In this document: positions 1-64,000 of the stretch, one piece after another
Numbering within the stretch: position 1 is the first letter of the stretch
Layout of the letters: every line of letters starts with the position of its first letter
Virus record (IMG/VR): IMGVR_UViG_3300020079_000009
Strand: one strand, 5' to 3'
Source of the DNA: a virus
DNA length: 64,000 nucleotides
Notes under the pieces: generated by a model
What the model saw: only the letters and a program-made list of their open reading frames with translations
The model's database searches: none
What the model was told of the DNA's origin: nothing
Program-made: the position numbers and the translations under genes

Positions 1-2875
1 GAACTTCTTCAAGATTCTCAGATAATTCTTCTGCTGTCTTAGCAGTTTTAGCTAACTGTGCTTCTGGACTGTTTTGTTCTGCTGCAATTGCTAATCCAAC
101 AAACAAAGCAATCAAAGCAGTAACAGCGGCAATAATCCAACCAATTGGACCCATTGCTGCAGTCATGCCAGCACCCATCATTGTACCACCAGTCATACCA
201 GCAGCACCAGCTCCCATAAACGCCGGAGCTAAAGCGGTAACAGTAGAAACAACCATTGGGATAGCCATTGCTACAGTTCCCATAATAGATAAGAATTTTT
301 CCCATCCAGTCATTTCTGGGTCTTTAATAGTATCAATAGCTCCTTTGAGCATATTAAATACCATAATGGTGGTAGTAACTGTCTGCGCCGCTGCAGTGAT
401 TTTTTGACCTAAAGTCATTACTTTTCCCTGAGCTCCATCAACATAATCGCCCATAGTCTTAACACTTTGACCAAGGGTAGTCATACCAACAGAAGCTTGA
501 CCTGCTTTCAAACCTGCATCGCGAGCAGTTTCTCCAAGATTTTGTAAATCTTGAGATTGTTTTCCGCCAGCTTTTAAACCTGCTGATTTTATAATATCTT
601 CAGCACCATTTTCTTGCATATCCATAGAAAGATCGGCAACCATTTGGTCTGCTTGTTGTGCCATTCTGGTTAAATCATCTACATCTTGCTGACTTATAAT
701 ATCTTTTCCTGCAATTTCAGTAAGTTTTCTATGTAAAGTTTCAACAGACTTAGAAGTTTTTTCTACATTACTATTACCCTTAAAAATAGGATTACTTGAA
801 ATGGTTCCTAATGTAGTTTGTAAATTTTTTGCATTTTCAAGCAATCCATCAAGTCCAGAGCCTTTTGTTTTTCCTGTAGAAAGAGATTTCGTTGCGTTTG
901 AAATAGCCCCACTAATACTTTCAGCTTTACCAACATCTTGCATACCCTCTTTATAAGAGGTTACTTTTTTGCTATTGGTTTTACCATTTAAAGTTTTATG
1001 TTTTAATTTCAAAGAACGCTCTTGATTATCTGCTTCTCGAGCAGCTTCATCAGCTAATTTTCCCTGAAGAATAACTTGTTCACCAAGTGCTTTATTACCA
1101 TCCATGAGGATTTGTAAAGTACTTTTTTCAGCTTCGCTTAAACGATTAGCATTATTAAGCATTAAAGTCTGAGCTTGTTGGCGAGCATTATAAGCCTCAT
1201 TCATGGCCATACCTTCGTTGGTATCAGAATCAGAACCCATATTGGCAGTTAATCCAACAGCCTTTTTCTTCATAGCAATTGCACTCGCAGACTCTCCACC
1301 TGCAGTACGACGAATAGCCATTCCAATATTATCAATCTTTGAAGCAATTTCATTACTAAAAGATTTAATCAATAAAGTACCAACTACTGATAAAACACCC
1401 TTTAATCCACCAAGAGCATCAATAAAATGGTCTACATATTCAAGAATTTCTTTAAAACCATCTAAAAGAGTAATAAAAAATTCATCATCAATTAACTCTG
1501 AATAAATAGTTTGAGCTGCTGCTTGGACTCTTTTATGAGCGGCTTCCCAAGATTCTTCATAAATCTTCTGCTGTTCATCAAGAGCGCCATCTGCATTAGC
1601 CGCAGTATTTAAATTTTGTTTATAAAAATCCCAGTTATTCATTAATGCCATCAATTGAGTATATTGACGGACACCAGCAACTGTTTGCGCCAAAGCAGTC
1701 TGTTGGTCTCTATTTAATGTCTGCCATTTAGTACCCATTTCCTCTAACAGAGCATCCATAGTTTTTAATTCGCCACTTTGGTCTTTAATATTAATGCCAA
1801 CTCTACTTAAAGCTTCAGAATATTTATTTAAAGTTGTGCCATCCTCTAAAGTTTCTCCAAGATTTAAGCCTTGGATACGTGCAAAAATGGTTTTAAATGC
1901 AGTACCAACAACATCTGCACTTTGACGAGTTGTTGCTGTAACAGTGGCCAGTGCAGCTGCTGCATTATTAAAACTTAATCCAACAGTATCTCCAATAGCA
2001 GCAAATTTCTCTAAACCTGCAGAAATTTCATCTGAACTTGATGCAGTTTCTGCACCTAATTTTACAAGAACATCAGCAAAATGTTCAAGATTTTCAGACC
2101 CTTTAGCAAAGTTATTCCAAATAGCTGTTAATTGGTCGGAAGCTGTCTCTGCACTAATTTTAGCAACATTTGCAAGTTTAATTGTAATATCAGCACGGTC
2201 TTTTACTGCTTGACCATCCAAACCCTGTTGATAGTAAATTAAAGAAGCATTAGTATAATTAGTGGTTGTAGTACTTAAAGCCTTAGCTGCTTTATTTGCT
2301 TCTTCTGCAAATTTTGCCATTTGGTCAATATTTTGACCCGTAACAATACGGATATTATTTAATGACTCATTTAAATCTTTTGCATAACCAAAAGCACCTT
2401 GAACCGCTCCCATAAAACCATGCAACATGCTGGATGATAATTGCCAACGAGCAGTATTCATCAAGGTTGTTTTCATTTCTGTTAACAACCTGTTGGAACG
2501 CTTTAAAACAACGTCCGCATTGTATATGGAATCAGCCAAAGAAGCAAATGCTTTTGCTCCATCAGGACCAAGAGCTACCAGCTGATTTCTATATTCCTCT
2601 AAAGACATTTTACTCTTATTCATTTGAGCTTGGAATTTAGATAAATCTAACTTACCAGTATTTACATCTATAGCCGCCTGTAAATTAGTCTTTAAAGTTG
2701 CTGCGGCAGTTGTAGCTTGTTGAAGCTCTCTGGTTAAAATAAAATCAGTTCTTTTTCCACCTAAACCGCCACCACTAATCAACTTATCAAGCTGATTTTG
2801 TAAATCTTGTAATTGCGCCTTTGCTTTACCAGTATCAGCAGTAAACGCAAGACTTACATTTAATTGTTTAGCCAT
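1..2875 (-). CDS. tail tape measure protein (partial; ATG at 2875, ORF open to window start)
   Basis: Manual translation of the minus strand from ATG 2875 (MAKQLNVSLAFTADTGKAKAQLQDLQNQLDKLISGGGLGGKRTDF...) shows no stop through at least position ~2160, and the six-frame track has no fully contained ORF here, so the frame stays open to position 1. Ala/Gln/Lys/Asn-rich helical composition. Position after the tail genes is typical for a TMP. Preceded by an rho-independent terminator/RBS region at 2880-2960. Confidence 0.55.
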   Translation of the reverse strand, partial: MAKQLNVSLAFTADTGKAKAQLQDLQNQLDKLISGGGLGGKRTDFILTRELQQATTAAATLKTNLQAAIDVNTGKLDLSKFQAQMNKSKMSLEEYRNQLVALGPDGAKAFASLADSIYNADVVLKRSNRLLTEMKTTLMNTARWQLSSSMLHGFMGAVQGAFGYAKDLNESLNNIRIVTGQNIDQMAKFAEEANKAAKALSTTTTNYTNASLIYYQQGLDGQAVKDRADITIKLANVAKISAETASDQLTAIWNNFAKGSENLEHFADVLVKLGAETASSSDEISAGLEKFAAIGDTVGLSFNNAAAALATVTATTRQSADVVGTAFKTIFARIQGLNLGETLEDGTTLNKYSEALSRVGINIKDQSGELKTMDALLEEMGTKWQTLNRDQQTALAQTVAGVRQYTQLMALMNNWDFYKQNLNTAANADGALDEQQKIYEESWEAAHKRVQAAAQTIYSELIDDEFFITLLDGFKEILEYVDHFIDALGGLKGVLSVVGTLLIKSFSNEIASKIDNIGMAIRRTAGGESASAIAMKKKAVGLTANMGSDSDTNEGMAMNEAYNARQQAQTLMLNNANRLSEAEKSTLQILMDGNKALGEQVILQGKLADEAAREADNQERSLKLKHKTLNGKTNSKKVTSYKEGMQDVGKAESISGAISNATKSLSTGKTKGSGLDGLLENAKNLQTTLGTISSNPIFKGNSNVEKTSKSVETLHRKLTEIAGKDIISQQDVDDLTRMAQQADQMVADLSMDMQENGAEDIIKSAGLKAGGKQSQDLQNLGETARDAGLKAGQASVGMTTLGQSVKTMGDYVDGAQGKVMTLGQKITAAAQTVTTTIMVFNMLKGAIDTIKDPEMTGWEKFLSIMGTVAMAIPMVVSTVTALAPAFMGAGAAGMTGGTMMGAGMTAAMGPIGWIIAAVTALIALFVGLAIAAEQNSPEAQLAKTAKTAEELSENLEEV

Positions 2876-3001
2876 GTCTTTATTTGCTCCTTTCTCTCCT
2901 TATTTTTTTTATTTGCAAATAAAAAAAATGGTGGTGGAGTATTAGGAAATATACTCCACCACCATTACTCCTATTTATCTTTAAAACTCATAATAATAGG
3001 A

Positions 3002-3586
3002 TTAGCCTAATTTGGTTAAAACATCCTTTAATAAGGTCATATTATCAGGGTCTGCTAAATTCTTTTGAATTTCAGAAGCTTCCAAACTCAAATTAGAATA
3101 ATCTGCAGAAACTCTTTCCAAGATACCCATAATAGAATTATGATATGTATAAATACTTTGCACAGTATCCATCAAAGTATTCTTTAAATAATCATATTCT
3201 CCTTTAGGAAGTCTTTCAATCACTTCTTGATATAAACCAGAAGATACGATTGTATCGTATAATTTACAAACGTCTTTCTTTTGAGTGTCTGTAAAATTAA
3301 TATTTGTATAATGATACATTATCTCCAAAGTTAAGAAAATTTCAAGCTTGCCAACATTATAAAAATTCATATCATCAGTACTATTATTAATAACAGAACT
3401 AATTAACTCTAATTTTTCATTAACTGGAAGATACTGTTTAACTTCAATTTCCATATCTTTAAAAGCAAAATTGCAAGTTTCAGTATTTACTTTTAAAGCC
3501 ATTTTATTAAAACTAACTTTCGCCATAATATAGCCTCCCTTAACTCTCTTTATAAATATTATACCAGAAAATTTTTCTTTTGTCAA
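3002..3586 (-). CDS. hypothetical tail-module protein (possible tail assembly chaperone; alternative start at 3526)
   Basis: 194-aa ORF immediately upstream of the tape-measure gene. Confidence 0.3.
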   Translation of the reverse strand: MTKEKFSGIIFIKRVKGGYIMAKVSFNKMALKVNTETCNFAFKDMEIEVKQYLPVNEKLELISSVINNSTDDMNFYNVGKLEIFLTLEIMYHYTNINFTDTQKKDVCKLYDTIVSSGLYQEVIERLPKGEYDYLKNTLMDTVQSIYTYHNSIMGILERVSADYSNLSLEASEIQKNLADPDNMTLLKDVLTKLG

Positions 3587-3588
3587 GT

Positions 3589-4869
3589 TTAATATCCTGA
3601 TATCGTAACTGGGCGCGACTTTGTAACAATATCGCCCTGTTTTTCCATTTGGATTCTACCTTTAAATGAGAAAAAATATTTGCCACTTCCCGCTTTTTCA
3701 TATAATTCAATAATACGAGTCACAAAAGGCATAAAACCATTTGGAGTTAAAACATATTGATTCCCCAATTGAGACAAATGTAATACTTTACTTAATTGAG
3801 TTGCCAAGCAATAATTTGCCATTGCAGTGTACTCTTGGGTTTGTTTTTTAATATTTTTTTCTGCAGCGTCCCAGGACCTATAAAGTCCTTGTACACCATT
3901 TAAAAAATCAATATATCGACTTACTCTGGAATCTCCTGCACTTTGAGCTTCTCCGATAGAAACATGAGTGTTCTTTGAGCTGACATTCCAAGGGAGCTGA
4001 TTATAACCAGACTTTGCCTGGATGCCCATGACACTAACTTCTGTTAAAATGTCTTCTGCTTCACTACTAATAGATATTTGTTTATGCCCGCTATATTTTT
4101 CAATCATGTGGAGAAAATCTTTAATTGGCATGGAATAAGGTTTCCCATCTAATGTAAAATCAATTTCCACATCTGATTTAATATTCACTTTATCCATGTC
4201 CATAACTAAAATATCTTGAATCATCTGGCCACCACGACCTCTAATTGCGCCAGTAGAATAGGCTCTGGTATTTACTCTCATATTAGTTGGCATTCTTTTA
4301 TTTAACCATTCTACACCAACTTCTTCTAAAATATCGCCTTTAAGATGGTACAAAGTTCTTAATACAGTATCCAAATTTCCTTGTGGCAATTGCTTGATAA
4401 GAGCATCTAATTGGTCAATATACGTACTACTAATAGTCATATTAGCTTGTTTGCGCAATTTATTTAATTCTTTACCAAGTCCTTGAAGTTGAGTTACAAT
4501 TTTTGCTGCTAATTGTTCATTTTGAGCAATATTACCACGAGATTCTTGACTCATTACACCAGACCCAATTAAAATATTAACTCGCTGAAAAAGTTCGTTA
4601 ACACTATTATAAACAATTTGGTCATAAGGTTCCGAACTGGTACTAAGATTTCCATTATACATTAAAAACCAATTTAATTGTCTGGTTTTACTTTCTTCTT
4701 TAATAGCAGAAGCTTGGAAATCCATCAACTTCTTTAATTGATAATCATGTATTGCATTTGCATCTGGGATATCACTAAAACGATTTAAATAGGAATATTC
4801 TCCAAAAAATTCAGTCTGTTTTTTTAAGATTGGAGCATTTGCATACATAATATTTCTAAATAAAGACAT
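3589..4869 (-). CDS. hypothetical tail-module protein (426 aa)
   Basis: ORF tightly packed (3-nt gap) with the downstream gene, in the tail block. No recognisable motif. Confidence 0.35.
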   Translation of the reverse strand: MSLFRNIMYANAPILKKQTEFFGEYSYLNRFSDIPDANAIHDYQLKKLMDFQASAIKEESKTRQLNWFLMYNGNLSTSSEPYDQIVYNSVNELFQRVNILIGSGVMSQESRGNIAQNEQLAAKIVTQLQGLGKELNKLRKQANMTISSTYIDQLDALIKQLPQGNLDTVLRTLYHLKGDILEEVGVEWLNKRMPTNMRVNTRAYSTGAIRGRGGQMIQDILVMDMDKVNIKSDVEIDFTLDGKPYSMPIKDFLHMIEKYSGHKQISISSEAEDILTEVSVMGIQAKSGYNQLPWNVSSKNTHVSIGEAQSAGDSRVSRYIDFLNGVQGLYRSWDAAEKNIKKQTQEYTAMANYCLATQLSKVLHLSQLGNQYVLTPNGFMPFVTRIIELYEKAGSGKYFFSFKGRIQMEKQGDIVTKSRPVTISGY

Positions 4870-4944
4870 TACACTCCTCCTTTTTCACAAATAACAAAAA
4901 GGGAGAGGTATTTCTACCTCTCCCTAAAAATTCTTATGTATCAA

Positions 4945-5904
4945 TTAGCCGTTAATAGCGGCAAACTGAGTCTCAAGACGATGGTCATCAGAAACCTCTC
5001 CGAGGTCACGGATTACCTGGATAGCAGCAAGAACTTTCTTGGAACGGTCGAATCTGGTATAATCAGGGAACGCATCCATAGTGAAAGTAAATGTACTTGG
5101 GTCTCCGCTTGAAGCCATAGTGAATGTGAAGTTAGACTGAATCTTGCAGTTAGGAATGATAAATTCTGCAGGCATGTCAACACCGCTCTGGTCACGGAAC
5201 AATGTAGCAGCTTCGAGGTAGTAGTTACCACCGAACTTATCAGCTGTAATTTCAATCTGCTGTGCGCCACCGGTACGAGCTACATAGTAGTCAACCAATA
5301 CGCTATCGAACTGGTTCTTGTTAGGAACAGTACCTAAAGTATAAGCATGGTCACCAGCCTCGCCGTGAAGGTCATCCACAGTCTGAACAGTCAACTGCTT
5401 AACATTGTTGGTATTGCCATCATGAACAGGAATGTAAGGCTCAGAGATGATTTCGCCATCTTTCATGAACATTACATATGCAAAGTTATCAGCATTGTCT
5501 GCTGGTAAGTAAGGAATCTCAGACAACTTAACAACAATATTGCCACCATCTTCTGCCAAAGTAACATCCTTAGCATCGATAGTCTCAGTCATATGCTGAT
5601 AAATAGGCTTATCAGTAGAAGCTTCAACCAATCCGGCACCAGAAAGAATCATAAAGCCTTCTGGAGAAATTAAAGCGTCTTCCATAGTGAAAGTAACAGT
5701 TCTTTCACCTTCCCATGCTACCAAACGGGAGTTACCACGACCACCCTGTGCATAAACAGTTGTTGCTGCACCTTCCATGCTTGAAGTCTTAAGGGTATCG
5801 AAATAAATTACAGGTTCGTTAGCATAGAACATTTTATTACCAATCTTCTGCGCTGCTTTAGCCTTTAAAACAACGTCGCAAATCTCACGAACACCAAATT
5901 TCAT
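4945..5904 (-). CDS. probable major tail (tube) protein
   Basis: 319-aa ORF with a C-rich third-position 'highly expressed' codon bias like the capsid gene. Located between head-completion genes and the chaperone/TMP region. Strong RBS (GGAGG) upstream. Confidence 0.45.
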   Translation of the reverse strand: MKFGVREICDVVLKAKAAQKIGNKMFYANEPVIYFDTLKTSSMEGAATTVYAQGGRGNSRLVAWEGERTVTFTMEDALISPEGFMILSGAGLVEASTDKPIYQHMTETIDAKDVTLAEDGGNIVVKLSEIPYLPADNADNFAYVMFMKDGEIISEPYIPVHDGNTNNVKQLTVQTVDDLHGEAGDHAYTLGTVPNKNQFDSVLVDYYVARTGGAQQIEITADKFGGNYYLEAATLFRDQSGVDMPAEFIIPNCKIQSNFTFTMASSGDPSTFTFTMDAFPDYTRFDRSKKVLAAIQVIRDLGEVSDDHRLETQFAAING

Positions 5905-5927
5905 AGTGCATATTCCTCCTTATTTAT

Positions 5928-6653
5928 TTAATGGATATTTTTCATCCAATCTTCAGGTTGGGAATCTGGCTTACCACCCGCAAGACGAGTGCGGATGTTG
6001 ATATCCCAATTGATATATAGCATATATCTTTCTAATAAATCATACAACTGGAACATTGTACAATTCGTTAAATCTTGCAATGACATGGAGTTTAAACCAA
6101 TAGTCAAAACTGAAAGATATCTACTAAACGAGCTTTGATTGCCACCATCTTTTTGTGCGGCAACCCTTTGACGACCTCTCATAAGCTTTTGCGCTATCTC
6201 TCGAGCCTTATCATTTGCCGGATTGAATGCTTGCTGGTCCATAGGGCCAGTGTTGGCGCAAAAGACCATTCTCAAAACATTTTGAAGTGCTTCAAAATTG
6301 GAATCGTCTACCATTTGAGAGCCGCCTTCGCTTTGAAAAAGTATGGAACGTGGAGTCATTAGAACTTTATATTTAGGAAAAAGTAAAGTTAACAACTGTT
6401 GAACGCAGACTTTTTTATCTGCCGTACTTTTATCCATCATCATCGTCATAAATATTTGAAAATTATTTATATCAGATAGAGCATCTTTGTCCTCTACGAA
6501 CATACTCTTATGTAAGCATAAGCATTGGACCCCAATGAAAAAATCATCTTCCCCCAAGAAGGAAATCTCTTTAATGGAGGGTTGGTGAAGAGTAAGTTGA
6601 CACTCTGGAATAGGAATATCAGAACCCGCCATTAAAGCAAGTCTTACATCCAT
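5928..6653 (-). CDS. hypothetical protein (tail completion / head-tail joining region)
   Basis: 241-aa ORF; start overlaps the stop of the upstream gene at 6653 (translational coupling). Confidence 0.3.
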   Translation of the reverse strand: MDVRLALMAGSDIPIPECQLTLHQPSIKEISFLGEDDFFIGVQCLCLHKSMFVEDKDALSDINNFQIFMTMMMDKSTADKKVCVQQLLTLLFPKYKVLMTPRSILFQSEGGSQMVDDSNFEALQNVLRMVFCANTGPMDQQAFNPANDKAREIAQKLMRGRQRVAAQKDGGNQSSFSRYLSVLTIGLNSMSLQDLTNCTMFQLYDLLERYMLYINWDINIRTRLAGGKPDSQPEDWMKNIH

Positions 6654-7252
6654 TACTCCTCAATAGCCTCGGCCGCAATTTCTTCTAACAGTTGTTTAAA
6701 GTGGATTTGGTCCTCTTCTACTGGAGTATAACTATTCTTATCCTCTTCACCATGAACTGCCTGATACATTAAACATAAACCAGCAAATTCATCTGTTAGA
6801 ATAATTTGATTAGCTCCTACAAACTGCAAAGTGCCGATTCCAGTAAGATGAGTTCCATCAAACAAAGAATCTAATTCAGCTGCAATACGATATGGACGCA
6901 ACTGGAAATCACGCATTGGCCACTGGTCAAAGTGACAAATAACATCAAATTCAATAATATTATCTCTGAATTCCGGATTAGAGTCATTTGGTGTAAAATT
7001 ATCAAAACTAATAATTACATAATTAAGACATTTTCCATCAACACTTAATTTCGGAACGATTTTAATGTTCTTACCAAATAAAGCTAACTTATCTTCCTCG
7101 CTTAAATTATCTCTTTTTAAAGCATCTGAAACTTCATAATGCAGAAGCTTCTGAAGGCGAGGGGACTTAAACATTTCTTTTACGATAATGCTAAGGTCTT
7201 TTTCAACAGATAAGAAACTTGATTTTGGGGCTTTATATCTTTCAACTTTCAT
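6653..7252 (-). CDS. hypothetical protein (head-tail joining region)
   Basis: 199-aa ORF in operon context. Confidence 0.3.
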   Translation of the reverse strand: MKVERYKAPKSSFLSVEKDLSIIVKEMFKSPRLQKLLHYEVSDALKRDNLSEEDKLALFGKNIKIVPKLSVDGKCLNYVIISFDNFTPNDSNPEFRDNIIEFDVICHFDQWPMRDFQLRPYRIAAELDSLFDGTHLTGIGTLQFVGANQIILTDEFAGLCLMYQAVHGEEDKNSYTPVEEDQIHFKQLLEEIAAEAIEE

Positions 7253-7279
7253 ATCTCTTAAACTCCTTTAACTCTCTAT

Positions 7280-8413
7280 TTAAAACAAAGACTGAACAAC
7301 AATCTTCTTTGTATAATAATTACCATAAGACAGCTCAAATTCACCACTATAAGAGCTATTCCACTTAACAAGACAAACACCTGTGCTATTTCTATCAACC
7401 TCAATGGTTACAGGATATTTAGAATCAACTTTCCAAAGGTTGCCATTATTAGGACCAATCCATCTATACTCATAAGCAATTCTTGGCTTAATAAATACGT
7501 CACCTTTAATCAATGTGTCAATGTGCTCAGGGTTTGGACTCTCCGGTACAACAACGAGGCCGCCCGCAATTCCTTTCTCTAAGTCATCTTCATCATCGTT
7601 GGCATAATACTCAACAGCTGTAATTTCTAAAATACCAGGAGTAGAAATCCAGTCTGTGGCTTCAACTCGCCAACAAATATTAGGCTCTTCTTCCATACTT
7701 CTTGATAAATAGAATTTAGAATATCTCTGAAAATATTTCAAAGATTCTGGTGTCTTAGGCATTAAAATATTCAGACTGTGGTTAGGTTCGTCTACACTAA
7801 TACCATGTTTCTGAATATAGTTAACTTTTGTTTCTACTGGACCTCGGATTGCGGCAAAGGTGTTGTGAACAACGCCATCGTCTAACCATTGAATACTCAA
7901 CGTACATTTTCTAATATCCCCTCTGAAATAGGCAAGTTCAGTAAGGTCTTGTAGATAAATTAACCAATGTGTTTGTGTTCCTTCCCACTCAAAAACGTCT
8001 CCACATCCGAAGCCCTCTTCGTATGGAATGGAAATAATTTTATCATCATAGTCTTGCTTTAATTTATTTGGGTTAATCAAAGCTCGAACTTTTCTTTTGC
8101 TTGCTGAATTCTCTACGAATCCATCTTCGCTTTCTTTTCCACTAACTTTTTTAACTGTTGCGGCTTGATATGAATACAGTAATGCTCTATCTAAAGAACG
8201 TCTTTTATCAAAGACCATTCTGTCATGTTGCGCATGACCACCATTGTATCTCAATAGTGTAGATTGATGTTGGAAGCCTTCAAGAGAAGTTTCCTCAGCC
8301 TTACCGTCTCCCTCAACGGGAATTGGTTTTTTGTCACCCAGGTTAAAAACGCCAAGGCGGCCAGCCATCAAATTTAAAGAAGTATTGCGTTTCTTATCGT
8401 CATAACTTGACAT
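7280..8413 (-). CDS. hypothetical structural protein (377 aa)
   Basis: ORF overlaps the upstream gene by 14 nt. Confidence 0.3.
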   Translation of the reverse strand: MSSYDDKKRNTSLNLMAGRLGVFNLGDKKPIPVEGDGKAEETSLEGFQHQSTLLRYNGGHAQHDRMVFDKRRSLDRALLYSYQAATVKKVSGKESEDGFVENSASKRKVRALINPNKLKQDYDDKIISIPYEEGFGCGDVFEWEGTQTHWLIYLQDLTELAYFRGDIRKCTLSIQWLDDGVVHNTFAAIRGPVETKVNYIQKHGISVDEPNHSLNILMPKTPESLKYFQRYSKFYLSRSMEEEPNICWRVEATDWISTPGILEITAVEYYANDDEDDLEKGIAGGLVVVPESPNPEHIDTLIKGDVFIKPRIAYEYRWIGPNNGNLWKVDSKYPVTIEVDRNSTGVCLVKWNSSYSGEFELSYGNYYTKKIVVQSLF

Positions 8414-8705
8414 GGCTTAACTCCTGCAAAATACTAATGCATTCAAAAATAGTTTTGCGGTATAGTTCAAAAGTGGTTTCTTGTACACGCAATCCTTCTA
8501 ATTTACTAAGCATTTGTAGAAAAATAGGACCAATGAAAATCTCATTAAGTCCTACTACTTCTAATATTACAGTATCCAATTGTTTTTGCCAATCCTCTTC
8601 ATGTTCACGCATCGGAATTAATTTCCATAATTGGTTGGTTAAACGTTGAACATTTTTAACTAAATCTTCCTGACTGAAATCAATATTATATTTATTTAAG
8701 AGCAC
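8400..8705 (-). CDS. hypothetical small protein (101 aa)
   Basis: ORF with overlapping start and stop, typical of phage head-tail connector gene strings. Confidence 0.25.
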   Translation of the reverse strand: MLLNKYNIDFSQEDLVKNVQRLTNQLWKLIPMREHEEDWQKQLDTVILEVVGLNEIFIGPIFLQMLSKLEGLRVQETTFELYRKTIFECISILQELSHVKL

Positions 8706-9288
8706 TTGTTTCCATTAACACAGACCAGTTCGAACTAATTCGACCATCTGCGTCGACCTTTCTACGCTTATATAAGCGTTGCATATGGAAAGAATCTCTA
8801 CGAGCTTCTTCCAATAAGTTTAACAACTTCGCCAAATGATTAGCCTGTGAAGTAAACTTAAAGTCTGAGCCACTGTATTTCATACGAGTGTTCTCAATGG
8901 ATGCTACTTGACGTTGAACCCAACCTTGTTTCATCAAGAGCGCAAGAATGTTGATTTCTTCGGAAGTTAATTCAGTGTTGAAATGGGATTTTTCAACAAT
9001 TACATCTGGAGTCTGAATACCAGCATCTTCTGGAAGTTCATTCCAAATAACACCAATAATGAAATCACCTGGCAATACTTCGTTCTCAGGGAGGACAACG
9101 GTTTCGATAGTGTAGTTTCCATCAAGCACAACTCGTGGAAACTCAAAGCCAGGAATCGCATCTAACAAAAGACTTTGCAAATCTTTCAAGGTGTCTTCTG
9201 GTGTCAGTTCCATGTACATATCATCAGTAATTTTTCCAAGAAAGCGATTATAGATAGCTGAGAATTGTGTCTGATTTGTTTCAGCCAT
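8692..9288 (-). CDS. hypothetical protein (head-tail connector candidate)
   Basis: 198-aa ORF with RBS. Confidence 0.3.
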   Translation of the reverse strand: MAETNQTQFSAIYNRFLGKITDDMYMELTPEDTLKDLQSLLLDAIPGFEFPRVVLDGNYTIETVVLPENEVLPGDFIIGVIWNELPEDAGIQTPDVIVEKSHFNTELTSEEINILALLMKQGWVQRQVASIENTRMKYSGSDFKFTSQANHLAKLLNLLEEARRDSFHMQRLYKRRKVDADGRISSNWSVLMETSALK

Positions 9289-9309
9289 ACTAAATCCTCC
9301 TATCTACAA

Positions 9310-9891
9310 TTACTCAGCAGACTTCTCCTCAACCTTAGGTGTTACCACATTGTACTTTGGAGTAGTTCTGCGACCTGCTGGAACCTCATCTTTCTTCACA
9401 CGACGCTCAGGAGCAGCCTGCTTTAAGATTGTTCCATCTTCGTCTTCTTTCTCAGCAGCAATGTTTTTCAAAGCGGCATCAACATCGAAGCCAGTCTTTT
9501 TCTTCAAAGCTACTCTCTTCTGCATATCATAAAGAGGAACGCTAATAGAAAGCTTCTTAATTAAATCGATAACACCAACTGGCGCAAAATCCAAACAATC
9601 AAGAAATTCATCAAGAGAACCTGTCTGAATCAATCTAACAACATCAGCTTCGCTCATGTTATATTCAGGCTCTACTTGAAGGCCTGCAATCTGTCTACCT
9701 TCTTCTTCAATAATCTGCAAGAAACCTGCAAGAATTTCTTTTCCACCTGGTTGGAAAGTCAAATGCTCAAGTTCTTCCTGAGTAATTTTCTTTGCTTCAC
9801 CTGGTGCAAAAGAACGACGAATGCCATCTTCAGGAATCATATAAGTTACCTGACCGGCACTTCTATTCTTAATAGTAATAGTCTTTTCCAT
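9310..9891 (-). CDS. hypothetical head-associated protein
   Basis: ORF 9310-9915; AAGGAG sits 9 nt upstream of the second ATG (MEKTITIK...), so 9891 is the likely start. Confidence 0.3.
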   Translation of the reverse strand: MEKTITIKNRSAGQVTYMIPEDGIRRSFAPGEAKKITQEELEHLTFQPGGKEILAGFLQIIEEEGRQIAGLQVEPEYNMSEADVVRLIQTGSLDEFLDCLDFAPVGVIDLIKKLSISVPLYDMQKRVALKKKTGFDVDAALKNIAAEKEDEDGTILKQAAPERRVKKDEVPAGRRTTPKYNVVTPKVEEKSAE

Positions 9892-9996
9892 AAAATTTAA
9901 TCTCCTTTTTCTCATAAAGTGAAAAAAGGGGGAAGTGGGGATTTCCCCATTTCCCCCTCTAATCTATTTCTATATTATATTAGGTTAAACCAAGAA

Positions 9997-11106
9997 TTAT
10001 TCACCCTTGTGATAAGCAGCAACTTCATTTACGAAGAAAGAGCTATCCCAAGTAGAACCCTTAATATTCATCTGACCCATCAAGCTTGTATCAGCATAAG
10101 CGCAGATGTTGTTAGCCAACATAGCAGTTACGCCAACCTTCTTGTATACCTGGATCTCACGGCTTCTATCAGCGTTAACATATTCATCAACGATTGTGCC
10201 GCCCTCGAATGCAATCTTAACAGGCTTGCTATCAGCACCAGCTGGGATGATGTAGCAGTAACCAGGATCGATTACCTTGCGAGTATTGGTCTCATCTTCA
10301 AGACCCTGAGGAAGGATAATAACCTTACGTCCCTTGTAAGTTGCAAGGTGACCAGTATCCCACAACTGTTGCTTCATAGCCTCAGTATATCTCCAACCCT
10401 CAGTAGGAACCATCTTAACTGCGAACTCGTAAGTACAGTAAATAGAAGGCTCACCATAAGCGGAAGCAATAACAAGGAGTCTATCGAATTCCTTCTCGTC
10501 GAAACCATTAGCAACTACAATATTTGCAGGTGGCAACTGGTTAACGGAAGCCTTAAGAGCATGACCAACCTCTTTGAATACGAGTTCGTCCATACCCTCC
10601 ATGATAATAGCAGTAACTTCAGCGAAGTCTACACGACCATCAAGGAACTCCTCAAATCCAATCTGAGCTGCTCCACCGATAGCAGATGTACGAACTTCGA
10701 AGCTCTCGTCTTCGGACTTACCAAGCTTGAATACTTCGTAAATACCAGTAAGACCAACACGAGTTACGAACTGCTTAGCACGCTGACGTGCATCTCTCTT
10801 GCGCTTGAACATAGGCTTGTCGCCCTGTGCAAAGGTCTTGGTTTCAGCAAACTGCATATAAGCCTGCTCAACCTTCTTAGGAAGGACTTCATCCAAAGTC
10901 TCTTCGATAATAGAGAAGATTAAATTCTTGTTCTCTCTATAAAGTGAATATGTACCAGCATATTCATTAAGCTCCTGACGAAGGCATTCGTTCAGGGCAT
11001 CATAGCTGAAATTCTCGCCATTAAAGCTGTAAGAAACAGGAGCGGAAGGGTCAGCTTTTGCTACAGTTTTCATCAACTGTACTAAGTTATTTCTATCTAA
11101 AGCCAT
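9997..11106 (-). CDS. probable major capsid protein
   Basis: 369-aa ORF with markedly C-rich third codon positions (optimal-codon, highly expressed signature). Located downstream of the portal and morphogenesis genes. Strong RBS. Confidence 0.5.
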   Translation of the reverse strand: MALDRNNLVQLMKTVAKADPSAPVSYSFNGENFSYDALNECLRQELNEYAGTYSLYRENKNLIFSIIEETLDEVLPKKVEQAYMQFAETKTFAQGDKPMFKRKRDARQRAKQFVTRVGLTGIYEVFKLGKSEDESFEVRTSAIGGAAQIGFEEFLDGRVDFAEVTAIIMEGMDELVFKEVGHALKASVNQLPPANIVVANGFDEKEFDRLLVIASAYGEPSIYCTYEFAVKMVPTEGWRYTEAMKQQLWDTGHLATYKGRKVIILPQGLEDETNTRKVIDPGYCYIIPAGADSKPVKIAFEGGTIVDEYVNADRSREIQVYKKVGVTAMLANNICAYADTSLMGQMNIKGSTWDSSFFVNEVAAYHKGE

Positions 11107-11125
11107 TACTCAATACTCTCCTTTC

Positions 11126-11968
11126 TTACTGAATTCTCATAATCTTAACGCCACGCTGATGGTCAGGCATAGTATATACCTTAACTACCTGCCAGAGCAT
11201 ACCAGTTTCAGCCTCAGTTGGCTCAAGGATACCCTTAGCACCTGGAGTAAGAATGTCACCAACTGCCAATTCAGTTGCGTTGATTGTGTTAGTAGTCATA
11301 ATGTCACCAACGTTAGTCTTGAAGACACGTGGAACCATAGTTGTGCCAGTAGGCATCATTTTCTCTTCGTATTCACGAAGCTTCATAAACAATCTCTTTC
11401 TATCTTCCTCAGCGATATCTGGGTTGTTAATATCAGAGAGCTCATAATAATCATGATACTTAGCAGCAACAGAGAAGTCAGCAACTACCTGATTACCGTC
11501 AGCATCAAGAACTGGCTTACCATCTTTACCATAAACAGGGAAAGCATCGCCAAGGTCTTTAAAAGTCTTGGTTACTGGGTCATAAACTTCTCTTACACCC
11601 TGCAAGAAACGAGTAGGACCGTACATCTCCTGAGCCTTCTCGCCATCAAGTGGGCTGTATACACGAGCACCATAATGCTCCTTAACGAGTGCGAACTCGC
11701 AATCTAACTGCTCTTCACGATAAAGTTTTGTCTCATTATAAACGAGCATCCATTCGCCCTTACCGGTAAAGTTAACAAGGCCGTTTGCATAGTCATACTT
11801 AACAAACTGTCCCTGCTCGAGAACTTCAATATCGGAAGCTGCAGGAAGCTGAGCGTAAATCTGAGCTGTACGCTGTGCAGACAAGTGGTTAGGCTCAACC
11901 TGACCATAGCCTACTTCAACGTAGGAAGCCTGAGACTTAATGCTCTTTTTAAGCAATTCTCTAAGCAT
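11126..11968 (-). CDS. hypothetical head protein (scaffold/decoration candidate)
   Basis: 280-aa ORF between the morphogenesis and capsid genes; same optimal-codon bias. Confidence 0.3.
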   Translation of the reverse strand: MLRELLKKSIKSQASYVEVGYGQVEPNHLSAQRTAQIYAQLPAASDIEVLEQGQFVKYDYANGLVNFTGKGEWMLVYNETKLYREEQLDCEFALVKEHYGARVYSPLDGEKAQEMYGPTRFLQGVREVYDPVTKTFKDLGDAFPVYGKDGKPVLDADGNQVVADFSVAAKYHDYYELSDINNPDIAEEDRKRLFMKLREYEEKMMPTGTTMVPRVFKTNVGDIMTTNTINATELAVGDILTPGAKGILEPTEAETGMLWQVVKVYTMPDHQRGVKIMRIQ

Positions 11969-11998
11969 TTCTATATTTCCTCCTTAAAATTTTTTCAC

Positions 11999-13720
11999 TT
12001 AGTTCATAGATTTCGCAACATTGCGAAGTGACTTAACCCAAGCAGGAACGTTTTCGTCCCCCATACCACCATCTAAGCTATATGTGGTAGGCTTGTTGTT
12101 TTTATCATCTTTATCTTCATCAAGGTTGAAATTGACCTTGTTGCGAACACAAATAATTGAAAGCTTTGCTTCAATTTCATCAAGAGAATAAGTATCAATG
12201 TTGTCAATAACATCTTTCTTCTCTTCATCAGAAAGCATATAGAAACTTGCAATCATAGCTTCTTTATCTTTCTTTTCAATAGATTTCTTGAACTCGACCA
12301 ACTTAGCCATTTCAGCTTTCATGTTGTTATAGTCGGTTTCAAGAGCAGAATATTTCTGACTAAGCTCTACATACTCTTCAATTTCATCCAAGTTGTATTT
12401 GCCTTTCTTGCCCTTGTTTTCGTCATCATCCTCTTCATCCTCGCACTCACACTCGGAAATAGGCTTGCCGCACTTAGGACACTTCTCTTCGTCCTCGTCA
12501 TCATCCTCGGACTTAGCAAACTTAGTCTTCTTTTTCTTCTTCTTATCTTCGTCATCATCGGCGTCGTCGTCATCAGAATCATCTTCATCATCCTCTTCGC
12601 CTGACTTCTTCTTGTCTTCTGGGTCTTCCTTACCTTCCTCGCCAGGCTTCTTGGACTCATCATCGTCCTCATCCTCTTCAGCCTTTTTCTTCTTCTTAGC
12701 ATATTCAAGCTCGAAAGCTTCAACATCCTCAAGAGCGAACTGTGGCTGAGCCGCAGGAACATAAGTCTTAGTTACTTCAACCAATTCGGCAGAAGCAGCA
12801 AAACCTGTATTGTCATCCAAAGAGAAATTCATTCTAAAGTACTTGCTATTAGAACGATTCTGAAGAATAGCGAACTTTTGACTACCTTCCTCATAAATGC
12901 CTTCAATTCTATAAATAGAATCATACACATAACCCTCGTCATTAGCACGTGGATATGTATGCTCTAAATAAGAATAGATAGCACTCCATAAGGAATCGCC
13001 AATTTCAACAGCATATCTTGTAAACACTGTAGGCGCTCCTCCTTCATTTAGAACTTTCTTGATTTCATTCATCATTGAGAAGAGCTGCTCCTTGAAGCCA
13101 TCCTCAAATGAGAATGTGATTTGTGGCGAAGTGATATTGGCCCCCTCGAAACAAGGTTCGCAATCTTCACCTAAAACACAAAGTTTTGAAATAATTGCCT
13201 CATTTATAATGAAAAACTGAGGCTTTCCTTTACTATCTTTTGTCCAAAACGCATCAATTAAATCTTCATCTAATTCCATTGACTGGTTATTACCCTCGTC
13301 AATGATTCTTTGCGCTTCAGGATACTGACCTGTCCAAATATAGCCTTCGGTCATTAGATATTCACGCTCAATCTGTCCATCGTCTAAAAACTTCTGGAAC
13401 CAAACCTTTGCACCTAAATCGACAAAGCCATATGGTCGTGTTTTATCTTTAATAGTAAATTTTCCATTGGAAATATCAATAACTCGATTGTGCTCTTCAA
13501 AGTCACCTTTTGCCTCATTGAAATAACCAACAATCGGACTGCCTGGAAGTGAGTTAGCCATGTCGCGCGCAACATCTTTAGTAATAATACTTTTGTTGCG
13601 ATTAGGCTCGTCACTTACATAGCAAACCTTAATTTGACATTTAGAAATCAGTGGGTTAAGAGGAGTGACATTAATAAACTCACAAGGAGTTTCCAACTTA
13701 ATACTTGTATGTTGAGCCAT
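11999..13720 (-). CDS. head morphogenesis protein with extreme acidic/lysine low-complexity linker and CxxC zinc ribbon (possible prohead protease/scaffold fusion)
   Basis: 573-aa ORF directly after the portal. Central ~110 aa are runs of D/E and K (KKKKKAEEDEDDDESKK...DDDEDKKKKKK) with a CPKCGKPISECEC motif, followed by a coiled-coil-like C-terminus. Confidence 0.4.
   Translation of the reverse strand: MAQHTSIKLETPCEFINVTPLNPLISKCQIKVCYVSDEPNRNKSIITKDVARDMANSLPGSPIVGYFNEAKGDFEEHNRVIDISNGKFTIKDKTRPYGFVDLGAKVWFQKFLDDGQIEREYLMTEGYIWTGQYPEAQRIIDEGNNQSMELDEDLIDAFWTKDSKGKPQFFIINEAIISKLCVLGEDCEPCFEGANITSPQITFSFEDGFKEQLFSMMNEIKKVLNEGGAPTVFTRYAVEIGDSLWSAIYSYLEHTYPRANDEGYVYDSIYRIEGIYEEGSQKFAILQNRSNSKYFRMNFSLDDNTGFAASAELVEVTKTYVPAAQPQFALEDVEAFELEYAKKKKKAEEDEDDDESKKPGEEGKEDPEDKKKSGEEDDEDDSDDDDADDDEDKKKKKKTKFAKSEDDDEDEEKCPKCGKPISECECEDEEDDDENKGKKGKYNLDEIEEYVELSQKYSALETDYNNMKAEMAKLVEFKKSIEKKDKEAMIASFYMLSDEEKKDVIDNIDTYSLDEIEAKLSIICVRNKVNFNLDEDKDDKNNKPTTYSLDGGMGDENVPAWVKSLRNVAKSMN
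12390..12760 (-). repeat. low-complexity GAA/GAT/AAG codon run encoding the D/E/K linker of the head morphogenesis protein
   Basis: Plus strand shows tcatc/ttctt runs; generates spurious overlapping ORFs (12367..12762, 12393..12749). Confidence 0.5.
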
Positions 13721-13730
13721 AGTATCCTCC

Positions 13731-15401
13731 TTAACTCATAGATTCTTTATTTTGAATGGTTTTTTCACTTTTCTGGTCGTCTGCCTTTTCTGGTCGACCG
13801 GCTTGCTTTTCTGAAGAATTCCCTTCTGATACTTTTTGAGAATTGTTTGAGACTGATTTATTATTTTCGCCCCCGCCTTTTAAATCTTCCATTTTCATAG
13901 TAGAAGACATAAGTGGAGGAATCATAACTTCACTCAACTTCAAAATCTCATTCTCAAACTTAGCAGTAGCCAAAATCGCACTCTGGGTATGACCAAGAGC
14001 AATCTGAGGCAACATCTTAGAATAGCCCATTTGAACTTGCTCTTTATACAACTTGGAAAGTTCCTTATAGTTGTATTGAGTAGTTTCTAACATATAGAAT
14101 TTAAATTTATATTTCTTCCTTTGAGTGTTGAGCTGTTGCACAACATCATTGAAAAATATATGGAATTGCAAAAGTAATGTTCTCATACTTGCTTCGTCTG
14201 ACAAAATTGATTTCTCAAGACTTAAGTTACCATCAGTATTAAATAAGTTATTTGAAACACCGAAAGAGTTATATACCGCACGCTCTACACGCTCAAGTTC
14301 ATCGGTAGAAGTGCTTGTAGTCTTGTCTGAAGTATCCACGGAGTCGATGTCCGCAAATGTTGTCAAAACGTCAACACCAATAGCATTACGTAACATTTGT
14401 ACTGCATTATTATGGATATCTCTTGCTTCATCCACGTCGAAAATCAAATCGCCATTTTTATCCATAGGAAGTTTCTGAACAATAATTTTCAACAACTTTT
14501 GCATCTGCTTGCGGCGGTCTAAATCCTGCGCCGCGTCTAAGTCAAGGATGGCTGGAATAGCATTGATAAACAAAGGAATATCATTTCCGTTACCACTTCC
14601 ACCATTTCCAAAACTAAATTTGACAGTGCTGTCTGGGTCAAGAAGATACCAGCCAGTGTCGCCGAGAAGATCGGTGCGCAATCTACTGTCAATGGTTCTT
14701 GTTTCACTATAATCAGGCTTTAATCTTCCCTGTTTGTAAGCCATATAACCCTTAGCAAACTCTTCTGGGAACATTTTTAGAACTTTCATACGGTAAACAG
14801 TGTCGGGGAATTCATTATCGAAAAATTTCATATTGAATTCAATTGCCGGCTTATTACCAATAAAGTATCTTACTCGACAGTACTTAATAGGAAGTTCCTG
14901 GAGAATGATACCATTTCCACTTGGGACAATATAACCATAATAGCAACCATTTTTGATTACACTAAGTGCAATATTGTCACACATCAACTTGATGTGAGTG
15001 GAGTCAAGGAAGTCAAGCATCTTTTGGAAATCCTTAATAATCTTATCTTCCTTGACAGCATCATCAAAAATCTCTGGAACAATATACCAGTCCCATCTGT
15101 ACATATTTGCGAAATATTCACAAACGCGTTTATAGATACCACTTGTTTTATAAAAGTAATTTGAGATTTCTCTTAATTGCTCGGTGTCATTATCGTACAA
15201 GGCACGATAAATCGCAGCCTTATCAATTCTGAAGCGGGTTGCATGTTTCAAACTGCCCAGATTCAATACGGCATCATCGAGCGATTTTACTCCGACCTTC
15301 ATCTTACCGTAACGAGTAGTTCCTCCCATATCAAAGCCTTTGGAGTGAATAGCGTCCTGTCTACTTGGCTCGTAGAGAGGATTTTCTCTAATCTCTTCCA
15401 A
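13731..15401 (-). CDS. probable portal protein
   Basis: 556-aa ORF immediately downstream of the terminase region (canonical order); size typical of a portal. Confidence 0.5.
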   Translation of the reverse strand: MEEIRENPLYEPSRQDAIHSKGFDMGGTTRYGKMKVGVKSLDDAVLNLGSLKHATRFRIDKAAIYRALYDNDTEQLREISNYFYKTSGIYKRVCEYFANMYRWDWYIVPEIFDDAVKEDKIIKDFQKMLDFLDSTHIKLMCDNIALSVIKNGCYYGYIVPSGNGIILQELPIKYCRVRYFIGNKPAIEFNMKFFDNEFPDTVYRMKVLKMFPEEFAKGYMAYKQGRLKPDYSETRTIDSRLRTDLLGDTGWYLLDPDSTVKFSFGNGGSGNGNDIPLFINAIPAILDLDAAQDLDRRKQMQKLLKIIVQKLPMDKNGDLIFDVDEARDIHNNAVQMLRNAIGVDVLTTFADIDSVDTSDKTTSTSTDELERVERAVYNSFGVSNNLFNTDGNLSLEKSILSDEASMRTLLLQFHIFFNDVVQQLNTQRKKYKFKFYMLETTQYNYKELSKLYKEQVQMGYSKMLPQIALGHTQSAILATAKFENEILKLSEVMIPPLMSSTMKMEDLKGGGENNKSVSNNSQKVSEGNSSEKQAGRPEKADDQKSEKTIQNKESMS

Positions 15402-15413
15402 AACCTTACCTCC

Positions 15414-15770
15414 TTAATAACCCGCTTTCTCCATGATATAATCATAAGAAATCAGATTTTCATCAGTATATGGAATTTCTATTAACTTAAAGTCATGCAA
15501 GGCGCAAAATCTTCTCTTGTTATTATCATTATACTGCTGTTGGTAGAAACCTCTTTTACCACCAAACTTTTGACTTGGTTCATAATGTTGTCTACCTTGA
15601 TACTCAATAATAAAATCAATTTTGCCATCATCATCAAAAACAACGAAATCAAAACGCAGAGGTCTGCCATTGGGACTTCTCAAGTCTTGAAAGCTATATT
15701 CCATTCTAAATGGTAATCCAGCTTCTGTCAAAACTTCTTCAATCTTGATTTCTCCTCTTGAAGCTCGCAT
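15414..15770 (-). CDS. small nuclease-like protein (PD-(D/E)xK-like motif FDFVVFDDDGKIDFIIEYQG), possible homing-endonuclease-type insertion
   Basis: 118-aa ORF inserted between the terminase and portal; motif resembles a restriction-endonuclease-like fold. Confidence 0.3.
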   Translation of the reverse strand: MRASRGEIKIEEVLTEAGLPFRMEYSFQDLRSPNGRPLRFDFVVFDDDGKIDFIIEYQGRQHYEPSQKFGGKRGFYQQQYNDNNKRRFCALHDFKLIEIPYTDENLISYDYIMEKAGY

Positions 15771-15785
15771 AGGCTCCCTCCTTTC

Positions 15786-17525
15786 TTAATTCATAAAGCA
15801 CCAGTCTTTAGCATTGAATTTCTTTTTACGTTTCTTATTTTCTTCTACTTGTTTAATATAGTATAATCCATATTCAAAAGCGGAGAATTTATCCTTGCGG
15901 ATACCTTTGTTCGCTTGTTTCAAAATAATGTTTACGCCTTCATTTTCTTCTCGTAAGTTCATCATTTCCTCTTTTAATATGGAAGTTAGGGTAAATGGTT
16001 TTAAATATTCTGCCCTTTCCTCAGGTTTCATATTCTGACCAACCTTGGTGCCAAGCAACTTAGTCTTAGCAACACGCTCGTCAATAAGAAGTTTAACTTT
16101 ACCAGAAGATAACTGAGCTTGCGCATTTGCATGTGCTTCTGTATTGATTGGCGCATTTGCTTTAATCAAATACATAGCATCTTGTTCGGTAATGTTGGTC
16201 TTATACTTTTTATAGTATAACTCATCATCATTATAAACACCAAAGTCAGGATACGTATCTCCTGTATTTGGGTCAATCTGAGATTTAATCATATAGTCGA
16301 CCAAACCAATACCAAGACCATTGGCGTCGATTACGACTCTACGAGCTTTATACTTGTAGAACAGTTTCTTGATACGAATCGCTTGGTCTTCAAAGTGTTC
16401 ATCAGAGAATGTATAAATATTTACCAATGATTTGTATGCCGCACCCATTGATTGTGGGGTTACTTTAAATACACATACTACAGAATCACATCCCTTACGA
16501 CCAACGTCAACAGACAATACATAGAAAGCCTGCGCACTTGAGCGTCCAGAATGTTCCAATTCAGGTTTCTGTAAGTTGCGGTTTCTATCAAAGATTTCTC
16601 CATTGAAGAAAGCGTCAGCTACAGTACCAGTCCATTTTGATTCATACTCACGGTCGAAAGAAGCTTCATTGAAGGTTCCGTCCTTTTTCAGGTCTTGCAG
16701 GAAGTTTTTATCCAGCAACTTCATTAAAACAGGAATTCTCCAAGTTCCGCCCATTACCATTGCCTTGTGAGGCTCAGTAATCATCCAAACCAAGAGCTGT
16801 ATCAATTTATCATATGCAAATGTGTTTTTAAATCCGGCAGTAGTTACATAAATCTGCGACTTATTCAAAGTCTCATCAGGTTGAGTTGTGCCATCCATAC
16901 ACAAACGAGAAACGTTCATGGTAGGAATAATAACCTGAGAAAGAATATCGCCGTCAACACCAACGCACTCCTCTACGAGACCGCCATGTCGACGCTTACC
17001 TCTCGACTTCTCGGACGCCGCAATATTATCGAAATAAGAGCCATTTTTGAATACATAACAAACATAGTCCTTACCTTCACGCGTCTTACCCGGTCGGCGG
17101 TCAAGTTCTCGGTCAAAGGCCGGAACCAGCGTGCAAATTTCTGTAACTTTTTCTTTTACGATACCTGCAGCCTGCTCTTTACCACCAGAAGTAACGAATA
17201 ATTTACTACGTGGATATAAGATACAACGGCACATCAGTACCATAACAGATAAGAATGATTTTGAATACGCACGAGGGAACACCATGTATACATATTTGTA
17301 ACGCATAGCCGCACGCAAAAATACTCGTTGATAGAAGAAAAACTTTAATTTCCTTTCCTTTGTAGGGTCTCCGCCATCTTGGAGAAAATCAATGAACATG
17401 TCTGGATATTCGCGCCAATAGGCAATATATTGGCGCACCGCAGGCTTAATAGCTTCGATACGCTCTTCAGATAGTCCAATTTTCTTTCTCTTGGTAGAGA
17501 GGTCTAATAGGTCTTGAAGAGCCAT
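15786..17525 (-). CDS. terL: terminase large subunit
   Basis: 579-aa ORF. N-terminal ATPase Walker-A-like MVFPRAYSKSF. C-terminal RNase-H-like nuclease motifs VLSVDVGRKGCD and VVIDANGLGIGL typical of TerL. Confidence 0.8.
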   Translation of the reverse strand: MALQDLLDLSTKRKKIGLSEERIEAIKPAVRQYIAYWREYPDMFIDFLQDGGDPTKERKLKFFFYQRVFLRAAMRYKYVYMVFPRAYSKSFLSVMVLMCRCILYPRSKLFVTSGGKEQAAGIVKEKVTEICTLVPAFDRELDRRPGKTREGKDYVCYVFKNGSYFDNIAASEKSRGKRRHGGLVEECVGVDGDILSQVIIPTMNVSRLCMDGTTQPDETLNKSQIYVTTAGFKNTFAYDKLIQLLVWMITEPHKAMVMGGTWRIPVLMKLLDKNFLQDLKKDGTFNEASFDREYESKWTGTVADAFFNGEIFDRNRNLQKPELEHSGRSSAQAFYVLSVDVGRKGCDSVVCVFKVTPQSMGAAYKSLVNIYTFSDEHFEDQAIRIKKLFYKYKARRVVIDANGLGIGLVDYMIKSQIDPNTGDTYPDFGVYNDDELYYKKYKTNITEQDAMYLIKANAPINTEAHANAQAQLSSGKVKLLIDERVAKTKLLGTKVGQNMKPEERAEYLKPFTLTSILKEEMMNLREENEGVNIILKQANKGIRKDKFSAFEYGLYYIKQVEENKKRKKKFNAKDWCFMN

Positions 17526-18754
17526 TAGTCTTCCTCTCCATTCAAGAGTTTTTCAATGTAAGCGGTGTCGTATTCTTCGACATCCTCTTCAAATTCTCTA
17601 AATTCTTCGAAATCACTATCTGTGAGAACCTTAGTAGCACCATCCTCAAATAGTGCGGCTTCCATGAGTTCTTCCTCATCAGCTGCCTCAGATGCGCCAT
17701 CGGCCTCTCTTTGTTTTTCTTCTTCAATCTGTTTAATAGCACTTTCAATCAAGTTACCAAGGTTCATTTCCTCAGTTACCAGATTATAAGTGTAACTTTG
17801 TAAATCTTGTAATGTTCTATCAACCTTATCCTGTGGCCCGTCTGTATAATAACGAGGGATGAACCCATCCTTTTCGCAAATTGCCACAAGTTCGGAAATG
17901 GAGTCTACATACTCACCAGATTCTGCTTTATTCTGAGCCGCAGTAAACTTACCAGACTTCATAAGTCCGTCATACATTTTAATCATCTTCTGAGCACCAT
18001 CAACATCACCAATATCCAAGAGCTGATTAGCTTTCAAAGATGTTTTACAAACTAATTTCAATGTATCAATATGTCCCGCAGTTTGAATATCGTAAGAACT
18101 CATCATTTCTTCATACAACTGTTCCAACTTAATCCATTCTTCTGGTTTATAGGTTTTGCCCCACTTTAATCGCAAGTATGTTCTATCTTCTTCTGTTAAA
18201 TCATCATCAAAAGAAGTATCCTCTCCGGACTGCTGTGCGAAGTAATCATCTTCTTCAAAATAACCAGTCGGTCCAGTATAAGGAGTGTACTCAGGTTCTT
18301 TTAAAATCTCATCCGGGATTGTAAAAGTCGCCTTCGTAACAGCTTCATTAATTTGTATTGCGTCATAGCCTTGACGCTTCATAGTTTCTTCAATTTTTTT
18401 GTTAGCGACTTCTTGTAGATAATCAGTGTGTTCCCAACGATAATCTCGCCACTGTTTTAACTTCATCTTAGATAAGTATCTACCAAGAATTGTCATGCCA
18501 GTTAATTTAGATTTGTCTTTTCCGTAGGACGCAAGTAGCTTATTCCATTCATCTTGAACATAAGGTACATCGCATTCCTGCAGAATCCATAAATATGTAT
18601 CAGGGTTAAAATTGTCAACATGCATTGAAATACATTTCTTGCATTGTTTCAATTTTCCTTCTGGATATTTTTCTAAATTATTTGAACCATAAAATTGTTC
18701 TGCACTCATCGTTCTATTACATTTTTCGCAGTAGAACGTACGGTTATCTGCCAT
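17525..18754 (-). CDS. zinc-ribbon protein upstream of terL (possible terminase small subunit / DNA-binding packaging protein)
   Basis: 409-aa ORF; N-terminal CEKC...CKKC ribbon and acidic C-terminus; stop overlaps the terL start. Confidence 0.3.
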   Translation of the reverse strand: MADNRTFYCEKCNRTMSAEQFYGSNNLEKYPEGKLKQCKKCISMHVDNFNPDTYLWILQECDVPYVQDEWNKLLASYGKDKSKLTGMTILGRYLSKMKLKQWRDYRWEHTDYLQEVANKKIEETMKRQGYDAIQINEAVTKATFTIPDEILKEPEYTPYTGPTGYFEEDDYFAQQSGEDTSFDDDLTEEDRTYLRLKWGKTYKPEEWIKLEQLYEEMMSSYDIQTAGHIDTLKLVCKTSLKANQLLDIGDVDGAQKMIKMYDGLMKSGKFTAAQNKAESGEYVDSISELVAICEKDGFIPRYYTDGPQDKVDRTLQDLQSYTYNLVTEEMNLGNLIESAIKQIEEEKQREADGASEAADEEELMEAALFEDGATKVLTDSDFEEFREFEEDVEEYDTAYIEKLLNGEED

Positions 18755-18800
18755 GCTCGTTACCTCCTCTCTAATTTATTATAAAAATACCTGGCCGCAA

Positions 18801-19853
18801 TTATGACTTTTTGCCCTTTGAATTTCTGCAACATTTGCAAATAGAGTAAAAACCATCTTTGCTGGTCTTATTCTTAGAGAAGTATTTATTATGAGCAAGT
18901 TTAATTTGCCCGCATCGAGAGCATCTCTTGTACTTACCTTTTTCCTCATTGAGGAAATACCAATCTAAATATTCATCCTCGGCCGCAGAAGCTATCAAAC
19001 TTGGAATCTTCTTGCGCCAGAGGCTACTAATATACTCAAGAGAATGAGTAATACCAAATTCATCTTTCAGAATCTCTTGAATCTGAACATTTTGGAGTCC
19101 ATCAATTTTACATTCAACAATTCGCTCATAAAGTGGATAATCTGCTAATGCTTTTGTAGCAATATTGTCAAAGTCCTCCATTAAATACCAAGTGTTCGAA
19201 TCAAAGACTCCCCAACTGTCTTGTTTTAATCTTGAATAGTTACATAGGATGGCTTCGCATACTTTTGGGTCCACCAAAGTAACTCCTTTAGAAACGCAAT
19301 ACCCATTTTCATCTAAAGTAATTTCGCCATCCAATTGAATTGGATTTCTGCCATGCATTACTTTATTTAAAACAATTGGTTTGCGGAAAGCATCTTTAAC
19401 CAAGTACTGGTCCTTACGCAATTCAATAATAGCCTTTTTGGCAATGAAAGCGTCTCGACCTGTCGCTTTCTTCAAGATATTTTCCCAAACCTGAATGGCC
19501 TCTCTAATTTGCTGTAACTCTGGGATTTCTTCTAAATCTTTCTTTGTGATTGAAACTTTAGGTCTAAAAATTTGATTCTTGTCTTCTGTTATTAATCCAT
19601 AAATACCATCTTCGCCATTTTCAAATTGGGAAACAAGACCTTCAAAAGACGTTTCGCGCTTTGTAACTGTAGCCATACGGTTTTCAGTTAAAATCTTGCG
19701 CTCCTTTTTCTCTTGTTTCTCCATGCAGAGGATTAGGTAATCAGCGAGAATTTCCAGGTATTTATCACCTGGGTCTGGATTCTCTGCGAGAATCTTCTCA
19801 ACCAATGCCTTTCGCTCTTCTGGAGTTGTTAAACTGTAATCTAATTTAATCAT
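18801..19853 (-). CDS. hypothetical protein with C-terminal Cys-rich zinc finger (first gene of the leftward operon)
   Basis: 350-aa ORF directly downstream of minus-strand promoter TTGACT-17-TGGTATAAT. Confidence 0.3.
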   Translation of the reverse strand: MIKLDYSLTTPEERKALVEKILAENPDPGDKYLEILADYLILCMEKQEKKERKILTENRMATVTKRETSFEGLVSQFENGEDGIYGLITEDKNQIFRPKVSITKKDLEEIPELQQIREAIQVWENILKKATGRDAFIAKKAIIELRKDQYLVKDAFRKPIVLNKVMHGRNPIQLDGEITLDENGYCVSKGVTLVDPKVCEAILCNYSRLKQDSWGVFDSNTWYLMEDFDNIATKALADYPLYERIVECKIDGLQNVQIQEILKDEFGITHSLEYISSLWRKKIPSLIASAAEDEYLDWYFLNEEKGKYKRCSRCGQIKLAHNKYFSKNKTSKDGFYSICKCCRNSKGKKS

Positions 19854-19859
19854 CTTTAA

Positions 19860-19900
19860 CCTCCAGTCTTATACTATAATTATACCAGAAAATTTTCGAA
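19860..19900 (-). promoter_or_regulatory. leftward (late/structural operon) sigma-A-type promoter TTGACT-N17-TATAAT with TGG extended -10
   Basis: Reverse complement of 19860-19900 reads gggTTGACTtttcgaaaattttctggTATAATtatagtataagactGGAGGttaaagATG, leading into the 18801..19853 gene. Confidence 0.6.
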
Positions 19901-19927
19901 AAGTCAACCCGCACTGGAAACCGAATG

Positions 19928-19956
19928 TTGACAAATTAAAAATTTTTTGGTATAAT
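19928..19956 (+). promoter_or_regulatory. rightward promoter TTGACA-N17-TGGTATAAT, divergent from the structural-operon promoter
   Basis: tgTTGACAaattaaaaattttttggTATAAT, followed by RBS GGAAAGGA and ATG 19989. Confidence 0.6.
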
Positions 19957-19988
19957 ATTAGTAAATATGAGGAAAGGATATTGGAGAT

Positions 19989-20336
19989 ATGAAAGTATTA
20001 CTTTATATCCTCGCATTCTTCCTTCTTTCACTCTTGGTTGGAATTATATATTGTTGTATTGCGGTAAGTAAAAATAAAGGTCAAGAGTTTTACGATGACA
20101 AGTGGATTGGTTCTTTAACCCTTGTTGAACATTTTAATCAAACAGAACATAGTGAATTATTTTATTGTGAAAATCACTATGAGCATTTAAATGCAAAAAT
20201 GCAATTGGTTATTTGCCACAAGAGGGCGCCGAGCGCAGAAGAATCTCCTTGGGACGGAGTCCCAAGGGAAATACATAAAGCACAAGTTATTGAGTTGGAG
20301 GGGAGATACTTTTGGCGGGAACTTGGATTGCAATAA
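19989..20336 (+). CDS. membrane-anchored protein (N-terminal TM helix)
   Basis: 115-aa ORF with hydrophobic N-terminus MKVLLYILAFFLLSLLVGIIYCCIAV. Confidence 0.4.
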   Translation: MKVLLYILAFFLLSLLVGIIYCCIAVSKNKGQEFYDDKWIGSLTLVEHFNQTEHSELFYCENHYEHLNAKMQLVICHKRAPSAEESPWDGVPREIHKAQVIELEGRYFWRELGLQ

Positions 20337-20545
20337 TCTTGTGGGGAGTTATTTCCACAATTACATTTATTCCACATATGCCTGCATGCAAAGAGCTTAG
20401 CAGCGCAGATAAATTTACAGTTATGGTCATATTTTTAATCGGAGGGCCATTTTTTGCAATATCTAATATTCTTGAAGAATTATTAAATTGCATTATGCCA
20501 CCTGGTTGGGGAGGAGACGACGATGATTTCTTCAACAAATACTAA
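20312..20545 (+). CDS. small two-TM membrane protein
   Basis: 77-aa ORF with two hydrophobic segments and acidic C-terminus GGDDDDFF. Confidence 0.35.
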   Translation: MAGTWIAIILWGVISTITFIPHMPACKELSSADKFTVMVIFLIGGPFFAISNILEELLNCIMPPGWGGDDDDFFNKY

Positions 20546-21380
20546 TTTTGAACTAAAAAATATTAAAGAGTTTTGTGCCGATTGGAAAGCCAGTCTTAAA
20601 GATCGGCTGAGCGGGCAGCGCGCAATCCTTCATATTATTCAAGTTGGTGACAATCCCGCATCAACACGCTATGTTCGCAATAAAGTGAAGGACGCACAGG
20701 AAGTGGGCATCGAAGCGCAGGTTATTCATTTTCCAGAATCAGTAACCCAAGAGACTGTCGAACAATCCATTATTCAAATTGTTCAGACTAATGCTGAAAA
20801 TCCAGCTGGCATTATTGTGCAGTTGCCATTACCAATTCATTTGGATAAAAATAGAATTACAAGACTTATCCCAAGCCGCATGGATGTAGATGGATTTAAG
20901 AATGATAGTCCTTATTTCCCTTGCACTCCTCTTGGTATTATCACATATCTGAAAGCATGCAATTTCAATTTTGAGGGGGCAAATGCGGTAGTAATTGGAC
21001 GTTCTGAGATTGTAGGGAAACCCGTCGCAGAAATGTTGGTAGATTTGAATTGCACAGTTACATTGTGCCATAGTAAAACAAAGAATTTGCATACCTTTAT
21101 TGATAGCGCAGACTTGATAATTTGCGCGGTGGGTAAGGCCGGATTCCTGAACTGCTATCCGATCTACGTACCGGTTATTGATGTAGGTATTAATTTTAAT
21201 GAAGAAGGTAAAATGGTTGGAGACTGTATTAATACCGAGAATAGACTGGTAACCCCAGTTCCGGGTGGAGTTGGTCTTTTAACCAGATGCGCACTCTTGG
21301 AAAATATGGCGGTAGCCAAGCTGTTGTTTGAAAATCCTCGGCTTGACGAGGCGCAAATTCCAATTAAATTAGGAGAATAA
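20523..21380 (+). CDS. folD: bifunctional methylenetetrahydrofolate dehydrogenase/cyclohydrolase
   Basis: Collinear FolD motifs: VGDNPAS..YVRNKVK, VQLPLP, MDVDGF, PCTPLG, VVIGRSEIVGKP, CHSKTKNL, ADLIICAVGK, VIDVGIN, VTPVPGGVG. Confidence 0.9.
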   Translation: MISSTNTNFELKNIKEFCADWKASLKDRLSGQRAILHIIQVGDNPASTRYVRNKVKDAQEVGIEAQVIHFPESVTQETVEQSIIQIVQTNAENPAGIIVQLPLPIHLDKNRITRLIPSRMDVDGFKNDSPYFPCTPLGIITYLKACNFNFEGANAVVIGRSEIVGKPVAEMLVDLNCTVTLCHSKTKNLHTFIDSADLIICAVGKAGFLNCYPIYVPVIDVGINFNEEGKMVGDCINTENRLVTPVPGGVGLLTRCALLENMAVAKLLFENPRLDEAQIPIKLGE

Positions 21381-21382
21381 AA

Positions 21383-21646
21383 ATGAGAATTAGACCAGAA
21401 AACACAACAAGAAAAATTGATGCGCTCGGACGTGTCACGATTCCTAAGGGCTTGCGTGACCGAATGGGACTCCATGAAAATGATGACATGGAATTGTTCA
21501 CAATGGAAAGCGGCGGATGCGAGTACATTTGTTTGCGCTCAGCCCGCATTGAAGCTGATAAATATCGCCTTGCCGCAGAATTGCTCCAAGAATTGAATAT
21601 TGCTGTTCCAGCTGAACTCGCAATCAAGGTTGGGTTGGAGGACTAA
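21383..21646 (+). CDS. AbrB/MazE/SpoVT-type swapped-hairpin DNA-binding regulator
   Basis: N-terminus RKIDALGRVTIPKGLRDRMGL..DDMEL matches the AbrB N-domain consensus (RKVDELGRVVIPIELRRTLGI..D.LEI). Confidence 0.8.
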   Translation: MRIRPENTTRKIDALGRVTIPKGLRDRMGLHENDDMELFTMESGGCEYICLRSARIEADKYRLAAELLQELNIAVPAELAIKVGLED

Positions 21647-21648
21647 TT

Positions 21649-21987
21649 ATGGCAGGGCGCAATTTAGCAGAACTATTTCATGGAAAAGAAAATGCGATTA
21701 CCGCGCAGAAATTGCGTGAGGGTCGCAGTTGTTTGGTAACTGGGTATGGACAAAGCATGACTCCCATTTTGGAGAGTGGAGATAGTGTTATTTGTATTCC
21801 TGTAACCGAGGATACGAAATTGCATAAGAATGATATTGTTCTATGTAGAGTGGGTGGGCATTACTACCTGCACAAGATAGTAGCTATTAAGAATGGAAAT
21901 CGGTATACGATTGGAAACAACCATGGACACATTAATGGCACTATTGGGCGAAACAATATTTTTGGAGTCGCCGTAGAAAGAGTTTAG
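21649..21987 (+). CDS. standalone S24 (LexA/CI-like) serine peptidase domain protein
   Basis: GQSMTPIL (Ser nucleophile in a GxSM context), GDSVI, and downstream LHKIV (candidate Lys of the Ser-Lys dyad). Starts 2 nt after the AbrB-like gene stop. Confidence 0.65.
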   Translation: MAGRNLAELFHGKENAITAQKLREGRSCLVTGYGQSMTPILESGDSVICIPVTEDTKLHKNDIVLCRVGGHYYLHKIVAIKNGNRYTIGNNHGHINGTIGRNNIFGVAVERV

Positions 21988-22397
21988 AAAGATTGGGTTC
22001 CGTACCATTCGGTATGGGACCCATTTCTTATTTTTCCCGTAAACCGAAATCTGAAATTGATTTAGTGGGAGGTTTGTCCAGGAAATAACATTTCATCAAC
22101 AATAAAAAAAAATTTTCCCGAAATACACCCCCCCGGGTATGTTGGCATACACAGCACAGGCACACACACAGACAGAGAGGTACGCCCCTCTCTACGCCCT
22201 ACAGAGCTACGCACATGTACATACAAAGAGATACATACACAATGACCAAGAGGTAATGAGTACATAACACATACACATCTATCTATACATACAACAATAG
22301 ATAATAATAATAAATAATAAACAACACAATGATGTACATACTAATACATACGCTGGGCCGTGCATGGATGGCGCGGCCCTGGTTGGCATGGTATACA

Positions 22398-22468
22398 TCT
22401 TGCACAAATAAAGGGCGCAACAATTGTGCAAATCTACCTATTGACAAACCTCCCGAAACGTGTTATAC
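22398..22468 (+). promoter_or_regulatory. class-3 promoter (TTGACA-17-TATACT) with upstream inverted repeat TGCACAA-N16-TTGTGCA (candidate operator)
   Basis: cTTGCACAAataaagggcgcaacaaTTGTGCAAatctacctaTTGACAaacctcccgaaacgtgtTATACT. Confidence 0.55.
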
Positions 22469-22503
22469 TAAGGGTACAACAAAGGAAGAGAGAGGTACAC
22501 ACA

Positions 22504-22839
22504 ATGAAACACATCAGCACAATCTACGTAGTAAGAAACAATGAGACACACAGACACACCTACTATACTAAGGAATGCGCACCTGCTGAAGCAAGACCTA
22601 TGCTTTACCACACAAGCAAGACTATCAACGTACACCAAGAGGATGGCACAGTGCGCACAGCATACATGTACGGAGAGAAGAGCTACAGCTACGACGCAAC
22701 AGAGGTAGCACAGTACAAAGAAGCACAAGCAGCTAAGAGACAGAGAGAAGCAGAGAGAAAGGCTATGCTTGCTACTATCATGACACACTATGAGGCAATG
22801 GATACTGAGGCACTGGCTAAGGTAATAGCTACTCTGTAA
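22504..22839 (+). CDS. hypothetical protein (within the T-depleted compositional island)
   Basis: Promoter TTGACA-17-TATACT at 22440-22468, RBS GAGAGAGG, ATG 22504. Coding strand almost devoid of T at many codon positions. Confidence 0.4.
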   Translation: MKHISTIYVVRNNETHRHTYYTKECAPAEARPMLYHTSKTINVHQEDGTVRTAYMYGEKSYSYDATEVAQYKEAQAAKRQREAERKAMLATIMTHYEAMDTEALAKVIATL

Positions 22840-22996
22840 GGGTAGCTACCGTGTGCGGCCCTGCTATCCCTAACTGCCACAGAGCCAGGAGGCACAGAAA
22901 AAAGTCTGCACAAACGTGTAAAAAAAGCTTGACACAAACCTCCTGTAATGGTATAATAAAGATACAAAGAAAGAAGTAAAGAAAGAGGTAGATACA

Positions 22997-23287
22997 ATGA
23001 GTAAGAGAGTAACAGAGATGATGACTATACTGTTGGTAGTAGTAGTGTTCATGGGCATGCTGGGGCTGTGCGGCTACGTAGAGACACACTACACACGCAA
23101 GGACTGCGTAGTAGTACACACAGAAGGACAGCTTGCAGAGGTAGAGGACAAGCAAGGACATGTGTGGTGCTATGAGGTAGAGGGCACAGCACCAAGCGTA
23201 GGCACAGTGGTAGATGTACACATGTACACAGCACACACTGATGGATACATCTATGATGATGAGGTAGTAGGAGTAAGCACACACTAA
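22997..23287 (+). CDS. small membrane protein
   Basis: Promoter cTTGACAcaaacctcctgtaatggTATAAT at 22929-22957, RBS GAGGT, hydrophobic N-terminus. Confidence 0.4.
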   Translation: MSKRVTEMMTILLVVVVFMGMLGLCGYVETHYTRKDCVVVHTEGQLAEVEDKQGHVWCYEVEGTAPSVGTVVDVHMYTAHTDGYIYDDEVVGVSTH

Positions 23288-23517
23288 TGCAGTGTGTGCT
23301 ACTACACACTACTACTAATACTACACTAATACAGAAAGACCGCCATAGGCGCGCGCACGGTCCTGGCGCGCCTGATTGGTGCTATTGTAAAACCTGCACA
23401 AAAAAGGCTTGCAAAATCGGCGTAAATTTGTGTAAAATAAATCTCCCAAAACCCTTGACAAAATACCTGCGCGCATGGTATACTATAGATACAAAGAAAG
23501 AGAGAGAGGTACAACCT

Positions 23518-23772
23518 ATGAACACTTATACTATCTACATTAACAACAACGCTATCGCTACTATTAGTGGTACTGAAGCTTGCTATGCTTGCTACGAAGC
23601 AGCTAAGACCATCGCAGAGATGACTTGCCAGACTGCTTCCCTTGTGTGGGATGAAACTGGCGAAGTAGTAGCCTTCTACGACCCTGAGGAAGAGGACTAC
23701 GAAGAGCCTGCTGACATTGATGACGATTTTGGCTTTGACCCTTACGAAGGATGTTACACTTATGATTGCTAA
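23518..23772 (+). CDS. small acidic Cys-containing protein
   Basis: Promoter at 23456-23486 (TTGACA...TGGTATACT), RBS GAGAGGT, ATG 23518; 84 aa. Confidence 0.4.
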   Translation: MNTYTIYINNNAIATISGTEACYACYEAAKTIAEMTCQTASLVWDETGEVVAFYDPEEEDYEEPADIDDDFGFDPYEGCYTYDC

Positions 23773-23860
23773 AAAAAAATTAAAAAAGGGGCTTGACAAA
23801 AAGCCCCCTCCATGTTATAATAAAGATACAAAAAAGGAAAACAAAAGGAGACTGATAACT

Positions 23861-24286
23861 ATGATGTGTGCAAGTGAACTGGCAATTGTGAGAAATGCAA
23901 GCGTAATGAAGTGGGAAAAAGAAAAGGCAGAAAGTCTTGCTCGTCTGTTGGGTGCGAGTGTTGAATTCTGTGAAACTGAGATTGGACCTGCCCTTGAGAA
24001 GCAGGCTCTCAACCCTAAGGGTGGACTGATTTCAACTTCTATTGACCTCGCTATGGCTTCCGATGCTTACGGCAACGAGGTACTGCGTCCTATTCGTTTC
24101 GATGGCAAGAAGTATGCAAATGGAGATTGGAGTTATTCTCCTTGCACTGACAAGAACTATCACAAGACTTTCATTGAAGAGTATCTTGCTCAGCATTGTC
24201 TGTCTGTAAGGTGGGAAGAAACTACTTACAATCGCTATGGTTTTGGCTCTTGCCGAGCTTACAAACTGATTGTTGAAGTAAAGTAA
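23861..24286 (+). CDS. hypothetical protein
   Basis: Class-1 promoter at 23794-23821 with -35 inside the GGGGCTT...AAGCCCC hairpin; RBS AAGGAG; ATG 23861. Confidence 0.45.
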   Translation: MMCASELAIVRNASVMKWEKEKAESLARLLGASVEFCETEIGPALEKQALNPKGGLISTSIDLAMASDAYGNEVLRPIRFDGKKYANGDWSYSPCTDKNYHKTFIEEYLAQHCLSVRWEETTYNRYGFGSCRAYKLIVEVK

Positions 24287-24365
24287 AAAAATGCAAAAAG
24301 GGGTTGACAAACTCAACCCCTTGTGCTATAATAATTACAGAAAGAAACAGAAAGAAGTGGTAAAA

Positions 24366-24698
24366 ATGGCTTACGGATGTTATTCAGAAGTGTATTACGC
24401 AGAACATTTAGAAATTAGAACGGCAATCAAAATTGGGGAAACGACTAATGCAAGGCGTAGAAGTAATCAGTTGCTCCAAGAAGATTATTTAATTCTTCAA
24501 TCATTAGACATTGGCGGCGGAGAATGCGAAAGGCTATTTGTAGAAAGTTTTTTGCGAATGAAAATTCTAAAAACACAAAAGGCTCGGCGCATTCGCAAAG
24601 ATTATTTTAATTGCGCTGATCTTGATACAGTAGAATTTATTAAATCTCACTTTCAAGAGTGGGTAATGGAAGCAATAACAACAATGAGGGGAATGTAA
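24366..24698 (+). CDS. T5orf172/GIY-YIG-like domain protein (putative)
   Basis: Motif IKIGETTNARRRSNQL resembles the KIGxT...R..QL core of the T5orf172 (GIY-YIG-related) domain. Class-1 promoter at 24304-24332. Confidence 0.4.
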   Translation: MAYGCYSEVYYAEHLEIRTAIKIGETTNARRRSNQLLQEDYLILQSLDIGGGECERLFVESFLRMKILKTQKARRIRKDYFNCADLDTVEFIKSHFQEWVMEAITTMRGM

Positions 24699-24770
24699 AA
24701 ATTCCCCTTGACAATCAATTAAAATTATGGTATAATAATAATACAAAGAAAAGAAAAGGAGATAGATACA

Positions 24771-24980
24771 ATGGGTGAAGGTTGTTTGATGGTAATTCTC
24801 GCGCTGGCACTGGTGTTCGGCGTTGTGTGTTTCGAGGCATGGATTGGGATGCTTCTGTTTAACTGGGTGATGAGCCTGTTCGGCTGTGCGTTTGCTCTAA
24901 CATTTTGGCAGGCTTTCGGCATCTGCGCTCTGCTCAGTTTTGTAGGTGGCTTTTTCAAATCGAGTTCCAAGAGCAATTAA
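24771..24980 (+). CDS. small hydrophobic membrane protein
   Basis: 69-aa, two TM segments; class-1 promoter at 24709-24739; followed by intrinsic terminator 24983-25011. Confidence 0.45.
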   Translation: MGEGCLMVILALALVFGVVCFEAWIGMLLFNWVMSLFGCAFALTFWQAFGICALLSFVGGFFKSSSKSN

Positions 24981-25011
24981 GGAGAGGGGAAACCCTCTCT
25001 TTTTATTTTTT

Positions 25012-25130
25012 CGGCCGCGCGCTGTCGGCTGTGGCGCGCGGTGTTTCTGCCAAGAGGTAATCTGCACAAAAATCTCGTGGAAAATTTGTGCAATTTTGTG
25101 CTTGACAAACATCCCGAAATGGTGTATACT
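25012..25130 (+). promoter_or_regulatory. class-3 module: GC-rich hairpin (25012-25041) + operator TGCACAA(25063)-N16-TTGTGCA(25092) + promoter TTGACA(25102)-17-TATACT(25130)
   Basis: Coordinates worked out by hand; the half-site TTGTGCA is repeated a third time right before the -35. Confidence 0.55.
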
Positions 25131-25160
25131 TAAGGTACAAAAGATGAGGGGGTAATAACT

Positions 25161-25343
25161 ATGATGATGAACATTACTATTGACAGACCTTGGAGCGAAC
25201 AGCCTGAGGAAGTACGCAACGCAATCGACGAACAGACTTACAACAAGGTTGCTGAGGTTCTCGGCATTAAGTTGGTAAGTCGCAAAAAATGGTACGAAAA
25301 GGTATTGACAAACATCTCAAAGTATGGTATACTTAGAGCATGA
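25161..25343 (+). CDS. small hypothetical protein (3' end overlaps the next promoter)
   Basis: Class-3 promoter at 25102-25130, RBS GAGGGGG. C-terminal codons ...EKVLTNISKYGILRA are encoded by a TTGACA-17-TATACT promoter. Confidence 0.35.
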   Translation: MMMNITIDRPWSEQPEEVRNAIDEQTYNKVAEVLGIKLVSRKKWYEKVLTNISKYGILRA

Positions 25344-25359
25344 AAGGGGGATACTAAAG

Positions 25360-25683
25360 ATGAAACCTATGAATACTACATTCCACGCAGGAGTGGAACG
25401 AGCAAACCGACTGCAAGCATTGGAAGAAGTTCTCGGCTTCACAAACCCTGTGCTTGAAGTTGAAGTAATTGAAGAAGAAAAGAGGTACTTGCTAACCAGT
25501 AGTGGAATTATCATTGTTAAGAATTTGTATCGTGACATTGTGATAACTGCATTTATGGCAAATGTCAATCAGTGCTATCGTCTTTACAGAATGGCGGGCA
25601 AGGGGCAGATGTCACCTAAAATGGAAAAGCGAGTAATGAAAAATTGTCAAAGACATCCAGAATTATTTACGATTAGGGGTTGA
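25360..25683 (+). CDS. hypothetical protein
   Basis: RBS AAAGGGGGA, ATG 25360 (MKPMNTTFH...). Confidence 0.4.
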   Translation: MKPMNTTFHAGVERANRLQALEEVLGFTNPVLEVEVIEEEKRYLLTSSGIIIVKNLYRDIVITAFMANVNQCYRLYRMAGKGQMSPKMEKRVMKNCQRHPELFTIRG

Positions 25684-25741
25684 CAAAACCCCTAAGCCGT
25701 GGTATAATAATTACAGAAACCAAGAGAGAGGAATTGATACT

Positions 25742-26155
25742 ATGAAGAAATTAGTAAACCTTAGATGCTATGCGGCAATCGGCAATGATGACTACTGCGA
25801 CACTTCCATTTGGAATCACATTCGCTATGTGGAAGTTGGCGAGTGTAACACGACAGAATACACACTCGAAACCTTTGAAGAAGCATTTGCGGCAGTTCGT
25901 GACCACAGAATCAGAAATGCAGAAACTGGTTGCACTCTATTTCGCAATCGTCCGACCATCGAAATTGGTTGGGGCGACTTCTACAGAAACAAAAGCAAAA
26001 TGACAGAAAAGACTTTCAAGCCCATTCGTGTCAGGTGGGAATGGGAAGAGGTTACAAGAATGTACACAATGAAAGACCTTGCGGACTTGCTCCCTGCTGA
26101 ACAGTTCTGCGAATGGTTGAAAGACAGAGGGATTACAATGGTTGGCTCGATGTGA
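25742..26155 (+). CDS. hypothetical protein
   Basis: Class-1 promoter at 25680-25708, RBS GAGAGGAATTGATACTATG. Confidence 0.45.
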   Translation: MKKLVNLRCYAAIGNDDYCDTSIWNHIRYVEVGECNTTEYTLETFEEAFAAVRDHRIRNAETGCTLFRNRPTIEIGWGDFYRNKSKMTEKTFKPIRVRWEWEEVTRMYTMKDLADLLPAEQFCEWLKDRGITMVGSM

Positions 26156-26262
26156 GCCAACCGCCCGTACAAAATAAATTAAAAAAGTTTTGAAAAACCT
26201 ATTGACAAACCCACGAACCTATGTTATAATAAATACAGAAATTGAGAGAGGAATTGATAACA

Positions 26263-26937
26263 ATGAACAAGAAAATTATTTACTGCACACTTGATACTGA
26301 AACTGTTGGCGGAGCTTCTAATCCTACTGGAATGTACAACCTCGGTTGCACTATCCACGACAGAGAGGGCAACATTTTCGCAACCGCTTCTCTGCTTGTA
26401 ATGGAACACTATGACGAAATCGCACAGGACGATTACGCAAAGAAGAACTTCCCTATCTATCGCGAAAGACTGATGACTGGCGAAATGTCTGCGGTGGCTA
26501 CCGAAGCCGAAGCACTTTCCATCGTTCGCAACCTTTGCAAGTTCTATGGTGTTCGCTATGTAATGGCTTACAACTCTGCTTTCGACTTTACCAAGACTAT
26601 TTGCAGAGAACTGCTCGACGAGTTTGAGTTCATCGACATTTACTTGATGGCTTTGCAGACCATCTGCCACAAGAAAGGCTTTGCGAACTTCTGCCACGAG
26701 AATGGCTTCCAGTCCTCTTCCAAGAAGTCTTGCTCTACTACTGCACAGACTGTCTATGGCTTCATCACTGGAAATGCTGACTACATCGAAGAACACACTG
26801 CACTGGCTGACGCACTCATCGAAATGGAAATCTTTGTGGCTTGTCTGAAAATGCACAAGAAATTCAACAAGAACATTCACCAGTGGGACGCAAAGGGCAG
26901 AGAGTACAACAAGTGCTTTCCGAAGTGGGTGGACTAA
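26263..26937 (+). CDS. DEDDh 3'-5' exonuclease (DnaQ/RNase T-like) paralog 1
   Basis: Exo motifs YCTLDTETVG (Exo I D-x-E), AYNSAFDF (Exo II), HTALADALIEMEIF (Exo III with His). Class-1 promoter at 26203-26230. Confidence 0.7.
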   Translation: MNKKIIYCTLDTETVGGASNPTGMYNLGCTIHDREGNIFATASLLVMEHYDEIAQDDYAKKNFPIYRERLMTGEMSAVATEAEALSIVRNLCKFYGVRYVMAYNSAFDFTKTICRELLDEFEFIDIYLMALQTICHKKGFANFCHENGFQSSSKKSCSTTAQTVYGFITGNADYIEEHTALADALIEMEIFVACLKMHKKFNKNIHQWDAKGREYNKCFPKWVD

Positions 26938-27048
26938 GTCCCCCACTTTCCCCGGTCAAAAAAAATAAAAAACTTTTCAAAAACCTATTGACAAACACGA
27001 AAATCCATGCTATAATTAAGATACAAAAAAGGAAAGGAAGTAAACACA

Positions 27049-27498
27049 ATGAAGACTATGAACATCACAATCAACTTTGACATGGACGGCACAATCGCTG
27101 ACCTCTATGGAGTAGAAAACTGGCTCGAATACCTCATCGCAGGCGACACATTCCCTTACGCAAACGCAAAGCCTCTGCTTAGACTTGCAACTCTCGCTCG
27201 CAGACTTAACACTCTCCAGAGAAATGGCTACAACATCGCAGTTATCTCTTGGCTGAGCAAGAGTGGCACAGAAGAATACAACAGAGCAGTTACCGAAGTC
27301 AAAATGGATTGGCTCAAGAAACATCTGCCAAGTGTCAACTGGAACGAAATCCACATTGTACCTTACGGCACACCAAAGCAGAACTTCTGCAAAACTCCTC
27401 TCGATGTGCTTTTCGATGATGAAGAACGCAACAGAACAAACTGGACTGGCAAGGCTTATGATGTGCAGAACATCTTGGAAATTCTCGCAGAAATGTGA
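27049..27498 (+). CDS. HAD-superfamily 5'(3')-deoxyribonucleotidase-like hydrolase
   Basis: N-terminal HAD motif I FDMDGTIADLYG (DxDGT) and overall NT5C-like size; class-1 promoter at 26988-27016. Confidence 0.6.
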   Translation: MKTMNITINFDMDGTIADLYGVENWLEYLIAGDTFPYANAKPLLRLATLARRLNTLQRNGYNIAVISWLSKSGTEEYNRAVTEVKMDWLKKHLPSVNWNEIHIVPYGTPKQNFCKTPLDVLFDDEERNRTNWTGKAYDVQNILEILAEM

Positions 27499-27571
27499 GA
27501 ATTTCCCCTTGACATTTTCAAACCGTTGTGCTATAATTTAATTACACCAAGAGGAAAGGAACTGATACCCC

Positions 27572-27790
27572 ATGATGATTAACACGAATGAACCCACTTG
27601 CCCCACTTGCGGCGGCTCCCTCATTTCTATCTCACACTACGATGTTGAAGACCTCGACACAGGCACAATCGCAATGAGCGTGGTCGGTGGCTGTGACCAC
27701 TGTGGCAACACCTATGAATGGGTTGAGTATTACGCCTACAAGGGTCACGCAGACATCAAGCCCACCCAAATCAGGGCGAGAGCAATTTGA
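27572..27790 (+). CDS. small zinc-ribbon protein
   Basis: CPTCGG...CDHCGN pairs; class-1-like promoter at 27505-27535; terminator at 27776-27805. Confidence 0.45.
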   Translation: MMINTNEPTCPTCGGSLISISHYDVEDLDTGTIAMSVVGGCDHCGNTYEWVEYYAYKGHADIKPTQIRARAI

Positions 27791-27805
27791 CGCTCTCGCC
27801 TTTTT

Positions 27806-27958
27806 GGCGCGCCGCCCACGACCCAGGCGGCACGAATTTCCATTATAACACTTCCTCAGCATTTTGTCAATAGGCAATTTGCACAAAGTTGCGAGAGGTC
27901 AAATTCCTGAAATTTGTGCATTTTGACTATTGACTTCTATTGGGGAGTGTGTTATACT
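27806..27958 (+). promoter_or_regulatory. class-3 module with divergent promoters: GC hairpin 27806-27834; antisense promoter (minus strand) -35 at 27865-27870 and -10 at 27842-27847; operator TGCACAA(27880)-N27-TTGTGCA(27920); sense promoter TTGACT(27930)-17-TATACT(27958)
   Basis: Reverse complement reads cctaTTGACAaaatgctgaggaagtgtTATAATgg, a perfect class-1 promoter firing leftward into the GC hairpin and the preceding gene terminator. Confidence 0.5.
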
Positions 27959-27964
27959 GTACTT

Positions 27965-28055
27965 ACAGATGAGGGGTGAGGTTTAATGCTGAGCCGCTCA
28001 AGCAGAAAGGGTTCAAACCCCTTGGGGGACGCCCCTAAAAGCCCCTCATCTTTTT
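27965..28055 (+). ncRNA. candidate ~90-nt small RNA (or leader with tiny ORF) from the class-3 promoter, enclosed by a long-range stem GATGAGGGG...CCCCTCATC plus U5 terminator
   Basis: The gene-less transcript begins GTCAG-type conserved start, has internal hairpins, and ends in a T-run at 28051-28055; only an in-frame run-on ORF (27986) with no independent support. Confidence 0.35.
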
Positions 28056-28144
28056 CAAAAAAAATAAAAAAAGTGCTTGACAAACGGTCAATGCGGTGCT
28101 ATAATAAAGATACAAAGAACGGAACAGAAAAGGAGACAGGAACA

Positions 28145-28633
28145 ATGACTAAGGGAAACGCAATCAGATACTACAGAAAGTTTAGTGGCGCACAGGGTTA
28201 CATCCTCGGTTTCACTTACAAGAAGAAGAACTACATGGCAATCGTTGATGAAATCATGCCTCGCTTCATTCGAGTAGAAAAAGAAGCAAGCAAAAAGGGT
28301 GGCAAGGAAAAGCTTCAGCTTCGACTGACTAATCAGCACATGGAACAGCTCATTCGCAAGGGCGCAATCGAAATCGACTACGAAGTAACCAACGGCAACA
28401 ACGGCAGAAACTTTGAAATGTGGGTACAGAGATACTTCGGTCAGGTCGCAAGAGATTGGGATAATGACGGCTTTTGGGTTGGTGGTGATGTCAATGTGAA
28501 CGGCATTGAGTATCAAATCAAATTCAACGGCGCACAGATTGTCACTTTCGACACTCTCCACAATTTGCAGAAGTGTGGCAAGGACTACAAAAACTATGTG
28601 CCTAAGCGTGGCAGAAAGAAAAAAGTTGCCTAA
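28145..28633 (+). CDS. hypothetical protein (162 aa)
   Basis: Class-1 promoter at 28078-28106, RBS AAAAGGAGA, ATG 28145 (MTKGNAIRYY...). Confidence 0.45.
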   Translation: MTKGNAIRYYRKFSGAQGYILGFTYKKKNYMAIVDEIMPRFIRVEKEASKKGGKEKLQLRLTNQHMEQLIRKGAIEIDYEVTNGNNGRNFEMWVQRYFGQVARDWDNDGFWVGGDVNVNGIEYQIKFNGAQIVTFDTLHNLQKCGKDYKNYVPKRGRKKKVA

Positions 28634-28687
28634 GGGGGTTGACAAACCCCCAAAGGTATGCTATAATAATACCAAGAGGTGAGATAA

Positions 28688-28849
28688 ATGAAAAAGAAGA
28701 AAACCATTGACAATCGCATTTTTAAGAAAGAGGGCGAAGAACTGCAACAGTATTTGCACTTTCGCAAGCGTGGGTCGGTAGTCGAGAACAAAAAGGGCAA
28801 AGGCTCGTACAATAGAAAAAAGTTCAAGAAAATTGAAAAAGACTATTGA
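28688..28849 (+). CDS. small lysine-rich protein (53 aa); 3' end overlaps the next promoter
   Basis: Promoter gGTTGACAaacccccaaaggtatgcTATAAT, RBS GAGGTGAG, ATG 28688. Not in the ORF track (<60 aa). Confidence 0.3.
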   Translation: MKKKKTIDNRIFKKEGEELQQYLHFRKRGSVVENKKGKGSYNRKKFKKIEKDY

Positions 28850-28907
28850 CAATTAAATAAAAATGTGGTATAATAATTATAGAAAATAAAGAAAAGAGGT
28901 TGTTACT

Positions 28908-29153
28908 ATGAAAATGTTTTCCGAAATGAGTTTGAAATCTATCCGCAACAAGTTGGCAAAGGTTGGGGTCACAATGAGTGACGAGCAGTTCAATGCTCTT
29001 ACCTACTCCGAGTTGAAGAAAGTCTATCGCAAGGCGAGCAAGGCTTACAAACTCTATGAGCAGGTTGATGCAATCATCACCAAAGCACAAGCTCCCACTC
29101 CGCAGATGCCCTTGACCAATGACAGTCCCAAGAGCGTAAGCGCAAAAAAGTAA
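28908..29153 (+). CDS. hypothetical protein (81 aa)
   Basis: Class-1 promoter at 28846-28875, RBS AAGAGGT. Confidence 0.4.
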   Translation: MKMFSEMSLKSIRNKLAKVGVTMSDEQFNALTYSELKKVYRKASKAYKLYEQVDAIITKAQAPTPQMPLTNDSPKSVSAKK

Positions 29154-29228
29154 AAAATGGGGGTTGACAAACCCCCAAACCTATGCTATAATACAAGTAC
29201 AAACCAAAAGAAAAGGAGAATGATACTA

Positions 29229-29381
29229 TGAGTATTCGAGAAGTAGCAAATGCACTGAATGAGATTCGCGCAAACATGAGCAACCCCGAAGGTATGGTGG
29301 TTGCGTCCATCACAAAGGACGAAGTCATTTTTGAGAATGGGGTTGCCTATTCGCTGACAACGAAGCAGAGAACGCGATAAG
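29229..29381 (+). CDS. small hypothetical protein (50 aa)
   Basis: Class-1 promoter at 29165-29192, RBS AAAGGAGA, ATG 29229; terminator at 29385-29412. Confidence 0.3.
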
Positions 29382-29429
29382 GAAGAGCGAGGGGAAACCC
29401 TCGCTTTTTCCATTTCAAAATCCAAAATG

Positions 29430-29590
29430 CATCGGCCGGTCCACGTGCGCGCGGACCGGTGTTTTGGCCTAACCTTCCATTATAACATTTTTCGAGCAAT
29501 TTGTCAATAGGCAAAATGCACAAAGATTTTCCTGTAATTTTGTGCAATTTGCCACTTGTATTTTGGTGGCTGATGTGGTATACTATTATT
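29430..29590 (+). promoter_or_regulatory. class-3 module (GC hairpin CCGGTCC..GGACCGG, antisense promoter, operator TGCACAA-N16-TTGTGCA, TGGTATACT promoter) not followed by a gene
   Basis: Same architecture as 27806-27958; downstream transcript ATTATTGTCAGTAAGGGAGAG... has no ORF before the next class-1 promoter. Confidence 0.5.
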
Positions 29591-29639
29591 GTCAGTAAGG
29601 GAGAGAACAAAATCCCATCAAAAAGATTTTGAAAAAACC

Positions 29640-29870
29640 TATTGACAAAATAAAAAAATTATGTTATAATTATTATAGAAAAAAGGAAAAAGCCATTACC
29701 AAAAAATTTCTAAAAAAGTTTTGAAAAAGGTATTGACAAATCCTAAAGAGTATGCTATAATAGTTATACAAGGTAAGGGAAAACCTACTGAGAGGTCAAC
29801 AAAAAAAATAAAAAAAAAGTTGAAAAAACCTCTTGACAAACAACTCCCAATGTGCTATAATAAGAATGTA
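29640..29870 (+). promoter_or_regulatory. three tandem class-1 promoters (TTGACAAA-N16/17-TGnTATAAT) separated by <60 nt with no intervening ORFs, upstream of paralog A1
   Basis: ttgacaaaataaaaaaattatgtTATAAT; ttgacaaatcctaaagagtatgcTATAAT; ttgacaaacaactcccaatgtgcTATAAT. Each is preceded by an AAAAAAGTTTTGAAAAAACC(T/C) UP-like element. Confidence 0.55.
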
Positions 29871-29937
29871 AAGAGGGACACCTCTTACAGAATAAAAACT
29901 TGGGTCGTGACCTACCACGAGATTGGAGATTGATACT

Positions 29938-30297
29938 ATGGCAAACACTAAGAAGATGACTAAGCGTGAGATGTTCGAGCAGATTAAGGCTTCCTACCCT
30001 CTGACTGAGGCTGAGGTTGAGTTCATTGACCACGAACTCGAACTGCTCGCAAAGAAGAACAGTGCCGAGAAGAAGCCTACCGCTGTGCAGGTGGCTAATG
30101 AGGGCATTAAGGGCGACATTGTCGCAGGTATGGAGCAGGGTAAGTCCTACACCATCACTGACCTGATGAAGACCATTCCTGCCTGTGCCGAACTGAGCAA
30201 CCAGCGTGTGTCTGCTCTTGTTCGTCAGCTCGTCACTGATGGCGTGGTTGTGCGAACTGAGGAAAAGCGTAAGGCTTATTTCTCCCTCGCTGACTAA
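29938..30297 (+). CDS. winged-helix-like protein, paralog A1 of a triplicated family
   Basis: MANTKKMTKREMFEQIK... is ~75-80% identical to the products of 33663..34022 and 34524..34883. C-terminal TITDLMK..LSNQRVSALVRQLVTDG..RTEEKRKAYFS resembles a winged HTH. Confidence 0.6.
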   Translation: MANTKKMTKREMFEQIKASYPLTEAEVEFIDHELELLAKKNSAEKKPTAVQVANEGIKGDIVAGMEQGKSYTITDLMKTIPACAELSNQRVSALVRQLVTDGVVVRTEEKRKAYFSLAD

Positions 30298-30385
30298 GGG
30301 AAAAAAGTCAAGGGGAAATGCAAATTTCCCCTTGACAACCCCTTTGATGTGTGGTATAATGTAATTACAGAAAGGGGGATTGCCT

Positions 30386-30766
30386 ATGACAGCATCCGAG
30401 AGAGAAAAACTGATTGCCAAGCACATGGGTCTGTTAGGTATCAGCCGAGAGGAAGCCGAACAGTTGGTCGCTGATGATGAAGCAATCGACAAGGGAGCAA
30501 AACTCTTTGAGTTGAGTGCCGAGCAAGAAAAGGCAAGCAAAAAGGCAAGAGCCATTGGAACAAAGACCACCACCACAACCAAGACCACAACCAAGAGAGA
30601 ACGCAAAGCCGACAACGACAAGGCAATGCTGATTGACGAAATCAAGCAAGCCCTTGAGGGATTGGAAAGCATTGAGGGAATTGAGGTTACGAACGCCGAG
30701 AGGGAAATGCTTTTCCACTGCAATGGGCGAAAGTTTAAGGTGGTACTGTCTGCCCCTCGTTCCTAA
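30386..30766 (+). CDS. partner protein B1 (paralog of 35007..35375)
   Basis: MTASEREKLIAKHMGLLGISREEAEQLVADDEAIDKG... aligns with ..LMKNLGISEEEALQVIADDKAIDRG.. Thr/Lys-rich linker. Confidence 0.5.
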   Translation: MTASEREKLIAKHMGLLGISREEAEQLVADDEAIDKGAKLFELSAEQEKASKKARAIGTKTTTTTKTTTKRERKADNDKAMLIDEIKQALEGLESIEGIEVTNAEREMLFHCNGRKFKVVLSAPRS

Positions 30767-30789
30767 CTTGTCAATGGGCGAAAGTCACA

Positions 30790-30970
30790 AACTTTCGCCC
30801 TAATTTTTGTGCATTTTTACCACTTGACAAATCGGGCCGGCTGTGGTATAATGGCCGCCCGTGCACAAGTGCGCGGGCCGGTATTCCTGTCAATAGTTAA
30901 TTTCAACAAAAATGCGGGCGAAAATTTGTGCAAATTGCCTATTGCAAAATCTCCCGAAACGTGGTATACT
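30790..30970 (+). promoter_or_regulatory. class-3 module with two promoters (TTGACA..TGGTATAAT inside a GGCCGGC hairpin, then TTGCAA-17-TATACT) and TGCACAA motifs
   Basis: cacTTGACAaatcgggccggctgtggTATAATggccgcccgTGCACAAgtgcgcgggccgg ... aaaatTTGTGCAaattgcctaTTGCAAaatctcccgaaacgtggTATACT. Confidence 0.5.
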
Positions 30971-30994
30971 AATAATGTCAGGAGGGATAGAACG

Positions 30995-31240
30995 ATGTTA
31001 GAACTGAACCAAGAGGAAAAGAAAGTAATCGAAAAGGTAGTTGACGGAATGACAGAATGCGGTCTGTTCTGCGGTCGGTACGATGCAAAGAATGGCAATG
31101 AGCATTTCATGTATGGGGTGAGCACTGTAATGGAATACCTCGCCTATCTTGTCAGCGATGAGTATGGGGATGAGTTCTCCGATGCTTTTACAAAAAATAT
31201 GATAAAAAGTGAAAAAAAGGTATTGACAAACGAGCATTGA
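30995..31240 (+). CDS. hypothetical protein (81 aa); C-terminus overlaps next promoter (..KKVLTNEH)
   Basis: Class-3 promoter at 30937-30970, RBS GGAGGGA, ATG 30995. Confidence 0.45.
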   Translation: MLELNQEEKKVIEKVVDGMTECGLFCGRYDAKNGNEHFMYGVSTVMEYLAYLVSDEYGDEFSDAFTKNMIKSEKKVLTNEH

Positions 31241-31283
31241 TGTGCTATAATAATTACAGAAAGAAACGAAAGAGGTAAACGCT

Positions 31284-31757
31284 ATGAATACACAGTTACT
31301 TATTACATTTATCATTCTTAACATTCTGAATGTTATCATTCAGACAGTGAAAAGTATCGCCACTGTGAAGTGCGGTAAAGGGGTCGCCGCAATCGTAAAT
31401 GCTGTTGCTTTTGGTCTTTACACAATTGTCACTGTTTACTTAATGTGTGAACTTGACCTTTACTTAAAGGCTGGCATTGTGGCTCTGTGCAACCTTGTTG
31501 GTGTGTATGTTGTTAAGTGGTGCGAAGAAAAGGCACGCAAGGACAAACTTTGGAAAGTTGAAGCAACTGTTCCCCACGAATGGACTGACGCAGTACATTT
31601 TGATTTGAAAGACATTCCCCACAACTATGTGGAAAATGTTGGAAAATATACCCTTTTCAATTTCTACTGTGCAACACAGAAAGAGAGTGCAAAGGTGCGT
31701 GACATTCTCGCACAGTATGAAGTGAAGTATTTTGTGAGCGAAAGCAAGACCCTTTAA
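31284..31757 (+). CDS. membrane protein (3 TM N-terminal + soluble C-terminal domain)
   Basis: Class-1 promoter at 31224-31252, RBS AAGAGGT; hydrophobic N-terminal half. Confidence 0.5.
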   Translation: MNTQLLITFIILNILNVIIQTVKSIATVKCGKGVAAIVNAVAFGLYTIVTVYLMCELDLYLKAGIVALCNLVGVYVVKWCEEKARKDKLWKVEATVPHEWTDAVHFDLKDIPHNYVENVGKYTLFNFYCATQKESAKVRDILAQYEVKYFVSESKTL

Positions 31758-31863
31758 TGGGTCAGCTTTTCGCCCGGGCGCAAAATATTTTTCAAAAACC
31801 TATTGACAAATCAAAATGAAAGTGCTATAATAATTACAGTTGATACGAAAGGATTTGATACCC

Positions 31864-32601
31864 ATGGCTCGCAAGAAAGAATTATTTTTAATCATCGACA
31901 CTGAAACAGCAAACACCATTGAACAGCCTTTGTGCTATGACATTGGCTATGCAATCTGTGACAGACAAGGCAAGATTTACCTTGAAAGAAGTTTTGTGGT
32001 TTCTGAAATGTTCCTCGACCACAAAGACTTGATGCAAAGTGCCTACTTTGCTGAAAAGATTCCCCAGTATTGGGATGACATTAAAAATGGCACTCGCACT
32101 TTGAAAAGCATTTTCAACATTCGCAAGCAAATCCATGAGGACATGAAAAAGTATTCCATTCGCAAGGTGGGTGCTTACAACATGGGTTTTGACAAGAGAG
32201 CATTGAATAATACAATTCGCTATTGTTCTCAATCTCGCTGGCGTTGGTTCTTCCCTTGGGGAACTGATTACATTTGCATTTGGAACATGGCTTGTCAAGT
32301 GGTTCTCAATCAAGTTTCCTATGTAAAATTTGCTTTACAGAATGGTTTAATTAGCGAAAGCGACAACATTCAGACAAGTGCTGAGGCTTGTTACAAGTTT
32401 CTGAAAAAGCAAGTTGATTTTGTGGAAAGCCACACAGGACTTGAGGATGTGAGAATTGAAGTTGAAATTCTCGCAAAGTGTTACGCAATGCACAGAAAAC
32501 TTGAAACTAAAATTTCCCCTGCGTGTTGGAGAATCCCCCAGAGAACACGCAAGGAAATGGACTTGAAAAAAGTTTTCAAAAATAGTGGGGAAAGGGCTTG
32601 A
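31864..32601 (+). CDS. DEDDh 3'-5' exonuclease paralog 2
   Basis: LIIDTETAN (Exo I), AYNMGFDKRAL (Exo II), HTGLEDVRIEVEIL (Exo III); class-1 promoter at 31803-31832. Confidence 0.65.
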   Translation: MARKKELFLIIDTETANTIEQPLCYDIGYAICDRQGKIYLERSFVVSEMFLDHKDLMQSAYFAEKIPQYWDDIKNGTRTLKSIFNIRKQIHEDMKKYSIRKVGAYNMGFDKRALNNTIRYCSQSRWRWFFPWGTDYICIWNMACQVVLNQVSYVKFALQNGLISESDNIQTSAEACYKFLKKQVDFVESHTGLEDVRIEVEILAKCYAMHRKLETKISPACWRIPQRTRKEMDLKKVFKNSGERA

Positions 32602-32659
32602 CAAAAGCCCTCCCCCATGGTATAATGAATACAGAAATTAAGGAAAGAGGTTGATACTA

Positions 32660-32818
32660 TGTTAGAACTTATTTGTCAAATTCCTGACCACATCGGTTGG
32701 GTGCTCGTTGGTGTTGTTGGCTGTCTGTGTGTGCAGATGCTTGGTCTGTTGATTGGTACTACCATCCAGGCAATCAAGGAACGAATTGAAGACCGCAACG
32801 AGGAATGCGAGGGTTAAT
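32660..32818 (+). CDS. small membrane peptide (52 aa)
   Basis: Promoter TTGACAaaagccctcccccatggTATAAT, RBS AAAGAGGT; hydrophobic core; terminator 32806-32832. Confidence 0.3.
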
Positions 32819-32844
32819 CCCTCGCTTTTTTGTTTGAGATTTCA

Positions 32845-33000
32845 GCGCCGCGCGCACGAACGTAGCGCGCGGAATTTACCATTATACCATACCCCGGCAT
32901 TTTTGTCAAGAGAAAATGTGCACAAAGATCGAGAAATAAAAATCCTGTAATTTGTGCATTCTGTCTATTGCAATCTGCTTCTGGATGTGGTATACTATCT
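32845..33000 (+). promoter_or_regulatory. class-3 module (GC hairpin CCGCGCGC..GCGCGCGG, antisense TTGACA-17-TGGTATAAT promoter on minus strand, operator, TGGTATACT promoter)
   Basis: Reverse complement is cTTGACAaaaatgccggggtatggTATAATggtaaattccgcgcgc... Confidence 0.5.
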
Positions 33001-33099
33001 ATGTCAGGTGAGGGGAGCACCCAAGAGGAGCTCAAAAAAACTTTGAAAAAAGTTAAAAAACCTCTTGACAAATAGCGCCGAGTGTGCTATAATAAATAC

Positions 33100-33300
33100 A
33101 GAAGTTAAGGGAAGCGACCCGAAGAGGGAAGCCCACGAGAGCGATGTAAGACTTCCCCCTTGAGCCAAGGCTCTTGCTTCTGACCGCAAGGTGTTCGCGT
33201 TTGCGGTATACAAGTGTGAACCAGTGCCCCAGAGGTTGAAGTAATAGGGGATTATGCGCGATACAATACCTCACACAAAAAAGTCAAGAATCTTGAAAAA
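33100..33300 (+). ncRNA. candidate noncoding RNA 1 (~200 nt, purine-rich, GC-rich relative to flanks) transcribed from the class-1 promoter at 33065-33093
   Basis: No RBS-preceded ORF; GC ~55% versus ~38% background; multiple local hairpins (e.g. ACCGCAAGGTGTTCGCGTTTGCGGT); ends at the next promoter. Confidence 0.4.
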
Positions 33301-33340
33301 AGGTCTTGACAAATACCGCAAAGTGTGGTATAATGATTAC

Positions 33341-33560
33341 AGTCAAGAGGGGAACCTTGACAGCGAAAGCCACCAAGGACAGTGGAAACAGACACGAAGC
33401 GAACTGAAACCCAAAGGATACACGAATCCCAGTAGCCCCCACAGAGCGTGGCAAAGCGATTGCGTGGTGAGGGTAGACTTAGGGCTGGGCCAGCAACAAG
33501 GCTGAGAAGTGGGCGAGTAGCGAAGATAAGAAAAAAAGTCGCGAATTTTTTTCGAAAACC
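33341..33560 (+). ncRNA. candidate noncoding RNA 2 (~220 nt) from the class-1 promoter at 33306-33334
   Basis: Purine-rich, no plausible ORF start with RBS; ends with AAAAAAAGTCGCGAATTTTTTT near the next promoter (33563-33591). Confidence 0.4.
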
Positions 33561-33662
33561 TCTTGACAAATCAAACCCCATGTGGTATAATTAAGATGTT
33601 CCAAGAGAGGAACGAAACTTCAAAAAGGGTCGCAACCAATAGCGAGAAATGGAGACGATACT

Positions 33663-34022
33663 ATGGCAAATGTTAAGAAGATGACTAAGGCTGACTACTT
33701 CCGCCAGATTATGGCAAACTACAACCTCACTGCTGACGAAAAGGCTTTCGTTGAGCATGAGCTGGAGCTTCTGGCAAAGAAGAACTCCGCAGAGAAGAAG
33801 CCGACTGCGGTTCAGGTCGCAAATGAGGGTATCAAGGCTGACATCCTCGAAGCCATGGAGAGTGGCAAGAAGTACACCATTACTGACCTCATGAAGAGTG
33901 TCGATGCGTGCGCTGACCTCTCCAATCAGCGAGTGAGCGCACTGGTGCGCCAGCTGGTTACTGAGGGTTCTGTGGAGCGCACTGAGGAGAAGCGCAAGGC
34001 TTACTTCTCCAAGGTGGACTAA
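33663..34022 (+). CDS. winged-helix-like protein, paralog A2
   Basis: MANVKKMTKADYFRQIM... paralog of A1/A3; promoter at 33563-33591. Confidence 0.6.
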   Translation: MANVKKMTKADYFRQIMANYNLTADEKAFVEHELELLAKKNSAEKKPTAVQVANEGIKADILEAMESGKKYTITDLMKSVDACADLSNQRVSALVRQLVTEGSVERTEEKRKAYFSKVD

Positions 34023-34039
34023 GGGCAAGGGGCGCAAGC

Positions 34040-34270
34040 CCCTCCCTCCCCTCTCTCAATTTTCACTTGACCCCTGGGGTGATTCGCTCCCCTGGGGGTT
34101 TTGTGCATTTTGCACAAAGCGCCGGCCCGGTCACGGCCAGCGTGACCGGAATTTTCCATTATACCACCGGCCGCAAATTTTGTCAAGAGAAAAGTTGCAC
34201 AAAAAATAAAAAATAATTTTCCTAAAATTTGTGCATTTTGACACTTGTATTTTCTCTTGGTCTGTGGTAT
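34040..34270 (+). promoter_or_regulatory. class-3 module: terminator GGGGCGCAAGCCCC, adjacent palindrome TTTGTGCAtttTGCACAAA (34108-34128), GC hairpin CCGGTCACG..CGTGACCGG, antisense promoter, operator TGCACAA-N..-TTGTGCA, TGGTATACT promoter with no downstream gene
   Basis: Near-identical to the 29430-29640 module (duplicated cassette). Confidence 0.5.
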
Positions 34271-34523
34271 ACTATTATTGTCAGTAAGGGAGAGCCGAAT
34301 TGATAGAGGTCAAAAAAAGTTTTTAAGAAATTTCAAAAAACCTCTTGACAAATCCCCCAAGATGTGCTATAATGAATACATCAAAGGGAGAGAGAAGTCA
34401 ACAGAGAGTTGAGAAAAAAAATAAAAAAACTTCAAAAAACCTCTTGACAAATCGCTCAACCTATGATATAATTAAATCATCAAAGGGAAGGAAAACCCAA
34501 CAAACCAGAAAGGAATTGATACT

Positions 34524-34883
34524 ATGGCTAATACTAAGAAGATGACTAAGAGAGAAATGTTTGAACAGATTAAGGCAAACTATGCCTTGAACGCAGACGA
34601 GATTGCGTTCATCGACCACGAGTTGGAATTGCTCGCAAAGAAAAACTCTGCTGAAAAGAAACCTACTGCTGTACAGGTTGCCAACGAAGGCATCAAGGCT
34701 GAAATCCTTGAAGGTATGGAAGTCGGCAAGAAGTACACTATCACAGATTTGATGAAGTCTGTGCCTGCGTGTGCAGAGTTGTCCAATCAGAGAGTGTCTG
34801 CCCTTGTCAGACAGTTGGTAACTGATGGCTCTGTTGAGAGAACAGAGGAAAAGAGAAAGGCTTACTTCTCCAAAGTAGCCTAA
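34524..34883 (+). CDS. winged-helix-like protein, paralog A3
   Basis: MANTKKMTKREMFEQIKANYALNADEIAFIDHELELLAKKNSAEKKPTAVQVANEGIK...; promoters at 34348-34378 and 34443-34471. Confidence 0.6.
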   Translation: MANTKKMTKREMFEQIKANYALNADEIAFIDHELELLAKKNSAEKKPTAVQVANEGIKAEILEGMEVGKKYTITDLMKSVPACAELSNQRVSALVRQLVTDGSVERTEEKRKAYFSKVA

Positions 34884-35006
34884 CTCCCCCAAGGGGGCAG
34901 AAATGCCCCCTCCCCTAAAAGGGCGGTAGAAAAAAATTTTGCAAAACCCCTTGACAGATAGCCTTAACTGTGCTATAATAAGGGTACAGTAAAGGAGTTG
35001 ATAACT

Positions 35007-35375
35007 ATGACAGAACAGGTTGCAAAGCTGATGAAAAATTTGGGTATCAGCGAAGAAGAGGCTCTGCAAGTCATCGCAGACGATAAGGCAATCGACAGGG
35101 GCGAGCGAATGTCCTTCGACCTTTCCAAAGAAGAAGAGAAAGCCGCCAAGAAGTACGCAAATGTGGGCGAAAAAACTGTGAAAACCCCACGAAAAGCGCC
35201 AGTTCGCAAGGAAAATGCGACAAAATCGCAGATAATTGCAGAAATTTCGGCATTTTTGAGCGAAAAAGGCTACGAAATGGTCGAAATCACCAATAAAGAG
35301 CGCCAAATCGCCTTCAAAGTTGGTGAAAATGACTATGAATTGACCCTTGTGCAGAAAAGAAAGCCGAAAAAGTAG
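35007..35375 (+). CDS. partner protein B3 (paralog of 30386..30766)
   Basis: Class-1 promoter at 34941-34969, RBS AAGGAG, ATG 35007. Confidence 0.5.
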   Translation: MTEQVAKLMKNLGISEEEALQVIADDKAIDRGERMSFDLSKEEEKAAKKYANVGEKTVKTPRKAPVRKENATKSQIIAEISAFLSEKGYEMVEITNKERQIAFKVGENDYELTLVQKRKPKK

Positions 35376-35404
35376 AAAAATCGCCCCAAAAGGGCGATTT
35401 TTTC

Positions 35405-35538
35405 GTCATTTTGCACAAAAACCGGCCGTTTTCGCCTGCGGCGGGCCGGAATTTCGTCAATTAGCAGATTCCACAAAGTTTTGGAGCGAAAATTGTGCAA
35501 AATTACCTGTTGACATTTCTCCCGAAATGGTGTATACT
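35405..35538 (+). promoter_or_regulatory. class-3 module (TGCACAAA, GC hairpin CCGGCC..GGCCGG, TTGTGCA, TTGACA-17-TATACT) driving gene 35564
   Basis: cgtcatttTGCACAAAaaccggccgttttcgcctgcggcgggccgg...aaaatTGTGCAaaattacctgTTGACAtttctcccgaaatggtgTATACT. Confidence 0.5.
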
Positions 35539-35563
35539 ATGTATAGAAAGTGAGGGAAACAAA

Positions 35564-35764
35564 ATGGAACAAGTTACGAAGTTTGTACTATCACGATTAC
35601 AACTTGCTGAACAGCGCCCTGTTTCTGCGAGCGTGTTTGAAGCACAAGCCTATGGGGCACTGGTTTACCATTGTGAGTTGAACCCCCAAGATGAAGAAAT
35701 GCTCATTCCGATGTGGGAAGAATGGCAACAAACATTTTGGAAAATAATTTCTGAAACCCCTTGA
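35564..35764 (+). CDS. small hypothetical protein (66 aa)
   Basis: Class-3 promoter at 35510-35538 (TTGACA-17-TATACT), RBS GTGAGGGAAA, ATG 35564. Confidence 0.4.
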   Translation: MEQVTKFVLSRLQLAEQRPVSASVFEAQAYGALVYHCELNPQDEEMLIPMWEEWQQTFWKIISETP

Positions 35765-35822
35765 CAAACCCCACAAAGTATGCTATAATAAATACAACAA
35801 AACAAAGAAAGAGGTAGATACT

Positions 35823-36071
35823 ATGATGAAGATTTCTGAGATGATTGCAATGCTGTCTGAGGTTATGGCTGACCATGGTGACAAGGAAGTTATCCTTGTG
35901 AATGATGCGACTGGTGAAATTCGCTATGCGTCTGGCATGACTGTTGACCTCGTTGAGGGTACTGTCACTATCGACCACATTTCCTATGGTGAAAAGCAGG
36001 AAATCGAAGCAGGTCTGGCTATGATGGAAGTGATGGCGAACATCATGGCGATTTGTGGGGGTAAGCAGTAA
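35823..36071 (+). CDS. hypothetical protein (82 aa)
   Basis: Class-1 promoter at 35762-35790, RBS AGAGGTAGATACTATG. Confidence 0.4.
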   Translation: MMKISEMIAMLSEVMADHGDKEVILVNDATGEIRYASGMTVDLVEGTVTIDHISYGEKQEIEAGLAMMEVMANIMAICGGKQ

Positions 36072-36337
36072 TGGCTCACATCCACTGCCCTATGAATGGT
36101 TGGGACTGTCCTTACTACAGCGACAGTCCCATCCCCTGCCAGTGTACACTGGATGACCCTATGAATGAGTGCGACGACTTCGCTGTCTTCTGGGACCCCG
36201 ATGATGATTACATCTGTCACGATGAGTGCCGAGGTTGTTCTACTTGCCACAATGCCGACCAAGATACGACCGACAAGGTGGCTTGCTGTAACTGCTGTGA
36301 AAACCATTCCTTTTATTCCCCTGCGTCCGAGGTGTAA
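36071..36337 (+). CDS. Cys-rich small protein (multiple CxxC)
   Basis: Start overlaps the upstream stop (ATGG); 14 Cys in 88 aa. Confidence 0.4.
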   Translation: MAHIHCPMNGWDCPYYSDSPIPCQCTLDDPMNECDDFAVFWDPDDDYICHDECRGCSTCHNADQDTTDKVACCNCCENHSFYSPASEV

Positions 36338-36374
36338 AAACCTCGGATTTTTTATTTTTGTTTCAAAAAACACT

Positions 36375-36745
36375 TGACAAGTGCGCCCGGGTATGGTATA
36401 ATAATAGTAGGTAGAGCGGGCCCTGGACGGAGGCCAGGTACCGAATTTCCGATCGGTACCCCCATATGCGATTTTTTCGGTGGAAAGTGCGGCCCTTCCA
36501 TATGCGTTCAATTTCCCGTAAAACCCGGCCGCCGATCGGTTCTTGTTTTCCCGATCGGTTCGCACCATATGACCATCCTGGCCGCAAAATCTTAATTCAA
36601 AATGCCTGGTTTCGGGCTCATATCGCCGCGTTTACATCTTCTCACGAGTTTGTGTTCAGCCCGAGAAAAATTTGACATTTTGAATTAAATTTGATATAAT
36701 ATAAAAAAAGGAGTCATTGCCGATCGGGACGCGCACCGACCGCAT
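36375..36745 (+). ncRNA. candidate ~300-nt structured noncoding transcript from promoter TTGACA-N17-TGGTATAAT (36375-36403); contains three CCGATCGG and three CCATATG palindromes
   Basis: No ORF >20 codons with RBS; GC-rich; local stems (CCTGGACGGAGGCCAGG, GGTACCGAATTTCCGATCGGTACC, TTTCGGGCTC...GAGCCCGAGAAA). Confidence 0.35.
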
Positions 36746-36808
36746 TTGATTTTTATAAAAAAATATGGTATAATATATACATAAGATATGAAAGAGAGGT
36801 AATTACCT

Positions 36809-37252
36809 ATGGTAAATCAGAAAGATATTCTTGCCAGACTGCAGGCTGGTGAGAGCGCAGATGTTATTGCCCAGGAGCTGGTAGACGCACTCAACGCAGC
36901 TAATGCCGAGTTCGCCGCTGAGCAGGAAAAGGCAAGCACTGCAAAGGCTAAGGCCGAGTACATTGAGGAAATTGGCGCGCTCATTAAAGATTACATCCTC
37001 GAGTTCCACGCTGGTTCTGCTGTCGCCGAGGCAATCGCTGATCAGGAGATCGATGCAGCTGAGATTGTTGAAATGATTGACGCCGCTTTCGAGCAGCTTG
37101 ATGCCGAGGTGCGCAAGCTCAAAGAGTTTGAGAAGATGCTGAAAGGTATCATGGACCATGCAGATCACGCTCCTAAGGCACCTGTAGGCGGCAAGATTGA
37201 GCCTAATGTAGATGCGCTTGGAGCATTTCTAAAAGCCAACGGTTTGGCTTAA
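36809..37252 (+). CDS. acidic alpha-helical protein (147 aa)
   Basis: Class-2-like promoter at 36745-36775, RBS AGAGAGGT; terminator at 37331-37362. Confidence 0.45.
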   Translation: MVNQKDILARLQAGESADVIAQELVDALNAANAEFAAEQEKASTAKAKAEYIEEIGALIKDYILEFHAGSAVAEAIADQEIDAAEIVEMIDAAFEQLDAEVRKLKEFEKMLKGIMDHADHAPKAPVGGKIEPNVDALGAFLKANGLA

Positions 37253-37369
37253 GGTGAAGTCGTCCTCACTGGACTAAAAATTTGCTCCGTAGACTGAACA
37301 AGAACATAGCCCAAGAGGCAAAAAAGAAGAGGCTCTCTCCAGAAATGGAGAGGGCCTTTTTATATTATA

Positions 37370-37395
37370 TGTGCGTTTAAGAATTTAAACGCACA
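37370..37395. repeat. perfect 26-bp palindrome TGTGCGTTTAAGAATTTAAACGCACA
   Basis: 11-bp arms with a 4-bp centre, located between converging transcription units (terminators at 37331-37362 and 37503-37529). GGCCGATCGGCC palindrome follows at 37444-37455. Confidence 0.5.
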
Positions 37396-37519
37396 GGGTA
37401 ACGAAGACGGTGACGATGGAATTTTGATCAGCATGTCGCGGGCCGATCGGCCACCACTTCCACTGGATTTTACTGGATTTTCACCATTCATAACCAAGAG
37501 CAAAAGAAAAAGCCGAGGG

Positions 37520-37942
37520 TTAAACCTCGGCCTTAAACTCACCAACTAAATCGGTAATCTCCATATTACGTGCGGCAATGATGAAATCATTAATCATCTT
37601 ATCTAAATCTGTAGGGTCAACAACCGTGCTCTTCAACACATCATCAACTGCAACTTCTCTGCGCTTACCCCTACCAGGCTTACTTACTGGTACATTATCT
37701 TCATATTTATAAGTCTTGACCGCTTCGCGTTCAACTGGATATTTATAAGCATAACAACGATGGTCATCATACTCAGTAACAGAGCCAGACGCAAACGCCA
37801 CCTTACCAACAACTTCTCCATTAAGAATCAGTTCACCAGTCTCAGCAACTGCGTAAAGCACTCCTTTTTCCTGGTCTTTCTTCATCTCACTCTTTGGAGT
37901 CTTATATACATTATATCCTTTATACTTACCAATATGTTCCAT
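37520..37942 (-). CDS. hypothetical protein (140 aa), leftward island
   Basis: Minus-strand ORF; bidirectional terminator at 37503-37529. Confidence 0.45.
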   Translation of the reverse strand: MEHIGKYKGYNVYKTPKSEMKKDQEKGVLYAVAETGELILNGEVVGKVAFASGSVTEYDDHRCYAYKYPVEREAVKTYKYEDNVPVSKPGRGKRREVAVDDVLKSTVVDPTDLDKMINDFIIAARNMEITDLVGEFKAEV

Positions 37943-38067
37943 CTCATTTTTCCTTTCGTTTTTTTCATTTCATTTTTCGAAATGGGAATGAATTTTCAAT
38001 TCATTTTTCTATTTCTTTACTTATATTATATCATATTTTCATTTGAAAATCAAACCGATTTTTCAAT

Positions 38068-38298
38068 TCAGTTTTCAATTTCATTTAACTGTTGATATAT
38101 ATAATCTTCAAACGAAGTTTTTGTAGAAAATCCGACAGGATTTTCATTTTTCCTTTTGAAAGATACAACATAAAGGCTACCATCTTCCTTATCAAAGTAT
38201 ACCTCGGCTTCAGTAATACTTGGTCTTACTTTCATAAGGTCTAAAATCTGTTCCTTTGTTCCCCATTTAAACTTAACTTGCATCGCCGATCCTCCCAC
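38068..38298 (-). CDS. hypothetical small protein (76 aa)
   Basis: Minus-strand ORF preceding an A/T-rich TTTTCAATT-repeat region. Confidence 0.4.
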   Translation of the reverse strand: MGGSAMQVKFKWGTKEQILDLMKVRPSITEAEVYFDKEDGSLYVVSFKRKNENPVGFSTKTSFEDYIYQQLNEIEN

Positions 38299-38424
38299 GC
38301 GAAACGAGCTCGCTAAGGAAGGATTATAAAAGCCTGAGGACCGAAGGTCCGAAGGATTTTTAATCCTTCCCCACTATTGAGCCACTCTCTATTATTATTT
38401 AATAGGATACTATTTTTTTAACAA

Positions 38425-38545
38425 AAATGCCGATTTTGCCGAAAATTTTTAACAACTATTGCCGAAAATTTTTAACACATTGCTTAGATGTACAAAATTT
38501 TAACACTTTTATATAGGTGTCTAAATTTTTAACAAATCTCATTCG
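38425..38545. repeat. iteron array (left of HTH gene): GCCGAAAATTTTTAACA x2 and (A/G)GATGTACAAAATTTTAACA / GGTGTCTAAATTTTTAACA
   Basis: Direct repeats at 38430, 38460, 38486 and 38517 ending in TTTTAACA. Confidence 0.6.
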
Positions 38546-39143
38546 TAAGCCATTCTAATTCATAGATTGTCTTGATATTCTTAAATGAAGTATCGTCCTG
38601 TTCCTTTGTAGTCATATGGTATTTAATCAGTCCCAATTTCTCCAATACATAAAGAATATTCGTAATAGTATCATCGTTACTTCTTGTTGTAGAACAAATT
38701 CCAATATTCTCTTTCACTTGAGCCAATGTGAACTGGAATGCTTTACAACCAGTTGCATAGTATCTATTAAATAGATACACATATGTATTAATACTGTGCT
38801 CACTTAATGTATCAGTAATCAGTTTCAAAGTCTTATATGGCACGAGTGAAGCGATATCATTCGCCAAAGGTAGAATTAAAAACGAATTCTCGTCTTTCTT
38901 CGTGACGAGCCCTAAATCTACGAGATTGTTAAACTTCTTAGAAACTGTCTGACGGCTCATATTAAACATGGCAGATAACTTTGAGAAGTTAATCTCTTTC
39001 TTCCCAACAGTTCTCTCACCAGTCTTTTCGTCATAAGAAGAAATGCACTGAAGGTGAGCATAGAGAATGTCATAATATCTCTTATCAGCACAAATCTGTT
39101 TTACCTTCGGGACCTGACGAGAGTCCCTTTTCATTTCAAGCAT
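38529..39143 (-). CDS. HTH DNA-binding protein flanked by iterons (candidate repressor or replication-initiator/ori-binding protein)
   Basis: AGGAGG 8 nt upstream of ATG 39143 (MLEMKRDS...). HTH segment SKLSAMFNMSRQTVSKKFNNLVDLGLV. Opposite orientation to surrounding genes; direct repeats GATGTACAAAATTTTAACA on both sides. Confidence 0.55.
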   Translation of the reverse strand: MLEMKRDSRQVPKVKQICADKRYYDILYAHLQCISSYDEKTGERTVGKKEINFSKLSAMFNMSRQTVSKKFNNLVDLGLVTKKDENSFLILPLANDIASLVPYKTLKLITDTLSEHSINTYVYLFNRYYATGCKAFQFTLAQVKENIGICSTTRSNDDTITNILYVLEKLGLIKYHMTTKEQDDTSFKNIKTIYELEWLTNEIC

Positions 39144-39209
39144 GCAACTATTCCTCCTTTGCCATACATAATATATGAACAAAGTTGTTAATGGGTTAAC
39201 AGAATCTAC

Positions 39210-39345
39210 CCATTTATATAGATGTACAAAATTTTAACAAAATATCAAGGTGTCTAAAAATTTAACACATTTTTTTAACAATTATAGAGATGTACAAAAT
39301 TTTAACAACTCAATAAGATGTACAAAATTTTAACAAAAATCTCCG
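39210..39345. repeat. iteron array (right of HTH gene): four copies of GATGTACAAAATTTTAACA-like 19-mers
   Basis: Copies at 39217, 39247 (GGTGTCTAAAAATTTAACA variant), 39285 and 39316, spaced ~30-35 bp apart. Confidence 0.6.
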
Positions 39346-39396
39346 CAGTTGATTTTTACAAAATAATATGTTATAATATATATATAAAGTAAAAGG

Positions 39397-39708
39397 ATGG
39401 TAGATAATATGTCAGTAGATTATTCAGCAGGTGTTGTTTACGGTTGGAAACTGAAGCAGGGACGATATGATGAACTCCCCGACGAAATCAAAGATGAATA
39501 CGGCATTCAGACCGACTGTTATGGTTACGGCGGAGATTACTTTGTCGGTGTAAAGCAGTATGGTTGTGATTGCGGCGAGTCTGACGAGATGAATACCGAT
39601 GAAATCGCATTGCCTTTCGAAGACTTTGCAAAAATCCTCGCTGCAATACCCGACATCATAGCAAAATATCCTAATCCGTCACTGTATGTATATTGCAGAG
39701 TTTCCTAA
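39397..39708 (+). CDS. hypothetical protein (103 aa)
   Basis: Class-2-like promoter at 39341-39375; RBS AAAGGA. Confidence 0.4.
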   Translation: MVDNMSVDYSAGVVYGWKLKQGRYDELPDEIKDEYGIQTDCYGYGGDYFVGVKQYGCDCGESDEMNTDEIALPFEDFAKILAAIPDIIAKYPNPSLYVYCRVS

Positions 39709-39800
39709 CGGTGCCGTCAATTTTCGTTCCGTCACGAAAAATTGACAAACTCTAAAAATGCCGAAAAATTTTAACAGAAATAAAAGGAGAGTACAAGTCT

Positions 39801-40280
39801 ATGAATACTCAAAAATTTTGTAGAACTTGCGCCCTGGCCGACCCTGAGAATCTTGTATGTCAGCTTCTCCGAATGAGAATCGACCTTGATAAAGACTTTT
39901 GCTCAAGACACACAACTGAGGACCAGCTTGGGACTTGCGCGTACTGCGGCCAAATGTATCTTGGACCCGCAATTTTGGAGCAAACGGAAGACGGTTCGTT
40001 CATTGAACTGTGTCCTTCCTGTAACGAAAAGTTTGGAACCTGCGTGATGTGCACCGGTTTCACCAAGTGTAAACTGACAGATGAATCTTATAAACCACAG
40101 ATTCCGGTTACGGTCATCAAGACTATCCAACAGGGCAATATGAGAGCCCGCACGCAGATTGTTAACCCGGAGCGCATTGATGCAATCTGCAAGGCAGAGT
40201 GCAAATGCTGGGATGGCGAAGGTTGCGCGAGACGCGATTTCGGTACTTGCGCCAAGTATAACCAAAAGAAACCAAAGTAA
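39801..40280 (+). CDS. Cys-rich protein (159 aa, multiple zinc-ribbon-like CxxC pairs)
   Basis: RBS AAAGGAGAG; 18 Cys. Confidence 0.45.
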   Translation: MNTQKFCRTCALADPENLVCQLLRMRIDLDKDFCSRHTTEDQLGTCAYCGQMYLGPAILEQTEDGSFIELCPSCNEKFGTCVMCTGFTKCKLTDESYKPQIPVTVIKTIQQGNMRARTQIVNPERIDAICKAECKCWDGEGCARRDFGTCAKYNQKKPK

Positions 40281-40364
40281 AATTGTCACGATTTTCAGTC
40301 CTTTCTGAAGTTTCCTACATATATTATACCAAAATTTCGACAAAAAGTCAAGGAGGAGCGCACG

Positions 40365-41159
40365 ATGTTCGGATTTATAAAAAAGGCGGCACAAGGCGCG
40401 ATCGACACAGAACGTGCGCTCGCTGCATGCACTATGAACCAACAGGAGATTTATGAGAAACAAGTTGATAAACTTATCGAGGATGAAGGGGACGAATGGA
40501 TTTGGGTTCCCGGATGGAAAGCCACCGACTATTATATGCGTGGATACGGAGAATTTCAGTTCGAGATTGGACAGACCTACGAGCTTGCCGATGGTGAAGA
40601 ACCAGATGTCTGCTCTAAAGGATTTCATTTCTGCCCTAAACCCCAGTACGTGCGACAGTTTTATCATTATGGACGCCTTTTCCGAGTTGAAGTTTTGATT
40701 CGTAAAAGCGAATGGATAAAAGCTGAAGAGTGGGTGCGCGAACACCCCTATGGACCGGAATGGGGCTACAGTCTGTACCATATGGGCCCGACCTATATGA
40801 AGATGGCTGCAAAAGCGGTAAAGTTCATCGAGGAAGTTCCTGTCGCAGAGGCTCGTGAGTATTTCTACGATGTGGACTATGTCACTACTGATGAAGAGTA
40901 TTTGGATTTCATCAAGTGGATGGCCGACAAAAAAGAAATGAATGAGTGGTACTTCCAGCGCTACAAAGTGCTGATGGAACAAGCCGGAATCTCTGAAGTA
41001 CTTGCAAGAGTAATCTGGGATGACTTCAAATATAAACACAAGGGAAAAGTTGTTGCCGATTATGCTCTTGGTCTGCGAAGCAGTGGCGTAGGCACTGATA
41101 TGATGGTTTACCTTATGACGAAGAAGGCGAGCGAGCTCGTGGCTTCAGAGTCTAAGTGA
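40365..41159 (+). CDS. hypothetical protein (264 aa)
   Basis: RBS AAGGAGGAG; terminator at 41178-41200. Confidence 0.45.
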   Translation: MFGFIKKAAQGAIDTERALAACTMNQQEIYEKQVDKLIEDEGDEWIWVPGWKATDYYMRGYGEFQFEIGQTYELADGEEPDVCSKGFHFCPKPQYVRQFYHYGRLFRVEVLIRKSEWIKAEEWVREHPYGPEWGYSLYHMGPTYMKMAAKAVKFIEEVPVAEAREYFYDVDYVTTDEEYLDFIKWMADKKEMNEWYFQRYKVLMEQAGISEVLARVIWDDFKYKHKGKVVADYALGLRSSGVGTDMMVYLMTKKASELVASESK

Positions 41160-41271
41160 TGATATAGGAAGCTCTCTTGGTGAATTCAAGAGAGCTTCTT
41201 TGATTTTTTTATAAAAATATGTTATAATATATATGTAAGATAAAGAAAGAGATAAAAGCGAGGTTGATAAT

Positions 41272-41568
41272 ATGATGATTATTTTAGCTCATTGTGGAAA
41301 TGGTTACTGCGGCTGTGACTCTGAGGAGGTTTTCTTCTTCGAAGATGGAACCGCCGAAGCGATTATCAACGAAACTGTTTGCGACTGGGCTCGCGATAAC
41401 GCAGAATCCTATGCATATGTTCACTTCGGTTGGGGTGAAGAGTACTCTGATGAGGACTATGAAGACTATCTGGAGAACTATGTTGATTTCGACTGGTACG
41501 ATGCAACCTATGAAGAGTATGTTGAATGGTGTGAGAACTGGGGTTATGAGCCTAAGGAGGTTGAATAA
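41272..41568 (+). CDS. small acidic protein
   Basis: Class-2 promoter at 41201-41232, conserved leader GTAAGATAAAGAAAGA, RBS GCGAGGTTGATAATATG. Confidence 0.4.
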   Translation: MMIILAHCGNGYCGCDSEEVFFFEDGTAEAIINETVCDWARDNAESYAYVHFGWGEEYSDEDYEDYLENYVDFDWYDATYEEYVEWCENWGYEPKEVE

Positions 41569-41828
41569 TGGGTTATTTCGAGTATGAAGTTCGTGTTTAC
41601 GAAGAGTCTATGGTTGTTGAGAACCAGCTCGATAAAATGATTTATTGCGGCGTTATCTGCGCCGACAGCTATCCCGATGCCATCACCAAGGTCATTGACT
41701 ACTACGGTAAGGACGCAGTAATTGATGTTCGTCTGAGTGAGTGGGATTGCAGTGGCTGTATCATTCAGATTTCTAAGTCTGTTCTCGATGAACTGCGAGA
41801 GGACGAGGGAGACGGAATTAAGATTTAA
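41568..41828 (+). CDS. small hypothetical protein
   Basis: Translationally coupled (ATAATGG). Confidence 0.4.
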   Translation: MGYFEYEVRVYEESMVVENQLDKMIYCGVICADSYPDAITKVIDYYGKDAVIDVRLSEWDCSGCIIQISKSVLDELREDEGDGIKI

Positions 41829-41845
41829 GAAAGGAGGGTCTGAAT

Positions 41846-42424
41846 ATGGCTCTGAGTGGTGTTTATGAAATTTTTAACGAGAGATGGTGTAAGCAGACCG
41901 TGTGGCTGTATTCTGACCCTCACTTCGGTGATGAAGACCTGCGCGCAGGCATGCCTAACCGTCCTTCTGACGAGGAAATGGTAAAGATGATTAACGCTTG
42001 CGTTGGTCGTAAGGATACCATCATCTTCCTCGGTGACATTGGCGACATTGAATATGCTCGTCAGATTCGTGGCTACAAGGTTCTCATTTGCGGCAACCAC
42101 GATGTAGGTCATACTGTTTACAACGAAGTATTCGATGAGGTTTACTCTGGTCCTCTGATGATTGGTGAGAAGCTGTTGCTCTCTCACGAGCCTGTGGAAA
42201 TTCCTTGGGCGTTCAACATTCACGGTCACGACCACAAGGGTACCAAGAGAGAGGGTCATCTCAATGTCTGTGCCGATGTTATCGGTTACAAGCCTGTTCA
42301 TATGAACAACCTGCTTGCAAAGACTGGTATTCTCAGCAAGACTGAGTCTATCCACCGCCAGACTATCGACCAAGCAACCAAGAGAAAGAAAAAGCGTGGA
42401 GGTAAGAAAATTGGACAGAAATAA
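41846..42424 (+). CDS. calcineurin-like metallophosphoesterase
   Basis: Motifs SDPHFGD, GDIGD, GNHD, HGHDH in canonical order. Confidence 0.7.
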   Translation: MALSGVYEIFNERWCKQTVWLYSDPHFGDEDLRAGMPNRPSDEEMVKMINACVGRKDTIIFLGDIGDIEYARQIRGYKVLICGNHDVGHTVYNEVFDEVYSGPLMIGEKLLLSHEPVEIPWAFNIHGHDHKGTKREGHLNVCADVIGYKPVHMNNLLAKTGILSKTESIHRQTIDQATKRKKKRGGKKIGQK

Positions 42425-42635
42425 GGTAATTGAGCTTGCCTTCCGCAAGGCTTGCAAGTTCATGCGCGACCACCCCGCATATGATACCTGCGAACACATT
42501 GAGTTGGTTCAGCTGGTATATGACGGCAATAGTGACCCCGAGGGTCGCAGATACGCAGGTTATTTCCTGCAACAGGCTATCGACGAACTGAAGGAGAAGG
42601 AAAATGATGAAGTACGAGATTCTGCCGATAATTGA
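42411..42635 (+). CDS. possible small protein with TTG start
   Basis: GGAGG 8 nt upstream of TTG 42411, in frame with ORF 42315-42635; overlaps the previous gene's stop. Confidence 0.25.
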   Translation: MDRNKVIELAFRKACKFMRDHPAYDTCEHIELVQLVYDGNSDPEGRRYAGYFLQQAIDELKEKENDEVRDSADN

Positions 42636-42891
42636 TATTTATGACCTGCAGGACGCGATGGTTTCTCATTATGGAAATGATTTCCGTGTCTGCGATTTGC
42701 GCCAGATTATGTTTGGCGACCAGTATATGAACGATGTGTATAAGCGTTACAGTTGGGAAGATGGTCCCGTTGAATACACCGGCGCTTCTTGGCAGAACGA
42801 AGAGCACATTCGTCTGGAAAACTGCATCATCAGCTTTCTGGCTGATACTTTCCCCAGATATAAGGAGGTAATTGTCAATGTCGCATGGTAA
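42604..42891 (+). CDS. hypothetical protein (95 aa)
   Basis: RBS AAGGAGAAGG. Confidence 0.4.
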   Translation: MMKYEILPIIDIYDLQDAMVSHYGNDFRVCDLRQIMFGDQYMNDVYKRYSWEDGPVEYTGASWQNEEHIRLENCIISFLADTFPRYKEVIVNVAW

Positions 42892-43111
42892 AGTTGTCGG
42901 AGGAATTCCGATTGAAAAATGGAAATTGGCTTTCGCCGACGCGGTGAATACTGCGATTGATAAGGATTACTTTTCTGATACTCTGTTCTTCGAGCTGTAT
43001 CCTGAACACGGTGATGAAGATGAGGATTATGATAAGATGTGGGCCAGCGTAGATGAAGCATTCAAGGAGGTATTCGGATATGACCGACACGACTGCGGCA
43101 TCCTCGGTTAA
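42872..43111 (+). CDS. hypothetical protein (79 aa)
   Basis: RBS AAGGAGG; coupled. Confidence 0.35.
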   Translation: MSMSHGKVVGGIPIEKWKLAFADAVNTAIDKDYFSDTLFFELYPEHGDEDEDYDKMWASVDEAFKEVFGYDRHDCGILG

Positions 43112-43346
43112 GCGATACTGGAGGATAACTGCCTATACGCCGTTCTGCGGTGAGGATAAAATCGCATATTACAGCGGCACAAGTGAAGCTAATATGCACA
43201 AGTTCGCTCAGGAGCTGACAGAAGATAATGCAGCTGAATGGTGGGATACTTCTTGCGGCATGGATGAAGAGGAATACCTTGAAGAGTGCGGCTATGGCTT
43301 CGAGGAGATTTCGTACGAGACCTTCCGAGAGGAATGCGGCTACTAA
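43080..43346 (+). CDS. hypothetical acidic protein
   Basis: RBS CAAGGAGG 9 nt upstream of ATG 43080; terminator 43351-43378. Confidence 0.4.
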   Translation: MTDTTAASSVKRYWRITAYTPFCGEDKIAYYSGTSEANMHKFAQELTEDNAAEWWDTSCGMDEEEYLEECGYGFEEISYETFREECGY

Positions 43347-43455
43347 TATATGAAGCCCTGTGGAGACACAAGGGCTTCTTTGATTTTTATAAAAAAATAT
43401 GTTATAATATATATATAAAGTAAGAAAAGAAATTAAGAAAAGAGAGGTCGATACT

Positions 43456-44172
43456 ATGGCAGTAGCAAAGAGCTATCAGGGTCTGAAACAGCTGGGTCAG
43501 CCTTATGCGGTAAACGGAAAAATGTATGTAAAAGTGGAAACTGTCAAGGGCGGCACCCGCCAGGTTCGTTGGTATAGCGATGCTGAATATGCCAAGATGT
43601 ATGGTGAAGCTCCTACTGAGCGTGCTAAGCCTAAGACTGAAAAGGAAGCTCTCGGCTTTGCCAATGGCTTCATTCATATCTTCAAGGGCGATACTTATGC
43701 GGCTCTGGAATGGTTCCGTGCCTCTGTTTGCAAATACAATAAGATTTTCGGTTGGTATTGCCCTTCTACTGAAGAGCTGCCTAAGGATATTCCTATTGGC
43801 ATTGACCCTATCGAAATTCGTTGGTCTGATGTCTGCGCCGAGGATCAGATTTGCCTGAAAAATGAAACTGCGGTTAAGGAATGGTGTGCTCAGTTCCTGT
43901 ATGAGCCTTCTGATTCCGAGTTCATTGGCAATATCGGCGACCGAATCGAAGTGGTTGTTACGGTTGAGAAAGCAATCGAAATGAATGGCTACTATGGTCG
44001 TTCCACGATGCATGTGATGCATGACTACGAGGGTAATGTCATCATGTGGACCACTTCTGCTAAGCAGCTCGTAGAGGGTAACGAGTATACTCTGCGAGGT
44101 ACGATTAAAGACCACAAGGTCTATAAAAACGAAAAGCAGACCGTGCTTACTCGTTGCATGGTCCTCAACTAA
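43456..44172 (+). CDS. hypothetical protein (238 aa)
   Basis: Class-2 promoter at 43381-43412, RBS GAGAGGTCGATACTATG. Confidence 0.45.
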   Translation: MAVAKSYQGLKQLGQPYAVNGKMYVKVETVKGGTRQVRWYSDAEYAKMYGEAPTERAKPKTEKEALGFANGFIHIFKGDTYAALEWFRASVCKYNKIFGWYCPSTEELPKDIPIGIDPIEIRWSDVCAEDQICLKNETAVKEWCAQFLYEPSDSEFIGNIGDRIEVVVTVEKAIEMNGYYGRSTMHVMHDYEGNVIMWTTSAKQLVEGNEYTLRGTIKDHKVYKNEKQTVLTRCMVLN

Positions 44173-44190
44173 GAAAAGGAGATAGGGAAT

Positions 44191-44463
44191 ATGAAGAAAA
44201 TTTTTGCGATTGTTTTGGTGCTGGTGATGGTTCTGGGTTTGACGGCCTGCGGTAATGAGAACTGGGGTTTCGGTAACTACAACTTCACCCACGTCCATGT
44301 GAGCGACGGCGTTGATGGCTATTGTGCCACTATCAAGAGCTGGCACGATAATGAGCGAGGCATCGAGCTGCATACCGAAGAGTTTGGCAATGTTTATCTG
44401 AGCGAGGGCACATATGCACTGTTTGAGTATGGTAAGAATTGCCCGTTTTGCAACCAGGAGTAA
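44191..44463 (+). CDS. putative lipoprotein
   Basis: Signal peptide MKKIFAIVLVLVMVLG plus lipobox LTAC; RBS AAGGAGA. Confidence 0.55.
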   Translation: MKKIFAIVLVLVMVLGLTACGNENWGFGNYNFTHVHVSDGVDGYCATIKSWHDNERGIELHTEEFGNVYLSEGTYALFEYGKNCPFCNQE

Positions 44464-44578
44464 CATATGAGAGCGTTTTTCAGTTGCCTAATCATAGGCA
44501 TATACATTGTTTGCCTCGTTGTAGGCATATTTTATGATAGATAATATAAGGAAGCCTGCTGGTCACCAGTAGGCTTCT

Positions 44579-44625
44579 TTGATTTTTTATAAAAAATATG
44601 TTATAATATATATGTAAGATAAAGA
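44579..44625 (+). promoter_or_regulatory. class-2 promoter unit: TTGATT(44579)-N17-TATAAT(44602) with TGT extended -10 and conserved leader ATATATGTAAGATAAAGAAAGA; -35 overlaps the U-tract of terminator 44550-44580
   Basis: Near-identical 50-mers recur at ~39341, 41201, 43381, 46976, 47097, 48768, 51941, 61171, 62196, 62384, 63343, 63438 and 63672. Confidence 0.6.
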
Positions 44626-44654
44626 AAGAAAGAAAAAAGAAAGAGGTCGATACT

Positions 44655-44966
44655 ATGTCTAAATATAGAATTCTTGGTCTGGACGACGATAATCATTCTC
44701 CTATGTTTGTGTGCGAAGGTGGTCACGGTCACTACAATACTTTCAAGGAGCTGGTTGAGTTCCTGTCCCGTCCTCATCAGTTTGAAGTTGAAGTTAAGAT
44801 GTTCGCTATCGTAGACGAATGGTCTACTGAACTCGAAAAGTATGAGGAAGAAGAAATCAATGCTATGTTCGACGCTCTTGCTGGCACTTGCAGATATAGC
44901 GAAGATATGGTTCCTGAAGATGTCTTCAATCTGTTCTGGGAATCTGCAAATCGTAACTGGTGGTAA
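44655..44966 (+). CDS. hypothetical protein (103 aa)
   Basis: Class-2 promoter at 44579-44607, RBS AAGAGGTCGATACTATG. Confidence 0.4.
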   Translation: MSKYRILGLDDDNHSPMFVCEGGHGHYNTFKELVEFLSRPHQFEVEVKMFAIVDEWSTELEKYEEEEINAMFDALAGTCRYSEDMVPEDVFNLFWESANRNWW

Positions 44967-44976
44967 GGAGGTTCAT

Positions 44977-45174
44977 ATGACAAGAACTAAGGCGTTAGAG
45001 GCTTCCCGTGCACTGGATGCGATTGATGGCTTCCAGGCGTTTATGGACGAAGTTGATAAGGCGGTTAAGGATGCTGAAGACTTCGCACTTTTTAATCCAG
45101 AATTCAAAAACGCTCTGAATGAGCTGATGGAAAATGAACTCGCAAGACTGAACAAGGTACTTGCAGATTTATAA
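44977..45174 (+). CDS. small helical protein (65 aa)
   Basis: RBS GGTAAGGAGG before ATG 44977. Confidence 0.35.
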   Translation: MTRTKALEASRALDAIDGFQAFMDEVDKAVKDAEDFALFNPEFKNALNELMENELARLNKVLADL

Positions 45175-45193
45175 GAAAGAGGTTGGTATTTTT

Positions 45194-45448
45194 ATGGTAG
45201 ATATTAAGTCTATGTCCCTTGAGGAACTGTCCATTCTGGCTGAGGATATCAGCCATGAACTGAAAAAGCGTAAGGATATCCGTTTTCGTGAGCTGGCGTC
45301 TGGTGTGCTGGATGCAGTCAAGGCTCTGAAAACTGAGTTCCCTTATGTGAGTTACGATGTTGAAGTTGAAGATGAAGACGGCGGCTACCATGATGTAGAT
45401 GTGCTGGCTTATCTGGTCGACGGTAGCGTTTCTAAGTTTAGTAAGTAA
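45194..45448 (+). CDS. hypothetical protein
   Basis: RBS AAGAAAGAGG, ATG 45194. Confidence 0.4.
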   Translation: MVDIKSMSLEELSILAEDISHELKKRKDIRFRELASGVLDAVKALKTEFPYVSYDVEVEDEDGGYHDVDVLAYLVDGSVSKFSK

Positions 45449-45459
45449 GGAGGCGTGTC

Positions 45460-45747
45460 ATGTTTGATGGAAAATTTGGCGTTGACCCGCCTTGGTATAG
45501 AGAAAGCCCAATAGAAAGAGAAGCATTCAACCTTTATGCGATGGAGTGTGAGGGAATGCTTCCTACTCGACAGGGTAAAATCAATCAAGTTATCAATCTG
45601 ATGGTTGCGGCCGGGCCTATGTGTAACGACTTCGCCACTCAGTGTGATATATACGATGAGGTCGGCATCGATAGTGATACTTTTACCGACCAAGAGGTAC
45701 AATATATAGAAAGCGAGGTTGCAAAGCGACTTGTATACGGCTATTGA
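45460..45747 (+). CDS. hypothetical protein (95 aa)
   Basis: RBS GTAAGGAGG. Confidence 0.4.
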   Translation: MFDGKFGVDPPWYRESPIEREAFNLYAMECEGMLPTRQGKINQVINLMVAAGPMCNDFATQCDIYDEVGIDSDTFTDQEVQYIESEVAKRLVYGY

Positions 45748-46933
45748 TTCTCGAGAGCTGGATTTCGCTTTGACAGACTTTGCGGACCTGGTCAAGGATA
45801 AAACCTACAAGAAATTCCCATATGACCGCTGGAAGGAATTCGTCAGCAAGTTTAAGGGCAAGTGCATTGAGATTGAGGGTGACGATTATGAAATCGAAAT
45901 TCATTCCAATGACAGAAAGAGTATGACTCTTGACCCTTGCGACCAGTCATTGGGTACATTCCTTTGGTCCGAGTTCTGCGAAGACTACTCAGAGTATGGA
46001 ATGAGCGCCGAATTTGACAAAGAACACGCATTTGGTCAAGACTTAGTTAAGGTCAAGTGCAATATCGCTTCAAGCGAAGTAAACAAAAATATGAGCAGAA
46101 TTATGCCTGATGCGATTGGGATGCGTATTAAGGCTCCTGATGGGGATTGGATAGAAGTCCGTCCCGAAGATGTTTCTGTGCAATGCACTTCAAGCAACTG
46201 CTATCCCGTAAAAAACTATAAGATTGATTTAGACCATGCAAATCTCGATATGAGCTGTAGTCTAAAGAAACCTATTGACGAAATTCTGAAAAATGAAAAG
46301 GAGAAAACTGATATGAAGGGTTTCAATTTTGATTTCGGTCCTTGCAGCAATGATAATATCCGAATGAGCATCTACGGCCTGGCTGTTCAGAACAACGCCG
46401 GTATCTGGGTGTCCTATAACAACGGTCAGATTGTCGATGTTGATGTGTTCAACTTCGATGGTCGCCAGTATATGTTCAAGATGCCTGTTGCTATCAAGGA
46501 CATTAAGGTTGGCGATATCGTCATCCACAACCGTGTGCCTATGTTCGTAACTTCCACTGAGGGTGGTTCCATCTCTGCTGTGGATGTGCGCGCTGGCGAG
46601 GCTAAGACTATCATTCCTACTACCAATATGTTCGGTTTCAACTTCGTTACCAAGATTGTGTCTATGTTCGACGCCTTCACTGGCGCTCCTACTGCCGACC
46701 AGCCTTTCGGTAATATGCTGCCTTTCATTATGATGGGCGAGGGTAAGGATATCGACCCTATGATGATGTTCTTCCTGATGAATCAGGGCAACGGTAACTT
46801 CGATATGAACAATCCTATGATGCTCTACTTCATGATGGGTAAGGATGGCAAGTCTAACGACTGGATGCTGCCTATGATGATGATGAATATGCAGACTGGT
46901 AAGCACGAGTGCCACTGCGGCCATCACGACTAA
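45719..46933 (+). CDS. hypothetical protein (404 aa) with Met/Asn-rich C-terminus and CHCGHH tail
   Basis: Long ORF; terminator 46940-46968. Confidence 0.45.
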   Translation: MQSDLYTAIDSRELDFALTDFADLVKDKTYKKFPYDRWKEFVSKFKGKCIEIEGDDYEIEIHSNDRKSMTLDPCDQSLGTFLWSEFCEDYSEYGMSAEFDKEHAFGQDLVKVKCNIASSEVNKNMSRIMPDAIGMRIKAPDGDWIEVRPEDVSVQCTSSNCYPVKNYKIDLDHANLDMSCSLKKPIDEILKNEKEKTDMKGFNFDFGPCSNDNIRMSIYGLAVQNNAGIWVSYNNGQIVDVDVFNFDGRQYMFKMPVAIKDIKVGDIVIHNRVPMFVTSTEGGSISAVDVRAGEAKTIIPTTNMFGFNFVTKIVSMFDAFTGAPTADQPFGNMLPFIMMGEGKDIDPMMMFFLMNQGNGNFDMNNPMMLYFMMGKDGKSNDWMLPMMMMNMQTGKHECHCGHHD

Positions 46934-47165
46934 TAAATTCCATAAGGCTCTCTGACTCGCTTCAGAGAGCCTTTTTGATTTTTTATAAAAAATATGTTAT
47001 AATATTTATAGAAAGTGATAAAGAAATCAAAATGAGTGCGAGCGGTACTCAAGGCGTTAAAAGGTAAGCCTACTGGGCACCAAAGAGCTTATTTGATTTT
47101 TTTATAAAAATATGTTATAATATATATGTAAGATAAAGAAAGAACAATAAAGCGAGGTAGATACT

Positions 47166-48767
47166 ATGTTATTTAAGGAAGTTTTGGCTGCGGCCGATAA
47201 GGAACTGATTGAAGCGTGGATTTCTGACTACGCACTCGACGAAGTAAACTGTGGCGGCTCCAAAGCCTCCCTTGAGTACATTCTTCGTTATTGGAACTCC
47301 AATAAGGCTCGTCTGTTCAAGCTGATGGGCGAAAATCTCATTCTCTCCAAGGACATCACCGTTGTCAAGGAAGCCGGCGATATGGAGCGTGAGATTGGCG
47401 AACTGCTCAGCTTCCGTGAGGACGGTCCTTCCATGCGTCCTTTCTATATGAATCTGAGCAACTGCGTTGACCGCAACTGGCGTGAAATGGGCGTCAATCG
47501 TTGGTGCATCATGGACCTGTTCAGCTCTTACTACCTCGCTCGCAACAGTTATGAGGGCGACAGCTTCACTGTCAATGTGCCTAATGATGGCAAGCCTATT
47601 CAGGTTCAGCGTGGTTGCAAGCCAGTTAAGATTCTCGGCAAGATTGCACAGGCGTGGAATGTGGACGGCTTTGAAGAGTTCCGTCTGTGCCACTCTCGTG
47701 TATTGAACCAGAAGATGCTGAAAGGCGAACTCTGCATCTCTATCCATCCTATGGACTATATGACCATGAGCGACAACGATTGCGACTGGGACTCTTGTAT
47801 GTCTTGGCGTAATACGGGTTGCTATCGCCGTGGTACTGTTGAGATGATGAACTCCGAGTGTGTCGTGGTTGCTTATCTCCGTGCTAAGGAAGATATGCGT
47901 TTCTACGACAAGTACTGGAACAACAAGAAGTGGCGTCAGCTCTTCATCGTTCAGCCCGAGTGCGTTGTTGGTGTTAAGGGTTACCCTTACTGCCACGACG
48001 GTCTGGCTAACGAGGTTATCAACTGGCTCTGCGCTCTGGCTCAGAAGAACCTCGGTTGGGAATACAAGGAGCAGGTTTACACTATGGAACACGAAAACTG
48101 GTTCCAGGTGGATGGCGAGAATTGGAAGTTCCAGTTCTGGTGCGACACTATGTACAATGACTTCGGCTCTTGCTCTCACCAGATTCGTGTGACTGCTAAT
48201 CCGGAGAGTGTATATGAGCACAAGTACCAGTTCAACTACTCCGGTCCGGAAGTATGTATGTACTGCGGCCGTTCCGATGTGGACTTCGATGGTGAAGAGC
48301 CTCTGACTTGCAACAGCTGCTCTGACTATGTCTACTGCTGCTGCTGTGACAACCGCATCAACCCTGACGATGCAGTCGAAGTTGATGGTAGCTGCTACTG
48401 TGACTACTGTTATGACGAGCACGTCGCAGAGTGCCCTGTGTCCGGCAGGGAACATCACGATTCCAACTTCGTGACTCTGAATGTAATTCCGGACGACTTC
48501 CCCGAAGAGAAGCTGAATGACCGTGAGTGTCCTTACTCCGTTCGAGTTTGTCTGGATGATATCTATGACGACTTTAATGTGAGTGATGAACAGTTCAGCA
48601 AGTTCTTCACCATTGACCCTAAAAATCGTGAGTTCCATCGTTATGGTAGCTTCTGGCGTGAGCTGTACTATGTACGACTTGGGGAGCTGACCGAGAGAGG
48701 TCGAGAATTGTTCGACCTCTGTGATGAGGCTGATATGGAATGGTTCCTAAAGCATCATAAGAACTAA
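47166..48767 (+). CDS. large Cys-rich protein, paralog X1 of 53076..54488
   Basis: Shared blocks with X2: ISIHPMDYMTMSDNDCDWDSCMSW / FSVHPLDFLSTSENTYNWRSCHA, KKWRQLF / KKWRMLL, and C-terminal zinc-ribbon clusters. Class-2 promoter at 47097-47129. Confidence 0.5.
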   Translation: MLFKEVLAAADKELIEAWISDYALDEVNCGGSKASLEYILRYWNSNKARLFKLMGENLILSKDITVVKEAGDMEREIGELLSFREDGPSMRPFYMNLSNCVDRNWREMGVNRWCIMDLFSSYYLARNSYEGDSFTVNVPNDGKPIQVQRGCKPVKILGKIAQAWNVDGFEEFRLCHSRVLNQKMLKGELCISIHPMDYMTMSDNDCDWDSCMSWRNTGCYRRGTVEMMNSECVVVAYLRAKEDMRFYDKYWNNKKWRQLFIVQPECVVGVKGYPYCHDGLANEVINWLCALAQKNLGWEYKEQVYTMEHENWFQVDGENWKFQFWCDTMYNDFGSCSHQIRVTANPESVYEHKYQFNYSGPEVCMYCGRSDVDFDGEEPLTCNSCSDYVYCCCCDNRINPDDAVEVDGSCYCDYCYDEHVAECPVSGREHHDSNFVTLNVIPDDFPEEKLNDRECPYSVRVCLDDIYDDFNVSDEQFSKFFTIDPKNREFHRYGSFWRELYYVRLGELTERGRELFDLCDEADMEWFLKHHKN

Positions 48768-48865
48768 TTGATTTTTTCAAAAAAAAATGTTATAATATAT
48801 ATGTAAGGTAAAGAAAAAACCTTAACTCAAAATCAAAAAAAATTATAGAAAGAGGTACAAAGACT

Positions 48866-49279
48866 ATGACTAACGCTAAGATTACTAAGAAAGACAAGTT
48901 CGCAATGATTCTCGACATTCTCGCCACTTCCGACCATGCAGATGCTGATATGCTCACTGAGTTCGTGGGCAACGAGATTGCTCTGCTCGAGAAGAAGGCT
49001 GCTAAGGCTAAGGAAGCCGCTGCTAACAAGAAGGCTGAGGCTGACGAGCTCACTATCGCAGTTGAGAATGTTCTCACTGATGAGTATCAGACTATCGCCG
49101 AGGTTACTGCCTGCATCGAGGGCGAAGATGTGACTACTGCTAAGGTTGCATATCGCTTGAACGCACTCGTTAAGGCTGGTGTGGCTGAAAAGGCTGAGAA
49201 GACTATCCCTGGCGGCGAGGGCGTTAAGGCTCGTAAGGTTCAGTCTTACAGAATCGCACAGGTTGCTGACGCTGAGTAA
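48866..49279 (+). CDS. hypothetical protein, distant relative of the A-family winged-helix-like proteins
   Basis: Similar N-terminal MT.AKITKKDKF.. and EIALLEKKAAKAKE.. segment as A1-A3; terminator 49283-49322. Confidence 0.45.
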   Translation: MTNAKITKKDKFAMILDILATSDHADADMLTEFVGNEIALLEKKAAKAKEAAANKKAEADELTIAVENVLTDEYQTIAEVTACIEGEDVTTAKVAYRLNALVKAGVAEKAEKTIPGGEGVKARKVQSYRIAQVADAE

Positions 49280-49343
49280 GATTGGCGATTTGAGGGGACA
49301 GGGAAACCTGTTCCCTCTTTTTTAATTGAATAAGGAGGTTATT

Positions 49344-50750
49344 ATGTCTGGTAAAAAGATGTTTGCATTTTGGCTTGGGTGCATATGCATGTTCTTTACG
49401 ACATTGTTCCCAAGTTTGGACATTGCGTTCGCTGGGTTAAGTGGCGATGCAATTACAATGATTGGCATATTCATTGGTGCTATCATTATGTGGCTTTTTG
49501 TGGATGTAGGCTGGCCGAGCTTACTGGTGCTATTTTCATTGACGCAGTTGACTGATGTGACCATATCGATAGTAATGGCGAATTCATTGGGTAATAATAC
49601 TATTGCCTTCCTCATTTTCAGTTGCGCGCTGACATATGCGCTCTCCACGACTGGACTTTTGAGACGAATCGCATTATGGTTTGTTAATACACCAATAGCA
49701 AAGAAATCCCAATGGGCATTTGCGGCAATGTATTTCGTATCCATTTTGGTAATCGGAAGCTTCATTTCCCCGACCGTTTTATTCGTTTTATTCTTTGCTT
49801 TGGCGAAGGAAATTTACGACATTAATGGATTCCAAAAGGGCAACGCATATGCAAAGATGTTAATGATTGGTACGGCTATTATGACTTCAATATCTTGCGC
49901 GATGACTCCTATTGCTCACACCTTCCCGCTCATGGCGATTGGCTTTTATGAATCTGCGACTGAGGAAGTTATTAACTGGATTGATTATATGCTGATTGGT
50001 ATTCCAGCTGGATTGTGTGCGGCGGGGGCAACCTTTGGCGCTTTATGGTTAGGTTTTAGGAAACAAGTGGCTCATGTTCAAGTCGCTGCTTCTGAAAATA
50101 CGACTAAGATTACTCGAAAAGAGATTGTTGCTTTAATTGTTTTCTTGGTTGTTGTGGCAATGTGGATGGTCTCTGGTTTATTCCCAGATTGGCTTCCAAT
50201 ATTAAAAACTTGGACCACAACTGTTCCTCCTATGCTGGGCGTCATTGTTCTTTGTTTGTTTGGCATTTTGAAATTCAATGATGCAATGAAGAATGGCGTG
50301 CCTTGGACAGCAATTATTTTGTGTGCATCAACTCTTGCAGTTGGTAAATGGTTAACTTCTGCGGACCTCGGCATTACCGCGGCGATTGGCGAGGGTCTTG
50401 GAGCAATTATTGGTCAACCTTCAATGTTAGGTTTGATTTTTGCAATAGTATGCTTCACTGTAGTAATGACTAATTTAATGTCAAATATTGTTACGACTAC
50501 CGTTTCATATAATTTACTGACACCAATAGTAATTGCAACTGGAGTTATTTCGCCTGTTTTGTCTACTATCTTGATTGGTATGTGCGCATCAATGGCTTAT
50601 GCAACTCCACCAGCTATCGCTCATGTAGCACTTGCGGCAGGGTCTGAATATTGTGATTCCAAAGATATGTTGATATATGGTGGTATTGCAACGGTTATTT
50701 CGATTGTATTCGTTGTAGGTTTTGGATTCATATTTGGAGGTATTATATGA
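49344..50750 (+). CDS. polytopic membrane transporter (ArsB/NhaD/DASS anion-permease superfamily-like)
   Basis: RBS AAGGAGG before ATG 49344; ~12 predicted TM segments; hairpin-tip-like motifs ANSLGNNT and LMSNIVTT. Confidence 0.5.
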   Translation: MSGKKMFAFWLGCICMFFTTLFPSLDIAFAGLSGDAITMIGIFIGAIIMWLFVDVGWPSLLVLFSLTQLTDVTISIVMANSLGNNTIAFLIFSCALTYALSTTGLLRRIALWFVNTPIAKKSQWAFAAMYFVSILVIGSFISPTVLFVLFFALAKEIYDINGFQKGNAYAKMLMIGTAIMTSISCAMTPIAHTFPLMAIGFYESATEEVINWIDYMLIGIPAGLCAAGATFGALWLGFRKQVAHVQVAASENTTKITRKEIVALIVFLVVVAMWMVSGLFPDWLPILKTWTTTVPPMLGVIVLCLFGILKFNDAMKNGVPWTAIILCASTLAVGKWLTSADLGITAAIGEGLGAIIGQPSMLGLIFAIVCFTVVMTNLMSNIVTTTVSYNLLTPIVIATGVISPVLSTILIGMCASMAYATPPAIAHVALAAGSEYCDSKDMLIYGGIATVISIVFVVGFGFIFGGII

Positions 50751-51010
50751 TGAAACCAGAAGATGAAGCTATGTTGGACACTTTACGAATGACAATTCAG
50801 TTAATTGATACTGATATTTTGCATTTATTGGAGGAGCGCATCGACGCTGTAAAGCAAGTTGGTGCAATTAAAGAATTATATAATGCTCCTATTTATGTCC
50901 CAGAAGTAGAGAAAAGAAAAATTGAAGCTTTGGCTGCGGCCTGTAAGTATCCCGGTCTGGTCGAAACAATTTGGCCGGTAATTATGTGTTACGCTCGTAG
51001 CGTTGAATAA
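50747..51010 (+). CDS. chorismate mutase (AroQ class)
   Basis: LRMTIQLIDTDILHLLEERIDAVKQVGAIK..PIYVPEVEKRKIEAL matches the AroQ helix-1/2 consensus (R..ID..D..LL.LL.ER...VG..K...P..D..RE). Start overlaps the transporter stop. Terminator 51016-51045. Confidence 0.6.
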   Translation: MMKPEDEAMLDTLRMTIQLIDTDILHLLEERIDAVKQVGAIKELYNAPIYVPEVEKRKIEALAAACKYPGLVETIWPVIMCYARSVE

Positions 51011-51177
51011 TATAGAAACCCATCTCAAATTTTGAGATGGGTTTTTTGTTTCACAAAGCTGCTCCGGGCGCTGAGGGGCGTGCAAATCGTAAGGCGAGAA
51101 TAAAATTGCCATTGGGTAATTTTTATTGACTTTCTTACAAAAAAATGGTACAATATAAGTAAAAGGAGGAGTTTAAG

Positions 51178-51954
51178 ATGAAATATTGCTTAAATTGCAG
51201 ACAAGAAAAAGCATATCTCCAAAAGGCAGATGAAATTAAAGTTGAATTTAGAGATAGAAAGATTATTCCGGATTTAATTGATAATTATCCAGACGCAACA
51301 ATTATTTTAATGTGTTACTCTGGAGAAGAGATTAACTGGAATGATTGCGTTCGTTGGAATGTTTTAGCTAAAGGTAATTTTATTATGTGTTTATCTTCTT
51401 TTGAAGATGCTAAAGTATGTAAAGAAAAAGAATTAAAGTTTTATATTGGTTATCCAATTAAAACTTTTTATGAATTGAACGCTTTAAGAGATTTGGGCGT
51501 TTGTTATGTGCGCCTGGCCGAACCTTTATTCTTCCAAATGGATGAAGTTAAGTTGTTTAATATTCCTGTTAGAGCAATTCCAAACATTGCATTTACAGAT
51601 ACCTTTCCTCATCCCGATGGGGTTTGCGGCACATGGATTCGTCCGGAAGATGTAGATACATATGCTCCATATGTTGAAACAATTGAGTTTGAGGATTGTG
51701 ATAATCGCAAAGAACAAGCTCTATATAGATTATACGCAGAACAAAAGAGCTGGCCCGGAGATTTATCAATGGTTATTACAAACTTAGAATATCCAGCTGT
51801 GAATCGTATGATTCTTCCAGATATGGCAAGAAGTCGTTTAAATTGCGGCCAGAAGTGTCAAATGAATAGGCATTGTAAGATATGTTATCGTGCTTTTGAT
51901 TTGGCTGACCCGGAAAAAATTAGAGACTATATGGAAGCTACCGACCAATCTTGA
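51178..51954 (+). CDS. hypothetical Cys-containing protein (258 aa)
   Basis: Promoter at 51118-51150 (TTGACT-17-TGGTACAAT), RBS AAGGAGGAG. Confidence 0.45.
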   Translation: MKYCLNCRQEKAYLQKADEIKVEFRDRKIIPDLIDNYPDATIILMCYSGEEINWNDCVRWNVLAKGNFIMCLSSFEDAKVCKEKELKFYIGYPIKTFYELNALRDLGVCYVRLAEPLFFQMDEVKLFNIPVRAIPNIAFTDTFPHPDGVCGTWIRPEDVDTYAPYVETIEFEDCDNRKEQALYRLYAEQKSWPGDLSMVITNLEYPAVNRMILPDMARSRLNCGQKCQMNRHCKICYRAFDLADPEKIRDYMEATDQS

Positions 51955-52017
51955 TTTTTTATTAAATTTTTGATATAATATATATATAAGAATATGAAGA
52001 GAGGTAGGTTGTTGTGA

Positions 52018-53073
52018 ATGAGAATTTTACGAGAAAATGAATTGAAGACTTTTGAACAAATCGTATCTTTAAAGCAACCGGCTTTGAAAAAGGTAATGTC
52101 CAATTTCCTCAGAAAGAAGTATAGCAAGGTTATTGAAACCAAGGATTATATTGTTGCGGTTGGTGAGATTCCGATTGCTTTGACGGCGCATATGGATACT
52201 GTCTTTGACAAGCCAGTTTCTGAAATGTTTTATGATACTCGCAAGAATGTAATTTGGAGTCCTGAAGGATTGGGTGCAGATGATAGAGCTGGTGTGTATG
52301 CAATTATTCAGATTCTGCGTGCAGGTTACCGTCCTCATGTAATCCTTACCACCGATGAAGAAAAAGGTTGTTTGGGTGCTGGAGAACTTGCAAAATTAAG
52401 CTGTCCTTTTGAGGATTTGAAGTATGTTATTGAACTGGATAGACGTGGTACAAATGACTGTGTATTCTATGATTGTGAGAACCCTCAGTTTGTTGATTAT
52501 GTTGAGCAGTTCGGCTTTACTGAGGCCTATGGTAGCTTTTCTGACATCTGTGAGTTTTGTCCTGAATGGGGAGTTGCTGGTGTAAATCTGTCTATTGGAT
52601 ACCGTGATGAACACAGTCATCAAGAACTTTTGTTTGTAAGCCCTATGTTCGCAACAATCGAAAAAGTTAAAAAGATGTTGGACGAGGAAGAAATTCCTTT
52701 CTTCAAGTATATTCCCAGTCCCTACGCTTGGAATTGGAAAAACTGGAAGAAAGATGGGTGGGAAGAAAACTACTACTCTAAAGCGTATGGGTACGGTTGT
52801 TACTCCTATCCATATGATGATGAAGTCGTTTGTACGAAGTGTCATAAGACCTTCCTCGAAGAAGAAGTATTTCCAGTTAAACTCTTAGATGGTAAGACAG
52901 GCTGGTATTGTCCTGACTGTTTAGTTGATAATGTATCTTGGTGTAAATATTGTCAAGAGCCATTTGAGGTTGAACCTGGTACTGATATTAGTCTTGTGGA
53001 TGTTTGCCCCGACTGCGCAAAGAATCCAAAGCCTAAGTCCGATAAAAAGAAAAAAGGCAAGGGGAATAAATAA
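52018..53073 (+). CDS. M28/M42-family-like zinc aminopeptidase with C-terminal Cys-rich zinc ribbon
   Basis: Metal-ligand motifs AHMDTV, GADDRAGV, TTDEEKGCLGA; C-terminal CTKCH...CPDC...CKYC...CPDC. Confidence 0.55.
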   Translation: MRILRENELKTFEQIVSLKQPALKKVMSNFLRKKYSKVIETKDYIVAVGEIPIALTAHMDTVFDKPVSEMFYDTRKNVIWSPEGLGADDRAGVYAIIQILRAGYRPHVILTTDEEKGCLGAGELAKLSCPFEDLKYVIELDRRGTNDCVFYDCENPQFVDYVEQFGFTEAYGSFSDICEFCPEWGVAGVNLSIGYRDEHSHQELLFVSPMFATIEKVKKMLDEEEIPFFKYIPSPYAWNWKNWKKDGWEENYYSKAYGYGCYSYPYDDEVVCTKCHKTFLEEEVFPVKLLDGKTGWYCPDCLVDNVSWCKYCQEPFEVEPGTDISLVDVCPDCAKNPKPKSDKKKKGKGNK

Positions 53074-53075
53074 AC

Positions 53076-54488
53076 ATGGTTAATATTAAAGAAATCCAAG
53101 AGCAATTTAATAAAGTTATTTCACATTCTCAGGGCATTAATGAACCCCAAACTGACGAGCTTTTTAGCAGATGGCTTGAGGCTAAGAGAGACATTATTGA
53201 AGCGATGGATGGGCGTCTTATTTATACCATTCCACAAAAAGTCAGTTTTGAACTGAGCTATAAAGAGAAAATGAATCGAGTTAATGAGTTTATCGAGTCT
53301 GTTTCTATGACTTGGAGAAACAATGATTTGGCTTGTTTCATTGATGAAAATAAAGACGGTTTTTTCAGTAATGTTGTCGTTGAGAGTTTTACTGCGCCAA
53401 GGGGTGAAAAGATTCCGAAGGGCATGAAGCTCGTTAAGGCTTTTAAGTTCTTTGAAGATGACAAGATTACTTTGGAAGAAATTCAGAATCGTGCAAGTAT
53501 GATTATCCAAGAGGATAAGGTAGAAGGCTGGTTGTGTTTTTCAGTTCATCCTTTGGACTTTTTAAGTACGAGTGAAAACACATACAACTGGCGCTCTTGT
53601 CATGCGCTTGATGGCGAATATCGTTGCGGCAATTTATCTTATATGATGGATAAGTCTACTGTTATTTGTTACTTAAAGAGTGACAAAGACGATAACCATT
53701 TGCCGAATTTCCCAAGTGATGTTCCTTGGAACTCTAAGAAATGGAGAATGTTATTGTTCCTTAGCGATGCTTGGAATGCAATGTTTGCGGGCAGGCAATA
53801 TCCATTCTTTAGTGAAACTGCTTTAGAATCAGTATTGTATCACTCTATGAATGTGTTTAAGTTCCACGGACAGTGGAGTAAGTGGCATAATGATGAATTG
53901 CGCAACTTCAATTTTGCTGGAGATGAGGAACATGAAGATGAGATGTACTTCAGGAGTCCATATCTTCCAATTCGAGGGAGATTGTATCCTAAAGAAGAGC
54001 TGATTGAAGACTGTGAAAATCCGATGCACTTCAATGATTTGTTGAGAAGTTCTTGTTATATTCCATATTACTGTTGGAATAAATCATATTTCAGTGGTCA
54101 TAAAGAGATTCACTTTTTGATTGGTGGCGAAATTCCTTGTTTGCGCTGCGGCGAATATCCGGTCGCTCAGACAGATGATATGCTTTGTCGAGATTGCGAA
54201 CTCGAGTATGGGAGTTCTGAAGATGAAGCCTACATCACCTGCTCTTGTTGTGGACGAAGAATTTTATATGATGATTCTTGGTACGTCGAATCTTCAGGAG
54301 AAAATGTTTGTGAAGAATGTGCCAATAGAGAATGTAGAACCTGTGATAATTGCGGAGAACTTTATTGGAATAGCGATATAGTGTATGACAAGAAAAATCA
54401 TGACTATCGTTGTGAGCATTGTCACTCTGATAATGACGATAGACAAGAAAGGATGCAAGAGTTTTTTAGCTCATTGCTACCGTTCTAA
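53076..54488 (+). CDS. large Cys-rich protein, paralog X2 of 47166..48767
   Basis: See X1; coupled to the peptidase gene (stop/start 3 nt apart). Confidence 0.5.
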   Translation: MVNIKEIQEQFNKVISHSQGINEPQTDELFSRWLEAKRDIIEAMDGRLIYTIPQKVSFELSYKEKMNRVNEFIESVSMTWRNNDLACFIDENKDGFFSNVVVESFTAPRGEKIPKGMKLVKAFKFFEDDKITLEEIQNRASMIIQEDKVEGWLCFSVHPLDFLSTSENTYNWRSCHALDGEYRCGNLSYMMDKSTVICYLKSDKDDNHLPNFPSDVPWNSKKWRMLLFLSDAWNAMFAGRQYPFFSETALESVLYHSMNVFKFHGQWSKWHNDELRNFNFAGDEEHEDEMYFRSPYLPIRGRLYPKEELIEDCENPMHFNDLLRSSCYIPYYCWNKSYFSGHKEIHFLIGGEIPCLRCGEYPVAQTDDMLCRDCELEYGSSEDEAYITCSCCGRRILYDDSWYVESSGENVCEECANRECRTCDNCGELYWNSDIVYDKKNHDYRCEHCHSDNDDRQERMQEFFSSLLPF

Positions 54489-54655
54489 ATATGGGTATGA
54501 AATATATAATTGACGGCTTCAATTATCCTTATAGAGGAATTGAAGCGCAACGTCAAACTTCATATTGGTTGATTGCGGCGTTCTGGTTTGCCGTTTACTC
54601 AGTCAAGTTTGATGGTGTTAATATAATCAAGAGAAAGTAAAAGGAGAAAGAGCAT

Positions 54656-54976
54656 ATGGCAAAGGGTGCAGAAGCAAAGGCTAATGTAGTCAAGAAAATC
54701 CAAGCTGCTTTTGGAGCAGATTTTGTTGGTGAATATGATAAGAAAGTGTATGTGTGGGCACAAGAGAACGGCGAGAAAATTCAGATTGCTATTTCTATGA
54801 CCTGTCCTAAAAATCCAGTAGGTGCAGTTAATCCTGCAGCTTTAGATTTCGGTGGCGACCTTGATTTTGAAAATATGGGTGCGCCGGTTGTTGCACAGAC
54901 CTCTTTCGAGCCAGCTGAAATTTCCGATGAAGAAAAGCAGACTGTTGCAGATTTAATGGCGAGACTTGGTCTATAA
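54656..54976 (+). CDS. hypothetical protein (106 aa)
   Basis: RBS AAAAGGAGAAAGAG. Confidence 0.4.
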   Translation: MAKGAEAKANVVKKIQAAFGADFVGEYDKKVYVWAQENGEKIQIAISMTCPKNPVGAVNPAALDFGGDLDFENMGAPVVAQTSFEPAEISDEEKQTVADLMARLGL

Positions 54977-55155
54977 TTGAAATTTGGACGAAAGATAAGA
55001 GGTGTGTGAAGGGATTCACATACCTCTTTAATAGTTTTGGTTAGAAGTTAACAATTTATCTATAATGAATTTTATAGTATACAGGAGACAATTCAGCTTT
55101 GTCTTGACTTAACATAAAATTTATGTTATAATATAATTAAAAAGGAAGGAGTTTT

Positions 55156-56961
55156 ATGATGTCAGAGAATCTATTATCGAATAAATATAAAGACCGTAGT
55201 CCGATGGATACAGTCAATTTAATTAAATCATTTTTCGAGAATAGTGGATTTAAAATCGGACATACAATGTTCCAGACTGAAATTGGGACTTGGACTTGCC
55301 ATGTAACTATTTCTTCCAATAACTTAGAGGTTCTTGGTAGTAATGGCAAGGGTATGACTCAAGAATTCGCTTTGGCCAGCGGCTACAGTGAAATGTTCGA
55401 GCGTTTTTCCAATAAAGTAGGATATATTAACAATCCTTACTTCCAAAGAAAAATTAGAGCCTTGAGAGAAGACTATGTATATTGTCCAGAAGAAAAGAAG
55501 ATTGATGCTTATGATATGGTTATTGAGAATCATATTTTAGACCAATATTATAGAACATTCTTGAAATCTGATGAAAATATGAAGAAGTTCTTTGAAATCA
55601 ATTATCCTGATGGCGCAATCGGCGTTCCTTTTACAAGCGTTTCTGACCCCACAAAGGTTAAGTATTTAGACCCAAGTATTATGCAGCGTGCTACTGGTAG
55701 TAATGGTATGGCGGCTGGTAATACAGAAGAAGAAGCTTTGAATCAAGGTTTGTCCGAGCTTTTTGAGCGCAAGGGAACTGTATTATTTTATAGTCAGCCA
55801 CAAGAGCATTATCGTGCGGTTGACCTTGAAACAATTACAAGAGAAGATTTTAGAGAAGCAGTAAGTAATATCGTTAATCGAGAGTTTGATTTTATTGTTA
55901 TGGATTTATCCCATAATTTTGGCATGCCAGTATTAGCTGGTTTGTTAATTGATAAAATTGGTTGTAATTGCCGTGTAAACTTCAGTGCCTTTCCAGTTTT
56001 TGATATCGCATTTGAAAGAATTTTAACTGAGTTATATCAAGGTATTGATAATATGAGAATGTATTGCTCTGGTTTTGAAGTTCCTGCAAAAACAAATAAA
56101 GCATCTTTTGTTTTGAATTTCTATGGAAACAATTATTCTCAAGCTAATTATATTCATGATGAATTTATTACTGAAAAAGTAGAGTATGTTCCTTATGATG
56201 TTTTGGCATATGAAAGTAAAGTGTTCGTAAATCCTGATAGTACAAATGTGAATTTATTGGATTACTATAAAAAGCTCTCCAAAGATTTGGGTTATGAATT
56301 CTTTTATTATAATTGCAGTCCTATCCCAAATGAGATGGCAGCTGTTTATATTTTAGGACCAGATTTTTGTTCTATTGAACAAATTCGTGAAAAGAATGCT
56401 CGTTTCATTAGTCCTATTATTGTTCAAGCATTGCTTATAATGTTTGAAAGAATGCAAAATTTAACCTCTTTAATTTGTGACTTAACTGACCATATTGGTG
56501 ACCAAGAGTATTATGATAAGCTTTATAATGAGTATAACTTATTTAGAAACTTATCTGCTAATACAAATGATTATGAACATTTTGGCGATTTATTATTGTC
56601 AACTTATGATAGCTGTCTGTTTAATGGAGAAGGTATTTCACCAATGTTCTCTGTTGAGCAAATGTTAAATAATGGAAATAATGGTCAAATTCCAACTGTT
56701 AATCCAAAGAGTTATCTTTATGGCATCCAGAAATTATATGCTTCTATTATGGTATATAAGTGTAATGGATACAGCAATAAAGAGATTAAAGATATTTTCA
56801 AAACTTTGTTTGGTACAGAATTAACTTATCCTCAAATTGAAGATGTACCTAATATGGACATTGCATTGATGGATTGTTATTTCTATCCAACTTCTGCCTT
56901 TTACAATAGTGATATTTACGATAATATTGTAAAAGCATATTTTAGCGTAAAGGAGGAGTAA
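55156..56961 (+). CDS. YcaO-domain protein (azoline-forming cyclodehydratase / thioamidation family)
   Basis: Signature GSNGKGMTQEFALASGYSEMFERFSN matches the YcaO ATP-binding motif (GKG...A..SA..E..ER). Size 601 aa. Promoter TTGACT-18-TATAAT at 55105-55134. Confidence 0.75.
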   Translation: MMSENLLSNKYKDRSPMDTVNLIKSFFENSGFKIGHTMFQTEIGTWTCHVTISSNNLEVLGSNGKGMTQEFALASGYSEMFERFSNKVGYINNPYFQRKIRALREDYVYCPEEKKIDAYDMVIENHILDQYYRTFLKSDENMKKFFEINYPDGAIGVPFTSVSDPTKVKYLDPSIMQRATGSNGMAAGNTEEEALNQGLSELFERKGTVLFYSQPQEHYRAVDLETITREDFREAVSNIVNREFDFIVMDLSHNFGMPVLAGLLIDKIGCNCRVNFSAFPVFDIAFERILTELYQGIDNMRMYCSGFEVPAKTNKASFVLNFYGNNYSQANYIHDEFITEKVEYVPYDVLAYESKVFVNPDSTNVNLLDYYKKLSKDLGYEFFYYNCSPIPNEMAAVYILGPDFCSIEQIREKNARFISPIIVQALLIMFERMQNLTSLICDLTDHIGDQEYYDKLYNEYNLFRNLSANTNDYEHFGDLLLSTYDSCLFNGEGISPMFSVEQMLNNGNNGQIPTVNPKSYLYGIQKLYASIMVYKCNGYSNKEIKDIFKTLFGTELTYPQIEDVPNMDIALMDCYFYPTSAFYNSDIYDNIVKAYFSVKEE

Positions 56962-56965
56962 CAGT

Positions 56966-57970
56966 ATGCCTACAGTAAGTCGCGGCGATAGACTATTATA
57001 CAGCGCGCAAATTAAAAATTGGTATGATAGACTTAATTCTGTAATTACGAAATATGGCGGAGGTATGGCTACGATTGCTGTTCCTTCTGCTACTCCCGCA
57101 AAAGCCTCCGATGTAAATAATCTTGTGGCTAAATTAAATGCCATGAAAGCAGATAGTTACCTGGGTTCAAATGCAAACTTATACCCAACATATTCTACTG
57201 TTGGAATAGGTACAATCATTTATGCGAATACGGGTAACCAGTTAGAAGCAGTTATTGCTAAACTGGAAACTATTAAGTGTCGTAACTCTTATACTCACAG
57301 TAACCAGAATCATTCTAATGGAACAAACAGCCAAACTTGTTCTAATAGTGCTCATAGCAATAATAACTCTAACACATCAAACAGTAATACTTGTTCCAAT
57401 AGTACAAATAGTAACACTTGTACAAACGGCTCTAATAGCAACACTTGTTCCAATGGTAGCCATAGTAACACCTGTTCTAATGGTACTCATGGAAATACAA
57501 ATAGCCACGGCTATAATAGCAATACCAATAGCAATAGTTCTCATGGTCAATCTTGTTCTAATGGTAGCAACTCCTACGGTGCACGTGGCAATGGATTGAA
57601 GCATCATAGTAGTAGATTCTATACTGACCAATGTTCTTATCAGTATAAATCTAATGGTACTTGTGGAACTAATGGTAGTCACAGTAATACTTGTTCAAAC
57701 GGAACCAATGGTAATACCAATAGTAATGGATATAACAGTAATACTTGTTCTAACAGTGCTCATAGCCAGGGTTGTTCTAATAGTGCGCACAGCCAGAGCA
57801 GAAGCCATAGTACACATGGTCAGACTTGTTCTAATAGTGCTCACAGCCAAACAAATTCCAATGTCACTAACTCACAGACCTGTTCAAACAGTGCTCATAG
57901 TAACACTAATTCTCACCAGGCTAAATCTAATGTAACGGTTATTGATATTATGAATAGTTATAAACCATAA
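56966..57970 (+). CDS. candidate RiPP precursor: ~115-aa leader-like N-terminal region followed by a Cys/Ser/Thr/Asn/His-rich repetitive core (~20 Cys)
   Basis: Core is imperfect 9-10-aa repeats (SNTCSNGSH / CSNSAHSQT ...) encoded by nucleotide tandem repeats 57290-57900. Lies immediately between the YcaO and two rSAM/SPASM genes, coupled (5-nt gap). Confidence 0.5.
   Translation: MPTVSRGDRLLYSAQIKNWYDRLNSVITKYGGGMATIAVPSATPAKASDVNNLVAKLNAMKADSYLGSNANLYPTYSTVGIGTIIYANTGNQLEAVIAKLETIKCRNSYTHSNQNHSNGTNSQTCSNSAHSNNNSNTSNSNTCSNSTNSNTCTNGSNSNTCSNGSHSNTCSNGTHGNTNSHGYNSNTNSNSSHGQSCSNGSNSYGARGNGLKHHSSRFYTDQCSYQYKSNGTCGTNGSHSNTCSNGTNGNTNSNGYNSNTCSNSAHSQGCSNSAHSQSRSHSTHGQTCSNSAHSQTNSNVTNSQTCSNSAHSNTNSHQAKSNVTVIDIMNSYKP
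57290..57900 (+). repeat. imperfect tandem nucleotide repeats (~27-30 nt units, e.g. TGTTC(T/C)AATAGTGCTCATAGCCA) encoding the precursor core
   Basis: Repeats of aatagtgctcatagc / aacacttgttccaatgg visible by eye; spurious ORFs on other frames (57255..57599, 57377..57682, 57654..57935). Confidence 0.6.
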
Positions 57971-57985
57971 GGAGAGTTTTGACAT

Positions 57986-59362
57986 ATGAAATGCGGATTA
58001 AATTGTATGAATAAAGAGCGCAGTGTCGCGGTGTTTTACACCTGCGGCACCTGCAATCTAAAATGTAGATATTGTAACATCGATAAGAATCCTGTGTTAG
58101 CTAAGATTGATGAAAAGTTAGCAGAGAGTTTTGAAGGCGATTACTATTTTAACCAAATGAAAGAGTGGTTTCCAAATATTGACCAGCTTCGTAAGATTGA
58201 AACTTGGGGTGGAGAGCCATTTTTGCATATGGAAAGAATTTATAATTTGATTACTCAAGTTATTGAATATTATCCATATTTCGACCAGTTCTTCTCTTCT
58301 ACAAACTTCTCATATCCAGAGTGGACAAATAAAGTATTTGGTTTAACTGACCAGTTTGCCAAGTACCCAGAAAGAACTTTTAGATTCACTTTACAGCTTT
58401 CTATGGACGGTCCTGAGTATATCAATGACCCAAATAGAGGTAAGGGCGTAACCAAGAGATGTATTGAAAATTTCAATAAGTTAATGGATATGATTCCTGA
58501 AAGACTTCCAAATAATGTTGTTTTAGAAATCGTATTCAAGCAGACTTTGGATACTTATTCAGTAAGAGAACTTTGCGATAAGCAAAAGATTATTGAGTAT
58601 TTCCAATTTTTTGAGAATTTTTATTTGAGAATCAATGAGTTAAATCTGCCAAATGTATTGATGTCTTGTACAGTACCTAACACTGCCGTACCTGCGCCAG
58701 TCACTAAGAAAGATGGCGAAATCTTTGCTGAGTTCTGTCGTCTTTGCAATGAAATTGAAGTTGAGAATTATAGAAACCATTACTTTAGATACTATGAAAG
58801 TATCATGCCTTATTTTGGCGAACCAATGCCTTTAAATGCAACATATGAACACTGTTCTACTTTGTGCGGCAGTGGGTCTATTATGGTTTGTTTATTGCCA
58901 GATAATCTGGTATCTACTTGCCATGAAGGATTTACTTCATTATATGAAGACTATAAGAAGTTTGCACAATCTTCTGGACGTGTTGAAGATGGTACTATTA
59001 ACTTTAACCAGTGGGTAAATGAAGATGGTCCTGTATATGTGTTGGATGCAGAAGGTTATAAAGAGCATGAGAGATTTATGGGTTATTATAACCATCCATG
59101 GTCAACTGCGCGAATGGTTAACACGACCGCTTTGATTCGTACTCTCGCTCTTGCAGATGAGATTGAAAGAAAATACTTGAATGAAGATGAAGCGTTGCGT
59201 GCTGCGCATTTTATGGCAGGTCATTCTTCTTATTGTATCAAGGATAATTATAATGTAACAGGTTCTCATAGCTTGACACCTGTTGGTTTGTTTAAGTTAT
59301 TATTAAACGGAGCGAAAGCTTATATTGAAGAAGGAGAAAGGAGAGTAAGATCGAATGGATAA
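57986..59362 (+). CDS. radical SAM enzyme with C-terminal SPASM/twitch-like Cys cluster
   Basis: CGTCNLKCRYC (Cx3Cx2C), GGEPFL SAM-binding motif, C-terminal CSTLCGSGS...C..C cluster. Confidence 0.8.
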   Translation: MKCGLNCMNKERSVAVFYTCGTCNLKCRYCNIDKNPVLAKIDEKLAESFEGDYYFNQMKEWFPNIDQLRKIETWGGEPFLHMERIYNLITQVIEYYPYFDQFFSSTNFSYPEWTNKVFGLTDQFAKYPERTFRFTLQLSMDGPEYINDPNRGKGVTKRCIENFNKLMDMIPERLPNNVVLEIVFKQTLDTYSVRELCDKQKIIEYFQFFENFYLRINELNLPNVLMSCTVPNTAVPAPVTKKDGEIFAEFCRLCNEIEVENYRNHYFRYYESIMPYFGEPMPLNATYEHCSTLCGSGSIMVCLLPDNLVSTCHEGFTSLYEDYKKFAQSSGRVEDGTINFNQWVNEDGPVYVLDAEGYKEHERFMGYYNHPWSTARMVNTTALIRTLALADEIERKYLNEDEALRAAHFMAGHSSYCIKDNYNVTGSHSLTPVGLFKLLLNGAKAYIEEGERRVRSNG

Positions 59363-60806
59363 TGTGATTGTAAATATTCATGACGACAAGGAATTATTCC
59401 AGCAAGAACAAGATAAATTATTGCAAGTTGTATTAGATAAACGATTCTTCTCTACTTGGAGACCAAATAATAGTGCGATGGATGTACCTCGTGGGCATGT
59501 GGAGTTATTTATTACTTCTCAGTGTAACCAAAAGTGTGAGTATTGTTATTTGGTTAAATATCCTGACCTTTATCCAAAGGAATTTTTAAACCCAGAGCAA
59601 ATCAAAGAAAACCTTAAAATTTTTTATGACTGGGTTATTGCAAATAATTATTGTATTCCTCAGATTGAGTTTTATACTGGCGAAATCTGGCATAGTAAAT
59701 TTGGAACTGATATCTTAGATATTACTTTTGATTATCTTTTAGCTGGATTGCAAGTGCGCCAGTTCATGATTCCTTCTAACTGCAGTTTTCTTAAAGACCG
59801 TAAGAGAGCTGCAATTATTCAAGGATATATTGACAAGTTTAGAGCTATTGGTGTTCCACTTATTTTCTCTATCTCTATTGATGGAAAGTATGTAGATAAT
59901 GATATTCGCCCTAATGTCAATGCGAAAATTACTCATGATGATGACTTTTATGATATGGCGTTTTCATTTTCTAAGCACAATGGATTTGGCTTCCATCCGA
60001 TGATTGCGGCAGCCTCTATTGAAATGTGGCCAGAGAATTATAAGTGGTGGAAAGAAATGCTAAAGAAATATGGCTTGACTCTTGGAGAAGTTATGATGCT
60101 TGAAGTAAGAAATGGAGACTGGACTCCAGAGAAAATTCAAGCGTTCTTAGATTTTGAGGATATTTTAATTGATGGTCTTTTAGAGCGTAATGATAATGAC
60201 CCAATTAAAGCTTGTATTTTCGGTTTTGGTATTAACCAAACTTATTATGATAAGAATTTGTTAGCTATCGAAGACGAAGAAATGAGTGCATATACGCCTT
60301 ATCATTTAGCAGAAACTGATGAATTTCTTGGATGTACGTTACAAAATACTTTAACAGTTCGTTTAGGTGATTTAGCAATTTGCCCTTGCCATAGAACTGC
60401 TTATAATAAAAATCTATATGGTTGGTTTACTGTTGAAAATGGGGCAATTACAGGTATTAAATCTAATAATCCTCATCAGGCTATTAGAAATCTAATGGTA
60501 AATAACCATGTGGGAACTTTAGGTTGCGACTCTTGTTTCTATAATAGATATTGTATGGGTGGATGCCCTGGTCAACAAATGGAAAAATTTAATGACCCAT
60601 ATCATTTAGACCCTACGGTTTGCAACTTCTTAAAGAGTAAGATTAAGCATTTGATTAAACGTTACCATGATTTAGGATTTTTGGATTGGTTAAAAGAAAA
60701 CATTTCTCCTTACCATGTATTTTATCCAAATGCGCAGAATCTTATTCGTTTATATGAAAATGTAATGGAGGAGGAGCGTCATGAGCGAATGGCAGAATTT
60801 AGATAA
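59355..60806 (+). CDS. radical SAM/SPASM-domain enzyme (second)
   Basis: SQCNQKCEYC (Cx3Cx2C); C-terminal SPASM-like CPCHRT...GCDSCFYNRYCMGGCPG. Overlaps the rSAM1 stop by 8 nt. Confidence 0.8.
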   Translation: MDNVIVNIHDDKELFQQEQDKLLQVVLDKRFFSTWRPNNSAMDVPRGHVELFITSQCNQKCEYCYLVKYPDLYPKEFLNPEQIKENLKIFYDWVIANNYCIPQIEFYTGEIWHSKFGTDILDITFDYLLAGLQVRQFMIPSNCSFLKDRKRAAIIQGYIDKFRAIGVPLIFSISIDGKYVDNDIRPNVNAKITHDDDFYDMAFSFSKHNGFGFHPMIAAASIEMWPENYKWWKEMLKKYGLTLGEVMMLEVRNGDWTPEKIQAFLDFEDILIDGLLERNDNDPIKACIFGFGINQTYYDKNLLAIEDEEMSAYTPYHLAETDEFLGCTLQNTLTVRLGDLAICPCHRTAYNKNLYGWFTVENGAITGIKSNNPHQAIRNLMVNNHVGTLGCDSCFYNRYCMGGCPGQQMEKFNDPYHLDPTVCNFLKSKIKHLIKRYHDLGFLDWLKENISPYHVFYPNAQNLIRLYENVMEEERHERMAEFR

Positions 60807-61176
60807 AATTTTTGTTGACGATGCCTATGGCATTGGTAATGCTGATGAAAATTTTACTATTATCACAAAAGAATGGCTTGCTAATGGTGGAAAGATTGAT
60901 TCTTTCACTCAAGAAATTATTAAGCCAGTAGACAATATCGCTGTTATGGCAGAAGATATGGAAGGTACAACTCCTCTTCTTTGGAAAGAAAGATTGATTT
61001 TCTATTCCGATGGCAGAATGGAAAGATACTTCTTGTATAATAGATATCCTTCTGATATAATTCGCACAAGGGTTAATAGCCGTCCAGCTTTAACCCCTTG
61101 GGCACAAACCATTATGCAAGAGGCAATTTATGAAGAGAGATGTCGAGTTGAAGATTTGCAAAACGAAGATTGGTAA
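60781..61176 (+). CDS. hypothetical protein (131 aa) downstream of and overlapping rSAM2
   Basis: Start overlaps the rSAM2 stop by 26 nt. Confidence 0.4.
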   Translation: MSEWQNLDKIFVDDAYGIGNADENFTIITKEWLANGGKIDSFTQEIIKPVDNIAVMAEDMEGTTPLLWKERLIFYSDGRMERYFLYNRYPSDIIRTRVNSRPALTPWAQTIMQEAIYEERCRVEDLQNEDW

Positions 61177-61236
61177 ATTGATTTTTAATTAAAAATATGG
61201 TATAATTATAGTAATAAGAGAAAAAGGAGATTTTTT

Positions 61237-62187
61237 ATGGCGAACTTTTATTGTCCAGGCTTTTATGAAAATGCCGTTATGTATAAAAGACTCTTATGGT
61301 TCCAAAAGTATTATCCACAGTGTTGGGTAGATGGCGCAAAAATTACTCATATTTTTGGTTGTTTCCCTAACTGTATTTGGAATGGAGGGTCTACTTGGAT
61401 TCAATATCCGCCCGCAAAACCTATCATGAGAAATGTATTCCAGTGGTATAAAGACCAAGGTATTATTATTCAGTTAACTTTTACTAATCCTATGTTACAG
61501 GAAACTGATGTATACGACAGATATGCTAATTGCATTTTAGATGTTGCGGTTGAGATTTTAGGATATGAGCAATTAGAAGTATTAGTTTCTGCTCAGTGTC
61601 TTGAGGATTATATTCGCAATAAATATCCAAAAGCCAATGTAACAAGAAGTATTGTTGGTGCAACTGGCTGCGAAAACACTTGTAGCACAATTGAAGATTA
61701 TGTCGCGCTATTGGATAAATATCCTCGTATTGTTGTACCTCGTAAAAAGGTTAATGATATTGATTTTATTCAAGGCTTTCCTCAGGAATTAAAGCATCGA
61801 GTAGAGTTACTTTGTACAGATGCCTGTCCCATTGATTGCCCTCGAATTTATCAGCATTATACTAAATTAGGTATGGAACAGTTATGGGAAGATGTTTCTT
61901 TTGAAGAAGTAATTTGCACGGGTTTTGCAAAAGATAATCCTTTCCATGAAGCAACTTATTCTCAATATAAGATTACTCCACCTGAAATTGCGGCATATGA
62001 AGCTCTTGGATGGTCAGAGTTCAAAATTAGCGGTCGTATTTCTACTGCGGCAGCTCCTTTGAGATTGGTACCATATTTAATTAAGCCAGAATTTTGGGAA
62101 GATGTTTATATCAACATTTATTTCGATATTTTTGGTGATAATAGCTATTTCCCAGACTATGATTTCTGGTCAGATTCAACTATTTAA
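61237..62187 (+). CDS. hypothetical Cys-containing protein (316 aa)
   Basis: Class-2-like promoter at 61171-61204, RBS AAAGGAGA. Confidence 0.45.
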   Translation: MANFYCPGFYENAVMYKRLLWFQKYYPQCWVDGAKITHIFGCFPNCIWNGGSTWIQYPPAKPIMRNVFQWYKDQGIIIQLTFTNPMLQETDVYDRYANCILDVAVEILGYEQLEVLVSAQCLEDYIRNKYPKANVTRSIVGATGCENTCSTIEDYVALLDKYPRIVVPRKKVNDIDFIQGFPQELKHRVELLCTDACPIDCPRIYQHYTKLGMEQLWEDVSFEEVICTGFAKDNPFHEATYSQYKITPPEIAAYEALGWSEFKISGRISTAAAPLRLVPYLIKPEFWEDVYINIYFDIFGDNSYFPDYDFWSDSTI

Positions 62188-62280
62188 TCTTAATTGATTT
62201 TTATAAAAAATAATGTTATAATATATATGTAAAGATGATAAAAGAATATAAGGCACATACAGCAAAATGCTTAAAAAGCT

Positions 62281-62352
62281 AATGCAATAGTCAAACGGTT
62301 AAGACATTACCCTTCCACGGTGAAAGTTGGGGTTCGATTCCCCATTGCGATT
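62281..62352 (+). tRNA. tRNA-Gly(UCC) (no encoded CCA; one A-A mismatch in acceptor stem)
   Basis: Manual fold: acceptor AATGCAA/TTGCGAT, U8A9, D-loop with GG, anticodon stem TTACC/GGTGA, loop CTTCCAC (U33, UCC, A37), T-arm TGGGG-TTCGATT-CCCCA. Flanked by complementary AAGGCAC (62251) and GTGCCTT (62358). Driven by class-2 promoter at 62196-62226. Confidence 0.55.
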
Positions 62353-62628
62353 CAGAGGTGCCTTGGAAATAAAAATTCTTTTTGATTTTTTATAAAAAAT
62401 ATGTTATAATATATATGTAAGATAAAGAAAGCCCTTTAATCTTAGTCGTAAAGGAAAGACGCGAGTCCGGCCATCGTATTCACTGTGAGTTCCTCTCGTA
62501 AGAGGGTTGACGGTAGTAGTGCCCAGCGCAACTGGTGAGTAAACAGGTCCGAGGGTATGAATAGGTGTCACGACCACCTAACTTTCTTTGTCTGATATAT
62601 GTATTATATAGGAAAGGAGAAATTATCA

Positions 62629-62952
62629 ATGAGTTCTCTTGGTAAGTGCTATATCTACATTGATGACACGAGATATGACTACTCCAATGTTCCTGATGGA
62701 ATGGCGTTTGTTCATTGCAAGACTTACAAAGATGCTATTGAGAAACTCCGTTTCTATATCGAGCATGGAACTAAGCTGATTGTCGACTTCGACCATGACC
62801 TTGGTTGCAAGAAGAATGGTTACGATATCGCTAAATGGATTGTCGCCTCTGGTTATCCGAACATTAGGTTTAGAGTCCATTCTATGAACCCAGTAGGAGC
62901 TCAGAATATCAGAGAGACTTTGAGCCACTATGGCTACGAGGAAATCAGATGA
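62629..62952 (+). CDS. hypothetical protein (108 aa) with ~170-nt structured leader
   Basis: RBS AGGAAAGGAGAAATTATCAATG; class-2 promoter at 62384-62412. Confidence 0.45.
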   Translation: MSSLGKCYIYIDDTRYDYSNVPDGMAFVHCKTYKDAIEKLRFYIEHGTKLIVDFDHDLGCKKNGYDIAKWIVASGYPNIRFRVHSMNPVGAQNIRETLSHYGYEEIR

Positions 62953-63065
62953 AGTTACTTTTCATTTTGGGTGGCTGCGCGATGGCCGCTCTGTGTATCG
63001 CCGGAGTTGGTGCAATTCTGGGAATCATCGCGGTTCATATGCATCAAGCAAGTGAAAATTTTTGA
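62949..63065 (+). CDS. possible 38-aa membrane peptide
   Basis: ATG overlaps the upstream stop (ATGA); hydrophobic MKLLFILGGCAMAALCIAGVGAILGIIAV. Confidence 0.25.
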   Translation: MKLLFILGGCAMAALCIAGVGAILGIIAVHMHQASENF

Positions 63066-63157
63066 AAAACTGTGGACAGAGTGGGATAAAACCTACTTGA
63101 CAGTTTTCAAATGATAATACCTAAATAAAAGACCGTTACTGCAATTTTCAAATGATT

Positions 63158-63237
63158 GCCTGCCAAGCCGGAAGTCGGAGGTTCGAGCCCTTCTCCCCCT
63201 GCCAACATAGGGGGATAGCTCAGCTGGGAGAGCGCCG
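63158..63237 (+). tRNA. circularly permuted tRNA-Gly(GCC)-like gene: 3' half (nt 30-76 incl. CCA) 63158-63204, spacer ACAT, 5' half (nt 1-29) 63209-63237
   Basis: 3' half is GC-CTGCCAA-GCCGG-AAGTC-GGAGGTTCGAGCCCTTC-TCCCCCT-G-CCA. 5' half is AGGGGGA-TA-GCTC-AGCTGGGA-GAGC-G-CCG. Joined 5'+3' they give a 76-nt cloverleaf with all-Watson-Crick acceptor (7/7) and anticodon stems (CCGGC/GCCGG), U8, A14, G18G19, U33, GCC, A37, T-loop TTCGAGC. No matching partner half exists in conventional order on either side. Confidence 0.6.
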
Positions 63238-63801
63238 TTAAATCGAAAAAGCGGTCTTGTTTTTTATCGCCGGAATTGCTGAAGGAACCATAGAAGTAGG
63301 TGGCCTCCAAACCAAGGTTCCTGTTAGGGAGGCTGAAAAAACTTTTTTGATTTTTCTTAAAAAATATGTTATAATATTTATAGAAAGTTAAGAAAGAGAT
63401 TTTTACAAGACCTTTCCAAGATGTTGAAAATAAAAAATCTTTCTTGATTTTTCAAAAAAAATATGTTATAATATATATGTAAGTTAAATAAAGGATATGG
63501 AAATTCCACGAAGACTATTGATGTGATGCAAGGAGTTTCGGAGATTCGAGAGAAAATAGGAAACCATTGAGATTATTTAATGAGCATTAAAGACGACTTC
63601 AGCAACTTTTGAGGAAACATTTTTACTGAATACTTGAAACTTCCATGTTGTCTTGTTCTAAACGAAAAATCTTAATTGATTTTTTCAAAAAAATATGTTA
63701 TAATATATATGTAAGATAAAGAAAGAAATCTTACAGGTTGTGCCTTCAAGCTGTGATTTCAGCGTTGTCCTAAAACAGCGTAGAATATCAGCAACAGATA
63801 T

Positions 63802-63877
63802 TGCCCTGTAGCTCAGTCGGTAGAGCACGCGGCTGTTAACCGCGCTGTCGTGGGTTCGAGCCCCACCGGGGCAGCCA
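63802..63877 (+). tRNA. tRNA-Asn(GUU) with encoded CCA
   Basis: TGCCCTG-TA-GCTC-AGTCGGTA-GAGC-A-CGCGG-CTGTTAA-CCGCG-CTGTC-GTGGG-TTCGAGC-CCCAC-CGGGGCA-G-CCA; canonical cloverleaf. Class-2 promoter at 63672-63704. Confidence 0.85.
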
Positions 63878-64000
63878 GAGAGTTTGTTTCTTATGGTTCG
63901 CTTCTCGATGAATAAAAAGTTGAAAGCCATACGAGGTTTTAGCCGTGAGTTTCTCGTAAATATAAGCCGCGGCACATAATTTCCTTCTCATATCACAGCA

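Follow-up and report, generated by a model that had tools for sequence, protein, structure and literature searches.

Repressors of the LexA/CI type (S24) carry a DNA-binding domain at the N terminus of the same chain and cleave themselves on stimulation by RecA*; they have an Ala-Gly or Cys-Gly cleavage site about 35 residues upstream of the nucleophilic Ser, and use a Lys as the general base (K156 in LexA and K97 in UmuD). The S26B enzymes are typified by a Ser that is paired with a His. Switches in which the repressor and the protease are encoded by two separate genes are also known, as represented by ImmR/ImmA and CapH/CapP. AbrB-type transcription factors have been reported in jumbo phages (PMC7824862), and both AbrB and spoVT appear in a list of sporulation genes from phages of the human gut (PMC10294663).

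The locus described here carries, in a row, the genes for FolD, an AbrB/SpoVT-type protein and an S24-like protein. According to the original prediction, the latter two form a split, SOS-responsive repressor. If real, a switch of this kind would represent a new type of regulatory architecture; the comparative data presented below speak against it, which spares the effort of two-hybrid and RecA experiments on the pair.

Organization of the early operon

The locus lies in a 64-kb window, this being the whole stretch of DNA analyzed. We found a divergent early promoter region at 19872..19963, in which two mirror-image promoters of the sigma-70/sigma-A type are located within a 37-nt imperfect palindrome (inverted repeat). 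The promoter on the + strand (19928-19956; TTGACA-17-TATAAT) matches the consensus at 12/12 positions and has a TG extension, and that on the - strand (19907-19879; 11/12) drives the gene of a sigma-factor-like protein (18801..19853, - strand; 350 aa, phrog_5767), which heads the divergent structural/late block and served as the clade anchor for our comparisons. On the other side, the genes are followed by an intrinsic terminator on the + strand (21994..22033), in which a stem of 13 bp, 7 of them GC pairs, encloses a 4-nt loop and is followed by a T-run. Another promoter is located at 22441-22469. The perfect promoter, the strong terminator and the Shine-Dalgarno (SD) site of each gene back the view of a single operon. 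Taken together, 19928-22033 is probably one early operon of independent small genes, driven by the host RNA polymerase, in a siphovirus-like phage that has a genome of roughly 200 kb and infects gut Bacillota.

All genes of the operon are on the + strand. The first (19989..20336) encodes a 115-aa protein having a hydrophobic segment at its N terminus, for which no family was matched, and is kept only in the closest relatives (L016/L017, 90%). It is followed by the gene of a small membrane protein of 77 aa, orf77 (20312..20545; motif FLIGGPFFA...GWGGDDDD), copies of which accompany AbrB, being found upstream of it in L018, L021, L024, L027, L028, L036 and L041, and were detected in 34/67 of the loci anchored on the sigma-like gene. 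The genes of FolD (20523..21380; 285 aa), the AbrB-like protein (21383..21646; 87 aa, SD AGGAGA) and the S24-like protein (21649..21987; 112 aa, SD GGAGGA) were all confirmed, each with its own SD site, and the three reading frames lie exactly where the original prediction had placed them. Its domain calls for the three proteins also proved right. Besides two small membrane proteins, the operon would thus supply FolD, the AbrB-type regulator and the stand-alone S24/S26-like protein, all translated from ribosome-binding sites of their own. Since no similarity to the DNA of the locus was found among 50,697 phage records, the genomic context was taken from protein-anchored loci, with 4-6 kb around each locus being compared.

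FolD is an accessory gene of the operon

The FolD protein, a bifunctional 5,10-methylene-THF dehydrogenase / 5,10-methenyl-THF cyclohydrolase, has both THF_DHG_CYH domains, with Pfam scores (86 bits for PF00763 and 141 bits for PF02882) far over the gathering thresholds, and matches phrog_7320 (5e-69). Its identity to E. coli FolD amounts to 42%, and the motifs Y50-x3-K54, VQLPLP, DVDGF, GxSxxVGxP and PGGVG line up in this alignment, so that all catalytic and NADP-binding motifs are present. The NCBIfam score (205 bits) is under the equivalog cut-off of 421, indicating that the protein is a divergent member of the family. Judging from the intact motifs, it may interconvert 5,10-methylene-, 5,10-methenyl- and 10-formyl-THF, and would thereby replenish the pool of one-carbon units from which thymidylate and purines are made while the phage replicates its DNA. 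At this position of the operon, FolD is an accessory (variable) gene, and between close relatives it is much more divergent (72% to L016) than the flanking genes (99% for AbrB). The proposal that FolD is an auxiliary metabolic gene of the phage is supported by phrog_7320 and by its existing annotation in Enterococcus phages EF1 and VRE9 and others; this role of a phage FolD is therefore already known and not new.

The AbrB-like protein resembles a complete AbrB

Both small proteins encoded downstream of FolD have large and well conserved families of homologues, with matches far beyond chance. The AbrB/SpoVT-type transition-state-regulator-like protein scored 46.4 bits against the AbrB domain TIGR01439 (cut-off 28.3) and 36.4 bits against PF04014 (24.7). 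These matches cover residues 9-45 only, corresponding to the swapped-hairpin (looped-hinge helix) N-terminal domain, and residues from about 46 to 87 were predicted to form a strand and two helices. When the family profile was searched against the PDB, SpoVT-N (9e-8) and AbrB-N (3.5e-6) were found, and no MazE chain was matched. Similarly, the top Foldseek matches were AbrB, SpoVT and Abh, the best of them being a full-length AbrB model with a TM-score of only 0.52. In phages lacking the S24-like gene, the AbrB proteins do not differ in architecture or in their invariant residues. The 87-aa protein appears to be an entire AbrB that possesses a C-terminal domain of its own and would need no partner. 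It may be a self-sufficient regulator of AbrB/SpoVT architecture, composed of a DNA-binding swapped-hairpin N-domain and a C-terminal oligomerisation domain, and most likely represses or times the early promoters of the phage and/or transition-state genes of the host. In the clade, the AbrB-like gene is frequent at this position beside the divergent promoters.

Both Pfam and PHROGs label the AbrB match as 'MazE antitoxin', and the gene order and the sizes of the products (87/112 aa) mimic MazE/MazF, as would be expected of a type II toxin-antitoxin-like pair with an AbrB/MazE-fold antitoxin upstream of a small toxin. We regard such a pair as most improbable, because the downstream protein has a LexA/SPase fold, not that of MazF or CcdB, and because the AbrB profile finds SpoVT, AbrB and Abh, not MazE. 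In addition, the putative toxin is encoded by itself in dozens of loci from phages and bacteria, and the putative antitoxin occurs without the toxin. A toxin-antitoxin module or a defence system was also rejected on the basis of PADLOC, which gave no match.

The S24-like protein belongs to a large stand-alone family

The 112-aa protein scored 28.7 bits against PF00717 (gathering score 23.3). The GxSM serine and the downstream HK noticed in the original prediction are present as a GQSM motif containing Ser36 (G-x-S-M-x-P) and as His75-Lys76, and a further motif, N-N-H-G-H-x-N-G, is located at residues 90-97. Ser36, which aligns with LexA S119 and UmuD S60, is invariant in the close members (121/121) and kept in 129/136 distant representatives. 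Among 150 representatives, His75 is conserved in 143, and position 76 is occupied by Leu in 79 and by Lys in 52, indicating that Lys76 is not conserved. His75 was aligned to the catalytic Lys of SpsB and to UmuD K97, and we infer from these alignments that Ser36 may pair with His75.

The protein consists of a protease-like domain only, with no DNA-binding domain and no transmembrane anchor, and residues 1-35 contain no hydrophobic segment. Having neither a membrane anchor nor a signal sequence, it should be cytoplasmic. No Ala-Gly/Cys-Gly cleavage-site region was found in the 35 residues that precede Ser36, the sole conserved Gly (G12) following E/H/K and lying 24 residues from Ser36; the AbrB-like family is likewise devoid of a conserved AG/CG site. 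Fold searches recovered the catalytic-domain fold of clan SF (LexA-CTD-like), and the structurally closest PDB chain was SipA, a non-catalytic homologue. At the sequence level, the S24 profile gave only marginal matches in the PDB, with the best E-value of 0.15 to SpsB, and the hhalign alignment of the family to LexA was weak and ended before the Lys region; the alignment to UmuD and the searches by fold told more. The NCBIfam scores were below the cut-offs for both TIGR02227 (20.2 bits vs 47) and TIGR02228 (19.7 vs 51.85). An assignment to signal peptidase I by profile searches, named originally as the outcome contrary to a split switch, is half borne out, with S24 and S26 lying at about the same distance from the protein.

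Clustered at 50% identity, the family yields at least 2081 clusters, nearly all of them with a length of 95-125 aa and typically of about 105 aa. An HTH or AbrB fusion was absent from all 180 close and 2081 distant clusters, and the longer homologues either run through a TAG codon into the terminator or have N-terminal extensions that are unrelated. The S24-like ORF of the present phage itself ends at a TAG codon. Members occur in many unrelated large phages and in chromosomes of Clostridia and Selenomonadaceae; in an isolate of Ligaoa zhengdingensis, the gene is located between genes that appear chromosomal by their N-terminal sequences. No conserved partner gene was found for the family across 55 loci. 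The neighbours are lineage-specific only, such as an M16-like peptidase in Selenomonadaceae MAGs.

A stand-alone S24-fold protein encoded by a phage could also be an accessory subunit like UmuD' or HumD, namely, an analogue of UmuD' made in processed form that would associate with a Y-family polymerase in translesion synthesis, for which HumD of phage P1 reportedly provides a precedent (McLenigan et al. 1999, listed among the references of PMC4713147). However, hhalign gave a probability of only 2.9% for the alignment of the family to UmuD, and the invariant family motifs (YLH and NNxGxxNGW) are missing from UmuD. Furthermore, no UmuC/IMS-type polymerase was found in the operon or in a Pfam scan of the large ORFs of the window, nor is a UmuC-like gene (about 420 aa) conserved beside the family members across the 55 loci. 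It is therefore hardly to be expected that the 112-aa protein acts in this manner. The fallback offered in the original prediction, a UmuD-like or signal-peptidase-like stand-alone factor, comes closer to the evidence than the switch itself.

The 112-aa protein would accordingly represent one copy of a very large, cytoplasmic, stand-alone family with the LexA-CTD/signal-peptidase fold, and is most likely a small Ser/His endopeptidase acting in trans, independently of AbrB and RecA, with both catalysis and substrate being presumed. A bolder and decidedly tentative proposal is that the family is a very large, soluble branch of clan SF, common to Bacillota chromosomes and unrelated large/jumbo phages and using Ser/His instead of Ser/Lys, which serves in phages as an early trans-acting protease or as a decoy of the LexA/CI-CTD against a specific host protein. 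If this is true, the family would provide a new host-takeover activity, not a repressor module. This uncharacterised cytoplasmic Ser/His S24/S26-like family is the only element of the locus that is modestly novel.

The AbrB-like and S24-like genes occur independently

To see how the genes are distributed, we used the loci anchored on the sigma-like gene as an unbiased sample, as these were chosen on that gene alone. AbrB was counted in them by tblastn, not by ORFs, because most relatives carry in-frame TAG codons that make an ORF-based count too low. In 66 such loci, AbrB was present in 38 and FolD in 13, and S24 was found in none, with 0/38 of the AbrB genes having an S24-like neighbour in the 4-6 kb compared per locus. 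When 32 AbrB-bearing loci were examined, the S24-like gene was adjacent in 6 and FolD was present in 9, and all four combinations of presence and absence of FolD and S24 occur beside AbrB. Conversely, AbrB was adjacent in only 6 of 59 S24-bearing loci. In the relatives L021/L023, about 190 unrelated nucleotides take the place of the segment corresponding to 21634-22043, which contains S24 and the terminator, and both flanks are homologous; homology to the S24-less relatives picks up at 22044, just past the terminator, and AbrB is intact there. The S24 protein of the present phage is 70-74% identical to copies in unrelated phages, as compared to 65-74% within its own clade. The S24-like gene is a mobile accessory gene. 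Since FolD, AbrB and S24-like come and go independently among the relatives, they are separate early genes and not halves of a switch, and AbrB and S24-like are probably neighbours here because they share a variable cargo slot of the operon.

The adjacency of AbrB and S24 is restricted to one sub-lineage, and the genes are independent nearly everywhere else. Within this sub-lineage, the FolD-AbrB-S24 trio is kept across moderate divergence, a point against independence. The distance between the stop codon of AbrB (TAA) and the ATG of S24 is 2 nt in the present phage, with the two ORFs in different frames; the genes overlap by 1 nt in L007 and are 71 nt apart in L083. The spacing here and in L007 leaves room for translational coupling and for a functional link of a facultative kind. 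Given the different frames, the strong SD site of each gene and the variable spacing, a frameshift or fusion joining the two, for which the original prediction suggested a check, was rejected, and no fused homologue was found.

One possible form of such a link is a facultative pair, in which the S24-like protein, where adjacent, processes or degrades the AbrB-like protein in trans without RecA, and thereby times the switch from early to middle expression. The pair is kept over sigma-like identities of 83-93%, and its members diverge alike, with identities of 64% (AbrB) and 68% (S24) to L083, whose sigma-like protein is 83% identical, and of 63% and 65%, respectively, to L007. However, the counts given above (6/32, 0/38 and 6/59), the unchanged architecture and invariant residues of AbrB in S24-less phages, and the clean removal of S24 beside an intact AbrB in L021-L023 make this unlikely.

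The split LexA/CI-like repressor of the original prediction goes further, as AbrB would bind DNA and the separate S24 protein would bind AbrB and, on RecA*-ssDNA, cleave or inactivate it, yielding a two-gene DNA-damage switch. The genes are indeed adjacent, co-oriented and tightly spaced here and in L007, L016/17 and L085, the LexA-CTD-like fold and the nucleophilic Ser are retained, and two-gene switches such as ImmR/ImmA and CapH/CapP exist in principle. Against this, S24 adjoins none of the 38 AbrB genes of the unbiased sample and AbrB only 6 of 59 S24 genes, no AbrB-S24 fusion occurs among more than 2000 clusters, and the genes of L083 are 71 nt apart. The proteins themselves do not fit either: AbrB appears complete, a conserved Ala-Gly/Cys-Gly site is missing, the linker of AbrB (residues 51-60) varies more than any other segment in its family, and the general-base Lys is replaced by His. 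Nor does the context suggest SOS control or lysogeny, as the 64-kb window contains no Cheo/LexA box (GAACN4GTTC), a scan of window ORFs revealed no integrase or CI-type lysogeny module, the relatives in culture that are closest by portal similarity are Enterococcus phages of roughly 140 kb, which we take to be virulent, and the S24-like family also exists as a lone chromosomal gene in bacteria. We therefore consider a split repressor very unlikely, and prefer the view of an early operon of independent small genes.

Discussion

The locus offers a clear example of a variable early-operon cargo slot, into and out of which FolD and S24-like are swapped, in an abundant clade of ~200-kb gut phages. 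The phage AbrB-type regulator beside the mirror-image early promoters is a tractable candidate for an early-gene timer or, alternatively, for interference with the transition-state and sporulation control of the host. With regard to annotation, proteins of about 105 aa labelled 'S24 family peptidase / phage repressor / LexA' belong to the big Ser/His family and should not be read as repressors.

In comparison with LexA, lambda CI and UmuD (MEROPS S24, clan SF), the S24-like protein shares the nucleophilic Ser in G-x-S-M (LexA S119, UmuD S60) and passes the PF00717 gathering score; it differs in having no DNA-binding domain or cleavage-site region, in having His, not Lys, at the general-base position, and in its family-specific NNxGxxNGW and YLH motifs. 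Its family is a lone gene in bacteria and phages, with no link to RecA/SOS. In comparison with the S26 signal peptidases (the Ser/His enzymes of the ER/archaeal/SipW type and the non-catalytic SipA of S. pyogenes), SpsB of S. aureus gives its best sequence alignment in the PDB, in which the GxSMxP and [KH]-[KR] boxes are matched, and its NCBIfam matches to sigpep_I_bact and sigpep_I_arch are weak (about 20 bits vs cut-offs of 47-52); the membrane anchor or signal sequence and the GDN...DSR box E are missing. HumD of phage P1, a UmuD' analogue without the N-terminal arm, likewise has an S24 fold, a length of about 110-130 aa and no DNA-binding domain, and is encoded by a phage as a separate protein, but the sequence relation is very weak, the conserved motifs are different, and no polymerase partner was found here in the operon or among the large ORFs of the window.

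The proposed switch shares its concept with ImmR-ImmA (ICEBs1) and CapH-CapP (CBASS), in which a DNA-binding repressor is inactivated by a separately encoded protease on DNA damage. The proteases of these systems, which are of the ImmA/IrrE family, are Zn metallopeptidases that strictly co-occur with their HTH partners, whereas the present protein has an S24/S26 fold and does not co-occur with AbrB. FolD is the same bifunctional enzyme as other phage-encoded copies (phrog_7320; Enterococcus phages EF1 and VRE9, and Prevotella phages), with both domains and all catalytic motifs, and is likewise found in large phages, including distant relatives of the present phage, but is only about 37-45% identical to them. 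Finally, compared with AbrB, Abh and SpoVT of B. subtilis, the 87-aa protein shares a swapped-hairpin N-domain bearing the VRK-D-LGR-IP-LR signature, and matches the 96-aa AbrB in total length and two-domain layout; its C-terminal half is unrelated in sequence, and its gene sits in a phage early operon.

Organization of the Early Operon

The window is phage DNA. Between about 3 and 19.9 kb its minus strand carries the genes of portal, terminase-like and virion proteins together with a sigma-factor-like gene (18801-19853), and the gene direction switches to the plus strand from 19989 onward. The portal shares 38% identity with its counterpart in the gut phage phAss-1 and about 30% with the portals of ~140-kb Enterococcus phages, and a 198,667-bp metagenomic contig carries a near-identical locus. 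No integrase or CI-type module was found among the window ORFs scanned. Two divergent early promoters of the sigma-70/sigma-A consensus, one on the plus strand (19928-19956; 12/12, with an extended -10 TG) and the other on the minus strand (19907-19879; 11/12), lie back to back as mirror images inside a 37-nt imperfect palindrome, 78% complementary (19872-19963). Downstream of the plus promoter follow two small membrane proteins, orf115 (19989-20336) and orf77 (20312-20545), and then FolD, an AbrB-like protein and an S24-like protein. In the last three, a strong Shine-Dalgarno sequence precedes each ATG by 6-7 nt, so that every one of them has an independent translation signal. A strong intrinsic terminator on the plus strand (21994-22033; 13-bp stem and T-run) lies directly 3' of the S24-like gene. 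The promoter at the start and this terminator at the end indicate a single early operon driven by host polymerase.

The sigma-like protein has a Cys-rich, zinc-ribbon-like C-terminal tail with weak HNH/Lar-like PHROG matches, and no Pfam family, sigma-factor or other, matched it at E <= 0.001. In relatives, the gene downstream of it has a YonG_N domain (PF27269); in the window, 17525-18754 on the minus strand lies in this position. The membrane protein at 20312-20545 belongs to a group of 73-98 aa with the motif FLIG(A/G)P(A/F)F...LD.I.P.GWD(N/G) and an acidic tail, which matched no known family. It was detected in 34 of 67 sigma-anchored loci by ORF-based phmmer, and lies upstream of AbrB in the relatives L018, L021, L024, L027, L028, L036 and L041, even where FolD and S24 are missing.

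FolD Is a Known but Variable Component

The FolD gene lies at the predicted position (20523-21380, plus strand); it matched both Pfam FolD domains far above threshold and phrog_7320 at 5e-69, and its product is 42% identical to E. coli FolD. Alignment with the latter showed intact motifs, namely Tyr50-x3-Lys54, VQLPLP, DVDGF, GxSxxVGxP, AVGK, IDVGIN and PGGVG. Phage-borne FolD is a recognised family and an already known auxiliary metabolic gene, annotated in isolated phages, among them Enterococcus phages EF1 and VRE9, Prevotella phages and a 595-kb huge phage; K01491 is among the folate-metabolism genes of gut vOTUs (PMC11938785). The enzyme would raise the supply of one-carbon units for making dTMP and purines.

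FolD is variable at this operon position. It occurs at 9 of the 32 loci with AbrB and at 13 of the 66 loci in an unbiased sample, which was anchored on the sigma-like gene alone and took in loci with 2.5 kb or more of the divergent operon. Between the window and its relative L016, FolD is only 72% identical, as compared with 99% for AbrB, 93% for S24 and 92% for the sigma-like gene. The operon is mosaic, and the low value for FolD beside the high value for AbrB suggests that the FolD cassette was replaced by recombination.

The AbrB-Like Protein Resembles a Complete Regulator

The predicted 87-aa AbrB-type ORF (21383-21646, plus strand) was borne out, with a looped-hinge-helix domain at residues 9-45 matching TIGR01439 at 46 bits (cut-off 28). 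The family is narrow, with 46 clusters, all of ~87 aa and found only in this phage clade. Searched against the PDB, the family profile matched the N-domains of SpoVT (9e-8) and AbrB (3.5e-6) and also Abh, and matched no MazE chain. The signature TRKID-LGR-TIPK-LRDR parallels that of AbrB, VRKVDELGRVVIPIELRR, including the DNA-contacting arginines. In an AlphaFold2 model (pLDDT 80), the AbrB-type hairpin domain precedes two paired strands and two helices; Foldseek returned a full-length AbrB model first, followed by SpoVT, AbrB-N and Abh-N. Taken together, the profile matches, signature and model suggest a regulator of the AbrB type that is complete, C-terminal domain included.

It is a further member of an already known type of regulator. 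AbrB-type transcription factors have been noted in jumbo phages (PMC7824862), and AbrB and spoVT are listed as sporulation genes in a survey of human-gut phages (PMC10294663). The protein would bind DNA as an oligomer and may control the mirror-image early promoters, host transition-state genes, or both; the nearby palindrome that contains these promoters is an obvious candidate for its operator.

The S24-Like Protein Belongs to a Large Single-Domain Family

The 112-aa ORF at 21649-21987 (plus strand) scored 28.7 against Pfam Peptidase_S24 (gathering score 23.3), in agreement with the original prediction. Weak matches below threshold were to signal peptidase I, in both its bacterial and its archaeal form, and to the maturation protease of NiSOD. 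A word-indexed search collected 180 clusters at 90% identity, nearly all of 103-112 aa and none with a second domain. An exhaustive profile search extended the family to 2081 clusters at 50% identity (650 of them at E <= 1e-10), nearly all of 95-125 aa; the few longer members contain no DNA-binding domain or are TAG read-throughs or N-terminal extensions. The protein adopts a clan-SF fold in a confident AlphaFold2 model (pLDDT 89.6). Since Foldseek placed LexA C-terminal domains first (E 4e-4) and then SpsB, it appears about equidistant from S24 and S26.

A GxSM serine and a downstream HK had been noted in the protein. Ser36, in G-x-S-M-x-P, is invariant across the family and His75 is conserved in 143 of 150 members, whereas the neighbouring Lys76 is Leu in 79 of 150. 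His75 occupies the catalytic-lysine position in the HMMER alignment to SpsB and by extrapolation of the LexA alignment, and hhalign aligns it with UmuD K97. An accessory protein of the UmuD'/HumD kind seems highly improbable for a family whose other invariant positions (D62, Y73-L74, N90-N91-x-G93-x-x-N96-G97-(W/T)98) are its own. That so diverse a family has strictly kept Ser36 and His75 favors a catalytic peptidase with a Ser/His pair. It is probably cytoplasmic, as the protein has no N-terminal hydrophobic anchor. An Ala-Gly cleavage-site segment is likewise absent. We infer a small endopeptidase that would act in trans on a host or phage substrate, independently of RecA and AbrB.

In an unrelated phage group (L001:5985-6312; also L002-L006, L008 and L009), the S24-like homologue has no ATG, GTG or TTG at its conserved N-terminus, and ATT/ATA lies 6-9 nt past a strong AAGAGGTGA Shine-Dalgarno sequence, suggesting a non-canonical start codon.

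AbrB and S24 Are Distributed Independently

The AbrB stop and the S24 start are 2 nt apart, as predicted, and in different frames. The two genes had been proposed to form a possible split SOS-responsive repressor. We assessed gene presence within a few kilobases around each locus. Across 17 viral/metagenomic and 38 genome loci anchored on the S24-like protein, AbrB adjoined the S24-like gene only in L007 and L016/L017, and no neighbour was conserved, the others being unrelated (NAD-salvage, thymidylate synthase/DHFR regions, GmrSD-like and bacterial housekeeping genes). Among AbrB-anchored loci, the window, L007, L016/17, L083 and L085 have S24 next after AbrB; L018-L043 lack it there and have other small genes instead. 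Beside AbrB all four states occur (FolD and S24, FolD only, S24 only, neither). L021/L023 are homologous to the window through AbrB as far as 21633 and again from 22044, with ~190 unrelated nt in place of the S24 gene and terminator. The unbiased sample of 66 loci contained AbrB in 38, FolD in 13 and S24 in none. The window S24 is 65-74% identical to homologues in its own clade, apart from the near-identical L016, as compared with 70-74% in unrelated phages, and the AbrB-S24 spacing varies among loci (2 nt, 1-nt overlap, 71 nt). No Cheo/LexA box was found in the 64-kb window, and PADLOC gave no match. Together, these results argue that the two genes adjoin because the position 3' of AbrB is a slot for variable cargo, and not because they make up a two-part repressor; the split SOS repressor is very unlikely. 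A toxin-antitoxin pair is extremely unlikely given the same distribution. The FolD-AbrB-S24 trio is stably inherited in one sub-lineage (sigma-like gene 83-93% identical), as would be expected of a facultative, RecA-independent protease-regulator pair; with AbrB so often found without S24, this too we regard as unlikely. We consider it probable that one early operon combines FolD for one-carbon supply, an AbrB-type regulator and an independent S24-like peptidase acting in trans.

TAG Codons and Other Features of the Window

The S24-like ORF ends in TAG (21985-21987), which some pipelines read through (P0002). Homologues of the sigma-like gene carried 1-7 in-frame stop codons in 66 of 80 related phage loci (L086-L165); all 198 were TAG, most of them opposite Gln of the window protein, and AbrB homologues are TAG-interrupted in some loci. 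Such interruptions agree with the recoding of TAG that has been described in the group of phAss-1 (PMC10607447). No in-frame stop interrupts the sigma-like gene of the window itself.

The region of about 22000-36000 is unusual in composition, with an A over T skew of 0.13-0.27, many short ORFs lying 200-500 nt apart, and low-complexity spacers rich in CA/GA (e.g., 22140-22200); a further consensus sigma-A promoter occupies 22441-22469. Downstream of the operon, relatives likewise have small genes that are separated by long spacers. The phage segment 49326-60806 (plus strand) resembles a biosynthetic locus of the RiPP type, with a Na_sulph_symp/CitMHS-type transporter (49326-50750), an M28/M20-like peptidase (52018-53073), a YcaO cyclodehydratase (55156-56961; PF02624, 1.7e-30) and two weak radical-SAM-like ORFs (57986-59362 and 59355-60806), all on the plus strand. 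GC falls to 0.33-0.38 over 50-64 kb.

The S24-Like Family in Bacteria and Its Relation to Known Peptidases

The S24-like gene also occurs in assemblies of Clostridia, Selenomonadaceae and Bacilli, where it is a lone gene in seemingly chromosomal surroundings. The isolate Ligaoa zhengdingensis (L069) carries it as WP_249281526.1, annotated 'S24 family peptidase / phage repressor protein', between neighbours that look like malic enzyme and aminotransferase by N-terminal sequence. In Selenomonadaceae MAGs (L049, L051, L056, L057, L061, L062, L065 and L067) it adjoins a divergently oriented gene for a ~980-aa protein that looks M16/PreP-like on the same basis. Public names for the family ('S24 family peptidase', 'phage repressor protein', 'LexA') are only domain-inferred. 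With the split-repressor reading unsupported, the remaining novelty is this very widespread, uncharacterised family of small proteins.

The modelled protein folds like the clan-SF peptidases and presumably works like them. Unlike LexA/CI-type S24 repressors, it has no DNA-binding domain, cleavage site or Lys base. The alternative role raised originally, a signal-peptidase-like factor, lies closer to the evidence than the split repressor, but the protein scores below the family thresholds and, unlike membrane signal peptidases, is without an anchor. S26B signal peptidases are Ser/His enzymes, and the Ser/His pair seen here is analogous to theirs, although in a protein that appears to be cytoplasmic. 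The family is best called a stand-alone, soluble Ser/His S24/S26-like family, apparently uncharacterised.

Follow-up and report, generated by a model that had tools for sequence, protein, structure and literature searches.

A sense-strand CA-rich, pyrimidine-tract-poor early cassette in a large uncultivated phage, with a composition that looks selected

The first cassette of an early promoter array in a large phage genome is an island of about 1.2 kb (22140-23335) with sharp borders, rich in CA on its sense strand and poor in pyrimidine tracts. All positions refer to the window, the whole stretch of 64,000 nt that was analysed. Judged from its sequence, the island's composition looks selected rather than imported, because relatives keep it at silent codon positions; its purpose is unproven. 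The reading that we favour, with a probability of about 0.4, is selection on sense-strand RNA against pyrimidine tracts, U-runs and structure in immediate-early transcripts. We infer RNA as the selected molecule, as well as the reason for the selection, from the patterns described below.

The phage is large and uncultivated, originates from gut or rumen and has Clostridia as putative hosts. It is related to SPbeta and phAss-1 and was assembled as 180-200-kb contigs. The best matches of its FolD protein (43% identical, Terrisporobacter) are too distant to indicate a host. Relatives of the cassette come from metagenome assemblies only. Among 50,697 phage records nothing matched, whether 20-38 kb was searched by megablast or the control region by blastn.

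Composition of the first early cassette

Across the 64 kb we found 46 matches to TTGACA-N17-TATAMT with at most one mismatch, compared to 1.1 expected, and about 40 of them fall in 22.4-36.8 kb. The result is an array of about 45 near-consensus sigma-A promoters over about 15 kb, in which purine-rich ribosome-binding leaders are conserved. Both promoter types present in the island are families spread over 22.4-36.8 kb. The genes of the cassette and their promoters are as follows.

22441..22469, + strand: predicted class-B sigma-A promoter for g1, TTGACA-N17-TATACT, with TCCCGAAA in the promoter spacer
22504..22839, + strand: g1, the position-1 gene, encoding a 111-aa orphan protein; varies among relatives
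22929..22957, + strand: predicted class-A sigma-A promoter for g2, TTGACA-N17-TGgTATAAT
22997..23287, + strand: g2, encoding a 96-aa protein; carrier of the conserved codon bias
23455-23484, + strand: promoter for g3, TTGACA-N18-TATACT
23518-23772, + strand: g3, outside the compositional island

A preliminary description had noticed a T-depleted, A/C-rich and strand-asymmetric stretch with its own TATACT promoters and three genes of shared A/C/G codon preference. Sliding-window statistics confirm the stretch as a 64-kb extreme in T, A-T skew and ACA. Over 22140-23335 the T fraction is 0.183, the lowest of all 1196-nt windows (mean 0.295, z about -2.7), and it drops to 0.125 in 200-nt windows. 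The A-T skew reaches its 64-kb maximum of 0.42 at 22501-23000 (500-nt windows). The island holds 93 ACA, compared to 17.4±7.9 in equal-sized windows elsewhere (maximum 45, z=9.6). As for the promoters, TATACT holds at 22441-22469 and 23455-23484, and that of g2 at 22929-22957 is TATAAT. The codon preference is shared by g1 (T3=0.18; 6.9 ACA per 100 nt) and g2 (T3=0.11; GTA in 16 of 19 Val codons) and does not extend to the third gene (T3=0.40; 2.4 ACA per 100 nt).

T-poverty is not special to the island; CA-richness and the avoidance of pyrimidine tracts are. The early region as a whole is already T-poor (T 0.237), so that the earlier picture of A/T-rich neighbours was too simple. A 1.2-kb window at 33.0 kb has T 0.194, and T equals that of the island or falls below it in patches at 30.4-30.6, 33.2-33.5 and 35.0-35.2 kb. 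Early transcripts of both strands have U of about 0.22 in their own sense, and U-poverty thus follows the direction of transcription. This tracking of the sense strand, together with the sharp island borders, led us to reject replication-strand mutational bias. Transcription-coupled C-to-T deamination raises T on the sense strand, and was rejected since it predicts the opposite of the island's low T.

The CA sequence is always on the sense strand: ACACA occurs 26 times and TGTGT twice, and these 26 copies (1.1 expected) are drawn from only 61 in the whole 64 kb. Pyrimidines, on the other side, stand alone. TTT is found once compared to 26 expected, pyrimidine-pyrimidine steps make up 0.10 compared to 0.21-0.24 elsewhere, and the dinucleotides TC and CC are reduced to 0.33x and 0.56x. 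Runs of at least four pyrimidines occur at 8.4 per kb (27-33 elsewhere), with none at all within g2, while purine runs are unchanged. The rule can be put as lone pyrimidines with T nearly always before a purine, purine runs being kept; TT, TC, CC, CG and AA are avoided, and ACA, CAC, TAC, GTA and CTA favoured.

The preliminary description had suggested avoidance of T-containing target motifs. TT, TC and pyrimidine runs are indeed avoided, and no specific target motif is demonstrable. A related explanation is evasion of host defence, in which the leading early region has been purged of T-rich CRISPR PAMs (TTC, TCN, TTTV), restriction sites or U/A-tract RNase targets. The genome clearly answers restriction pressure, with CTAG at 0 compared to 92 expected and GATC at 21 compared to 179, and strand-symmetrised counts in the island are low for TCG/CGA (0.06x), TTC/GAA (0.29x) and AAA/TTT (0.33x). 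However, DNA-targeting systems read both strands, and the signal here is strand-asymmetric, pyrimidine runs being lost where purine runs stay. The motif sets were also picked after the fact, the strong enrichment of ACA, GTA and CTA is left unexplained, and palindromes are not depleted overall. We therefore regard defence evasion as distinctly unlikely. General avoidance of restriction palindromes was rejected: four-base palindromes number 55 compared to 46 expected, and GTAC, CATG, ACGT and ACATGT are enriched.

The long opposite-strand ORFs at 22468-22788 and 22829-23284 are present and, as already proposed, spurious: the triplets that read as stops on the other strand, TTA for TAA and TCA for TGA, are scarce in each of the three phases, with no single frame favoured. 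An overlapping antisense gene was rejected on this lack of frame specificity and on the low-complexity translation. The stretch of about 200 nt said to be without an ORF does hold one of 42 codons that starts with ATG (22139-22267), whose product, compared by eye, shows no conservation among relatives. In the related phage phAss-1, TAG is recoded (PMC10607447). TAG-to-Gln recoding was rejected here, as the standard code leaves large ORFs intact across the 64 kb; a 573-codon frame with TAG read as sense translates to low-complexity sequence.

Silent-site bias in g1 and g2 and its conservation

When g1 and g2 are recoded with early-gene codon usage, the native sequences stand out for low T (z=-3.1 and -4.5, respectively) and high ACA (z=+3.9 and +5.3). 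The bias at silent sites thus exceeds what the proteins demand. It is also conserved. Among 26 g2 orthologues (43-88% amino acid identity, most above 54%), T3 is mostly 0.11-0.23 and at most 0.30, compared to 0.20-0.39 for the other ORFs of the same loci. GTA accounts for 78%, ACA for 81% and GTT for 2% in these orthologues, which are phylogenetically related, so that the counts are not independent. The bias is seen down to about 55% protein identity, in loci where neighbouring genes do not have it. In the comparison with locus L005, g2 has a synonymous-codon identity of 0.88, the top of 18 genes, although its amino acid identity is 0.76. These results support the earlier suggestion of a region under unusual selection pressure. 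For g1 the bias is weaker in some relatives, for example L005 (T3 0.24, ACA in none of 8 Thr codons, synonymous identity 0.61).

The choice of the silent base depends on its context. In the g2 family, NNY codons end in T in 77% of cases before G and in 7-11% before T or C, compared to 48% before T or C in other early genes. Because codon choice is set by the next base, the rule operates at the nucleotide rather than the tRNA level.

This bears on ordinary translational selection, in which g1 and g2 would be fitted to the host or phage tRNA pool with T-ending, wobble-read codons avoided. The phage encodes tRNA genes, and its early genes prefer C-ending two-fold codons (TAC 58%, CAC 77%) where late genes prefer T-ending ones. 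Differences between early and late codon usage are documented for phages (PMC5683454), and the different codon sets of the two classes here resemble them. Nevertheless, the g2 family takes the usually rare ATA for 45% of Ile, as well as GAT for 65% of Asp and AGT for 42% of Ser, and the late genes, virion proteins included, use the opposite set (GTT 58%, ACT 52%, GGT 49%). Added to this, C or T is chosen by the following base and the flanking non-coding DNA has the same composition. We consider translational selection quite improbable.

The preliminary description had also proposed a horizontally acquired moron, which would still bear the composition of its donor. The island is sharply unlike early and late genes in composition and codon usage, each gene has its own promoter (22441-22469; 22929-22957), and g1 is present in some relatives and missing in others. 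Against this, the comparison with related phages places the cassette at the same syntenic position in many of them, in the order AbrB-like gene, control blocks, hairpin, operator, promoter, position-1 gene, g2 and g3. Only g1 is variable; g2 is fixed in position throughout the clade. Promoters, operator and ribosome-binding sites belong to resident families, and the island follows the genome-specific avoidance of CTAG (0 compared to 6.3 expected) and GATC. A merely historical composition should have decayed by about 55% g2 protein identity, so imported composition is unlikely. Thus, of the marks of a moron, own promoters and odd composition are found, and presence and absence accompanied by foreign signs is not. 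The proposal is unsupported and, in our view, very improbable.

Searches with the small proteins had a mixed outcome. Homologues of g1 (nine protein clusters, 56-100% identity) and g2 (88 homologues) were recovered from metagenome assemblies, and Pfam and PHROGs scans of g1, g2 and g3 gave no match. IMG/VR searched with g1, g2 and the g2 alignment gave no homologues, and hence no donor. For g1, AF2 predicts five beta-strands and a long helix (pLDDT 88) with no fold match in the PDB. For g2 it predicts an N-terminal membrane helix and an OB-like beta-barrel (pLDDT 91), with weak matches to OB folds (IF1, RPA, TSST-1) at E of at least 0.03.

At the RNA level the two genes differ. The g1 mRNA (-0.161 kcal/nt) is less structured than 98% of its synonymous recodings and, together with the spacer at 22140..22354, forms the least structured early segments. 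For the g2 mRNA the degree of structure is ordinary (-0.293 kcal/nt, z=1.5 relative to recodings). RNAalifold on g2 found no conserved structure (-19.7 kcal/mol, covariation +0.05), and conserved RNA structure was rejected as the cause of its silent-site conservation for lack of covariation.

Control region, spacer and local repeats

Upstream of g1 the cassette carries a compact control region.

21994..22023, + strand: intrinsic terminator (13-bp stem and T-run), ending the upstream FolD / AbrB-like / S24-like operon
22030..22103, + strand: conserved non-coding blocks 1 and 2, TTTTCCCGTAA..CCGAAATC-N7-GATTT..GTGGGAGGTTTG
22104..22137, + strand: block 3, A9 T4 CCCGAAATACACCCCCCC, a single-copy conserved cis element
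22140..22354, + strand: CA-rich, T- and G-poor spacer ("leader") of decayed short repeats (CA, TACA, ATA/AATAA)
22355..22379, + strand: GC-rich hairpin GGGCCGTGC-N7-GCGCGGCCC, without a U-tract
22400..22431, + strand: predicted palindromic operator TTGCACAA-N16-TTGTGCAA, just 5' of the -35 element

The terminator hairpin recurs in relatives (by eye). Blocks 1 and 2 are conserved at the nucleotide level in more than 15 related loci, as seen with the sequences printed side by side, and block 3 is found in 19 related metagenome loci. Its 20-mer TTTTCCCGAAATACACCCCC occurs once per contig in 29 IMG/VR contigs (4.8-402 kb, most above 85 kb). Block 3 is a candidate regulator site, weak promoter or terminus-proximal site; contig ends near it are scattered. 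A fixed -35/-10 promoter is not supported, as the distance to the GGTATGTT motif shifts by about 28 nt among relatives. The operator is conserved in relatives and recurs 5' of about 9 TATACT promoters in the 64 kb (families D12, D14, D16 and D19). The start of g1 reads ATGAAACACATCAGCACAATC.

The spacer (about 215 nt; A 0.41, C 0.26, G 0.14, T 0.19) has 12.6 ACA per 100 nt and folds weakly (MFE -0.14 kcal/nt). Its length (about 195-260 nt), composition (C/G 1.4-2.1, A about 0.4) and terminal GC hairpin are kept in about 15 relatives, and its primary sequence is not. In many relatives, non-coding spacers share this composition, invariably on the sense strand, and are unrelated in primary sequence. 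The spacer counts as absent in L011, where it is merely 63 nt and not CA-rich, and in L015; the equivalent spacer in the wider family is not CA-rich. The hairpin is conserved across 16 distinct variants, and in two of them inner stem positions differ on both sides when compared by eye. In distant clades, different hairpins followed by a terminator-like T-run occupy its position, hinting at transcription of the spacer region.

The preliminary description had considered that the CA-rich leader might itself be an RNA element. Spacer and terminal hairpin could act as a non-coding RNA or an RNA-level control element, a role that the g1 and g2 mRNAs may extend. Options include a Rho-loading or termination zone insulating the g1 promoter, and a decoy or sponge for a host ssRNA-binding factor or an ACA/UAC-cutting toxin. 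Besides the features kept in relatives, the two-sided stem changes and the transcript end implied by the distant-clade T-run, the spacer is unstructured and its C/G ratio lies in the top 0.5-3% of + strand windows. However, block 3, upstream of the spacer, yielded no convincing promoter, and the variable spacing between block 3 and GGTATGTT also speaks against one. The primary binding site of Rho needs YC dimers, and these are at or below average (3-9 per 100 nt compared to 8.1). Rfam covariance models matched no family in spacer or island: only tRNAs reached the gathering score, and matches in 21900-23900 were at chance level (E 0.12 and 0.47, far below gathering). With the spacer missing in L011 and L015 and not CA-rich in the wider family, we find such an element rather unlikely.

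A more specific version has the spacer transcribed at DNA entry as a non-coding RNA which, extended by the ACA/UAC-saturated g1 and g2 mRNAs, would trap a host factor recognising ssRNA; candidates are Rho, Hfq, an RNase and an ACA/UAC-cutting toxin of the MazF/PemK type. This is quite unlikely. If it were true, the odd composition would in itself act against the host or its defences instead of arising as a by-product. A MazF-type UACAU decoy was rejected: 9 of the 70 TACAT in the whole 64 kb lie in 22130-23330, and the sites, inspected by eye, are not conserved in relatives.

Repeats continue at the right edge of the island.

23276..23300, + strand: hairpin AGCACACACT-N5-AGTGTGTGCT across the g2 stop codon, a perfect 10-bp inverted repeat
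23299..23332, + strand: (CTA)n / CTACTAATACTA simple repeat at the right edge of the island (Tandem Repeats Finder, period 3, 12.3 copies)
23348..23372, + strand: second GC hairpin, GGCGCGC-N11-GCGCGCC, read from the sequence

Neither of these hairpins has a U-tract. The second is conserved 3' of g2 in relatives (by eye) and is followed by an operator-like sequence and then the g3 promoter.

These repeats are the basis for explaining the island by DNA-level simple-sequence dynamics: slippage- or recombination-prone CA/TACA/GTA microrepeats at a cassette-exchange junction would produce a functionless composition, with g1 and g2 biased by birth in, or ongoing exchange with, repeat DNA. Short tandem duplications lie in and around the genes (AGACACAC x2, ATGTACAC x2, (AAT)n, (CTA)n), and 10 of the 59 alternating purine-pyrimidine tracts of at least 10 nt fall within the island. 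Spacers are wholly different between relatives and the position-1 gene is swapped. For example, a gene of about 35-38 aa and a CA-rich spacer replace g1 in L023 and L024, others occur elsewhere, and CA-rich sequence, judged by composition, takes its place in L019, L022, L025 and L026. Yet slippage cannot hold scattered GTA (78% of Val) and next-base rules over about 26 orthologues, a strand-neutral process would not give the constant CA sense orientation, and g2 is a conserved protein with a confidently predicted fold. Nor is length variation seen: over 1.9 kb here, four assemblies obtained independently from this same phage do not differ. We judge this explanation unlikely. A contingency or phase-variable repeat locus was rejected, as we find short decayed arrays only, with variation between lineages and not within one.

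Proposed RNA-level selection and known systems

In the favoured reading, selection on sense-strand RNA, the island would be the first, immediate-early cassette of a multi-promoter array resembling a host-takeover region. The transcripts that host RNA polymerase makes first would be kept without U-tracts and so spared intrinsic termination and U-dependent pausing. Pyrimidine tracts, which could mask purine-rich ribosome-binding leaders by base pairing or attract pyrimidine-tract-binding factors, would be avoided, and stable secondary structure kept out. As an outcome, g1 and g2 could be transcribed and translated fully as soon as the DNA has entered. The fast-changing spacers would arise under this constraint as well, by slippage of short CA/TACA/GTA units.

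Selection at the RNA level is supported by the near-absence of TTT and by our finding no terminator-like site on the + strand in 22024-24978. Counting against it are the ordinary structure of the g2 mRNA, the weaker g1 bias in L005, and the position of the spacer between a strong terminator and the g1 promoter with no convincing promoter of its own. Immediate-early status alone is insufficient, because g3, also behind a TATACT promoter, does not have the bias.

The array resembles the host-takeover module of Bacillus phage SPO1, which Stewart et al. reportedly described in 1998 as early genes in the terminal redundancy. Both are dense clusters of small genes in a Firmicute phage, for the most part orphans and all read the same way, and almost every one of these genes is preceded by a strong sigma-A early promoter of its own and by a strong ribosome-binding site (Shine-Dalgarno). 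Unlike SPO1, with which there is no sequence homology, the promoters here fall into two classes, one of them operator-controlled. We know of no sense-strand CA-rich, pyrimidine-tract-free cassette described in SPO1.

The PeSL "mobile regulatory cassettes" said by Arbiol et al. in 2010 to occupy hyperplastic regions of T4-type phages are likewise repeated early promoters and stem-loops flanking small variable ORFs, comparable to the swapped position-1 content here. The phage lineage and promoter sequence are different. In PeSLs the repeats themselves are conserved; the simple-sequence spacers here change fast and keep their composition only.

Purine loading (Szybalski's rule) likewise has sense strands with A above T and U-poor along transcription on both strands. 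The next-base rule, C-rich spacers, near-loss of pyrimidine runs, restriction to one cassette and silent-site conservation go beyond it. Like rut sites, the spacer offers more than 80 nt of unstructured, C-rich and G-poor sequence of conserved composition, followed by a hairpin as a possible pause site. Unlike them it is YC-poor, and it is A-rich and T-poor rather than simply C>G; of the features of a Rho-dependent terminator, abundant YC dimers are thus not found.

CA-repeat translation enhancers, reportedly described by Martin-Farmer and Janssen in 1999, and the CAA region of TMV omega, an A/C-rich unstructured enhancer, share with this cassette an A/C-rich, non-folding sequence near a start codon, g1 being the least folded early gene. 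Here, unlike in a short CA-repeat element, the composition spans whole genes and 200-nt spacers.

If the RNA-level reading is true, the island would be a clear natural case of nucleotide-level selection on whole phage genes and spacers that does not act via protein or tRNA, and would offer a way to study how transcripts from the very start of an infection are shielded or given preference. It would then be conserved across a widespread uncultivated phage family of gut and rumen Clostridia, with contigs up to about 200 kb. Isolated pyrimidines without U-runs could be a usable idea for synthetic expression cassettes. The regulatory layout of the early array is annotated in none of the references that we searched; mapped here are its roughly 45 promoters in two classes, the palindromic operator and the single-copy 20-mer.

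Genomic setting and anatomy of the cassette

The window derives from a large tailed phage. It contains a portal gene, a sigma-factor-like gene and a TerL gene. The TerL protein shows 45-50% identity with its counterparts in Enterococcus phages VRE9_4, H1 and EF1, Geobacillus virus E3 and the gut phage phAss-1, and a more distant match to an SPbeta-type YonF protein; YonD and YonG domains occur in the products of neighbouring genes. In 182-200 kb contigs, the surroundings of g1 are identical to the window across the 1.9 kb compared. phAss-1 and its kin have been assigned to Clostridia, with TAG recoded (PMC10607447). phAss-1 reads TAG as Gln. For the window the standard genetic code suffices, and TAG is the stop in only 2 of 60 genes.

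Late genes run leftward from 19.85 kb. The main features around the CA-rich, T-poor island (22140-23335) and at the right end are:

15786-17525, minus: TerL gene
18801-19853, minus: sigma-factor-like gene, first of the leftward late genes
20523-21380, plus: FolD-type methylene-tetrahydrofolate dehydrogenase/cyclohydrolase, in a rightward operon
21383-21646, plus: AbrB/MazE-fold protein gene, same operon
21649-21987, plus: S24-peptidase-domain protein gene, same operon
21994-22023: strong terminator closing this operon
22030-22137: conserved non-coding blocks 1-3, start of the cassette
22140-22354: CA-rich spacer
22355-22379: GC hairpin at the spacer end, kept in 16 distinct variants
22400-22431: operator
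Between operator and g1: class-B promoter of g1
22504-22839, plus: g1 (111 aa)
Promoter of g2: class A, TATAAT
22997-23287, plus: g2 (96 aa)
Across the g2 stop codon: 10-bp hairpin
Right edge of the island: (CTA)n tract
23518-23772, plus: g3
62281-62353 and 63802-63877: tRNA genes Gly-UCC and Asn-GUU

We looked for a DNA-binding domain in the S24-peptidase-domain protein and detected none. Both g1 and g2 are real genes. g1 has nine homologous protein clusters (56-100% identity) and a confident predicted fold (pLDDT 88), for which comparison with the PDB gave no match. g2 has 88 homologues, and its predicted structure (pLDDT 91) suggests a membrane helix plus an OB-like barrel, with weak fold matches only, to IF1, RPA and TSST-1.

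Nineteen related metagenome loci contain block 3 (A9T4CCCGAAATACACCCCCCC). The core 20-mer of this block, TTTTCCCGAAATACACCCCC (22113-22132), is single-copy in each of 29 IMG/VR contigs (L075-L103; 4.8-402 kb, most >85 kb), and in all 29 a C>G spacer, a GC hairpin, a palindromic operator and a promoter lie 3' of it. The 20-mer is an essential-looking cis element, candidate roles being a regulator site, a weak promoter or a terminus-proximal site. In the GC hairpin, both sides of the inner stem are altered in two variants, as judged by eye. The stretch that follows block 3, previously described as free of ORFs, holds one of 42 codons (22139-22267; MLAYTAQAHTQTERYAPLY...) starting at the conserved GGTATGTTGG motif. 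Inspection by eye showed no conservation of its product in the relatives' sequences; some have shorter ORFs from the same ATG, with only a 'QTER' stretch in common. This ORF is probably non-coding, a short translated leader being possible.

Composition and silent sites

The island is real, statistically strong and evolutionarily maintained. A composition check bore out the T depletion reported in the preliminary description: T is 0.183 over 22140-23335, the minimum of all 1.2-kb windows (z ~-2.7), and drops to 0.125 in 200-nt windows, while the A-T skew reaches the maximum of the window (0.42, 500-nt windows). T-poverty is nonetheless not peculiar to the island, since T is scarce throughout the early region (0.237 vs 0.295), and patches around 30.5, 33.3 and 35.1 kb match or undercut the island. 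Its unique trait is CA-richness, with 93 ACA compared to 17.4±7.9 (maximum 45; z=9.6) and 26 of the window's 61 ACACA copies (1.1 expected).

AC, CA and TA are doubled in the island, and TT (0.15x), TC (0.33x), CG (0.55x), CC (0.56x) and AA (0.68x) are depleted. The pattern is described most cleanly as one of isolated pyrimidines: pyrimidine-pyrimidine steps amount to 0.10 compared to 0.21-0.24 elsewhere, and runs of at least 4 pyrimidines to 8.4 per kb compared to 27-33, with none in g2. Purine runs are the same as elsewhere. The long opposite-strand ORFs are spurious, as had been supposed: complements of TAA/TGA are depleted in all phases, and the long frame gives a low-complexity translation. 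The bias does not extend to g3, which had been included in it (T share at codon position 3, T3, 0.40; ordinary ACA density), and the TATACT promoters proposed for the island hold for g1 but not for g2.

The bias is present in protein and DNA alike, and its silent-site component is decisive. In g1 and g2 together, GTA makes up 84% of Val codons (early genes 21%, late 28%) and ACA 65% of Thr, and GTT, GGT, ATT and TCN are absent. When the two proteins were rewritten with codons drawn according to their usage in the other early genes, the natural g1 and g2 by comparison showed a T deficit (z=-3.1 and -4.5) and an ACA excess (z=+3.9 and +5.3).

Codon choice follows the next base. Two-fold NNY codons of the g2 family end in T in 77% of cases before G and 7-11% before T or C, and four-fold codons end in A in ~80% before G or C; other early genes follow the rule partially (T 48% before T or C). 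For Lys, Glu and Gln the codon ending in G is chosen, so that AA is avoided, and normally poor codons are frequent (ATA 45% of Ile, GAT 65% of Asp). Late genes, virion proteins included, use the opposite set (GTT 58%, ACT 52%, GGT 49%). Late and right-hand genes favour T-ending codons (T3 ~0.42-0.48), and early genes C-ending two-fold codons. The frequent use of ATA and GAT, the next-base rule and the codon set of the late genes all speak against ordinary codon adaptation. The codon rule probably acts at the nucleotide level and is not tRNA adaptation.

Conservation among relatives

Related loci retrieved via g1 and g2 share a common order: AbrB-like gene, blocks, spacer, hairpin, operator, promoter, position-1 gene, g2 and g3. 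Among 26 g2 orthologues (43-88% protein identity, most >54%), T3 is mostly 0.11-0.23 and up to 0.30, compared to 0.20-0.39 for other ORFs at these loci; GTA makes up 78% of Val and ACA 81% of Thr. The bias fades only among homologues below ~40% identity. Against the related locus L005, g2 has the highest silent-position identity of 18 genes (0.88) at a protein identity of 0.76, among the most diverged, compared to 0.77 and 0.99 for TerL. This pattern suggests diversifying protein evolution combined with nucleotide-level constraint. We found no conserved RNA structure to explain the silent-site conservation of g2.

g1 is less constant than g2 and its bias is weaker in L005 and L008. Two loci (L023, L024) carry a ~35-38-aa gene and a second CA-rich stretch in its place, and four (L019, L022, L025, L026) have CA-rich sequence there, with 8.7-17 ACA per 100 nt. 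Spacers differ wholly in sequence, for example (CA)n, (TACA)n, (GTA)n or (ATA)n, and keep their length (~195-260 nt 5' of the hairpin), composition and, invariably, CA-rich orientation. In the wider block-3 family the spacer is C>G and not CA-rich, and the hairpin has a T-run.

The island also obeys the word avoidance of its genome. CTAG is absent from the 64 kb (92 expected) and from the island (6.3 expected); GATC occurs 21 times in the window compared to ~179 expected (0.12 of expectation), and never in the island. The hairpin flank reads GGCCCTAG in relatives and GGCCCTGG in the window phage. Host restriction systems probably account for both avoidances. GATC avoidance is common to the relatives, and total CTAG loss is limited to some lineages. 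With synteny, shared promoters and this word avoidance, the horizontally acquired moron that had been proposed is unlikely, and the sequence comparison does not point to a recent import.

Early transcripts and the promoter array

The asymmetry of the island (pyrimidine runs gone and purine runs kept; 26 ACACA compared to 2 TGTGT) rules out that the main cause is a strand-neutral property of the DNA. It also fits poorly with avoidance of defence motifs, as do the enriched palindromes, although the symmetric depletions of TCG/CGA (0.06x) and TTC/GAA (0.29x) would agree with it. Early transcripts of the two strands have U contents of 0.223 and 0.225 in their own sense, which ties the trend to transcription, not replication. 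TTT occurs once in the island (26 expected), and no terminator-like site was found on the plus strand of 22024-24978. Among the early segments, structure is lowest in the spacer and the g1 mRNA, g1 being less structured than 98% of its recodings; the structure of g2 mRNA is not unusual. Early leaders are extremely purine-rich.

Based on these observations, we favour selection on the first transcripts, which would be kept free of U-tracts, of stable structure and of pyrimidine tracts able to mask purine-rich leaders or to attract factors that bind pyrimidines; the variability of the spacers would come from slippage of short units. We put this whole reading at about two chances in five, and the mechanism and function of the composition are unproven. 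Pure simple-sequence dynamics would account for the spacers and the swapping within the cassette, yet leave the scattered silent sites and the fixed orientation unexplained. The conserved length, composition and hairpin would suit a spacer acting as a separate ncRNA or Rho-type element; against this, YC dimers are scarce, a search for a clear promoter found none and Rfam gave zero matches. The island is best seen as a variation on themes already known: arrays of early genes, purine loading, and codon usage that differs between early and late genes.

Small genes form a tightly packed array between 22.4 and 36.8 kb, where almost every gene has a promoter to itself. TTGACA-N17-TATAMT (at most 1 mismatch) has 46 matches compared to 1.1 expected, ~40 of them inside the array; counting both strands of 22400-36800, there are ~45 near-perfect sigma-A promoters, about one every 350 bp, which fall into two families. 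In class A, TTGACAAA-N-TGnTATAAT is combined with an upstream element rich in A/T. Class B, with ~9 copies, is marked by a final TATACT and by TCCCGAAA within the spacer. The palindrome TGCACAAA-N-TTTGTGCA lies in front of the class-B promoters and is probably the operator of a phage regulator, for instance the AbrB-like protein, whose gene lies upstream.

Many class-A promoters sit within hairpins (23784-23811, 24298-24322, 24687-24708, 29158-29177, 30307-30336 and 32588-32616; minus strand). On the opposite strand these are terminator-like, the upstream A-tract serving as T-run, and a block to antisense transcription is a possible function. Several consensus promoters, a few of them arranged in tandem, at 29642-29861, 30824-30970, 33065-33560, 34345-34472 and 36374-36700 have downstream of them either T-poor stretches that lack an obvious ORF or GC hairpins. 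Small RNAs or long leaders are the candidates here. Three paralogous ~119-aa genes (29929-30228, 33654-33953 and 34515-34814; DNA identity 70-75%) start with MANTKKMTKREMFEQIK and have a weak Mnd1-HTH-like match. Beside the first of them, at a point equivalent to about 30.0 kb of the window, two assemblies of the same phage (L002, L003) come to an end.

Follow-up and report, generated by a model that had tools for sequence, protein, structure and literature searches.

Nine copies of a candidate transcription-control cassette in the early region of an uncultivated phage of gut Clostridia

The DNA analysed here, a window of 64,000 nucleotides (IMG/VR record IMGVR_UViG_3300020079_000009), belongs to an uncultivated phage of gut Clostridia that is large and siphovirus-like. 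Its early, host-takeover-like region contains nine copies of a control cassette that consists of a GC-rich hairpin, a two-part candidate protein-binding site and a weakened promoter, accompanied in four of the nine by a strong back-to-back promoter. The first-pass annotation had counted eight modules, overlooking the one at 23348-23484. All promoters are consensus calls from the sequence. The modules (M1 to M9), the leftward promoters and three associated genes are as follows.

22355-22469, + strand: M1; GC hairpin 22355-22379; repeat TGCACAAA-N14-aTTGTGCA 22401-22430; promoter, -35 TTGACA 22441-22446, -10 TATACT 22464-22469, with TCCCGAAA in its spacer; lacks a leftward promoter and, upstream, a canonical terminator
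23348-23484, + strand: M2; GC hairpin 23348-23372; TGCACAAA 23395-23402, N24, TTTGTGtA 23427-23434 (the latter is TTTGTGCA in relatives); promoter, -35 TTGACA 23455, 18-nt spacer, TATACT 23479-23484
24979-25130, + strand: M3; upstream terminator 24979-25002; GC hairpin 25015-25041; N14 repeat 25063-25092; promoter, -35 25102, TATACT 25125-25130; no leftward -10 found
27775-27958, + strand: M4; terminator 27775-27805; GC hairpin 27806-27834; N25 repeat 27880-27920; promoter, -35 TTGACT 27930, TATACT 27953-27958; followed by a structured non-coding stretch of ~95 nt (27960-28058)
27842-27870, - strand: M4 leftward promoter, perfect; TTGACA 27870-27865, 9 nt from the left half-site, 17-nt spacer, TATAAT 27847-27842; predicted start ~27835, at the foot of the hairpin
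29386-29584, + strand: M5; terminator 29386-29405; GC hairpin 29436-29459; N14 repeat 29517-29546; promoter, -35 TTGTAT 29556, TATACT 29579-29584
29479-29507, - strand: M5 leftward promoter, perfect; -35 at 29507, 9 nt from the half-site; start predicted near 29472
29938-30297, + strand: winged-helix paralogue 1, 119 aa, preceded by M5 and three perfect promoters in tandem
30776-30970, + strand: M6; terminator 30776-30800; lone half-site 30807-30813, followed after 10 nt by a forward perfect promoter (-35 30824, -10 30847-30852) that points into the GC hairpin 30854-30882; degenerate repeat TcaACAAA-N14-TTTGTGCA 30903-30932; promoter, -35 TTGCAA 30942, TATACT 30965-30970
32807-32996, + strand: M7; terminator 32807-32825; GC hairpin 32848-32872; N24 repeat 32919-32958; promoter, -35 TTGCAA 32968, TATACT 32991-32996
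32881-32909, - strand: M7 leftward promoter, perfect; -35 at 32909, 9 nt from the half-site; predicted start ~32874
33663-34022, + strand: winged-helix paralogue 2, downstream of M7 and three perfect promoters
34071-34273, + strand: M8; terminator-like hairpin 34071-34103; short head-to-head repeat 34101-34117; GC hairpin 34127-34149; N24 repeat 34196-34235; promoter, -35 TTGTAT 34245, TATACT 34268-34273
34158-34186, - strand: M8 leftward promoter, perfect; -35 at 34186, 9 nt from the half-site; predicted start ~34151
34524-34883, + strand: winged-helix paralogue 3, downstream of M8 and two perfect promoters
35375-35538, + strand: M9; bidirectional-looking terminator 35375-35403; lone half-site 35412-35418; GC hairpin 35422-35449; degenerate repeat TcCACAAA-N14-aTTGTGCA 35470-35499; promoter, -35 TTGACA 35510, TATACT 35533-35538; a leftward -35 remnant is retained, without a -10

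When aligned, the modules share one order, hairpin, repeat, -35 and TATACT, in which TGCACAAA-N14 or N24/25-TTTGTGCA is followed by a gap of 9-10 bp (20 bp in M2) and a sub-consensus promoter. Overall identity between modules is only ~45%, with the motif islands held at fixed spacing. Module alignment and motif enrichment agree with the original proposal that the module is real and recurs as a unit, far beyond chance. The window has 28 copies of the half-site TTGTGCA where 12.3 +/- 3.1 are expected, and none of 100 shuffles reached that number. Of these occurrences, 23 fall in 22398-35540 (binomial 5e-12) and 20 lie inside the nine modules, which make up 2.5% of the window (2e-26); TGCACAA-N10..35-TTGTGCA is found six times against 0.01 expected.

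The inverted repeats described at first are present, but their spacings of 16 and 27 become 14, 24 and 25 when 8-mer half-sites are used: 14 in M1, M3, M5 and the degenerate M6 and M9, 24 in M2, M7 and M8, and 25 in M4. A further repeat claimed at 30869 proved to be a single half-site (30862) inside a hairpin loop. With their centres 22 or 32-33 bp apart, the two halves share one face of the helix. Across 13 promoter flanks the gap between half-site and -35 is 9 nt in 10, 10 nt in two and 20 nt in one, M2 being the single outlier. The repeat is entirely upstream of both -35 hexamers, its proximal half-site at about -52 to -45, and overlaps no -35, -10 or +1. Conserved and operator-like, the element TGCACAA(A)-N14 or N24/25-(T)TTGTGCA appears to behave, as had been supposed, like a true protein operator linked to promoters.

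The repeat is also common in related phages and in the chromosomes of Clostridia. A dereplicated scan of IMG/VR that allowed spacers of N12-27 returned 55 repeats with N14 and 31 with N24, against seven or eight each with N13, N15 and N25 and none to four at any other spacing. When the loci of the phage family were scanned with one mismatch permitted and spacers of N10-29, the only spacings were N14 (37), N24 (28), N25 (4) and N23 (1). N14 and N24, near-exclusive across viral contigs, differ by one helical turn. Among genome contigs the repeat occurs in at least 120, about 110 of them from Clostridia, and only three to five of those belong to this phage family. Its sequence probably marks an undescribed regulator; since the operator is a general Clostridia motif, that regulator may be of host type rather than one of the phage proteins named in the first-pass annotation.

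Every module has a rightward promoter with a TATACT -10, often a weak -35 and always a sub-consensus sequence. The TTGACA first ascribed to these promoters is present in four of the nine copies, the others having TTGACT, TTGTAT (twice) or TTGCAA (twice). TATACT had been thought to separate the class cleanly, and it does mark nine of nine repeat-flanked promoters against one of 34 others (Fisher 2e-8), the exception lying at 25305; among related phages it is not class-defining. Sub-consensus promoters track the repeat in the same ratio (9/9 against 1/34) in a region that holds 33 perfect promoters, and the weak hexamers TTGCAA, TTGTAA and TTGTAT adjoin the repeat in other phages too. Four of the nine regulated promoters combine a perfect -35 with an extended -10 and may be active without an activator. 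Those of M5, M7 and M8 are predicted to feed transcripts that tandem perfect promoters also serve, which blurs any clean temporal class.

Perfect TTGACA-17-TATAAT promoters on the reverse strand number four (-35 at 27870, 29507, 32909 and 34186) and not "at least five": the 25012-25130 copy, for which a start at ~25045 was proposed, has none, and in the 30790-30970 copy the perfect promoter (30824) is forward and aimed at its hairpin. The antisense orientation itself holds, in that all four are predicted to begin at the foot of a GC hairpin and are aimed at the terminator of the upstream gene. They are convergent with that gene, as stated originally, but the leftward and rightward promoters of a pair are divergent around the operator. 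The antisense RNAs may or may not be short: a canonical terminator in their own direction is present in only three of 39 promoter-plus-hairpin units.

The hairpin stems were quoted correctly at the outset. The nine hairpins of the window have z-scores of -0.5 to -2.7, and the combination of strong promoter and hairpin is conserved in many contigs; 45 non-redundant units have a mean z of -2.16 against dinucleotide shuffles (Stouffer -14.5). Stem sequences differ between module copies, while orthologues keep their pairing through compensatory substitutions: seven double compensatory changes of base pairs were counted among orthologous hairpins, every one of which still folds (-12 to -20 kcal/mol). 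The stems are almost purely Watson-Crick, and no strand bias in stability was detected (22 against 17 units, p = 0.22); the hairpin may act at the RNA level or at the DNA level. A proper U-tract is absent from the hairpin on either strand, which makes terminator activity conjectural, and five of the nine hairpins have no leftward promoter beside them, so their role extends beyond antisense RNA.

Synteny with two close relatives, L121 and L123, breaks at 27870, 30986, 34187 and 35566, on module features. In L121 the repeat and TATACT promoter are replaced by an A/T-rich, UP-element-like upstream tract and a consensus promoter, with the hairpin and leftward promoter retained, and M4 and M8 have their right halves swapped. 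Syntenic relatives differ in the genes that lie between modules, and IMG/VR contigs often terminate at the repeat.

Two kinds of protein deserve mention. Winged-helix paralogue 1 is a candidate operator-binding or abundant DNA-binding protein; its structural model weakly resembles TubR and also MarR and ArsR proteins (E ~1e-3, TM 0.4-0.47). In 12-13 of 120 genome loci inspected TTGCACAAA-N14-TTTGTGCAA lies ~20 nt from a TetR start codon, and in some contexts it overlaps the promoter or leader of the TetR gene itself, an arrangement that looks like repression and counts against activation. A divergent pair in Oscillospirales, TetR-like and class-III aminotransferase, has a TTGCACAAA-N14-TTTGTGCAA element identical to that of the modules, although most chromosomal repeat sites have no adjacent TetR gene. 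A single TetR dimer would not typically bind half-sites separated by 22 bp. No TetR homologue was found in the window or, at close-relative sensitivity, in viral contigs.

The explanation that we prefer, and judge about evenly poised between right and wrong, is that one composite cassette for transcription control recurs in all nine modules: an operator-controlled divergent-promoter switch that is at the same time a joint for cassette shuffling. Either a dimeric protein or a dimer of dimers would bind at about -49 and at -71 or -81, contact RNA polymerase in the UP-element/alpha-CTD zone and thereby activate the weak rightward promoters, which would form a delayed class. By analogy with the p4 and Spo0A logic at the divergent A2b-A3 promoters of phi29, the same protein might restrain the strong leftward promoter where there is one. 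Hairpin, upstream terminator and head-on leftward polymerase would shield the regulated promoter from constitutive early-gene read-through, the GC hairpin also serving as the 5' hairpin of the leftward RNA, and the conserved cassettes could double as homology patches for gene-cassette exchange. The classical repressor reading in the first-pass annotation fares less well: because the operator is upstream of both -35 hexamers and the promoters that it flanks are sub-consensus, activation or a dual mode like that of phi29 p4 is more likely than steric repression. It is possible, if doubtful, that a repressor at the operator shuts off early promoters while short structured leftward antisense RNAs silence the upstream genes, as sRNAs or by interference. 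The repeat is genuine, the four perfect leftward promoters are antisense to the 3' ends of upstream genes, their predicted RNAs fold well in three of four cases (z -3.2 to -4.3), the bacterial repeat over the TetR-family leader or promoter is a typical autorepression layout, and Spo0A represses phi29 A2b from upstream by alpha-CTD blocking. Yet the operator is clear of -35, -10 and +1, the regulated promoters are weakened and not strong, and the hairpin lacks strand bias; leftward canonical terminators are as rare as noted above, hairpins without a leftward promoter are in the majority, and in L121 promoter and hairpin survive without the repeat.

We consider it unlikely that the cassettes serve above all as promoter-terminator joints of the PeSL kind, mobile or recombinogenic, with repeat and hairpin as homology patches or recombination targets and with duplication and homologous exchange, not a regulatory switch, behind their recurrence. 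The breakpoints on module features, the swap in L121, the variable gene content, the contigs that stop at the repeat and the PeSL precedent itself (PMC2839356) all speak for it. Against it, the motif islands hold their spacing at ~45% identity, N14 and N24 are strictly maintained in unrelated contigs and bacterial chromosomes although the spacer itself is free to vary, and the stems covary, which are signatures of function and not of mere homology; the regulatory and recombination roles are in any case not mutually exclusive. Far less probable still are DNA-level sites for partition, genome organisation or replication, with the hairpins as cruciform or origin elements and an abundant winged-helix protein on the repeats in a TubR-like centromere or nucleoprotein array. 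That idea draws on the weak TubR likeness, on three paralogues under tandem perfect promoters, which implies very high abundance, and on nearly all-Watson-Crick stems without strand bias; but the constant 9-10 bp that separate half-site from -35 on either side link the repeat to promoters, the repeat stands at many ordinary chromosomal promoters without a winged-helix gene, and the structural matches are weak.

Among known systems, phi29 offers a model for the switch that we favour. Sites for p4 form inverted repeats separated by about two turns of the helix, a spacing that resembles the N14 form. In both systems back-to-back promoters of unequal strength have a common upstream binding site; the weak phi29 promoter, A3, lacks a -35 and is activated through polymerase recruitment, and sites for a host protein are built into phi29 promoters. 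It is p4 that recruits polymerase to this -35-less promoter, which lies divergently from an early promoter, while host Spo0A represses the virulent phage's promoters by blocking alpha-CTD/UP contact (PMC2731898). The modules differ in having a distinct motif, two alternative spacings and nine copies across the early region in place of one central switch, and their strong promoter is predicted to drive a hairpin RNA only and no operon. The promoter-early stem-loops (PeSL) of T4 place a strong promoter and a stem-loop beside orphan genes, and copies recombine (Arbiol et al. 2010, PMC2839356). The modules likewise are repeated small cassettes of a strong sigma-70-type promoter and a G/C stem-loop that lie in a plastic region next to small genes without known function, and indels and replacements between close relatives map to them. 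Unlike PeSLs, they belong to a siphovirus-like Clostridia phage, of another lineage and host, they add an operator and a second, divergent promoter, and their hairpin has no U-tract and follows a separate canonical terminator.

Cis-antisense RNAs of the lambda oop type also have a dedicated promoter and are antisense to the 3' end of a convergent neighbour. Most module units, however, lack a canonical terminator; they are multi-copy, with stem sequences free to vary, their hairpin is at the extreme 5' end of the RNA, and their promoter is accompanied by an operator as well as by a divergent promoter for a gene. The host-takeover module of SPO1 and the early-plus-middle layering of T4 resemble the region as a whole: very strong host-type promoters are densely arrayed, each driving one or two small genes that have their own terminator, and a second promoter class, putatively factor-dependent in the modules, is interspersed upstream of some of these genes. 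In T4 a MotA box takes the place of the -35 and in SPO1 the sigma specificity is new, whereas the second class in the modules keeps its -35/-10 architecture and has an upstream inverted repeat.

The first-pass annotation had expected TTGTGCA half-sites to be over-represented in this DNA, and they are: the motif occurs 28 times in the window against 12.3 expected, 20 of the 28 lie inside nine short modules (M1 to M9) that make up 2.5% of the window, and the inverted arrangement is found six times where 0.01 would be expected. Alignment of the modules revealed a shared order, usually beginning with the intrinsic terminator of the upstream gene and continuing with a GC-rich hairpin, TGCACAAA, a spacer of 14, 24 or 25 nt, TTTGTGCA, a gap of 9-10 nt, a -35 hexamer, a 17-nt spacer and TATACT. 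The hairpins are 70-85% G+C in a region that averages 42%. The recurrence described at first pass therefore stands, with a copy number of nine once the overlooked M2 (23348-23484) is included. Its promoter assignments were less accurate. Perfect reverse-strand promoters had been credited to at least five copies and are present in only four, at 27870, 29507, 32909 and 34186; the 25.0-kb copy (M3) has none, and in the 30.8-kb copy (M6) the perfect promoter is on the forward strand and fires into that copy's hairpin. The forward -35, said to be TTGACA throughout, matches consensus in four copies only. TATACT marks all nine repeat-flanked promoters, although it is also found in one of the 34 others. 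All of the modules contain a sigma-A-type promoter and four or five contain a perfect one too.

A further short sequence, TCCYGAAA (TCCCGAAA or TCCTGAAA), occurs in promoter spacers at 22451, 25112, 30952 and 35520 and in the operator spacer at 27905. It has two fixed places: the -35 to -10 interval in N14-type modules and, in N24/25 operators, the position adjoining the promoter-proximal half-site, a placement found in other phages too. Considered as a second motif it is not enriched across the window (7 against 5.9 expected); five of the seven are at the fixed module places.

The window comes from a large uncultivated phage, whose portal protein is most similar to those of a human-faecal phage contig (53% identity) and of phAss-1 (38%), a 136-kb human gut phage with a predicted Clostridia host, and is more distantly akin to those of Enterococcus (~140-kb phages), Brevibacillus and Bacillus phages, none of which is T4-type; in a published analysis the phAss-1 group has a long tape-measure gene, from which siphovirus morphology was inferred. 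Megablast with the 22-36 kb region found no match among GenBank phages, and gut metagenomes contain close syntenic relatives. The first 19.9 kb (1-19.9 kb) hold leftward structural genes and a leftward phage sigma-like gene, genes run rightward from 19.9 kb on, and nearly every small gene between 22.4 and 36.8 kb has a promoter and terminator of its own. The plus strand carries 33 perfect TTGACA-17-TATAAT promoters, nearly all with an extended -10. Other features of this region are as follows.

18801-19853 (-): sigma-factor-like protein (phrog_5767, E 3e-53), heading the leftward structural genes
19907 (-) and 19928 (+): divergent promoter pair at the sigma-like gene
20523-21987 (+): FolD-like methylene-THF dehydrogenase/cyclohydrolase, AbrB/MazE-fold protein and stand-alone S24 peptidase-like protein, just before the first module
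24298-24322, 28633-28652, 29158-29177, 30307-30336: examples of the many terminator hairpins that hold the next gene's -35 (TTGACA) in the loop or 3' arm, terminator and promoter being physically fused
26263-26937 and 31864-32601 (+): paralogous gene pair
30386-30766 and 35007-35375 (+): paralogous gene pair
27960-28058 (+): non-coding stretch of ~95 nt behind the M4 TATACT promoter, with a closed multi-stem fold and a terminal terminator (z -3.1)
33094-33300, 33335-33545 and 36403-36670 (+): GC-rich stretches of 200-270 nt, each behind a perfect promoter and without a convincing ORF; the last contains CCGATCGG repeated

One of the paralogous pairs is exonuclease-like (phrog_20187) and the other has no assigned function; together with a triplet of winged-helix genes, these pairs indicate segmental duplication inside the early region. 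The 27960-28058 stretch may be a small RNA, with no Rfam match; the three GC-rich stretches also lack one and their folding z is unremarkable. Rfam recorded only two tRNAs above gathering score in the window and nothing credible at E <= 1 in 22-37 kb.

The inverted repeat behaves as a predicted protein operator. Of 13 flanks, 10 have a half-site 9 nt from the neighbouring -35, two have it 10 nt away and one (M2) 20 nt away; the four leftward promoters are placed as an exact mirror of the rightward ones, and the promoter-proximal half-site, at about -52 to -45, is clear of the core promoter. A scan of IMG/VR that allowed spacers of 12 to 27 nt returned at least 120 loci; after dereplication, the matches listed included at least 55 different N14 sites and at least 31 N24 sites, with N13, N15 and N25 at 7-8 each and every other spacing at 0-4. 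Loci of the same phage family (one mismatch, spacers 10-29) gave 37 N14, 28 N24, four N25, one N23 and no others. Spacers are unrelated in sequence, and N14 and N24 differ by one helical turn. This pattern is the hallmark of a protein that contacts both halves from the same side of duplex DNA, and not of an RNA stem. If this reading is true, a site of 30 or 40 bp, strictly phased on the helix, offers a precise handle on transcription control in large uncultivated gut Clostridia phages and also in their Oscillospirales hosts, where regulators are almost wholly uncharacterised.

Operator-like sites were also seen in two settings of a different kind. Seven contigs of ~13-14 kb (L007, L014, L038, L042, L062, L072 and L112) form a separate group that has no genes in common with the window phage and carries one N24 operator at both ends, probably the overlap of circular assemblies. 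In Ruminococcus bromii ATCC 27255 (L171, 560-1290), ~700 bp of non-coding, internally repeated DNA adjoining a tyrosine recombinase gene contain four N14 operator-like sites, of which one is exact and the other three have one mismatch each.

The protein that reads the operator could be encoded by the phage or by its host. Among phage proteins, a 119-aa winged-helix protein is a candidate: it has three paralogues, and each of their genes follows a module and has two or three tandem perfect promoters in front of it. These promoters are ~100-250 nt apart, and most have A-rich sequence upstream that takes the form AAAAAGTTTTGAAAAAACCTCTTGACAAA.

Tandem promoter arrays feeding the three winged-helix genes
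29642, 29733 and 29833 (+)
33065, 33306 and 33563 (+)
34345 and 34444 (+)

These arrays imply very high expression of the winged-helix genes. The protein has ~6000 homologues in gut metagenomes and a predicted structure (pLDDT 83) weakly resembling the MarR, ArsR and TubR winged-helix proteins, and a PDB sequence search and PHROGs returned nothing for it. In 11 of 22 cases across the family its gene follows a repeat module at a distance of 150-705 nt, a suggestive frequency but not clearly above module density. Further phage candidates are the AbrB-like protein encoded at 21383-21646 and a winged-helix protein of 204 aa encoded at 38529-39143. The bacterial chromosomes make a host-type regulator at least as likely. 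When one genome per prokaryotic species was scanned for TTGCACAAA-N14-TTTGTGCAA, at least 120 loci were found against a rough chance estimate of ~10; among the matches listed, ~110 were in Clostridia (Oscillospiraceae, Acutalibacteraceae, Ruminococcus and Lachnospiraceae) and only 3-5 belonged to the window phage's family. The contexts listed included a TetR-family gene divergent from a class-III aminotransferase gene, with the site ~20 nt from the TetR start (12-13 loci). At 11 loci the site accompanies a gene for a conserved peptide of 43 aa and at five an ECF-type sigma gene; transporters were a further context. No TetR homologue was detected in the window by tblastn, or in viral contigs at close-relative sensitivity. 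The adjacent or self-encoded TetR gene that characterises a TetR-family operator is absent from the window and present at 12-13 of the 120 bacterial loci listed. With over 100 chromosomal loci carrying it, the site suggests a host regulon and offers a route to the host regulator; by analogy with phi29 and Spo0A, timing or gating of the early programme in these phages may depend on reading that regulon. Control by Spo0A itself was not supported: its TGTCGAA boxes number four in the window against 7.7 expected, with none in the modules, and the 0A box differs from the TGTGCAA half-site in its central dinucleotide. CodY boxes in the spacers were also discarded, the resemblance being partial and relatives lacking the left half.

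Unregulated promoters in this region are perfect, and all of the repeat-flanked rightward ones are weakened: each has TATACT, and the -35 of five of the nine is TTGACT, TTGTAT or TTGCAA. In other phages the -35 of the corresponding promoter tends to TTGCAA, TTGTAA or TTGTAT and its -10 is usually TATAAT or TATTAT, so TATACT is a trait of the window lineage and not of the class. A weakened promoter with an in-phase site upstream is what positive control looks like. In phi29, protein p4 recruits polymerase to the A3 promoter, which lacks a -35 and diverges from early promoter A2b, and host Spo0A, bound between the two, represses A2b by depriving alpha-CTD of its UP element (PMC2731898). With these features and the phi29 case in mind we favour, over simple steric repression, a scheme in which the operator protein would activate the rightward promoters and restrain the strong leftward ones. 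M4, M5, M7 and M8 share with the p4 switch divergent promoters around a common regulator site, one of them weak: perfect leftward promoters are opposed to rightward ones with TTGACT, TTGTAT or TTGCAA and TATACT, each 9 nt from a half-site. The remaining five modules have the rightward promoter only. The p4 sites (CTTTTT-N15-AAAATG) are plainly other than the operator described here, and none of the ~25 window proteins scanned against Pfam and PHROG matched anything with a p4-like name.

A perfect promoter, followed by roughly GGAAAATTCGG and then by a GC hairpin beginning a few bases from the predicted start site, recurs as a unit in many contigs. Forty-five non-redundant units, chosen by composition alone, fold better than dinucleotide shuffles (mean z -2.16, Stouffer -14.5); the nine window hairpins give z of -0.5 to -2.7. 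The hairpin is present in all nine modules with a different stem sequence in each, and seven double compensatory changes of base pairs separate the orthologous hairpins of close relatives, all of which still fold at -12 to -20 kcal/mol; pairing is thus under selection. (A further IMG/VR scan for units, with GAATTT-N0/1-CCATTATA, gave chiefly chance matches from unrelated environments and was left out.)

The proposal that short antisense RNAs arise here is borne out to the extent that four leftward perfect promoters face the terminators of upstream genes. Like an oop-like cis-antisense RNA, such a transcript would have its own promoter and be antisense to its neighbour's 3' end; the intrinsic terminator of its own that oop-like RNAs possess is where the likeness fails. 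A canonical terminator in the unit's own direction (hairpin and T-run downstream) follows in only three of 39 non-redundant units, and for 11 of 39 the only terminator encountered is a neighbour's, approached from its reverse side. The GC hairpin has no U-tract on either strand, its stems are almost purely Watson-Crick, and five window hairpins have no leftward promoter. A comparison of stability between strands, intended to separate RNA-level from DNA-level function, gave no significant bias (22 versus 17 units, p = 0.22). Units occur singly, back-to-back with gene promoters or face-to-face over one hairpin; in two other phages (L076, ~6280-6330; L113, ~4090, - strand) a single GC hairpin lies between two perfect promoters that point at one another, their -10s ~45-50 bp apart, an arrangement that would give mutual exclusion or complementary short RNAs. 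Given the lack of strand bias, the hairpins without a leftward promoter, the few canonical terminators and the face-to-face promoters, an insulator role for the hairpin fits at least as well as a putative discrete small RNA. The hairpin, with polymerase loaded head-on, would stop read-through from constitutive early genes into the regulated promoter. Across family loci the unit is paired with N24 sites in 13 of 31 cases and with N14 sites in two of 36, M5 being one of these. Promoter-into-hairpin units could serve as reusable insulator parts for Firmicutes. N4-type hairpin promoters were dismissed (stems and loops are too long here and sigma-A promoters are present), as were CRISPR-repeat-like decoy RNAs (every stem differs) and RNase III sites (for which the 7-11 bp stems fall short).

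Rfam and the searchable literature contain neither the motif nor the hairpin units, and full-text searches with the half-site strings produced primers and unrelated matches only. The operator with two phased spacings, its spread in Clostridia chromosomes and phages, and the promoter-into-GC-hairpin unit appear to be undescribed. What we say of function beyond sequence architecture, conservation and distribution we infer. The most ambitious reading, which we hold to be rather unlikely, is that TGCACAAA-N14/N24-TTTGTGCA is the site of an unnamed regulator widely used in gut Oscillospirales and Lachnospiraceae that large virulent phages have built into a repeated early-region switch, and that the consensus-promoter-into-GC-clamp units form a new class of element, acting as transcription insulators loaded with polymerase or else making up a multi-copy family of 5'-hairpin phage RNAs.

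The modules are of a kind already familiar from phage promoter-terminator cassettes, divergent-promoter switches and cis-antisense promoters, and their exchange mirrors the PeSL-mediated shuffling described in T4-type phages (PMC2839356). Collinearity with two relatives (L121 and L123, 80-92% identical) breaks at the following points.

Breaks in collinearity with L121 and L123
24687: terminator-promoter joint
27870: M4 leftward -35
29378: terminator-promoter joint
30986: just past the M6 promoter
34187: M8 leftward -35
35566: just past M9

At the M4 and M8 positions L121 has kept the hairpin and leftward promoter and has exchanged the repeat and TATACT promoter for an A/T-rich, UP-element-like upstream tract and a consensus promoter; thus, the module is made of separable halves. 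PeSLs resemble the modules in placing a strong sigma-70-like early promoter in a repeated motif, each module having its sigma-A-type promoter, and in being the cassettes to which insertions, deletions and replacements among close relatives map. The PeSL stem-loop is an effective transcription terminator; the window hairpin, a candidate terminator, is conserved by compensatory change and has no U-tract. PeSLs belong to hyperplastic regions of T4-type myoviruses and form mini-circles, and the window phage is not T4-type. The coincidence of breakpoints with cassettes carries the T4 idea of cassette shuffling over to an unrelated phage lineage.
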